Shown: positions 1-32,367 of the stretch, piece after piece
How the letters are laid out: each line of letters starts with the position of its first letter
Numbering within the stretch: the first letter of the stretch is position 1
Virus record (IMG/VR): IMGVR_UViG_3300044512_002795
Location: 1-32,367 of that record
Source of the DNA: a virus
Lineage: Duplodnaviria > Caudoviricetes
Strand: one strand, 5' to 3'
DNA: 32,367 nucleotides
Notes under the pieces: model-generated
What the model saw: only the letters and a program-made list of their open reading frames with translations
Database searches by the model: none
What the model was told of the DNA's origin: nothing
Position numbers and translations under genes: made by a program

Positions 1-601
1 TGCACGGATTAAAAAAGAAGTCTTCTTGAGAATAAGGGAAATTTAATATTTGAACATCTTGACCTTGGTCAAAAATACTTTTGCTCAAATAAGCTTCTGA
101 AGCGGCGCTTTCATTTTTTATATCTACCCCAAAAGTCCATAAATCTAAATCGGGACATTTTTCTATAATTATTGGTTTAGTTACCCCAAAATCTTCAAAT
201 GTTTTCTTATTATACTCGCTTTCTACGCTTATAACATTTACAGGGCTAGAATTAATAGACTGAACCAAGTCAGAAGGGACAGTATCTAAATTGCAATAAC
301 ATCTACCTACAACAGTTTTACCTTCTAGCTTAACTTTAAAGTCCTCAATGATAGTAGACCAGACTTCTGGATCTCCATCTATAACAACTTCAGAGTACGC
401 TAATAACTTATGCTTATGTTTTAAAAGCAGCGCATTAAATTTATTCTTTTCTTCAATAGAATCGTCTATTTTATAAGTTTTCCAAACTACATTTACTTCA
501 TTTTTAATTAAACTATATAAATGTCTTTTTGCGTACATCGCTTGATCATTATCTCCTGACGCACTAATGTATAATACATTTTTATAATCTACTTTCACCA
601 C
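1..601 (-). CDS. GT-B/GT4-like glycosyltransferase-related protein, N-terminal part (runs off the left edge of the window)
   Basis: Not in the ORF track. Manual translation from GTG at 601 or 598 is open to base 1: MKVDYKNVLYISASGDNDQAMYAKRHLYSLIKNEVNVVW...EVVIDGDPEVW...VVGRCYCNLDTVPSDLVQSIN...VISVESEYNKKTFEDFGVTKPI. This pattern resembles the N-domain of phage GT4 glycosyltransferases (GY.vWET..lP..wv..iN...vwvPS.yNk..F...GV.kPI). Confidence 0.6.
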   Translation of the reverse strand, partial: MVKVDYKNVLYISASGDNDQAMYAKRHLYSLIKNEVNVVWKTYKIDDSIEEKNKFNALLLKHKHKLLAYSEVVIDGDPEVWSTIIEDFKVKLEGKTVVGRCYCNLDTVPSDLVQSINSSPVNVISVESEYNKKTFEDFGVTKPIIIEKCPDLDLWTFGVDIKNESAASEAYLSKSIFDQGQDVQILNFPYSQEDFFFNPC

Positions 602-606
602 TAAAT

Positions 607-634
607 ATTATAGCTATTTAAAAAGATATTTCAA
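607..634 (-). promoter_or_regulatory. sigma70-like promoter TTGAAA-N16-TATAAT, probably giving a leaderless transcript
   Basis: Minus strand reads TTGAAA(634-629) TATCTTTTTAAATAGC TATAAT(612-607) ATTTA GTG GTG. The start codon lies at the expected +1 position. Confidence 0.6.
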
Positions 635-895
635 TTAATCTTCAATAGGCACAAAAATCTTACCTAAAATAGATTCGTTTTTTTCAATAAAATCCAATTC
701 TATTCTTTTTATTTTTTCTTTTATTTTTTCGTAAGCTAACTGACAGACCTCTTCTTGAGTTTTGTTTTCTATATCAGCAATGTCTAAAATAGATTCTACA
801 TAAGCTGCGTTTTCGTTATCATCGGTCAAGTTAAAACCAACAACGAAATTAGAATTATTTTTTAAAATTTCATATTTACTTATTGTGTATGTCAT
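635..895 (-). CDS. small acidic hypothetical protein, possible tail fibre assembly chaperone
   Basis: 86-aa ORF with AAGGA SD-like sequence upstream, immediately downstream of the 2524-aa fibre gene. Function is inferred from position only. Confidence 0.5.
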   Translation of the reverse strand: MTYTISKYEILKNNSNFVVGFNLTDDNENAAYVESILDIADIENKTQEEVCQLAYEKIKEKIKRIELDFIEKNESILGKIFVPIED

Positions 896-905
896 ATTTT
901 TTCCT

Positions 906-3900
906 TTAATTATATACCGGAATGTATTTAACAGTTCCGTCTAAATCTATCGGTAACCACCCGTGAAAAGTTCTACCATCTGACGCTGTAGCAGTGTCCA
1001 AATTAGGGTTATTAATTTTTGCGGCAGGTCTTCCTGCCTGCGCGACACTATTAATAGTTAAAGTCCTATTAGCAGCAGCGCTTCCCCCCGCACTTAAATC
1101 ACCAGCTACAGTCGCATCTCCATTTACTTCTAATTTTACAGCAGGACTTGCAGTACCTATACCAATTCTATCAGTGCTTGCGTCAGCATAGAAAAGATTA
1201 ATGTCACTATCACCTCTTACATTAAAATCTATATTTTCTAGCCCCACATTGAAAGTCGTTGATACTCCTGCGTAAGTCGAGAGATAAACACTGCTACTAC
1301 CACTTGAATTATTTAACTGCAATCTAGGGCCGAGAGTGTTATCTACTCTAACGTAAAATGCAGTGCTAGAGTTTACAGGATTGTAAAGCCAATAAGTAGC
1401 GTATGCTTGAGACGCAGCATTTGTAACATACTGCGAAGAAAACCTGTGAGTGACAACTCCTGCATAATTTTTTAAAGCAAAAACCCCCTTAGTTCCTGAA
1501 ATAACACTGCCTTCAAGATCTTGAATTGTTAATGCTGTAGCATCAGGGTCGTCTGTTCCTATACCTATTTTTCCACTAGACCCTTGAAGATAAAAATCGT
1601 TTTTATTATATCTTCCACCTACAATTGTATTATCGGCAAAAACTTCAAACACAGGCAATCCCGCAGCATCATTTACCGACATTAATGAATCACTGAGGTC
1701 ATCGACAACTTCAAACAATGTTCCGTTTGTTCCATCGACTCTTAGCACTGAATCTCCAGAGGTAGAACCGACTATTTGTAATTTTGAAGTGGGGCTTGTT
1801 GTGTTGATTCCAACGTTACCGCTGGTATTAATACGCATTCTTTCTGCAGCATTAGTCGTATCGTAAAACCTTAGAGAGCTTGACCCATTAGTATTAAAAT
1901 CTATTCTAGGACTGCTACCTGTTAACTGTACATCATCAGTAATTAAAGCTTTGCCTACTACATGTAATTTTTGAGATGGACTTACTGTACCTATACCAAC
2001 ATTACCATTTTCTTGATAAATAACAGAATTACCTATAGTATCGCTATCTGTCCAAATAGATATATACCCTGTAGTTCCAGCTCCATCTACTGCCCCAGCG
2101 CCGATTGGTATTTCTATAACATTACCACTTGAATCTACTGCTAATCTCTGGGTAGCTGTACCCGTAAATGTTCCTGAACCATAAGCATTAAATTGTATCT
2201 GCCCATCACTATGAATACGCATTCTTTCAACGACTTGACTGTTGTATGGAGAAGTATAAAAAGTTAAAGCTCCAGATGGAGTAGTTGTGGTTGACCCATT
2301 CCCAAAGTCACTAACAGCTTCAATTTTTGCAACATCACGAACCCCTACACCAGAAGAATCTCCCAAGAAGAAACGAATCCTACCTAATCCATCTCCAACA
2401 TCCCAGCCAGTTTTTCCCTGTGTTGCCAAAATAATTTCACCGGGACTTATACTAGTTCCACCAGAGTATGTTCCTAGATACACTCCGTAATTGTTATTAC
2501 CCACACTAAAATTACTACCAGCTGCTTGTAACCATCCTTCATTGACAGTGTGACCTATGATTCTTACATCTCCATTAACATGTAATTTTTTAGTAGGATT
2601 AGTTGTACCTATACCAACATTACCTGTGCTACCGTCAATAGTTACTCGGTCAGTTTCATTTGTTTGTAATCGTAAATCACGAAGAAGAGAATTATGTCCA
2701 ACATACATGGACGTGCCGTCCAACGTCATATATCCTGTATAACCAGATCCTTGTATATTAAATTGACCATTACCGGACGAGTCGGGAGATATATTTGTAC
2801 CATTATTAATAAATACTCTACCTCCGTTAACTTCCAATTTTTGTGCTGGTAATGTTGTACCTATACCAACTTTACCGTTAGAATTAACGGTCATTATTTT
2901 GGTATCATTTTCAGATGCTAATTGTAATACACGTGTTGCATTAGCGGTAGAACCAGCTCTAATTAATAAACCTTGACCATCTAAGTTAGTGTTATAAATT
3001 CTTGATATTAAACCAGAACCAGCATCACTTGTTAATTCAAATTTATATGAAGGATCGATGCCTATACCAACATTACCACTCCCTAAAACTGTAACAAAAT
3101 CAGTACCACCATTTTCTCTCACAGATAACAATGGAACGGAATTACTCACCCCTCCTCCGGCTGTATCTATTATCAAACCACCAGATGTACCATTTCTGCT
3201 AATCTTAGGATATACAGTACCCCCAAAAAATTCTAATACACCACTGTTTGATATCCTTTGATTACCAAAAACTTCTAACTTTTGATTAGGACTTGTTGTA
3301 CCTATACCAACATTGCCCTCCATGCTGATCCGCATACGCTCCGACCAATCGGTTGTTGCATCTGCCGTGCCGTTTGTATAAAAAGCTAATCCACTTCTGA
3401 AATAATTGCCTTCACCAATTTGCACTATCCCAGCAGAGCGTTTTGAATAACCTCCATAATTTGGCTTCCATGTAATACCACTTCCTATAGTGTTTGAATC
3501 ACCAGCTGAATTACCATTAGTGGGGTCAAAATAAAGCTGAGCAGTTGAATTAGTAATATTTGAACCTCTAGTATCTATATTATCGTTGAATACGTGAAGC
3601 TTACTAATCGGACTTACTGTACCTATACCAACATTACCAGCAGAATCAATCGTCACTCTTGTAGTGTTGCTCGTCCCGAGTTTAATTGAACCAGCTTCTC
3701 TGTTGTTTAATGTGAATGTGCTACCACTAGCAACGAGAGCTGTTCCATCACTTGCTGTCGCGCCTGTTGTGTTATTTGTAAACTTTAATTCAGAATTAGT
3801 TGTATCATTAATATGTAAGCCTGTACCGCCTGATTGTAAGGCAGGACTTGCTGTACCTATACCAAGTTTTCCATACTGATAAGAAAACACTGACTCTTGT

Positions 3901-6900
3901 CCAGAAAATTCTACAACACCACTTACACTTCCAGTACCTAAATTTGTAAATAATACATTGTTAGCATATCCCTCAAATTGAACATGCGTAAATCCTGCTG
4001 CCCAAGTAGTAGAAGGAGATATTTCAATTGCATAATATTCAACAGAATTATAAGTCAACTCAACTAGTGTAAATATGGGGTGCCCATAAGTTGAATCATC
4101 AGTTCCCCAAGATTCTAAGCCTCCTGTAGCTAGTGGGGTTCCAGCATTATTAGTATAAAATGTAATTCTTGCACCACCAGAACCAGTAGCAGATGTGCCT
4201 ACCTGTCTCGCACCTTTTAAAACACCATCAAACCGAACATTGGTTTGAGTTTTTGCAGCTATTAAATAATAATTAACAACTGTTGACCCTGACCCTTGAT
4301 TTGATAAATATTTTAATACCCAAGAAGAAAAATCATCTCCAGTATGCAGGATTCCCGTGGTTGAATGAACATGTAGTTTTGCAGAAGGGGTTGCAGTACT
4401 TATTCCTACATTAGTTCCATTATCATAAATTAAAGAATTAGTTAAATCTGAATTAGCACCGTTAGACCATTTTGTGACATAGTTAGTTGTCCCGGACCCT
4501 GTAACCGTGTCACTTATATCACTTATAGATTTCCAATCAGTAGCAGATCCTGTAGATGTAAGAACTTGACCTGAAACTCCAGCGACGTTATTGGAATCAT
4601 AAAAAGCTCCAGTTAATCTTAAGTTCCCTTGAACGTGGAGTTTTTGAGAAGGCGTTCCTGTACCTATTCCTACAAGACCATCATTATAATATAAATCGTT
4701 GACTGCCCTCTGCCACTGATAATTTGCGCCTAACGAATGAGCGGTGCTATCAGCGTCACCATTATACACTGATGTAACACTGACAACTACAGTATAGTTG
4801 CTTGAGTGATTAGTGTAGACGGTAAAATTGTTTCCACTTACACTCAACTGTGGGTGATTACTACTACCACCACTTAGACTCACAGCTCTCAAAGACCATG
4901 CAGACGTATTAGCACTATAAACGCCGATATAAGTTGCTCCACTATCTGTGCTAGTACCAATAGTAGTTAACTCGAATATGTAATGATAATTACTTGATGC
5001 TGTTTGTCCATGGGCGGGGTTTAATGTGACTATTTTACCGTTTGATACTCCAGACCCAGTAGTAGTATAATTACCCCTATACCAGCCTCTGTTTGCATTC
5101 GAATATATACTGTATCCAGCTTCTTGATATATATCTCCATTGACATGCAGTTTAAAAAGTGGATTTGCTGTACCTATACCAACATTACCCGTAGAACCTT
5201 TTATTACTAAGTCATTCCTAGACGCACTAGCATCTAAGTTAATTTTAATTGTAGTAGCAGTTGAATTAGACCCAAACGTAGCGACTCCTGAATTATTTTT
5301 TACAACCGTATTTCCAAATTGACCTTCTGTTGAGGAATAAATTTTTCCAACAACATGCAAAGGATAACCCGGAGTTACTGTACCTATACCGACCCTACCA
5401 GAACCTTTAACTACTAAACCGGTTGTAGATCCATCTCTCTGATAAGCGTGAAGCGTGTTACCACTACCATCACTAGCCCCAACGGCTTTAACAACTAACC
5501 CTTGGTCAACATTTTGATTCCCTCCTGAAACAGTTTGGTTTACAAGTAGAGTAGGAAGATTTGTCGCAAGCCCTTGCTCGACATACGCAACTCCATTCGT
5601 AAATGCAGATGTACTTCTAACATCAAGCCTTGAGTTTGGACCTGTAGTACCTATACCAACATTACCAGAAGGGTCTATGGTCATAGCTTGATTGGTAATA
5701 CCTGTACCATAATTATTTGAGGTGCCAAAAGCTAGATAAGTCCCAGAGTTAGTGGAAAGACTGCCAATTTGGGAAAGATTCTTTGGGTAGGAACTTGAAA
5801 ACCCACCAAACCCAAGCAGCGACCAGCCAGTGGCTCCGCCCCAATTAGTAATTCTGACCCCAGCATTATTATCAGCGATAAAAGTCGTGGCGGAAGTATG
5901 GTCATGTATATCAAGCTTGCATTCTGGATCAGTAGTACTTATACCAACTTTACCATCATTATCTATGCGCATTCTCTCTGCAAAACCAGAAGTGGCTCCA
6001 GTAGAAAAAGCTAGAGCTCCATTTGGTAAAGTTGTTGTATCTTGCGCTACAGCTTTAATTGAAGCAATAGTACCTGCACCTGATCCACTAGAATCAGATG
6101 TCCTAAAATTGATAGTACCTACAGCTTCACTAGCAGTCCACGAACCATCTTTTGTACTGTTTAAAGTTACAATCGGAGCTGAGGCAGAAACATCTAAAAG
6201 AGAATTAGGACTTGTTGTATTTATACCAACATTACCACCAGACTGACTATTTAACGCCAGAGTTAATCCGTCAATTCTTGCGTCCACATAGGCACTTTCC
6301 GCATCATTTAACGCCGCTAAAGACGTAGTTGTGTTTGAAGGGTAACCAAATATCCAGTTTAAATTTGTACCGATATTAATATGAAATTTATTAGCTGGAA
6401 TTGCTGTACCTAGACCAACATTACCATTTACATCTATTGCTAGACCTCTTGTATTAACTCCCGCTCTAGCTCCAACATACAGAATATCTGAATTTCTGTA
6501 GATATTTGCAGAACTTCCACTAATTCCGTTATAAAAAGAAACAGCTCCTGTTGTTAGCCCATCATTTCCAATATGTAATCCACCTGTTTTTGCCGTCCAA
6601 TCGTAACCCGTTATAAAATGAGTAGAGTGAGTTTCACCGACTACCTTTAATTTATAGTTACCGGGATTAGTTGTACCTATACCAACATTACCTTGTACAA
6701 TTAAACCATTATCATATTTAGTAGTGTAATAACTGTCACCTATAGATACTCCGCCCACAACTCCAACATGTGATTTTCCGTAAGTTCCAGATCCCGGATT
6801 TAATACTATACCAGTGGACCAATTAAGCATTAATTGCTGGTAATTTGGAGATGACCAGCTACCACTTGACCGAAAAATTGCGTAGGAGTCACTGGTATGC

Positions 6901-8480
6901 CAGTAGATCCCCTGTTTGTTATCACTCGTTCCGCTACTAACTTGATCTCCGAATGTAATTTGACCGGAAGCGCTAACGTCTAATAGTCGTTGGGGATCTG
7001 TTGAATTTATACCAACATTTCCATCTGTATCGATACGCATTTTTTCATCGGAATCAATATCAAAATTAATTACCTTTGTTACTCCTGTTCCCCTACTTAA
7101 AGAATTTATAGTTGCGTAACTTGAGTCACCCCTTCCAAAAACAACAACACCAGCGTTATTTGGATCTGGACCATGAGATAGTTCCAAAAGGCTCAAGTTA
7201 GCACCTGTATCTGGTTTAAGTAACAATCTACTATAACCTTGTCCAGAAGCGCCTAATATTTCAATGGAACTAGATGTTTGAGATACCCTGCTGTCACCAA
7301 GAGAACTAGTACCATTCCAAAGGGGTAGTTTATTAATTGTCCCTGATCCAGTTATAACTGAGCTTGTCCCAAAAAATCTTTCTTTACCGACTCTAGCGTA
7401 TAAAGAGTTGTACCCCATACCTGTCCAATTTAATAAAACAATTGAAGCCCATTTTGCGCCAGCTGTAGGTGTGTATGTATAAGTACTTGTAACCCAAGTT
7501 GTTGAGATAGCTACATTAGTTTTCCAATCGGTCCTGCCAGAGGTGTCTTCTTGTACTACTGGGTTAGTGGCGCTACTAGACACTGCTATTTTACCATCAG
7601 GGAGTTCAGCATTATATTCGTATACTCTGGCATAAAAACCACTAGAAGTACTTGCAGAAGCTTTATATTGGACCCACAATTTCCATTGTTCGCCAGCCGA
7701 CTCATTAACACGAAACGCTGGGAAAGCCATACCGATATCATCATCTGTAGATGAAACAAGTTCAGTAGCTCTTTGAGCTTCATTATATTTGACTGTTGAA
7801 TAATTACTGTTACTATATGCCGGAACAGCTCCTCCATCTGAAGGCCCAGAAAATCTGTAATTGGTTGATTTTGTTTCTCCAACTATTTCTAATTTTGTGG
7901 AAGGATTAGTTGTACCTATACCAACTTTACCATCACCAGTAATAACCATTCTTACATTTCCTGTACCTTTATCAGCTCCAGTTGCAGTATGAAAAACAAT
8001 ATCTGCTGCATTATTTGGATAGGTCGTTTGAATGTGGAGAGTACCAACACTATTATCGTACCACAATTGTGCGCCCTCGCCAGTAATTGGTCCACTTGAT
8101 TTTAAAGTAATTATTGGATCGCCTGAGTTAGATTCGGTTTCTAAAATTATTGATGGAACAGCTTTATCTATATGTAAACTAGCATTAGGATTAGTTGTAC
8201 CTATACCAACATTACCATCAGTGTGTTTAACTGCGATACGGTTAGTATTTCCATGTAAAAATCTAAAATCTTGAGCTGCAGGAAAAGAAAGGAAACTGTT
8301 ATTATTGTCCCGCATGAGCAAGTAGCCCAACATGGTGGTGTTATCAGTTTTATAAAAATAATTTATAGAGTAGTCGTTGCTAACTTGCAGTTGAGTCTTT
8401 GATCGAATGTTTGAATCAAATGTCGCCGAGCTATTCCCTGTTAAGGTTCCATTTATAGTTGTAGTTACTAGTGATGCCAT
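906..8480 (-). CDS. giant modular tail fibre / adhesin protein (2524 aa, GNVGIGT repeats)
   Basis: Long G/S/T/N-rich ORF with over 20 (R)MxIxxxGNVGIGTTxPxxKLxV repeats, a CBM-like insert, and a C-terminal GWLPIDLDGTVKYIPVY tip typical of trimeric fibres. Confidence 0.85.
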   Translation of the reverse strand: MASLVTTTINGTLTGNSSATFDSNIRSKTQLQVSNDYSINYFYKTDNTTMLGYLLMRDNNNSFLSFPAAQDFRFLHGNTNRIAVKHTDGNVGIGTTNPNASLHIDKAVPSIILETESNSGDPIITLKSSGPITGEGAQLWYDNSVGTLHIQTTYPNNAADIVFHTATGADKGTGNVRMVITGDGKVGIGTTNPSTKLEIVGETKSTNYRFSGPSDGGAVPAYSNSNYSTVKYNEAQRATELVSSTDDDIGMAFPAFRVNESAGEQWKLWVQYKASASTSSGFYARVYEYNAELPDGKIAVSSSATNPVVQEDTSGRTDWKTNVAISTTWVTSTYTYTPTAGAKWASIVLLNWTGMGYNSLYARVGKERFFGTSSVITGSGTINKLPLWNGTSSLGDSRVSQTSSSIEILGASGQGYSRLLLKPDTGANLSLLELSHGPDPNNAGVVVFGRGDSSYATINSLSRGTGVTKVINFDIDSDEKMRIDTDGNVGINSTDPQRLLDVSASGQITFGDQVSSGTSDNKQGIYWHTSDSYAIFRSSGSWSSPNYQQLMLNWSTGIVLNPGSGTYGKSHVGVVGGVSIGDSYYTTKYDNGLIVQGNVGIGTTNPGNYKLKVVGETHSTHFITGYDWTAKTGGLHIGNDGLTTGAVSFYNGISGSSANIYRNSDILYVGARAGVNTRGLAIDVNGNVGLGTAIPANKFHINIGTNLNWIFGYPSNTTTSLAALNDAESAYVDARIDGLTLALNSQSGGNVGINTTSPNSLLDVSASAPIVTLNSTKDGSWTASEAVGTINFRTSDSSGSGAGTIASIKAVAQDTTTLPNGALAFSTGATSGFAERMRIDNDGKVGISTTDPECKLDIHDHTSATTFIADNNAGVRITNWGGATGWSLLGFGGFSSSYPKNLSQIGSLSTNSGTYLAFGTSNNYGTGITNQAMTIDPSGNVGIGTTGPNSRLDVRSTSAFTNGVAYVEQGLATNLPTLLVNQTVSGGNQNVDQGLVVKAVGASDGSGNTLHAYQRDGSTTGLVVKGSGRVGIGTVTPGYPLHVVGKIYSSTEGQFGNTVVKNNSGVATFGSNSTATTIKINLDASASRNDLVIKGSTGNVGIGTANPLFKLHVNGDIYQEAGYSIYSNANRGWYRGNYTTTGSGVSNGKIVTLNPAHGQTASSNYHYIFELTTIGTSTDSGATYIGVYSANTSAWSLRAVSLSGGSSNHPQLSVSGNNFTVYTNHSSNYTVVVSVTSVYNGDADSTAHSLGANYQWQRAVNDLYYNDGLVGIGTGTPSQKLHVQGNLRLTGAFYDSNNVAGVSGQVLTSTGSATDWKSISDISDTVTGSGTTNYVTKWSNGANSDLTNSLIYDNGTNVGISTATPSAKLHVHSTTGILHTGDDFSSWVLKYLSNQGSGSTVVNYYLIAAKTQTNVRFDGVLKGARQVGTSATGSGGARITFYTNNAGTPLATGGLESWGTDDSTYGHPIFTLVELTYNSVEYYAIEISPSTTWAAGFTHVQFEGYANNVLFTNLGTGSVSGVVEFSGQESVFSYQYGKLGIGTASPALQSGGTGLHINDTTNSELKFTNNTTGATASDGTALVASGSTFTLNNREAGSIKLGTSNTTRVTIDSAGNVGIGTVSPISKLHVFNDNIDTRGSNITNSTAQLYFDPTNGNSAGDSNTIGSGITWKPNYGGYSKRSAGIVQIGEGNYFRSGLAFYTNGTADATTDWSERMRISMEGNVGIGTTSPNQKLEVFGNQRISNSGVLEFFGGTVYPKISRNGTSGGLIIDTAGGGVSNSVPLLSVRENGGTDFVTVLGSGNVGIGIDPSYKFELTSDAGSGLISRIYNTNLDGQGLLIRAGSTANATRVLQLASENDTKIMTVNSNGKVGIGTTLPAQKLEVNGGRVFINNGTNISPDSSGNGQFNIQGSGYTGYMTLDGTSMYVGHNSLLRDLRLQTNETDRVTIDGSTGNVGIGTTNPTKKLHVNGDVRIIGHTVNEGWLQAAGSNFSVGNNNYGVYLGTYSGGTSISPGEIILATQGKTGWDVGDGLGRIRFFLGDSSGVGVRDVAKIEAVSDFGNGSTTTTPSGALTFYTSPYNSQVVERMRIHSDGQIQFNAYGSGTFTGTATQRLAVDSSGNVIEIPIGAGAVDGAGTTGYISIWTDSDTIGNSVIYQENGNVGIGTVSPSQKLHVVGKALITDDVQLTGSSPRIDFNTNGSSSLRFYDTTNAAERMRINTSGNVGINTTSPTSKLQIVGSTSGDSVLRVDGTNGTLFEVVDDLSDSLMSVNDAAGLPVFEVFADNTIVGGRYNKNDFYLQGSSGKIGIGTDDPDATALTIQDLEGSVISGTKGVFALKNYAGVVTHRFSSQYVTNAASQAYATYWLYNPVNSSTAFYVRVDNTLGPRLQLNNSSGSSSVYLSTYAGVSTTFNVGLENIDFNVRGDSDINLFYADASTDRIGIGTASPAVKLEVNGDATVAGDLSAGGSAAANRTLTINSVAQAGRPAAKINNPNLDTATASDGRTFHGWLPIDLDGTVKYIPVYN

Positions 8481-11400
8481 TTAAATCCTTTTTTTAATTT
8501 CTTGCAGTTCTTTATACAGCTCTTTAAAGCCCCCTAAGAGAACAGTTACTGCTCTGCTGTAATTTACACCCGAAGGGTTTCCGTTTTCATCTTTTTCGAC
8601 TAGTTCTGGGAATAGTTCTTCTAACTCTTCGGCGATTAAACCGATTTCTTTTTTATCACTTCCCTTCTTGTTGTATTTTACTGGTCTTATTTTATTTATT
8701 TTATCTATACTTGGCGTGAAATTCTCAATATTTTCTTTAATTGCTAAACTCGAAGCTTCGGTTAAAGTTCCTGAAAAATAACCATTTCCAGCTACTTTTA
8801 ACATGTAACTAGAGTCTGGTGCGGTATTTATAGCTACGGTGCTATTGTCATCTCGAATTTTACCTATTCCAAGTGTTTCAGTATCTGTCCACCTTGCGAT
8901 ATAATCATCAGTGCCACTGCCATCAACAGCGCCAGAACCTATGTCAATTTCTATAACATTTCCGCTAGCATCTACTGCTAACCTTTGAGTAGCTGTTCCT
9001 GTAAAAGTTCCGGCACCATAATCATGAAGTTGAAGTTTTCCAGTATAATGTAGCTGAAGCTTGGTGTTAGCGAGATATTCAGCTTGACCACCCGCTTGAT
9101 CATAACCAATATTCCAACTATTGAAATTTCCAGAGTAATTCATTCCACAGAACCACTCTTCTCCAGAATAAGTGGAGTCGGTATAAAAAGTTCCAATACC
9201 TCGGCCTTCGTAGCCCTCCATTAAGATTTGAGCCGTAGCTGCGGGAGCTCCTGCGGTATTCGTGGCTCTTATTGTTAAAATAGTAGATGTCTGAGTAGAG
9301 TCTCCTATAACTGCGCTACCGTTTACATGTAATTTATTACCGGGAGTTGTAGTACCTATACCAACATTCTGAGAAGCATCTATAGATAAAGCTTTTGCAC
9401 CATTTGCGTAAAAATGAAGCTCCTGCCATTGACTACTTTGGTAACCACCAAAATGAATAAGGTTAGCACCGTCCCACTTTAATAAATCATATGCATTTAA
9501 ATTTAAAGCATCATTACCCGAACCTGCATCAATCCTAACTTTACCTGCTACTTGTAATTTACCTCCTGTTGGACTTGGAGTACCTATACCTACATTACCA
9601 GAAGCATCGATACGCATTTTCTCATCAGCTGTCGTTCTGAATGCCATGTACCCAGCTTCTGAGTTTTCAATTACTGTGTTTAGGCCGGTTTGTGTTAAAA
9701 GAAACCCGTCACTGTCACCAGTACCAGTAGTACTATTAACTAACTGAATAACAGGGTTGGATGCTTTATATAATGTAACTGGTCTCTGAGGATTAGTTAT
9801 ACCTATACCAAAATTACCACCTTTATCAATGGTCATTCGAGGGCTAGATCCTTCCAACCATTGAAAGGCAGGTTGAGAAGCGCCAACCGCAATCGTGCCT
9901 ACTTCAAAACCCATAACCGGTTCAGCTGTAGTAGAGGTAGTGTTCCCAGTGGATGAATACAATGTTAGACCTGACTGAGTTGCTCCATTATAGTAACCAG
10001 CAATTTTAGCTGAAAAACCAGCAGCATTAGCATAATTATTCTCGATTCTCAGGTAACTATTTGCATCAGCACTGTTACGAAACAACGAATGAATTGCTCC
10101 TCCAGCGACACTTGCACCGACAACATCTATTTTTGCGCTTGGATTAGTTGTACCTATACCAACATTACCATCAGCAGCAATACGCATTTTTTCTGTTGCA
10201 TCTGTCGAGTTGGTACCTGCTGTACCGAAAGTTAGATAACCTTGCCTACCATACGTCTCAGTCGCATATCCCTTTACATAAGATGATATGAATGCTCCGT
10301 CTGCGTCATTACTGTAATTTTCAAAGCCTCCAATTAGATCGTCTGGCTGGACACTTGTATCGTTACGTTGTAAACGTATGATGGGTAAACTTGTTGAACC
10401 CCCAGAAAGGTGCAATTTAGTCTGGGGATCATTTGCGCCGATACCAACGTTGCCTGCTGAAGTTACAGTTAATTTGCGACTGCCATCGTAACCTACATAC
10501 CAATCTCCACCGTATTGCGATCTATTGTAATTAAATCCAGCCTCGTATTCAGTACCTGACCCTCCGTAACTGTGAGCAGTAAACTGCCATCCATTGCTTT
10601 GCTGAAATTTAATTTTTGAGTCGTTTGTATTTACGTTTGAACTGTATAATGCAATGGACGATTCTGAAGACGCACCTCCTACAACATGCAGTGTCCCGTC
10701 TGGAATTTGTGCACCTATACCAAATTTACCATCCCTATCTACAGTTACCTGATAACTACCATTTCTTGCGATGTGAAAATTATGTATTCCCGAAGTAGAA
10801 GAATTTCTATCAAGTACGAACCTATGAGTTTCAGCTGCACTTTCATCTTGGTAAGCTGTAATAGTATTAGTAAGATCATTAACTTTGAAACTTATGCTTT
10901 GATTAGCACCACGACCTACTCTTAATCTTTCCTCACTGCCGTCACCATAAGTAGGATTAGCTAAATTATCATATATAGTTACTTGGCCACTATTTACGTG
11001 AAGTTTCGCTCCGGGATTAGTTGTACCTATACCAACATTACCAGCAGAATCAATCCTTACAGCTTCATCCTGAGTGTTTGTTTCAATAGCAATTTCTGCG
11101 CCTGTGTTATTAGTAGCTATTCTCAAAAGATTGACACTCATCTTTGCGTCTAAGAACGCGAACTCAGACCCTCCATTAGACAGGGATAAATACGAATTAT
11201 GAGCTGTTGATTGGCTATCAATAATAACTTGAGCACGACCAGAAGTGTTCTGAAAGAGCGCAGTGTTTAAGTCAATATTTTGTACAACATGTAGTTTGTC
11301 TGAAGGACTTGCTGTACCTATACCAACACTGCCACCAACAGACATGTTCCCTGAAGTTAACTCAACAATTGCTTTTTTATATGCAGTTCTTGCATTACCG

Positions 11401-14400
11401 CTTTGATTATAAAGCGTTTTAGATCCTAAATTATTTGTGTTAGTTCCACCAGTAAATTCTATAGTATTAAGACCGTTATCTGTGCTAAGACCCCACTCCA
11501 CATAAGGTTCATAATCGGCAAAAATTATTGTATCTCCTTCAGTGGTACCCTGTTGAATTGCGATTGCAGATTGTTCTGGATTTACTCCTGCAGATGATAC
11601 TAATAAAGCAGGTGTATTAGCTGAACTATTTCCAGCGATACCAGCTTTTATCATTCCGTTGACATCTAATTTACTACCGGGACTTGTAGTACCTATACCG
11701 ACATTACCACCAGAGGTAATGGTCATTCTTATTGTACCAGCTGAACCGGTTGCAAAATTGGTACTATTTTCTTGTAGGTTTTTAATGTCAAAAGAACCAT
11801 CAGCGTTATGTGCTAAATATGCATAGTCGCCTCCAGAGCCATCCCCGTTAGCGGCTCCATCTAACTCAAGTAAAGCACGAGCTCCATTACTACTACCAAC
11901 AAATAAAGACTGTTGACCAGAGCCATATATATGTAAACCAGCTTCAGGATTAGTTGTACCTATACCAACATTACCACTCGCAAGAAGGGTCATCTTAATA
12001 TCGTTATCAATCCTCCATTCAGTTTTTGTGTTTTCTACATGTCGAATTGCCCACGATCCCCCTCCGTCCAATAACCCTATATTCTTACCTCCTTCTGAAC
12101 TTGAATTAGCGTAAACGTATCCCCATATAGCTCCACTATAACCCATCAACCTAAGACCTATTGACCCCTCATCATGTGTAGAAAAATCAAAATAGTCGCC
12201 TTGTTGATTTTGGAATTTTAATGAATCAGTAGTTGAGAGCCACTGAATATAAGCTCTATTAGTAGTACCTTCTTGAAAACGTATATATGGACTAGACGAT
12301 CCGGTTAATACCAATTTGGCATCACTTGACCCGCCTAATGTAGCTAAGTAACTCGTATTTACTGCTTGAGCTCCAATTCTACTAGAGGCGTAAATTGTAC
12401 CCTGAGTATGCAATGTATAACTTGGGGTTGTTGTCCCTATACCAACATTACCATCATTTAAAACAGTTAAAGCTGCCTTAGGAGAACCTCCATTGTAAAC
12501 ATCTAAGTTAAAAGAATTATTAGTTGCGGTTCGTATCCCCCAATATCCAGCGCTTCCTATCATATTGTGGGTTACTGTTCCAGCTATATTCGTCGCCAAT
12601 AATGTGTCTGATTTCGCACTATTAGCGTAAATTGTTCCAGCTTCAACATGTAATTTTAATAGAGGACTTACAATACCTATACCAACATTACCAGATGAAT
12701 CAATAACCATCCTATCTACGCCTGCAGAAGCATCTCTGAATCTAAAGTTGAGATCGTCTGTCCCAGTGCCTCCTGCGAATATAGCATAAGCTCGATCCGC
12801 TCCTCTTGTGGTTTTGATTACGAGACCAGCATACTCACTGTCGTTGGTGGGTTCTATGTATAATTGGCCATTCGCAGATTGATCGCCTTTTATATTCAGT
12901 TTAGTAATCGGAGATGAAGTACCTAAGCCTAAGTTCCCATTAGTGTTTAAATAGAAATCGTTTTGATTATATCTGCCTGCAACTATGTGATTATCTGCAA
13001 ATACCTCAAATACAGGTAACCCAGCCGCATCATTTACCGACATCAAAGAACCACTTAAATCATCAACTACTTCGAATAAGGTTCCATTTGTTCCGTCAAC
13101 TTTTAATACCGAAGCGCCAGAAGTTGAATCTACAATTTGGACAGTTGCAGCAGGAGTTGCGGTACCCACCCCTAAATTACCATTAGTGTTATCCCAATGA
13201 AAATTGTTGTTATAAGAAATTGTGTCAGTGTCTGTCCAATATGTTACTTTATTAGCAGCGCCTGATCCATCGACGGGACCAGAACCTATAGGAATTTCAA
13301 TTACATTTCCGCTGGAATCTACTGCTAATTTCTGAGTAGCTGTGCCCGTAAATGTTCCTGAACCATAAGCGTTAAATTGTACTTGTCGAGTAGAGGCAAA
13401 TGAAACGCTAACATCACCGTTATAATCATTTTTTCTGATCTTTAAGGTAGTGTCTCCATTATCTATCCCCATAACCCAAGCCTGTGTTCCAGACTCATCT
13501 AATTTAATGTATGTGCCAGCTGTACCAAGCCCACTAAATCTTGCTATGTTTGTTGCTGAAGATGAAACGTGTAATGAGGTAACAGGATCATCCGTACCTA
13601 TACCAACATTACCACCATAAGGATTTAATGCTATATCCCAATCTGCTGTTTGTGTACTATTTGTTACTTGAATACCAATAGCATTACCATTATTGACTTG
13701 TGCGAAAGTCATATTGGTTGAATTACTATCATGAGGTTTAAGCTTAAGGACACTATATGTATCCATTAAGGCTTTAGTTGTAGCATCACCAGTCCCAACG
13801 GGACCAAAGTATCCTCTACCAGCAACTTGCAACTTGCCAGATGTAGGATTAGTTGTACCTATACCAACATTACCGTCTTGTAAAATTGTTAATCTTTCAG
13901 CTCCAGTAGCTGATCGGATAGCAAAATCCCATACCCCTGATGTTTGCCCTCCTTTTAAAGTCCATTTATTATTACCTTGTTGATTAAATTCTAATGAAGC
14001 ACCATAACCTGTATTATTTCTATCTAACCGTAGGTTTGCGTCTGAACCATACAAGTGAAGCAGTTGATCTGGACTTATAGTACCTATACCAACCTTGCCA
14101 AGTGCGTCAATAGACATCCGCGCATTCAAATTGTTATCACCATCATCCGTATAAAAATCTATCTGACCAGCACTTAGCTTAACACTAGATTCTAAATCTC
14201 TTCTTACTTGAATCTTAGCAACAATAGAATCGTCTCGATGATTAAAAAATTCTATAGCCCCTAATGTACCGCCTCCACTTGAGTCACGACCCCCTATTTG
14301 TATGGTAGAACTTTGGTTAGCTGAAAGGGTGTCACTACCGACTCTTAACTTTACGGTGCTAGTGTTTTCATTGGTATAAACTTGAGAAACAGTGTTACCT

Positions 14401-17400
14401 ATACCAACATTACCACCGTTAGTTATACGAACTCTTTCATATTCAGTATTACTAGTTTTTGTGCTGAATGTTAGATTACCATTTACATAAGCAGATCCTT
14501 GAGCTTCAACTAAAGATCTTATACGAGAACCGATTCGAACAGTACCATCTGTCGCTGATCCTAAAAACATTAACTCACCTAATTCATCTCCTACTGTTAA
14601 AGTACCATCAGCAGGTTTTTTAACAAATCTAATTTCACCTGATTCGTTGTCGTTATTTGTATTAACAATTCTTAAATCTGGATCTGTTGACGTTGAAGAT
14701 TCTAAATGTAATAAAGATTCAGGACTTGCAGTACCTATACCAACATTACCACCAGATAAAATAGAAACCTTTTCGGTTCCATTTGTAAAAAACCTAAAAG
14801 CATCAGTAGAATGATCATAATATATCCGACCTGCATTATTACTATTTTGGTCCCCAAAAACTATTCTACCAGAGTATGCAGAATCAGATAAAATCTGTAT
14901 ACCATCAATTCCATCTCCTCGTATTGCAAGAGAATAAGCATTATCTACAGTACCGATTCCAGATCCTGAATCAATTTGTAATTTAGTATCAGGACTCGTC
15001 GTACCTATACCAACACTCCCGTACTCAATGACTGTTTTTGTTATATTGCTTCCACCAAGTCGTGTTGTATTAGAACCTAAACCCTGTGCATCCTTACCAA
15101 TGACGATCTCACCACTTGCCCCTTCTGTTCCATCAACTGCATACCCTAAATAAATCCCGTAGCTCGAATTTGTTAAATCTCCCGTAGCAACTCTTTGTGA
15201 TCCCGCTGCATAACCTATGGCGATGTTATAACTACCAGTTGTCAGGTTTGTTAACGCAGCGTAACCCAACGTCGTATGACCAGCAGGCGAAGTATGAGCA
15301 TCTAAAGAGTATGTCCCGACAATTGTGTTGCTGCTACCTGTAGTATTAAGTCTTAAAGCTCCTGCTCCTAAAGCAGTGTTGTTTATCCCACTATTAGTTA
15401 ACAACCCACTATCGTCCCCTATAAAAGTATTACGTGAACCACCAACCAATTGACCACCAGCATTCATGCCGACTATAGTGTTTTTATAACCAGTCGTGAT
15501 ATCTTCACCTGCTTGAAAACCTATTGCTGTGTTACTGTAACCAGTGGTCAATGCATTTAAGACCTGATAACCAAATCCTGAATTGTAACTGCCGTGAGAT
15601 ACGGAAGTGGCAGTAGACCCCATCGATAAATTACCAGCAACAAGTCCGACAAATGTATTGAAACCTGCTGGTACAGCAGTGTCCCCTGTTGGATGCTGGT
15701 AATTATGGATGAATCGAGATGTGTCTTTATATATTATCCCGGTTGTAGTATTGGTGGTATTTGGTAGTCGAATACTACCTGTCAAGTGAAGTTGTTGAGC
15801 CGGACTATCTGTTCCTATACCAATATTGCCATTACCCTTAATAGTAAACTTCTCAACTACTGAAGCTCCTTCTCTTACTCGGATTTGGAATAATTTGTCT
15901 GGTACTTTAAAATTATCAGACCCTGTTCCAGACCCATCATATTGGTAAAAATCCCATCTGTTAAGAGGCGCTGTTGAGCTAGAGTTTAAATTGATAAATC
16001 TATGTAATGTACTAGTGCCAGCAGCTTCTGATGCAAAGATTAGAATATTACTCTGTGTTGGTCTTGCAAAGAAACTAAGTGAAGAAAGATCTGTAATATC
16101 ATAACCCGTAGTAGCATTATATGATGCTAAAGCGTCAGCAGTCCATGAAGTATCATTTGTATTTGATATGATTAATGCTTTTGATGTTAAGCCACTTAAG
16201 CTATTTCCCGAAGGGCTTAATTCAAGCCTTGCAGCAGGATTATTTGTACCTATACCAATATTGCTATTATTTTGAACTATTACAGAGTCGCTCAGTGCTG
16301 TACCAGTTGAATCCCACTTTGGTATATATTGCGATGTACCACTACCAGTTACTTGAGTGCTTACATCTCTTGTTTGAGTGATTGTTCCAAGAGAGGTAGG
16401 AAAACTTACATCCCATCCATCTATCCAGTTTGATATACCAGTATTTAAAAAACCAAAAGATGCACCTCTTACCACAACATATGGATATGTCCAGCTGCTA
16501 CTTGCGCCGTTTGAACCTTTACTAATATAAATAGCGCATTTACTACCATCATGTCCAAACTGTACTTTATATGTTGTACCATCATTTCCAGCTAACACCA
16601 TTGCGGTTGTGTTGTGCCAGCTGGAGTCGCCGCTATAATTATAACCTGCAACTACAAATGTCTTTGCTTTATTGTCTTGATACTCAAAGACATCAATACT
16701 GAACTGCATCATTGTGTTAGTCCAGCTTTGAGGTAATGTAATTTTTATATATCCAGTTACAGGGGTAGAGGAAGAACCTATCTTACCGCCCCCGGGAAAC
16801 GCTACATAAGATGGATTATAGTTTGCAGTACTATTAGCCCCGAAACCGTCACTACCTCTAACCCGCATGTTACCATAAATTTCGAGCTTGTCATTAGGGC
16901 TTGTTGTACCTATACCAACATTACCATCAGAGCCAATACGCATTTTTTCTGTAAGTAATGACGATCCATTCTCTCTTATTAAAAATCTTAAAGCCCCGTC
17001 ATAATTACCACTCGTATTATTCTCCTTAACTCCTTGTATACCAGCGAGAAATCCAATGACTCCGCCACTTGTATATCTCCCACCAAAGCTAATACCACCA
17101 CCATTATTATCTGTATCAAATGCAGTAACGTTATCTATAACCCTGAGCATCGAAGGGTAATTCGAGTTATACTGTTGTCCGAATATATCAAGTTTTGTAG
17201 CTGGAGTTACTGTACCTATACCAACATTACCAGATGAATCAATAGTTACTCTAGTGGTAGCAGATGTTCTAAAGAACATTTTTCCTGCTTCTCCGTTTTC
17301 GATATACGAATCAACCCCGCTCTGAGTAAGCAGCATACCGTCTGCTGCTGCTGTCCCAGTTGTTGAATTGACGAGTTGTATAACTGGGGTTGATGCTTTG

Positions 17401-17657
17401 TATAATGTAACTGGTCTCTGAGGATTAGTTGTACCTATACCTACACTACCATTCTTCCAAACCATGGATAAAGTGCCAGTGTCATATAAAGATGTATATG
17501 AATTAGCCCCTCTACCTATAAAATTATTACCACTAAAAGTATCAAAATAATACCATTTAGCGGCACTATCTGACCTAAACCCGTAATTATCTGCCGAAAC
17601 AGAACCATCAACATCTAACTTAGAATTAGGGTTTGTTGTACCTATACCAACATTACC
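1987..17657 (-). repeat. dispersed in-frame direct repeat family, core GGTAATGTTGGTATAGGTAC (encodes GNVGIGT)
   Basis: Exact 20-mer (plus strand gtacctataccaacattacc) starts at 1987, 2605, 3619, 5170, 5647, 6673, 8197, 10150, 11023, 11956, 13594, 13855, 14731, 16906, 17212 and 17638. Exact 29-mer ggattagttgtacctataccaacattacc starts at 2596, 6664, 8188, 10141, 11014, 11947 and 13846. About 20 further near-copies exist. Confidence 0.95.
8481..8753 (-). other. peptidase S74 (endosialidase-type) auto-cleaving chaperone domain
   Basis: S-x4-K dyad (SSLAIK; canonical SDxRLK), GLIAEE (canonical GxIAQE), VNY and a terminal coiled coil. Confidence 0.85.
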
Positions 17658-18455
17658 ATCTTGCAGGATAGTAACAGCTTCAATTTGAGATGCGGCAGTG
17701 ACGTTATCAGTAAAAATTGACAGGGCATTTAAGTTTCCGTCTCTGGAACCCATATATTTAAGGCTGAATCCAACATTACCACTATCAGTCGTTCCACTAT
17801 TATTCGAAGAGGAGCCATCCACTCTTAATAATGTAATATCATTACCCCCACCACCCGGACCAACTCTTATAGCTGTTCCGCCGTTAGCTTGGTGTAAGCG
17901 AAGAGTATTGCTTGTGCTTGAGGTAGTTCCTCCTACATCTAATTTATAAGACGGACTGTTTGTACCTACGCCAACATTGGTACCATTATCATATAATACC
18001 CCTGATGTGAGAGTATCTTCATCAGCCCAGCGAGCTACATAATTAGCAACACCAGAACCTCCTACGCCAGATAAAACGTCTTCTATAGCTTTCCAATTAA
18101 CACCAGTAGTACCTTCGTTTGTAAGCACCATTCCATCATTACCAATGGAATTATTTGAGTCGTAAATAATACCAGAAATACCCAACTTATTAACATTAAG
18201 TCGGTTACCATCTGTAAAAGTTAAATCAGCGTCCCCACCAAAAGATCCTGCATCATTAAATTGGACGGAGTTAAGTGGAGCGCCGGGAAGAGCATCGGTT
18301 CCAGCTCCAGTAATCTCGACCCAAACCCCATCTCTTTTTACGTATAGCTCTAGGTTGCCAGTATCGATAAGCACAGCGCCATCAAGAACGCCGGTAGGTT
18401 TAGTTTCTCCCGCTCCTATTGTAAATCTATCTCCTGCGTATCTTGTAATTGCCAT
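8481..18455 (-). CDS. giant modular tail fibre protein (3324 aa) with C-terminal peptidase S74 intramolecular chaperone
   Basis: Roughly 30 GNVGIGT-type repeats and an NTAIG-type beta-repeat block. The C-terminus SSLAIKENI...IRPVKY...EIGLIAEELEELFPELV...GVNYSR...LLGGFKELY matches the S74 chaperone pattern. Confidence 0.9.
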   Translation of the reverse strand: MAITRYAGDRFTIGAGETKPTGVLDGAVLIDTGNLELYVKRDGVWVEITGAGTDALPGAPLNSVQFNDAGSFGGDADLTFTDGNRLNVNKLGISGIIYDSNNSIGNDGMVLTNEGTTGVNWKAIEDVLSGVGGSGVANYVARWADEDTLTSGVLYDNGTNVGVGTNSPSYKLDVGGTTSSTSNTLRLHQANGGTAIRVGPGGGGNDITLLRVDGSSSNNSGTTDSGNVGFSLKYMGSRDGNLNALSIFTDNVTAASQIEAVTILQDGNVGIGTTNPNSKLDVDGSVSADNYGFRSDSAAKWYYFDTFSGNNFIGRGANSYTSLYDTGTLSMVWKNGSVGIGTTNPQRPVTLYKASTPVIQLVNSTTGTAAADGMLLTQSGVDSYIENGEAGKMFFRTSATTRVTIDSSGNVGIGTVTPATKLDIFGQQYNSNYPSMLRVIDNVTAFDTDNNGGGISFGGRYTSGGVIGFLAGIQGVKENNTSGNYDGALRFLIRENGSSLLTEKMRIGSDGNVGIGTTSPNDKLEIYGNMRVRGSDGFGANSTANYNPSYVAFPGGGKIGSSSTPVTGYIKITLPQSWTNTMMQFSIDVFEYQDNKAKTFVVAGYNYSGDSSWHNTTAMVLAGNDGTTYKVQFGHDGSKCAIYISKGSNGASSSWTYPYVVVRGASFGFLNTGISNWIDGWDVSFPTSLGTITQTRDVSTQVTGSGTSQYIPKWDSTGTALSDSVIVQNNSNIGIGTNNPAARLELSPSGNSLSGLTSKALIISNTNDTSWTADALASYNATTGYDITDLSSLSFFARPTQSNILIFASEAAGTSTLHRFINLNSSSTAPLNRWDFYQYDGSGTGSDNFKVPDKLFQIRVREGASVVEKFTIKGNGNIGIGTDSPAQQLHLTGSIRLPNTTNTTTGIIYKDTSRFIHNYQHPTGDTAVPAGFNTFVGLVAGNLSMGSTATSVSHGSYNSGFGYQVLNALTTGYSNTAIGFQAGEDITTGYKNTIVGMNAGGQLVGGSRNTFIGDDSGLLTNSGINNTALGAGALRLNTTGSSNTIVGTYSLDAHTSPAGHTTLGYAALTNLTTGSYNIAIGYAAGSQRVATGDLTNSSYGIYLGYAVDGTEGASGEIVIGKDAQGLGSNTTRLGGSNITKTVIEYGSVGIGTTSPDTKLQIDSGSGIGTVDNAYSLAIRGDGIDGIQILSDSAYSGRIVFGDQNSNNAGRIYYDHSTDAFRFFTNGTEKVSILSGGNVGIGTASPESLLHLESSTSTDPDLRIVNTNNDNESGEIRFVKKPADGTLTVGDELGELMFLGSATDGTVRIGSRIRSLVEAQGSAYVNGNLTFSTKTSNTEYERVRITNGGNVGIGNTVSQVYTNENTSTVKLRVGSDTLSANQSSTIQIGGRDSSGGGTLGAIEFFNHRDDSIVAKIQVRRDLESSVKLSAGQIDFYTDDGDNNLNARMSIDALGKVGIGTISPDQLLHLYGSDANLRLDRNNTGYGASLEFNQQGNNKWTLKGGQTSGVWDFAIRSATGAERLTILQDGNVGIGTTNPTSGKLQVAGRGYFGPVGTGDATTKALMDTYSVLKLKPHDSNSTNMTFAQVNNGNAIGIQVTNSTQTADWDIALNPYGGNVGIGTDDPVTSLHVSSSATNIARFSGLGTAGTYIKLDESGTQAWVMGIDNGDTTLKIRKNDYNGDVSVSFASTRQVQFNAYGSGTFTGTATQKLAVDSSGNVIEIPIGSGPVDGSGAANKVTYWTDTDTISYNNNFHWDNTNGNLGVGTATPAATVQIVDSTSGASVLKVDGTNGTLFEVVDDLSGSLMSVNDAAGLPVFEVFADNHIVAGRYNQNDFYLNTNGNLGLGTSSPITKLNIKGDQSANGQLYIEPTNDSEYAGLVIKTTRGADRAYAIFAGGTGTDDLNFRFRDASAGVDRMVIDSSGNVGIGIVSPLLKLHVEAGTIYANSAKSDTLLATNIAGTVTHNMIGSAGYWGIRTATNNSFNLDVYNGGSPKAALTVLNDGNVGIGTTTPSYTLHTQGTIYASSRIGAQAVNTSYLATLGGSSDAKLVLTGSSSPYIRFQEGTTNRAYIQWLSTTDSLKFQNQQGDYFDFSTHDEGSIGLRLMGYSGAIWGYVYANSSSEGGKNIGLLDGGGSWAIRHVENTKTEWRIDNDIKMTLLASGNVGIGTTNPEAGLHIYGSGQQSLFVGSSNGARALLELDGAANGDGSGGDYAYLAHNADGSFDIKNLQENSTNFATGSAGTIRMTITSGGNVGIGTTSPGSKLDVNGMIKAGIAGNSSANTPALLVSSAGVNPEQSAIAIQQGTTEGDTIIFADYEPYVEWGLSTDNGLNTIEFTGGTNTNNLGSKTLYNQSGNARTAYKKAIVELTSGNMSVGGSVGIGTASPSDKLHVVQNIDLNTALFQNTSGRAQVIIDSQSTAHNSYLSLSNGGSEFAFLDAKMSVNLLRIATNNTGAEIAIETNTQDEAVRIDSAGNVGIGTTNPGAKLHVNSGQVTIYDNLANPTYGDGSEERLRVGRGANQSISFKVNDLTNTITAYQDESAAETHRFVLDRNSSTSGIHNFHIARNGSYQVTVDRDGKFGIGAQIPDGTLHVVGGASSESSIALYSSNVNTNDSKIKFQQSNGWQFTAHSYGGSGTEYEAGFNYNRSQYGGDWYVGYDGSRKLTVTSAGNVGIGANDPQTKLHLSGGSTSLPIIRLQRNDTSVQPDDLIGGFENYSNDADGAFISSYVKGYATETYGRQGYLTFGTAGTNSTDATEKMRIAADGNVGIGTTNPSAKIDVVGASVAGGAIHSLFRNSADANSYLRIENNYANAAGFSAKIAGYYNGATQSGLTLYSSTGNTTSTTAEPVMGFEVGTIAVGASQPAFQWLEGSSPRMTIDKGGNFGIGITNPQRPVTLYKASNPVIQLVNSTTGTGDSDGFLLTQTGLNTVIENSEAGYMAFRTTADEKMRIDASGNVGIGTPSPTGGKLQVAGKVRIDAGSGNDALNLNAYDLLKWDGANLIHFGGYQSSQWQELHFYANGAKALSIDASQNVGIGTTTPGNKLHVNGSAVIGDSTQTSTILTIRATNTAGAPAATAQILMEGYEGRGIGTFYTDSTYSGEEWFCGMNYSGNFNSWNIGYDQAGGQAEYLANTKLQLHYTGKLQLHDYGAGTFTGTATQRLAVDASGNVIEIDIGSGAVDGSGTDDYIARWTDTETLGIGKIRDDNSTVAINTAPDSSYMLKVAGNGYFSGTLTEASSLAIKENIENFTPSIDKINKIRPVKYNKKGSDKKEIGLIAEELEELFPELVEKDENGNPSGVNYSRAVTVLLGGFKELYKELQEIKKRI

Positions 18456-18457
18456 AA

Positions 18458-19489
18458 CTATGAAAAATTAAATGTTGCTCCGTAAAATGCCCCGCTGTTA
18501 TACTCACCATCTTGAGTGTTATAAAATATTTTTATTTTGTGGTCTCCTATCGCTAGATTCGTTTTGGTATGAGTAAATACAGCGGAATCTTTTACATAAT
18601 CTCTCCTTGTGGTTTGCTCGACTACGTTACTAATATCCGTTGTGTCTCCAATAGAATTAAATCTTTTGATTGAAGTTCCCAAATCTTTTCTGGTTCCGGG
18701 GCTAGCAGGAGTTTGAGTCCCCCCAGCATCAAAGAATTTACAATGATCCATATCCCATGGCCTAGTTACGCCGCCACCGGGTGCGGTACCTTTACAAATT
18801 AACTCGTCATCTATGTATAGTTGAAATAAATCGTATTCATCAGAATTGACTTCACCCAGACCAGAAGCTTTAATTTCTAGATCTGCTACTTCAGACAGGT
18901 TAAAAGATCCTTCGGTATAACCGCTCTGTATAAAATGGTTGTAATATTGAAACGAATATTCTTCGCCAAGCCCTACATTTGCATAATAATCAACCCATCC
19001 GAGGTCATATAAAGTTTTATTATCGGCCTGAAAAAAAAGATTAATTTTTCTACCGTTATCTTCTATTATCCAAGGGTCTTCTCTATGGTATCTAGTAAGA
19101 GCTTGACTTCCAATACCAACATTACCACCACCACCAACATTACCAGCTATATACCAACCAAAATAAGGTCTTTGCGTGATGGAAGAGAAGTCATAATCTG
19201 TTGTTAAACTGGCAGATTTATAAGTAGGAAAAAAATCTTCACTAGTAGCGTCATCAAAAGGATAGGTCGTATTTAATGAAAGTCCTATGTTGCCATAATT
19301 TACTGGATTTATATATTGACCTACGTTAGCAGTATCTCCAAAAGCAACACTGCCATAATATAAACTATTGACAGTTCCTACGCCCACAGTACCACCTCCC
19401 CAATTAATTGCAGTTTCAGAAGGAGTTGACGTAGAACTATCTGACTCTGATTGATTTTTCCAAAATGCTGTTGGGAAGTTAATGCTCAT
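18458..19489 (-). CDS. putative virion protein / fibre-tip adhesin (343 aa)
   Basis: Coupled (TAATG) to the upstream 337-aa gene. Short aromatic N-terminus (MSINFPTAFW), Ser/Thr linker, and a beta-rich C-terminal domain (GDHKIKIFYNTQDGEYNSG). Confidence 0.5.
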   Translation of the reverse strand: MSINFPTAFWKNQSESDSSTSTPSETAINWGGGTVGVGTVNSLYYGSVAFGDTANVGQYINPVNYGNIGLSLNTTYPFDDATSEDFFPTYKSASLTTDYDFSSITQRPYFGWYIAGNVGGGGNVGIGSQALTRYHREDPWIIEDNGRKINLFFQADNKTLYDLGWVDYYANVGLGEEYSFQYYNHFIQSGYTEGSFNLSEVADLEIKASGLGEVNSDEYDLFQLYIDDELICKGTAPGGGVTRPWDMDHCKFFDAGGTQTPASPGTRKDLGTSIKRFNSIGDTTDISNVVEQTTRRDYVKDSAVFTHTKTNLAIGDHKIKIFYNTQDGEYNSGAFYGATFNFS

Positions 19490-20502
19490 TAGTGATTGTA
19501 TCCTGTTACTGCTGAAGCAAATATTTTTTCATTCATTGCTATAAAAGTATAAACATTTGTTCTTGATCCGCTAACTCCGGGGCATTTACCAGCGCCGCCT
19601 GCACTTACAGCTGTACCTTGAGCGTGAGGCAAACTATCGTTTTGCTCACTCCATAAAACTTTATCTGTAGAACTGCCGGATTTAAATAGTACTGTTCTAA
19701 GATCATTAAAGTTAGCTTGAGTATTTTCTACATACATAGTCAAAGTTTGTCCGGGATGAGGAGTTCCCGGCGTAAATGAAAAAGTTGTATTAGCGTCTAT
19801 GGATTGGTACTGAATATTACCGTTTGTCCAGTCTACACCTATGTTTCCAGCAGATGCTGATGCACCAATATTACTAACGTTATGATAAGAAGCTCCTTGA
19901 ATCTCTAGAGAATCTCCTGTAATGGTACCTGCAAAATCAGCGGATCTTGCGGTAAAATCACCGTTTACCTCTATAGAGTCTGCATTGCCTATTTGTATTG
20001 TTGGGGCATCGAATTGTATTTTCGTAGGATGAGTAAGTGAAACTTGGGCTGAAGTACTAGACACTCCTCCTCCATCGTTAAAATTAATAATTTCTCCTAC
20101 ATTAGTAATAATATTATCCTGTAGGTTTAAAGTTTGAGTAGCAGTATGGTTACCTAGATTATCTCCACCAACTGGCTTCCCTATACCACTTCCTGTAGTT
20201 AACAAACCGTTATTAACATTAAGCATTATATAGGCGTAATTACTACCGTCAGCAGCAGCAGTAGTATCCTGCCAACTTGGGTTATTGAAATAAACATTAG
20301 TTTGCCCAGAAAGAACTGGAGCTGGGTATCCGCCCCCTGCATTATCTCCTGAAAATATATAATCTGCTAATTCTGAAACTGTAATTCTATTCGTGGTGTA
20401 CTGTCCTCCATCAGGACCTACTGCTACAGGCAAAAGGAACGTGCCACTTACTGTTGAACTCGTTCCTATTCCTACTAATTGAGATATTTTTTTATTTGCC
20501 AT
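19489..20502 (-). CDS. putative short tail fibre / virion structural protein (337 aa)
   Basis: N-terminal MANKKISQL...TNRITVSEL segment, a GDNLGNHTATQ motif, and a C-terminal DWTNGNIQ...GQTLTMYV...VLW...TNVYTFI domain, all common in phage fibre proteins. Confidence 0.6.
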   Translation of the reverse strand: MANKKISQLVGIGTSSTVSGTFLLPVAVGPDGGQYTTNRITVSELADYIFSGDNAGGGYPAPVLSGQTNVYFNNPSWQDTTAAADGSNYAYIMLNVNNGLLTTGSGIGKPVGGDNLGNHTATQTLNLQDNIITNVGEIINFNDGGGVSSTSAQVSLTHPTKIQFDAPTIQIGNADSIEVNGDFTARSADFAGTITGDSLEIQGASYHNVSNIGASASAGNIGVDWTNGNIQYQSIDANTTFSFTPGTPHPGQTLTMYVENTQANFNDLRTVLFKSGSSTDKVLWSEQNDSLPHAQGTAVSAGGAGKCPGVSGSRTNVYTFIAMNEKIFASAVTGYNH

Positions 20503-20525
20503 ATCCTTTTACCTTATATTTAATA

Positions 20526-20531
20526 TACACT
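20526..20531 (-). promoter_or_regulatory. AGTGTA upstream motif (candidate phage promoter)
   Basis: AGTGTATATTAAATATAAGGTAAAAGGAT-ATG(20502). Confidence 0.6.
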
Positions 20532-20533
20532 GT

Positions 20534-21964
20534 TTAATACGGTGGGATTAAGTTTGTTACTAATAAATCATCAGTTTCTTGCTGCAAATAATAACCATCT
20601 TGATTTACCCCATCCGGAGCCCCCTCCAATAATACAAAATCTTCAATTTTTTCCATACCTAGTACTCCACTTATAAAAAGTCCTGAAGCTAAATTATCAG
20701 GGTTTAGCTCTACTGAAAATGATGCGCCAAAAGTTTTACTATTCCCTATACTAGTATCATAATTAAAATCTTCTAAAACCGCCCCTTTAAATGTATACCT
20801 TAAAGCTTCCACTTGAGTATTTATTGGAATTGTTCCCCCATTAATCGGAGGTGTTATAGGTTTTTCACAATTTTTAGGATCAACGCTAATAGTAAAATCA
20901 TATCCACTATTAATTGAAACTAGATCAACTAATGAACCGCTATTACCTGACTCTACTATACCATTAAGAGAAAGATTGGCAAAAACTGGGGAAGTAGAAC
21001 GATTATCTACAGGAAATTTATAACCAAGACTAGTTAAGGGTTGTCTGTTAAAATCAATGGAAATGTCATATCCTTGGATATGCAGCTTATCAAAATCGAC
21101 CCCTAAACCAGAAAAAGAATCTGTAGTAATTGTAATGTCTCCCGGTTTTAGCGCAGGATAACCTTCGTCTGCTAAAATTCTAGGTATGATAACGTCTTTG
21201 TCGGGAGAAATGGTTCCACTCTTTGTTTCTATACCGGGAGCTTGAAAACCACTCCCACTCATATCAAAATTAGCATTATACGCAGTAAATGAAGCCGAAG
21301 CAGCAGGTAAAGCTCCAACTGCTCCTTGAGTTGTATAGTTGTTTATATAGCAATTACCAAAAGATATAACATGATAATCTGGGGCATTTGGATCTATAGA
21401 TTGATAAATATCAGGAGATAAAAAATCTTCTTTTTGGTAAAATTTATTTATATCATCTCCTTCTTGATTAACTACCAAATATATATTTTTACAATCTCGG
21501 TATTGATTTACTGGAAAAGTTTCCCAATATTTTTTATTAGTTCTGCCTTTATTTTCTTCAAAAAATCCTGATAACAAAGATACATTTTCATTATTATTGT
21601 AATAGGGTCTACCTTCAAAAGGAAAATTATAGAGGGGGTAGTTTACGTTAAAACCGAGCCTAGCTTCATTTTTTGTCCCGCAGAGTAAATAATTAAAAGA
21701 TAAATCAACAGTAGGATAATTTATAATGGGTCTATCTACTATGCCGCGCTGATTTAGCTGAAGTATATCTTCATGAGGGACATTAATTTGATAACTGACA
21801 GACTGTACTCTATCTATAGATTTTAGACGGTTTAGTTTTTGTACTAGATTACTATGATCATCAGTAGGTGGACCACCATTGTAGTCAAAATAATTATAAC
21901 CACTTTCCGGTGCAGGCCCTACGAATAAAGCCTGACAGTTGTAAATTACATTCGGCCTCGCCAT
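20534..21964 (-). CDS. putative tail tube-like structural protein (476 aa)
   Basis: Beta-rich, with two related segments (RVQSVSYQINVPHEDILQL...PTVDLSFNY; HIQGYDISIDFNRQPLTSLG...ANLSLNG) resembling tube-fold proteins. Lies between the portal and fibre genes. Confidence 0.5.
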   Translation of the reverse strand: MARPNVIYNCQALFVGPAPESGYNYFDYNGGPPTDDHSNLVQKLNRLKSIDRVQSVSYQINVPHEDILQLNQRGIVDRPIINYPTVDLSFNYLLCGTKNEARLGFNVNYPLYNFPFEGRPYYNNNENVSLLSGFFEENKGRTNKKYWETFPVNQYRDCKNIYLVVNQEGDDINKFYQKEDFLSPDIYQSIDPNAPDYHVISFGNCYINNYTTQGAVGALPAASASFTAYNANFDMSGSGFQAPGIETKSGTISPDKDVIIPRILADEGYPALKPGDITITTDSFSGLGVDFDKLHIQGYDISIDFNRQPLTSLGYKFPVDNRSTSPVFANLSLNGIVESGNSGSLVDLVSINSGYDFTISVDPKNCEKPITPPINGGTIPINTQVEALRYTFKGAVLEDFNYDTSIGNSKTFGASFSVELNPDNLASGLFISGVLGMEKIEDFVLLEGAPDGVNQDGYYLQQETDDLLVTNLIPPY

Positions 21965-23838
21965 TATTTTTTCCCTTCATAGACACTAGCGTAAAGGATT
22001 CCAGCCAAGAAGTCGTCCACTTGATGCTCTAAAGCTACATCTTGGACTTTCTTAACTCTTTCATGATTTCTATCCGTAGGTTCAGCAGCGTATCTTCCAG
22101 CTTTAGCTAACCAGTTTTCAGGATCTTCGTTAGCAATAACTATATTCGCAATTTCTTTTGCAACTTGTTTTTGCTGTTTACTTAACCTTTTTCTATTATG
22201 AAGTTGCCTTAAAGAAGACTCTACCTCTAGATTAAGCTTGTCGGAAAGACTTAGATTCTCTTGAATAGTAGATAAGCTAAAATGTACTTTAGCTTTTGTT
22301 CCTATCGGCGTCTTAGTGTCAGTTTCTTTTGGAGTGTTAGAACCAGAAGGTCTTCCTGTCATTTGAGGACCTTTTGCTCCTCCTATAATTGGTTGATATA
22401 GTCCCTCTTCTTTCAGATCCTTGAATTTACGTTGAGACTCTATAGACTCTTCTAAAGTAGGGAATCTTCCAGACTCAATTGCTTGAACACCTTCTTCTGG
22501 AGTAAGAACCCCAAGCTCTATTAATCTACTATAGATTCTTGAATATACTGAATTATCTTTTAAATCGACATCTTCAAAATGTGCAGTAGGATAGTTTTTA
22601 AAACCCATTTCCCTAGAAACTCTTCTAATCTCAGGCATTAGAAAGTTTTCTAGAAAGACTCTACGTCCCTGTTTTAGTCTTTCCATGAATACCTGAACTT
22701 TTATACTTGTATTCGCAAATTTTTCATCACTAAGAAGAATATTATTAAGGCCCATTTGAATATCTTGGTTAACTACCTCATATTTTTTTGAGTCAAGAAT
22801 ATTTCCAATGTCTGGTATTACAAATTTAGCATCAGTTGTATAGTCAGATATAAGGACACGACCTACAGATTCATTTTCAAAAAGTTTCTGCATCGCAGTA
22901 AGGTTTTGTTGATTAACTCCGCCTTCTGCTGGCTTAGTACCCATAGTTACCAGTAATATAGCTTGATTGGTAGTCCTAGCTACCGCCATATCCATCTGTT
23001 TCATCTCCTGCTTCCAGTTTATGTCTTCTAGGACTGGATACCCCATAGGGACCGCAAAAGGCTCGTAATCCTGCTTTTTGTAAAACACAGCAGCTAGTCT
23101 CTTTGTGTCCAGAGGAATAGTAATTGCAGCTGCTCCTACATTTTTTGAGCTTTGGATTAATTTTTTGGTTTCTTCAGGAAGACTTTCGTAAACTTCTTGC
23201 TCTTCTTCAGTCTGAGGGTATCTGAGTTTCTGTAATTCGTAATCAGTAACGACCTTGTAATAAATACCAGTACTGAAAGTGATACTTCCTTGAAGCTGAA
23301 TATCAGATGGGTTTAAAATAATATACTTGGCAGGGATTTCTAATTCGTCGGAAGCTTGGGACAGTCCAAAAGTCTGATTAATTTTAATAGCATCAGATTT
23401 GTCCATTTTAGCGTTAAATCGGTAGAGAAAAACATTTCCCGATCTGTAGTATTCTCTAAAAAATCTGCTCTGCAAGTCTCCAATGTTAATTTTTCTAAAT
23501 AGGGTCTCAAAAAACTCTCTAGACTTTTTACTGCCTCCAGTATAGTAAAGATCACTAATAGAAAACTCTGTCATTAAGTCTATCGTATTTCTGAAAACGG
23601 AAAAGTTATAATACGCTTTTTGACACAGGATAATAGTATCTCTAACGTCAATATTTGAATTATTTTTAACGCCATGAGAATATTTAAACGGTATCATACC
23701 ATTCTCAATATTCCTAAACCTGTCAGTTCGCGGAATATCAGCCGCTACGTTTCTACGAGTCCTTGTCTGACTAGCTGTCGATTCATGCATAGCCATCAAA
23801 GGTTCCGAGCCTTGTTCCGTTTTCTTCCTTACTGCCAT
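21964..23838 (-). CDS. portal protein (624 aa)
   Basis: Directly follows the terminase. Contains FRNTIDLMTEF, FFREYYRSGNVFLY, ILNPSDI and YKKQDYEPFAVP segments and has the size and helical pattern of a portal. Confidence 0.75.
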   Translation of the reverse strand: MAVRKKTEQGSEPLMAMHESTASQTRTRRNVAADIPRTDRFRNIENGMIPFKYSHGVKNNSNIDVRDTIILCQKAYYNFSVFRNTIDLMTEFSISDLYYTGGSKKSREFFETLFRKINIGDLQSRFFREYYRSGNVFLYRFNAKMDKSDAIKINQTFGLSQASDELEIPAKYIILNPSDIQLQGSITFSTGIYYKVVTDYELQKLRYPQTEEEQEVYESLPEETKKLIQSSKNVGAAAITIPLDTKRLAAVFYKKQDYEPFAVPMGYPVLEDINWKQEMKQMDMAVARTTNQAILLVTMGTKPAEGGVNQQNLTAMQKLFENESVGRVLISDYTTDAKFVIPDIGNILDSKKYEVVNQDIQMGLNNILLSDEKFANTSIKVQVFMERLKQGRRVFLENFLMPEIRRVSREMGFKNYPTAHFEDVDLKDNSVYSRIYSRLIELGVLTPEEGVQAIESGRFPTLEESIESQRKFKDLKEEGLYQPIIGGAKGPQMTGRPSGSNTPKETDTKTPIGTKAKVHFSLSTIQENLSLSDKLNLEVESSLRQLHNRKRLSKQQKQVAKEIANIVIANEDPENWLAKAGRYAAEPTDRNHERVKKVQDVALEHQVDDFLAGILYASVYEGKK

Positions 23839-23853
23839 AATTTAATATAATTT

Positions 23854-23859
23854 TACACT
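23854..23859 (-). promoter_or_regulatory. AGTGTA upstream motif (candidate phage promoter)
   Basis: AGTGTAAAATTATATTAAATT-ATG(23838, portal). Confidence 0.6.
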
Positions 23860-25691
23860 TAACCAAACATTTTGGGAGTAAACGTATAGTTAATTTCCTC
23901 TTGTTTGGTATTTTTAATATCATTATAGGCCTTAATTGCCCAATTACCTAACATTAGTGTGGTATAATTATCTTTCCTAGCTCGGTTGACAGAGCTGCTG
24001 CGGCGTAAGTGTTGAGGTAAATCAAAAGTTTGTGCTCCTTTAGCTGTGGTCTTGACTTCAACTAAAGCACACTGCTTTTTAGTTTGATGAATCATGTCAT
24101 CTTGGAACTCTATGAATTCGCCTTTTGTATCGTGAGGGGTAAGTTTGAGAGGGACTGCCTGATTAGTAGCTTTATCGAAAAAACTTCCACAAGCAGCAGT
24201 TCTAGACCCGAACCAAATACGACGATGGTCAATGGAAGCCTGTAGGTATTCGTTAGCTTCTCTTAGGAAAGCAGTAGAAAATAATTGTTTAAAGCAGATA
24301 ACACCTTCTTTTTTGTTATACTGAGCCTTTGCCTTGAGTAACATATTTTGATAATCGGCTCCTGATTTATCACTATTATAATCAAAAAACTTAAGATTAA
24401 TTTTTGAGTTAGTAAATAATTCAGACTCGTTAGCACTATCAATAAATTGGTACCCGGCATTATCAATGATAATTAAACTTAAATTAAAGCTCGTCACTAT
24501 ATAATAAAGGTATTTTATATGATCTTTGAGATTCCCCCCAGCTACAGCATAAGAGTGAATTAACGTAGAGTTATTAGAAGCGTCTGGGTCGATTTCTAAA
24601 ACTGACATGGCGAAATAATCCGAGCTAGGGCTATTACTAAAACTTGGGTCAATTGCTAGGATATACTGTTGGTCTTTATCACCTTTTAAAAGCGTGTTAG
24701 GTTTTTCACCGTCTGGAATAGTACAGTCATACATTTTCTTTGCACTAAAATAACTATCACTTCCATCAGTAAACTGAGCACAATATTCACGTAAAAAAGA
24801 AGAGTTGGAAGAACCTCCTGATCGAGCTTCTTCTATAACTGTAGTGTCAATCATATCGGTAGGAATGGAATCAAAGCCCATTTGAGATATGAAATAATTT
24901 GATTGTAAAATATCATCAGAATAAATATTCCCCATCCATTCTTTATAGGTTTTATATAAATTCTCAAAACTGAAACTCGCTGAAGATAAAGCTATCATTT
25001 TAGAATTATTCCTAAACACTATTCTATGCTTTTCCTCCATATCCCCTTTTGCTATGAGTTCATCCTCCATTTCTCTTATTTTAATTCTTTCTGCCATATC
25101 TTGAGGAGCTACCAGAAACGGCATGAGAACACTTTTGATTGTTTCTTCAGGTAATAATAGGAACTCGTCCAGTACCAAAATATTAGCACGAAATCCTCGA
25201 ATTTTTTCACCACTTAAAGGAATAGCAGTAATAGTACCTTCATTGATTTTCCACTCAAACTGATCATTACGTTTAGATTTAACGCCAAAAGCATGAGCTA
25301 ACATTTGAGCCTCTTTAGACTCAACAATCTTTTCTATATTATTAAAAATAAATCGAGCTGTACGGAAAGTAGGACCAGCAATTAGTATCTTTGTTCTGGG
25401 CTCGAAAACACATTGTAGAAAACAATAGACAGCAGCTATAAAACTTTTACCACAACCGCGCCCCCAGACGCACATATTAAAGTTACGATTAAAAAATGCT
25501 TTTAATGTAATCTCTTGAAAAGGAGCTAATTTAATACCTGATAAGAGTTCTGTCGTAAAACCTAAGTTTTGGCGAAGAAATTTAGCTAAAGTTATTTTAG
25601 CTTGTCTATCTGTTATTTCTCCTTCTATTTGTCTGTACTCTTCGTTTAGGTTAGGTAAAGAGGTTTTATATTTTTCTGGACAGTACCACAT
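23859..25691 (-). CDS. terL: terminase large subunit (610 aa)
   Basis: Walker A WGRGCGKS, IRGFRA plus Walker B ILVLDE, motif III LSSA, FLREYCAQF, RNase-H-like nuclease LAIDPS...SDYF and C-terminal KDNYTT. Confidence 0.92.
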   Translation of the reverse strand: MWYCPEKYKTSLPNLNEEYRQIEGEITDRQAKITLAKFLRQNLGFTTELLSGIKLAPFQEITLKAFFNRNFNMCVWGRGCGKSFIAAVYCFLQCVFEPRTKILIAGPTFRTARFIFNNIEKIVESKEAQMLAHAFGVKSKRNDQFEWKINEGTITAIPLSGEKIRGFRANILVLDEFLLLPEETIKSVLMPFLVAPQDMAERIKIREMEDELIAKGDMEEKHRIVFRNNSKMIALSSASFSFENLYKTYKEWMGNIYSDDILQSNYFISQMGFDSIPTDMIDTTVIEEARSGGSSNSSFLREYCAQFTDGSDSYFSAKKMYDCTIPDGEKPNTLLKGDKDQQYILAIDPSFSNSPSSDYFAMSVLEIDPDASNNSTLIHSYAVAGGNLKDHIKYLYYIVTSFNLSLIIIDNAGYQFIDSANESELFTNSKINLKFFDYNSDKSGADYQNMLLKAKAQYNKKEGVICFKQLFSTAFLREANEYLQASIDHRRIWFGSRTAACGSFFDKATNQAVPLKLTPHDTKGEFIEFQDDMIHQTKKQCALVEVKTTAKGAQTFDLPQHLRRSSSVNRARKDNYTTLMLGNWAIKAYNDIKNTKQEEINYTFTPKMFG

Positions 25692-26629
25692 TATAATAAT
25701 TTTAAGTCGTAAGCTAACTGAAGATCAAATTTATCTTTTAAAACATCTGATAACAAAAGTTTTTTAACTATCCTCACACACTCTTGTCTTCCGTCTACGA
25801 AAAGAAATTGTATGTGGGGGTATTGCTGTATTAAGTCTCTAACATTATGAAAAATAAAATCAGGAGTAACTCTAGTATTTTTTTTATATACATGAGCTAA
25901 CTTATTGAAAGCAAGACACTCTTCTATTTTTCTTTCAATTAAAATAACCATATAAGCGTTTTCTTCCGCAGCTTTAGCTATTTCGTTTTTAAATCTCTCT
26001 AAACCGGAACTAAGAGTACCAATTAAATCAGGTACAGATTTTCTTTCTATATAAGTATTATGAGTTTTATCTTTATCGTTTAGGCAATAATCACCAAATT
26101 TCAAACCTTTTACTTCTGTAGGAAAATCTAAAATTCTCAAAGGTTTTTGTTCTCTAGAGTCGATGTATATTAAATGGTCTTCGTTAAATTTTTCTTTGAA
26201 AACCATTTTTTTTGGAAATTTTGATAATTTCGTTTTAAGTCCTACAGACTCGCATAACTTATAATAATCATCAAAGATTGTATCGTAATAATGGATGGGA
26301 GGGAAAGGTAATGTTCTTAATTCGACTTCGGTTGGAGCGTACTTTATGTTTTTTTCTTTTTTTCTTTTAACAAGTAGATTCTTACAATACTCTCGGGACT
26401 GATCTAACGGTATATTTTTAAGCCAGCTTTTTAAACTTTTTTTATCATTAAAGTCTGAAGAAAAATACTGATCTTTATTTTTAAATTTAATGAGTTTTTT
26501 TGTATGTAAATCATATCTAGGGTAATGATTGTGATAGTAATCTTTTACGGAAATTTTATGAGCCTTCAAATGTAAATGAAGCCCTTTATCTTTTGTAAAT
26601 TCTTTCTCACATATTTTACACTTAACCAT
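25691..26629 (-). CDS. C2H2 zinc finger plus ERCC4 (XPF/Mus81-type) nuclease domain protein
   Basis: N-terminal CKIC-x12-HLKAH. C-terminal IYIDSREQKP...LKFGDY...IERKSVPDLIGT matches the ERCC4 GDxnERKx3D signature. Confidence 0.85.
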   Translation of the reverse strand: MVKCKICEKEFTKDKGLHLHLKAHKISVKDYYHNHYPRYDLHTKKLIKFKNKDQYFSSDFNDKKSLKSWLKNIPLDQSREYCKNLLVKRKKEKNIKYAPTEVELRTLPFPPIHYYDTIFDDYYKLCESVGLKTKLSKFPKKMVFKEKFNEDHLIYIDSREQKPLRILDFPTEVKGLKFGDYCLNDKDKTHNTYIERKSVPDLIGTLSSGLERFKNEIAKAAEENAYMVILIERKIEECLAFNKLAHVYKKNTRVTPDFIFHNVRDLIQQYPHIQFLFVDGRQECVRIVKKLLLSDVLKDKFDLQLAYDLKLL

Positions 26630-27731
26630 TTAAAACCTCTTCTTCGCTTATACCCATTATCCTAGACTTTATCTCCTCCATAGACCCGAGTCTTTCTATC
26701 TCCGAAGAAATATTTTTACGTCTAAGGTCGGCTATCTTAATCATTTTATTACGAGACTCTTCATCTTTCCAAAGTTCTACCAAATTTAAAATAGAAGCAG
26801 ACTGCTGCATCTGTTTACTCATCCGTTGACTTCTTTTTTCTTTTAACTCATTCAGTAGTTTAGTTTGTCTGTTTACACATTGATTATATTCAGTCTGTGC
26901 GGTATTAATTGCTTCAACCAAACTCATTGCCATTCTACGACCTTCCGTATCTTCAGCGTTTTGATCTAAGAGAGTTTGCAATCTTTCAACTCTTCGTTGG
27001 ATATTCGAAGCTATAACAACTTCAGCAGAAAGAACTATATACTGATCTACCTCTTCTTGAGTAAGATCATCTTTATCCCACGTATATCTTACGAAACTGC
27101 TCTCAAACAATTCCCTATCAGTTTCTATAGAGTATGTACTAATTTGATGTAAGAACCGATACGTATGCATGTATCCGATTAACGTAGAAAGACTTCTTTT
27201 ATGTTTAGAGGTAACTTTATTTTTATCTATACCGTTATGGACATACTTATTAACTCTTACTAAGGCTCTTGCTTCAGATTTAGGAGGAGCATATCCTCCT
27301 TCAGGTGTCTCTTCAGGTGTTACGTCAGAGTACTTCACCTTATTGTCTATATTGTTTAAATACTCTAAAAGAATTTTATATCTAAGATCGAGTGCGGATA
27401 TTTTAGGTTCTTCAAATATAACTCGAGCTATTTCCATAGGTTTCATAGACCCGCAGTTATTATATATATACTCTTTTTGATCTTCGGTTAATTCAGCCTT
27501 TTCTTTTGGGTAATGTTTACTTGTGACTTTAGCTTCTAGACCCTTGTCTAGTAAAAATTTTTTAACAGCTCTCCCTTCTTTAGATCTTCCGTCTTGTTTA
27601 TCCTTTGGTAAATCAGGAAAAATAAATTTCATAATCTCATTTATATAAAGATTCTTGTCTTCTCCGCTGTTCCATAATTTTAGGATAGCTAACTCTTGAT
27701 CTGAGCTAAGGGTAAACTTTTTAGCACTCAT
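26622..27731 (-). CDS. conserved hypothetical helical protein, candidate terminase small subunit / DNA-binding protein
   Basis: 369 aa with an HTH-like segment (LTEDQKEYIYNN...MKPMEIARVIF) and a long C-terminal coiled coil, in the packaging operon. Function is inferred. Confidence 0.4.
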   Translation of the reverse strand: MSAKKFTLSSDQELAILKLWNSGEDKNLYINEIMKFIFPDLPKDKQDGRSKEGRAVKKFLLDKGLEAKVTSKHYPKEKAELTEDQKEYIYNNCGSMKPMEIARVIFEEPKISALDLRYKILLEYLNNIDNKVKYSDVTPEETPEGGYAPPKSEARALVRVNKYVHNGIDKNKVTSKHKRSLSTLIGYMHTYRFLHQISTYSIETDRELFESSFVRYTWDKDDLTQEEVDQYIVLSAEVVIASNIQRRVERLQTLLDQNAEDTEGRRMAMSLVEAINTAQTEYNQCVNRQTKLLNELKEKRSQRMSKQMQQSASILNLVELWKDEESRNKMIKIADLRRKNISSEIERLGSMEEIKSRIMGISEEEVLNG

Positions 27732-28411
27732 AATATTTCTATATCGCCATCATTTAACATTTTTTTGACTTTATTAATAATAGCTTTTTTTACATTTTTG
27801 ATTTGCTTATATCCGGGGACACGGTTTTTTTCATTTGTTTTGTACCCCATTAACGTTGCAGCGTCTTCCTCAGACATATGGTCAATATAAAGAGCCTTAT
27901 ATATTTTCCATTCAGCTGGTTTTAAAGTTTCTTTCATCTTCGAGTTAACTTTTTCCATAACCCTTATAATATCAATATTACTGTATTCGGCAGCGTTTAA
28001 CTCGTAGGTATGGTCATTTATCGAGACGGGGAGTTTAGCATTATAAGCCTGTTTTTTTGTTTTACTCCAGTTAGCAAAAAGAGGGCAGGCTTCACTTTGT
28101 TTACCGTATATGTAACATAAGTCTCCAGCTTCTGCTGCAGCACATTTCAGACAGGGTCTGCAGTAATTACCATAATTGTTACGGATTAAGTTTTTAATCT
28201 GATTAGAAATTATTCTATTAATCCACGGATTTAACGGTTTGTTAATGTCATATAAATGCCATTTGTTAAATATATGAATCCTAAGAATTTGAGAAACGTC
28301 ATCAAAGTCCATCCATGAAAGTGCCGTTAGGTTCCACTTGGATCTTCTTTTTTTTATTTCCTTATCTATTTGTTCAATATGATCTTCAAATTTTAATTTA
28401 GGTTTTCGCAT
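27728..28411 (-). CDS. phage-encoded sigma70-family (ECF-like) sigma factor with Cys-rich insertion
   Basis: Region-2-like DFDDVSQILRIHIFNKWHLYD...PWINRIISNQIKNLIR and region-4-like LKPAEWKIYKALYIDHMSEEDAATLMG. Likely start is ATG 28411 (the track extends to 28435). Confidence 0.75.
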   Translation of the reverse strand: MRKPKLKFEDHIEQIDKEIKKRRSKWNLTALSWMDFDDVSQILRIHIFNKWHLYDINKPLNPWINRIISNQIKNLIRNNYGNYCRPCLKCAAAEAGDLCYIYGKQSEACPLFANWSKTKKQAYNAKLPVSINDHTYELNAAEYSNIDIIRVMEKVNSKMKETLKPAEWKIYKALYIDHMSEEDAATLMGYKTNEKNRVPGYKQIKNVKKAIINKVKKMLNDGDIEIL

Positions 28412-28787
28412 CAGATTTGCGTGAACTTCCAGCATCCCTCATAAAGTCCTGTTCAAAAGTATCCAAAGAGTAACTAGAGTCCACCTCTCTTCGAAACCCT
28501 TCTTCGTCGCTATCAGTATTAGATCCCATAATGTCCCCTATCTTACTTACATTTTTAAATCTAGATGCTTCGATACTAACTTGTAGTTTATCAATATCTG
28601 GAATTGAAAATTCTTCTTCTTCCTCTACTTCAATTTGAGGCTCAACAGTTCTAGTTCGGGGTTTAAAGTTTTTTTTAACCGGCGCTGACGCAGCCAAAGA
28701 AAAAGATTTACCACAAGAAGCACAAAATTTGGGCTTACTTAAAGAATACTCTGTTGCTGAACCGCAATCTGGACAATACGTTTTCAT
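28398..28787 (-). CDS. zinc-ribbon protein with acidic tail (129 aa)
   Basis: YCPDCG...KFCASCG at the N-terminus, acidic low-complexity C-terminus. Confidence 0.75.
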   Translation of the reverse strand: MKTYCPDCGSATEYSLSKPKFCASCGKSFSLAASAPVKKNFKPRTRTVEPQIEVEEEEEFSIPDIDKLQVSIEASRFKNVSKIGDIMGSNTDSDEEGFRREVDSSYSLDTFEQDFMRDAGSSRKSDAKT

Positions 28788-28797
28788 AAAAAAATAT

Positions 28798-28845
28798 TAC
28801 ACTATATATATTATTAATCCCTGCTACTTTTTCAAAAAAAGTGTA
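28798..28845. promoter_or_regulatory. divergent pair of AGTGTA motifs
   Basis: Minus-strand copy at 28803-28798, 10 nt before ATG 28787. Plus-strand copy at 28840-28845, 13 nt before ATG 28859. Confidence 0.6.
28808..28835 (-). promoter_or_regulatory. possible sigma70-like promoter TTGAAA-N16-TAATAT
   Basis: Same -35 hexamer and spacing as the promoter at 607-634. Lies upstream of the zinc-ribbon/sigma/terminase operon. The region is AT-rich, so a chance match is possible. Confidence 0.4.
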
Positions 28846-28858
28846 CTCTATTTTATAT

Positions 28859-29137
28859 ATGCGAGATTCCCGCTTTACTAATTCGGATGGTATTGAATAT
28901 GAACTAATATGGAAAAAACCTCATTATAAATACAAAGCTGATGGATTATGCAGTGATCCAGAATCTGAAAAACCAACTATTGAAATAGATCCGACCCTAA
29001 AAGACAGAAGAAAAATGAGTGTCCTCATTGAAGAAGTCACTCATGCTTTCTTTTGGGATATCCCTGAATATAAAGTTAGAAAATTCTCTGCTCTTGTAGC
29101 GAGACTTATAAAACAAAATATTAGTGATTCTCAATAG
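28859..29137 (+). CDS. small zincin-like protein with degenerate metal motif (92 aa)
   Basis: DGLC...TIEIDPTL...SVLIEEVTHAFF resembles minimal HExxH metallopeptidase-like proteins. ATG 28859 is preferred over GTG 28841. Confidence 0.55.
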   Translation: MRDSRFTNSDGIEYELIWKKPHYKYKADGLCSDPESEKPTIEIDPTLKDRRKMSVLIEEVTHAFFWDIPEYKVRKFSALVARLIKQNISDSQ

Positions 29138-29882
29138 TATTTATTTTTTGTACAATAAATCTTGTTATAGCTGATCTAACAATATCCGTTTCATCAAATT
29201 CGAAGGTATGAATTCCCATATCTCGACTTTCTTCGTTATCGAAAGCCGAAAATATTTTTTCAAACCCTCCTCTATTACCGTTCTTTAAATCTGTTTGCAT
29301 AGGGTCAGCCATTATAAAAGCTCTAGAATACCTACCAATTCGAGTGAGGACTGTTACAATTTCTCTAAAAGAGCTGTTTTGAGCTTCGTCTAAAAGAATA
29401 GCTTTTCCATTCCAACTCATACCCCTAGCAAAATTTACGGGATGTATTGATACTCTTTGATCTCTTTGTAGTTTTTTTACAGTATCTTCATTTAAAAGCT
29501 CGTCTAACTTATCCATAAAAGGTAAATTATAATAATGCAATTTCTCATCGGCATCTCCGGGAAGAAAACCTAGCCTAGAATCTGAGCTTTCTACTGCAGA
29601 ACGCATATATATCACATCAGAGATTTTAGAGTCGTTAAGAAGGTTAAGAGCAGCATAAACTGCTATTAAGGTCTTAGAACTTCCAGCAGGCCCTTTACAG
29701 AGCATTAGTCTTGTAGATTTATTTAATGATATTTCTATAAAGCGTTTTTGCTTTTCTGTCCATGGTAATTCTTCTATATAAAAGTTTTCCCTTGGTTTAA
29801 TTGTATCCCTTTGGTGAATTTTCACCTTTCCGTCGGTAACTTCAAGGGACTCAAAGTCCCCTGTGTGTTTAACTCTTGACAT
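29121..29882 (-). CDS. phoH: PhoH-family ATPase (253 aa)
   Basis: GPAGSSKT, LGFLPGDADEK, FARGMSW, ILLDEAQN, VLTRIG, DPMQTDL, DIVRS. Start is ATG 29882 (MSRVKH); the track's extension to 30101 overlaps the divergent gene. Confidence 0.93.
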   Translation of the reverse strand: MSRVKHTGDFESLEVTDGKVKIHQRDTIKPRENFYIEELPWTEKQKRFIEISLNKSTRLMLCKGPAGSSKTLIAVYAALNLLNDSKISDVIYMRSAVESSDSRLGFLPGDADEKLHYYNLPFMDKLDELLNEDTVKKLQRDQRVSIHPVNFARGMSWNGKAILLDEAQNSSFREIVTVLTRIGRYSRAFIMADPMQTDLKNGNRGGFEKIFSAFDNEESRDMGIHTFEFDETDIVRSAITRFIVQKINTIENH

Positions 29883-29893
29883 CACTAGTATGA

Positions 29894-29910
29894 TACACGC
29901 TTTTAGTGTA
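29894..29910. promoter_or_regulatory. back-to-back divergent GTGTA motifs (TACAC-N7-GTGTA)
   Basis: Minus-strand CGTGTA 11 nt before the phoH ATG 29882. Plus-strand AGTGTA 18 nt before ATG 29929. Confidence 0.6.
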
Positions 29911-29928
29911 ATATTAAAATGAAAAGTT

Positions 29929-30441
29929 ATGGGGGAAATAAAAAATACAATTACTAATTTAGCTAATGTAAGTGAGAACTTCATTAAGCTGTCTCCAGAA
30001 TCTATAGATAAAGGACAGGTAGGTGCAGTCTTAGAAAGTTTACTTGGAGAGTATGGATGGATTCTTTTAATAGCTATTTTGACTATAATAGCCAAGGACA
30101 TGATTATAAATTTTGTTCAAGGATTACTCGTATTTATGGGGAATGATTTTAACAATGATGATATTATTTATATATCAGGTCGTCAAGCTCGTATAGTTCG
30201 AGTAGGAGTTCGTAATACAGTTTTTTACATGTCAGATCGACGCAGTAAGATGTTAGTACCTAACGAGCAGTTAAAACACCTTACTATTGAGAAAGCCCTC
30301 CCTAAAAACGGAGGACAGCCTTATTTACCCAAAGCTAGCGACCCCGGCTTTGTTGGATGGGAAGAAGTTCCACTGCCTCCTGCTCCAACTCAAGTTGAGG
30401 TAATAGAAAAGGCTGACAAACGGAAAAGACCTAAAAAATAA
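29929..30441 (+). CDS. MscS-like (small mechanosensitive channel domain) membrane protein
   Basis: TM segment WILLIAILTIIAKDMIINFVQGLLVF followed by FNNDDIIYISGRQARIVRVGVRNT...MLVPNEQL, the MscS TM3 plus beta-domain pattern. Confidence 0.7.
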   Translation: MGEIKNTITNLANVSENFIKLSPESIDKGQVGAVLESLLGEYGWILLIAILTIIAKDMIINFVQGLLVFMGNDFNNDDIIYISGRQARIVRVGVRNTVFYMSDRRSKMLVPNEQLKHLTIEKALPKNGGQPYLPKASDPGFVGWEEVPLPPAPTQVEVIEKADKRKRPKK

Positions 30442-30467
30442 AAAAAATATCAGCCCTGTCTTAAAAC

Positions 30468-30473
30468 AGTGTA
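30468..30473 (+). promoter_or_regulatory. AGTGTA upstream motif (candidate phage promoter)
   Basis: AGTGTAATTCTCTTTAAGAAAA-ATG(30490). Confidence 0.6.
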
Positions 30474-30489
30474 ATTCTCTTTAAGAAAA

Positions 30490-31053
30490 ATGAAAATTGT
30501 AGACTTTTCAGAACAGATTATTAAATGGCGCGAAGAGCAAGAAGCTGCTATGAGTAAAAAGCAGTATGAAAAAATTGACACTAAAGAGCTCAAACGTGAT
30601 AACCAAAAAGAAAAAGAAAAGCATGAAAAAGATGCTTTGAAAGACGACGATAGTAAAATTAAAAAACTCAAAAAGGGTAAACCTTCCGAGAAGAAAAGCG
30701 TCGAAATCGTCGATATCGAAAAAGATAAAAAATACGACAAGAAAAATCTTAAGCAGATGAAAAGCGCTGTCTTAAGCTCAAAAGAAAAAAATAATCTTCC
30801 TGATTCTGATTTTGCATATATTGAGCCCGGAGGAGAAAAAGACGATGAAGGTAAAACAGTCCCCCGTTCATTAAGACATCTCCCAATTAACGATGCTGCT
30901 CATGTACGCAATGCCCTAGCTCGTTTGGACCAAACTAAAATTAGTGAAGAGGCCAAGAAAGCAGCCCTGAAAAAAATTAAAGCTGCGGCTAAAAAGTTCG
31001 GAATAAAAGTCAGCGAAGCTTCTGCTTCAGTGGACTATTCGGACCTGTACTAA
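30490..31053 (+). CDS. DUF6582-like domain protein with charged N-terminus
   Basis: LPDSDFAYI...RHLPINDAAHVRNALARLDQ...KIKAAAKKFGI matches the DUF6582 pattern as recalled. The N-terminal half is K/E/D-rich. Confidence 0.65.
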   Translation: MKIVDFSEQIIKWREEQEAAMSKKQYEKIDTKELKRDNQKEKEKHEKDALKDDDSKIKKLKKGKPSEKKSVEIVDIEKDKKYDKKNLKQMKSAVLSSKEKNNLPDSDFAYIEPGGEKDDEGKTVPRSLRHLPINDAAHVRNALARLDQTKISEEAKKAALKKIKAAAKKFGIKVSEASASVDYSDLY

Positions 31054-31073
31054 AAATTAAAGCATGCAAAAAT

Positions 31074-31103
31074 AAAAACCCCCGTAAACGCGGGGGTTTT
31101 TTA
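31074..31103. terminator. bidirectional rho-independent terminator
   Basis: AAAAACCCCCG-TAAACG-CGGGGGTTTTTT, an 11-bp inverted repeat with A/T tracts on both sides, between convergent genes. Confidence 0.9.
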
Positions 31104-31110
31104 TATATAT

Positions 31111-31374
31111 TTAAGAATAGATTCCTGTAACAGTAATCGGTCTAAAACCTGCGTCGTATGTATCTAATATATATTCAAATAGGCCAGCGTTGTACTGTTT
31201 TCTAAAATATTCTCGGCCCAAATGATTTACTAATAATTGAAGCTGGTCTGAATCTCCAGTATTTATCAATCCAGTTATTAAAGCGTCATAACCCGTCGCT
31301 AATTCTCCAGTGTTAAATTCTTGATGAATTAAAGACTGTAAAATCATTGGGTTATTACCAGTGTAAATTGCCAT
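31111..31374 (-). CDS. hypothetical protein (87 aa)
   Basis: ORF with AGTGTA motif upstream and the terminator downstream. Confidence 0.65.
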   Translation of the reverse strand: MAIYTGNNPMILQSLIHQEFNTGELATGYDALITGLINTGDSDQLQLLVNHLGREYFRKQYNAGLFEYILDTYDAGFRPITVTGIYS

Positions 31375-31383
31375 AATTATTAA

Positions 31384-31389
31384 TACACT
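31384..31389 (-). promoter_or_regulatory. AGTGTA upstream motif (candidate phage promoter)
   Basis: AGTGTATTAATAATT-ATG(31374). Confidence 0.6.
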
Positions 31390-31396
31390 TAAAATA

Positions 31397-32101
31397 TTAA
31401 GCTGAACGATACTCTTTCAAAGGCTTTTTGTTATCTTCCTGCTCTTTGAGCTCTTCTTTTTTCGAATAGTGATTGTAAAAAAAGTATGGAGTGTTTCCGT
31501 AAGACCTGTCTATATCTTCCGAACATAAAGGTTCATTAAACATTTTAATCTTAGGAGGATTATCTCTAGGATAGGGAACTATAAAATCAGCATTATGCCA
31601 ACGCAAAAGGTTATTAGGGGGTATAGCATAATTACCATCATCCAACTCTATAAAATGAAAACACTTTGAATCTTGGTCATTAGCGTACCCAATATTAAGT
31701 TCATTTAAATCTCCTTCGTAATCGTCAATAGTAAATATATATTTACCTGAACGCCATACGTCATCCCGACAGTGAATGTCTACCCGTTTATTCTGCAAAA
31801 ACCCGAATGTCGTTACTGCAATATTGTTATCTTGACAATCCCATGTTTGTAGTAAAGATAAACGTTCTCCTTCATCTTCACTTAAAATATCGTAGTCTTC
31901 CTTATGACAAAAAGCTGATATAGGAACCTGCCAAAAAATTGCACCAAGACAAGACTGGAAATGAAAATGCATTGGTCTATTAATCATGGATTTTGCTCCA
32001 AATATATAACCTTCCGTCAGTCCTTTATCTTCGGGGCTGAATATATATTTATTTCTTATGTAGCATTGAATATAAGGAGTATTTGCGTTTAACTGAGCCA
32101 T
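31397..32101 (-). CDS. conserved phage hypothetical protein (234 aa)
   Basis: MAQLNANTP..C.IR..Y, QTWDC, GKYIFTID and PPNN..RW pattern recalled from aquatic phage hypothetical proteins. Function unknown. Confidence 0.7.
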   Translation of the reverse strand: MAQLNANTPYIQCYIRNKYIFSPEDKGLTEGYIFGAKSMINRPMHFHFQSCLGAIFWQVPISAFCHKEDYDILSEDEGERLSLLQTWDCQDNNIAVTTFGFLQNKRVDIHCRDDVWRSGKYIFTIDDYEGDLNELNIGYANDQDSKCFHFIELDDGNYAIPPNNLLRWHNADFIVPYPRDNPPKIKMFNEPLCSEDIDRSYGNTPYFFYNHYSKKEELKEQEDNKKPLKEYRSA

Positions 32102-32120
32102 ACTGTTATTAATTAAAAAC

Positions 32121-32367
32121 TTAAACTAAAGCAACGTCAAAATCAGCGTTAAGTGTGCCTCCTCCTCCGTTTGCATCAACTGCGCTTACCGTAATATCAG
32201 TTTTAGGTTTTAAAAAGTTAGGAAAAGGAAGTATTTGGTCAACATTATGAGTAGTGCCTACGGAAGTAACCTCTTGGACACGAAAGATTTTTCCGTATTC
32301 TCTTGTTTTGATTTGAACTGTATAATCTATCGAGGAAGAACTTCCGGGGTTGCTGGCGCTCATGTGG
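32121..32367 (-). CDS. C-terminal part of a probable virion/structural protein (starts outside window)
   Basis: Frame is open to the right edge. Beta-rich ...LKPKTDITVSA...ADFDVALV terminus. Confidence 0.5.
   Translation of the reverse strand, partial: HMSASNPGSSSSIDYTVQIKTREYGKIFRVQEVTSVGTTHNVDQILPFPNFLKPKTDITVSAVDANGGGGTLNADFDVALV

What the first reader, a model, noticed from the sequence alone, without database searches (positions are those of the whole stretch)
906..18455. Giant fibre genes are cassette arrays bounded by a DNA-level conserved repeat: candidate repeat-mediated module-shuffling system
Seen: the GNVGIGT motif is repeatedly written with the same codons, GGT AAT GTT GGT ATA GGT AC. 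There are 16 exact 20-mers and 7 exact 29-mers across two different genes, separated by mostly unrelated in-frame segments of about 200-800 bp. The six full codons allow 4x2x4x4x3x4=1536 synonymous spellings, and elsewhere in these genes Gly uses all four codons. A few copies are spelled differently (1801-1820 reads GGT AAC GTT GGA ATC), so protein selection does not force the spelling. The GGTATAGGT core persists even where neighbouring residues change (3853, 5380, 10711, 14080, 15001). Inference: the repeats are homogenised recombination joints that let receptor-binding modules be added, lost or swapped in frame, a repeat/spacer architecture inside a coding sequence. Known: GNVGIGT/S74 mosaic fibres occur in phages and bacteria (e.g. 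Bdellovibrio fibre adhesins). I do not know of DNA-level conservation being described as their shuffling mechanism.
Basis: partly seen in the sequence, partly recalled or inferred. Interest (0 to 1): 0.9.

Follow-up and report, generated by a model that had tools for sequence, protein, structure and literature searches.

The report
Shuffled phage fibres with repeat seams
Two very long predicted tail-fibre genes of an uncultured estuarine phage are chains of mostly unrelated modules joined by one short DNA repeat, and close relatives carry many of the same modules in a different order, broken at that repeat, most likely because ordinary homologous recombination uses it as a seam, which would let the phage keep rebuilding its host-binding fibres.

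Summary
Observation confirmed. The genes hold 16 exact 20-mers and 7 exact 29-mers, and 18 of 24 GNVGIG copies share one spelling where 0.2-0.3 are expected from codon usage. Shuffling is shown, not only inferred. Relatives 90-95% identical upstream carry window modules in other orders, moved between the two genes. 41 of 46 distinct block ends sit at the repeat (null 53%, P 1e-7), and flanking codons switch allegiance inside the core. The spelling differs between lineages and many arrays are not homogenised, which fits concerted evolution. A neutral crossover model reproduces it. A complete relative encodes a RecA/UvsX protein, but no integrase, resolvase or reverse transcriptase was found. 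The motif matches the capping loop of Bdellovibrio MAT fibres, so it is also a likely protein boundary. This works like T-even motif-mediated adhesin exchange, here with 49 seams and full reordering. Unexplained: the motif's Ile codon is ATA throughout this phage group. Not shown: receptor binding, host, circles, rates. The scan reported the same phenomenon on three other genomes (unchecked AI notes).

The parts
8481..18455 (-). Gene B, 3324-aa predicted fibre: fixed N-terminal anchor, 27 motif copies, C-terminal S74 chaperone
   Evidence: ORF; PHROG 9942/18345 tail fibre; PF13884; 8OND Bd2133 E 9e-9
906..8480 (-). Gene A, 2524-aa predicted fibre with 22 motif copies, no S74 domain detected
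1987..17657 (-). 16 exact direct 20-mer repeats, 5' bases at 17657, 17231, 16925, 14750, 13874, 13613, 11975, 11042, 10169, 8216, 6692, 5666, 5189, 3638, 2624, 2006; 33 further variant copies between 1172 and 17981
17961..18455 (-). Fixed N-terminal anchor of gene B; identity to relatives stops at the first motif (17981)
   Evidence: L001/L002 90% over 29489-17961, L003 94.5% over 24488-17967
8481..9371 (-). Fixed last module and S74 end of gene B; identity to relatives starts at the motif at 9371
   Evidence: L011, L012, L021, L022, L023 at 87-95% from 9366-9368. These loci were found with this segment as query
8598..8747 (-). Peptidase S74 intramolecular chaperone match (residues 3237-3286 of B)
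   Evidence: PF13884 E 5.6e-10
906..1121 (-). C-terminal end of gene A, kept with the downstream flank in L022
   Evidence: 92% over window 1121-1
3851..5189 (-). Three-module block of gene A that sits in the gene-B orthologue of L022 (last two modules in L002) and in other contexts in gene A of L011 and L023
   Evidence: 87-92% nt, ends at motifs 5189/4679 and 3872; single modules up to 99% in L023
13594..13874 (-). Single mobile module of gene B, found motif-to-motif in L002, L006/L010 and L012 with other neighbours
   Evidence: 88-92% nt
10122..11730 (-). Four gene-B modules found separately and reordered in L002/L022, L011/L012 and L023
   Evidence: 79-93% nt, ends at motifs 11708, 11333, 11042, 10730, 10454, 10169
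2082..2197 (-). Paralogous segment (also 13266-13381 and 8871-9045) starting at a degenerate junction that the motif pattern misses; several of the off-motif breakpoints fall here

Best explanation
The two genes are arrays of in-frame fibre modules that are exchanged, lost and reordered at the GNVGIGT repeat, most likely by homologous recombination using a phage RecA/UvsX-type protein, and the repeated crossovers likely homogenise the repeat's silent positions. Shown: the repeat marks the module borders, relatives differ in module order and content, modules move between the two genes, the switch of ancestry falls inside the 20-30 bp core, and the spelling is lineage-specific. From the literature and a sequence match: the motif corresponds to the capping loop that delimits triple beta-helix segments in Bdellovibrio MAT fibres, so crossovers there should keep frame and fold. 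Inferred: the enzyme, donors being co-infecting relatives and the second gene, homogenisation as a by-product that then eases further pairing, and selection for varied modules through host-surface binding.
For: L002 is 90% identical over 11.5 kb upstream, then its gene B is a reordered set of modules from both window genes. In six relatives the next module matched the window in 11 of 44 cases (L002/L022 and L011/L012 are not independent). With motifs masked, 91 of 100 block ends (41 of 46 distinct) lie within 25 nt of the motif zone against 0.525 in simulated random chimeras, P 1.3e-7. 21 of 25 distinct shared modules are whole against 0.457, P 9e-5. Over 209 junctions, codons before the motif track the upstream module, codons from about 7-10 onward track the downstream one, and codons 2-6 show weak or no link to either. 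Third-base conservation peaks mid-motif: 0.79, 0.81, 0.88, 0.98, 1.00, 0.93, 0.69. Other arrays have other modal spellings or none; 2 of 18 cellular arrays are strongly homogenised and 12 of 18 hardly at all. A toy model with crossovers inside the repeat and no selection on silent sites gives homozygosity 0.5-0.85 at the two lower mutation rates, with module bodies at 0.25, and about 0.25 without recombination. The complete relative G001 (TerL 90%) has RecA/UvsX (E 1e-17 Pfam, 5e-33 PHROG), an exonuclease and an endonuclease VII-like gene. Motif match to Bd2133, E 9e-9; capping loops described in PMC10769870.
Against: Exact identity is only 20-32 bp, short for RecA-type exchange (recalled minimum about 25-50 bp). 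Degenerate junctions were not significantly better kept than canonical ones (7 of 34 vs 2 of 39, P 0.07; junction level P 0.47), so DNA identity is not shown to set the rate. G001 has the recombinase but a much less homogenised repeat, and the window itself does not reach the replication genes. The motif Ile codon is ATA in 28 of 28 window copies, 33 of 33 in G001, 33 of 34 in L110 and 15 of 16 in L252, although these share at most one whole module with the window clade at DNA level; neutral turnover should have let it drift. At the highest mutation rate the toy model gave only about 0.4. No recombinant molecule or circle was seen: only contigs were available.
Confidence: 0.66

Rival explanations
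1. The core is a selected DNA site: an unidentified phage or host protein recognises or nicks it, or selection keeps the spelling so that copies stay able to recombine.
For: ATA is near-invariant across distant members of this phage group whose other silent sites vary and that share almost no whole modules. Other arrays almost exclude ATA (0 of 27, 0 of 27, 0 of 17) although it is 33-34% elsewhere in those genes. One C/G-rich spelling recurs in AT-rich phage genes and in Patescibacteria arrays. Exact identity is short.
Against: No tyrosine recombinase (0 of 3 records), serine resolvase or reverse transcriptase (0 of 5 each), including the one complete relative. No stable hairpin (5 copies, z -0.6 to 1.1). 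No within-contig covariation of the paired positions (z 0.8 and 0.3). Motifs heading orthologous modules are no better conserved at silent sites than the module bodies (0.748 vs 0.755). The consensus differs between lineages.
Confidence: 0.17
2. Breakpoints arise by any route (template switching, illegitimate or slipped recombination) and only those at the capping loop survive because they fold; the shared spelling reflects copying of joints during module duplication, not use of the DNA identity.
For: The motif matches a structural delimiter in solved MAT fibres. Degenerate junctions change nearly as often as canonical ones. Several off-motif breakpoints fall at a degenerate junction. Many arrays show little homogenisation.
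Against: Paralogous motifs between unrelated modules are about as alike at silent sites (0.69) as orthologous module bodies (0.755), against about 0.38 by chance. Old duplication cannot give this while the bodies are unalignable. The ancestry switch lies inside the core.
Confidence: 0.12
3. The spelling is kept for translation, for example a pause at each module border that helps trimer folding, and shuffling uses it incidentally.
For: All-or-none use of ATA at one position per lineage. Two of the common spellings contain TAGGT, in different places (sequence; resemblance to a ribosome-binding core is my recall, not tested).
Against: Other lineages use spellings without this feature or no fixed spelling. 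G001 encodes only tRNA-Arg and tRNA-Cys. No RNA data were examined.
Confidence: 0.04
4. The different orders are assembly chimeras made through the short repeats in mixed populations.
For: Only contigs could be laid. Joints at the motifs have short sides of 20-46 nt, which the tool flags as ambiguous. 22 of 49 window junctions were not bridged by the listed pieces.
Against: No 40-mer is repeated. 27 of 49 junctions are bridged with 31 or more nt on both sides. L002 and L022, and L011 and L012, share the same non-window order. Moved modules are mostly 80-95% identical, not 100%. The overall order of one contig could still be a composite of co-occurring strains.
Confidence: 0.02

Closest known systems
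T-even distal tail-fibre and gp38 adhesin exchange at conserved motifs (Tetart 1996, 1998, as described in PMC3157838; passages seen)
   Same: Conserved motifs separate variable segments of a host-recognition gene, exchanges fall within or near the motifs, and the phage has its own homologous recombination.
   Different: Here 49 seams in two 2,500-3,300-aa genes, whole 60-300-aa modules reordered and moved between genes, and paralogous seams homogenised at silent sites. The passages seen describe exchange between allelic adhesins and do not mention synonymous identity ('synonymous' 0 occurrences).
Conserved DNA motifs around tailspike receptor-binding domains (PMC10408124; bioRxiv 10.64898/2026.05.12.724579; passages seen)
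   Same: Short DNA or peptide stretches more conserved than their surroundings, proposed as recombination hotspots for swapping binding domains.
   Different: Those are one or two hotspots flanking a domain (63-81% DNA identity; within the first 100 residues in the preprint), not a many-copy in-frame array within one gene.
Bdellovibrio MAT (mosaic adhesive trimer) fibres, S74 and non-S74 (PMC10769870; passages seen; PDB 8OND, 8OML, 8OJN)
   Same: Same motif (capping loop, consensus printed as V-G-G/N-pi-X-X-P-X-X-X-L), beta-helix segments, S74 and non-S74 forms, tips exchanged in evolution.
   Different: Bacterial surface proteins; the paper shows tip exchange, and its main text has no 'shuffl' and mentions recombination only in methods. 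Its supplements were not read.
PeSL cassettes of RB49/phi1 (PMC2839356; abstract seen)
   Same: Dispersed direct repeats in a large lytic phage that mediate modular shuffling by recombination and can excise circles.
   Different: PeSLs are intergenic promoter/terminator elements flanking whole genes; here the repeat is coding and the cassettes are protein modules. Circles were not tested here.
Streptococcus thermophilus phage antireceptor with collagen-like repeats (PMC5601072; passages seen)
   Same: Domains of a host-range gene separated by repeats.
   Different: Few domains and a different motif; that these repeats are recombination hot spots is my recall, not in the passages seen.
Integrons, shufflons and invertible tail-fibre segments, diversity-generating retroelements (definitions recalled)
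   Same: Repeat-bounded cassettes or targeted variation of receptor-binding genes.
   Different: No tyrosine or serine recombinase or reverse transcriptase found, repeats are all direct, no hairpin, cassettes are in-frame parts of one ORF.

Membership tests
Motif-mediated homologous exchange in phage adhesin genes (T-even type) | Conserved motifs separate variable segments | tested here: met
   49 motif copies; 169 module families among 256 modules of 12 sequences
Motif-mediated homologous exchange in phage adhesin genes (T-even type) | Exchange breakpoints map to the motifs | tested here: met
   41 of 46 distinct ends; 21 of 25 modules whole; linkage switch in the core
Motif-mediated homologous exchange in phage adhesin genes (T-even type) | Phage encodes general recombination proteins | tested here: inconclusive
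   RecA/UvsX, exonuclease and endonuclease VII-like genes in relative G001; the window is a 32-kb fragment that lacks that region; use at the repeat not shown
Motif-mediated homologous exchange in phage adhesin genes (T-even type) | Exchange changes host range | not testable with these tools
   No cultured relative: best TerL matches 24-26%; host unknown
S74/MAT-type trimeric beta-helix fibres | Capping-loop motif | tested here: met
   Aligned to Bd2133 and 8OML at the motif; consensus in PMC10769870
S74/MAT-type trimeric beta-helix fibres | C-terminal S74 chaperone (S74 subgroup) | tested here: met
   Gene B, PF13884 E 5.6e-10; gene A has none
S74/MAT-type trimeric beta-helix fibres | Intertwined trimeric beta-helix fold | tested here: inconclusive
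   Single-sequence model of one 303-aa module had pLDDT 30; no trimer prediction run
Bdellovibrio MAT family proper | Chromosomal gene, displayed on a bacterial surface | tested here: not met
   Virus record beside TerL; relative G001 has tail-tip protein L and NlpC/P60-JAB genes
Integron | Tyrosine recombinase (IntI) | tested here: not met
   PF00589 0 of 3 records including complete G001; control rang in 14 of 14; none among 16 window proteins
Integron | attC-type single-strand hairpin | tested here: not met
   z -0.61 to 1.06 for 5 copies; no within-contig covariation
Shufflon / invertible segment | Inverted sites and a site-specific invertase | tested here: not met
   All 16 exact copies on one strand; PF00239 0 of 5; PF00589 0 of 3
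Diversity-generating retroelement | Reverse transcriptase with template and variable repeats | tested here: not met
   PF00078 0 of 5 records, 1 complete; control rang in only 3 of 14; variation here is module order, not point changes

The most novel reading that the evidence does not exclude
The codon-locked core is a dedicated, selected recombination seam shared by a whole group of large aquatic phages: a coding 'att-like' site, recognised by a factor of no known recombinase family or kept by selection for compatibility, that turns a population-wide library of well over a hundred fibre modules into a combinatorial diversifier of host recognition.
Probability: 0.17. Interest if true: 0.87.

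Novelty: new variant of a known kind. Interest (0 to 1): 0.6.

Why it matters
It shows that receptor-side variation in a large uncultured aquatic phage can come from wholesale reordering of dozens of modules from a shared pool, with no dedicated recombinase found. Phages 90% identical in core genes share almost no module order. The array gives a measurable natural case of short-homology crossovers driving concerted evolution inside a coding sequence. It explains why such genes fragment in metagenome assemblies, and it marks natural fold-safe joints in S74/MAT-type fibres. The protein motif is very common (about 1,400 stretches estimated in IMG/VR and 3,300 in GTDB), so homogenised spelling could serve as a quick marker of arrays that are actively shuffling; that last use is a prediction.

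Tried and rejected
Hairpin/attC idea: pooled counts suggested complementary covariation of the Val and Thr third bases. It vanished within contig clusters (z 0.8; 0.3 without the largest cluster). Between clusters it was significant (P 0.0002) but matched by other position pairs such as V3/G6 (z 3.6), so it is explained by a few shared spellings. Folding gave no stable structure. Prediction that degenerate junctions are frozen: not significant. First toy simulation had not reached equilibrium and showed no homogenisation; a smaller, longer run did. Module function: Pfam on 15 modules gave 1 sub-cut-off hit; the Atlas gave only scores of 0.84 or less for one module, with one cluster carrying CBM_4_9 in 10% of members, a lead only; a single-sequence fold failed (pLDDT 30); a representative search on a second module never returned. 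Receptor binding is therefore untested. Read joints: contigs only, short sides, not counted as proof of current recombination. Orphan cassettes: in the window the motif occurs outside A and B only in the collinear 343-aa neighbour gene, where it reads ATT GGA instead of ATA GGT (one copy); G001 has motif-like words in an 89-aa ORF, not a cassette. L022, L110 and L116 could not be searched as whole records. Host not identified. PMC10087341 (TIM5-like phages) held nothing on fibres. Nine literature searches found no paper with the string GNVGIGT and none describing silent-site homogenisation of this motif; the library lacks most subscription papers, and Tetart 1996/1998 were seen only as citations.

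Full report
What was checked. The window is a 32-kb virus record with TerL, an ERCC4-type nuclease, PhoH and two giant minus-strand ORFs, A (906-8480, 2524 aa) and B (8481-18455, 3324 aa). Both hit tail-fibre PHROGs 9942 and 18345, and B ends in a Peptidase S74 domain. No cultured phage is close: the best TerL matches are 24-26% identical. Of 21 public runs listed, 20 hold gene B or part of it, and they are estuarine, marine or aquatic where labelled.

The 20-mer occurs 16 times and a 29-mer 7 times, all in one orientation; no 40-mer is repeated. A looser pattern gives 49 motif copies. Of 24 exact GNVGIG copies 18 share one spelling, against 0.21-0.31 expected from the genes' own codon use (P below 1e-28). 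Third-base conservation across 42 near-canonical copies rises to the middle of the motif and falls again (0.79, 0.81, 0.88, 0.98, 1.00, 0.93, 0.69).

Relatives show the shuffling directly. L001 and L002 are 90% identical to the window over 11,529 nt of upstream genes, and L003 94.5% over 6,540 nt; identity ends at the first motif of gene B. After that, L002 carries window modules in another order, including two from gene A. L011, L012, L015, L022 and L023 show further orders, with movement between the genes both ways. Twelve sequences held 256 motif-bounded segments in 169 families, 119 seen once (a few of these segments come from the neighbouring 343-aa gene). Where a window module recurred, the next module was the same in 11 of 44 cases (L002/L022 and L011/L012 share long runs and are not independent). 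The ends of gene B are fixed anchors, though loci for the 3' end were found with that end as query.

Breakpoints map to the repeat. To stop the motif attracting alignments I masked it (-9 to +33). In 9 loci 91 of 100 block ends, 41 of 46 distinct, lay within 25 nt of the mask, against 0.525 for 240 simulated random ends (P 1.3e-7; the null is high because short truncated pieces escape detection). A second statistic, dropping the segment that spans the gene boundary and hits running off contigs, found 50 of 58 hits, 21 of 25 distinct, covering the whole module against 0.457 (P 9e-5). Of the five far ends, one is the start of gene A, two lie in modules holding the paralogous segment that begins at a degenerate junction, and two are unexplained. 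Over 209 junctions, codons upstream of the motif resemble copies with the same upstream module (79 pairs), codons from about position 7-10 resemble copies with the same downstream module (79 pairs), and codons 2-6 show weak or no link to either. The seam is therefore inside the repeat.

It is not an assembly artefact, with one caveat. Using 36 of the 64 contig pieces listed, 27 of 49 window junctions are bridged by 31 or more nt on each side. Of the 24 loose ends listed (of 84), 22 lie within -35 to +25 of a motif start, a zone covering 17% of the genes. No raw reads were available, so current recombination and circles are untested, and a contig's full order could be a composite of co-occurring strains.

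The spelling behaves like concerted evolution. Among 39 locus rows with six or more copies (overlapping loci of one contig partly repeated), the window clade has silent homozygosity of 0.77-0.96 against about 0.4 expected. L110, L016 and L018 favour a spelling ending ATA GGA, L221, L124 and L135 one with GTA GGT ATT, and L141, L148 and L133 show little or none. Of 18 cellular arrays 2 are strongly homogenised and 12 hardly. So the protein motif does not force the codons. Paralogous window motifs between unrelated modules match at 0.69 of silent positions, close to orthologous module bodies (0.755); motifs heading orthologous modules are no more conserved (0.748) than the bodies. A toy model with module replacement, crossovers inside the repeat and diverse bodies gave 0.5-0.85 homozygosity without selection on silent sites at two mutation rates and about 0.4 at a third, against about 0.25 without recombination (one seed per setting; an earlier run had not equilibrated).

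Machinery. G001, a 170-kb record rated complete with TerL 90% identical, has several such genes. Pfam on 120 of its 138 listed ORFs of 100-1000 aa found RecA (E 1e-17), a PD-(D/E)XK nuclease and an AAA ATPase with a RuvB C-terminal match; PHROGs on 30 of them gave UvsX-like recombinase, exonuclease, endonuclease VII, and clamp loader as best hit for the ATPase. Six-frame searches found no tyrosine recombinase (0 of 3 records), resolvase or reverse transcriptase (0 of 5 each); only G001 is complete. The repeat forms no stable hairpin, and the apparent covariation did not survive within-contig tests.

Protein meaning. The array matches Bdellovibrio Bd2133 (8OND, E 9e-9) at the motif. PMC10769870 (passages) describes capping loops with this consensus delimiting trimeric beta-helix segments, and tip exchange between MAT proteins. 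A crossover in the motif should therefore keep frame and fold (inference). What the modules bind is untested.

Against my reading. Exact identity is only 20-32 bp. Degenerate junctions were not significantly better kept (7 of 34 vs 2 of 39, P 0.07). G001 has the recombinase yet varied Gly codons. Most important, the motif Ile codon is ATA in 28 of 28 window copies, 33 of 33 in G001, 33 of 34 in L110 and 15 of 16 in L252, while three other arrays have 0 of 27, 0 of 27 and 0 of 17, with ATA at 33-46% elsewhere in these genes. G002, which holds L252, is only 41% identical in the 624-aa protein beside TerL, and these arrays share at most one whole module with the window clade. Slow group-wide module flow or selection on the DNA could explain this; I could not separate them.

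Comparison with known systems. Exchange at conserved motifs in phage adhesin genes is established (PMC3157838, passages, citing Tetart 1996 and 1998), DNA motifs flanking tailspike domains have been proposed as hotspots (PMC10408124 and bioRxiv 10.64898/2026.05.12.724579, passages), and intergenic PeSL repeats shuffle cassettes and form circles (PMC2839356, abstract). Nine searches found no description of a many-copy, in-frame, silently homogenised seam or of this motif's string; supplements were not read and most subscription papers are not in the library. The scan's own notes report the same phenomenon on three other genomes and the MAT link on a fourth; they are unchecked AI notes and not support.

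Verdict. It is best filed as a new variant of motif-mediated fibre recombination: unusual in scale, in reordering across genes and in its concerted evolution, but with no evidence yet of dedicated machinery. Interest 0.6; the dedicated-site reading has about a 1 in 6 chance and would rank near 0.87.

Noticed in passing
window 25691-26629 (-): ERCC4/XPF-type nuclease gene directly upstream of TerL (PF02732 E 4e-9), syntenic in G001; could process branched DNA before packaging or recombination flaps (inference).
   Followed up: no
G001 69811-71115 (L245:12811-14115 +): Tubulin/FtsZ GTPase-domain gene between the RecA-like and DnaB genes in a 170-kb phage with DNA polymerase III alpha and lambda-type tail-tip genes.
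   Followed up: no
G001 about 55800-67000 and 79000-91000: Large block of glycosyltransferase, GDP-mannose dehydratase, epimerase and radical SAM genes.
   Followed up: no
L277 and L302 (Patescibacteria contigs): Cellular GNVGIG arrays with strong homogenisation to a C/G-rich spelling; 11 of 15 copies identical in L277.
   Followed up: partly
L108, L148, L181: Motif codons are richer in C/G third bases than the AT-rich remainder of these phage genes.
   Followed up: partly
window 15051-15788 (-): Gene-B module of short Asn/Gly-rich repeats with many distant homologues among fetched loci (84 tblastn pieces); resembles a left-handed beta-roll adhesin head (recall, not tested).
   Followed up: no
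G001 3-496 and 169913-170406: The record's two ends are 90% identical over 494 nt inside a fibre gene; it may be a circular assembly closed between two module variants.
   Followed up: no
G001 162278-166049: Low-identity tandem repeat region (65-75% over 100-400 nt) just upstream of further fibre motifs.
   Followed up: no
L248:6993-7262 (+): 89-aa ORF with APEP repeats and several GNVG(A/V)G words, far from the fibre genes.
   Followed up: partly
window 30490-31053 (+), 29929-30441 (+): DUF6582 protein with a highly charged N-terminal half, and a small mechanosensitive-channel beta-domain protein, both opposite to the main strand.
   Followed up: no
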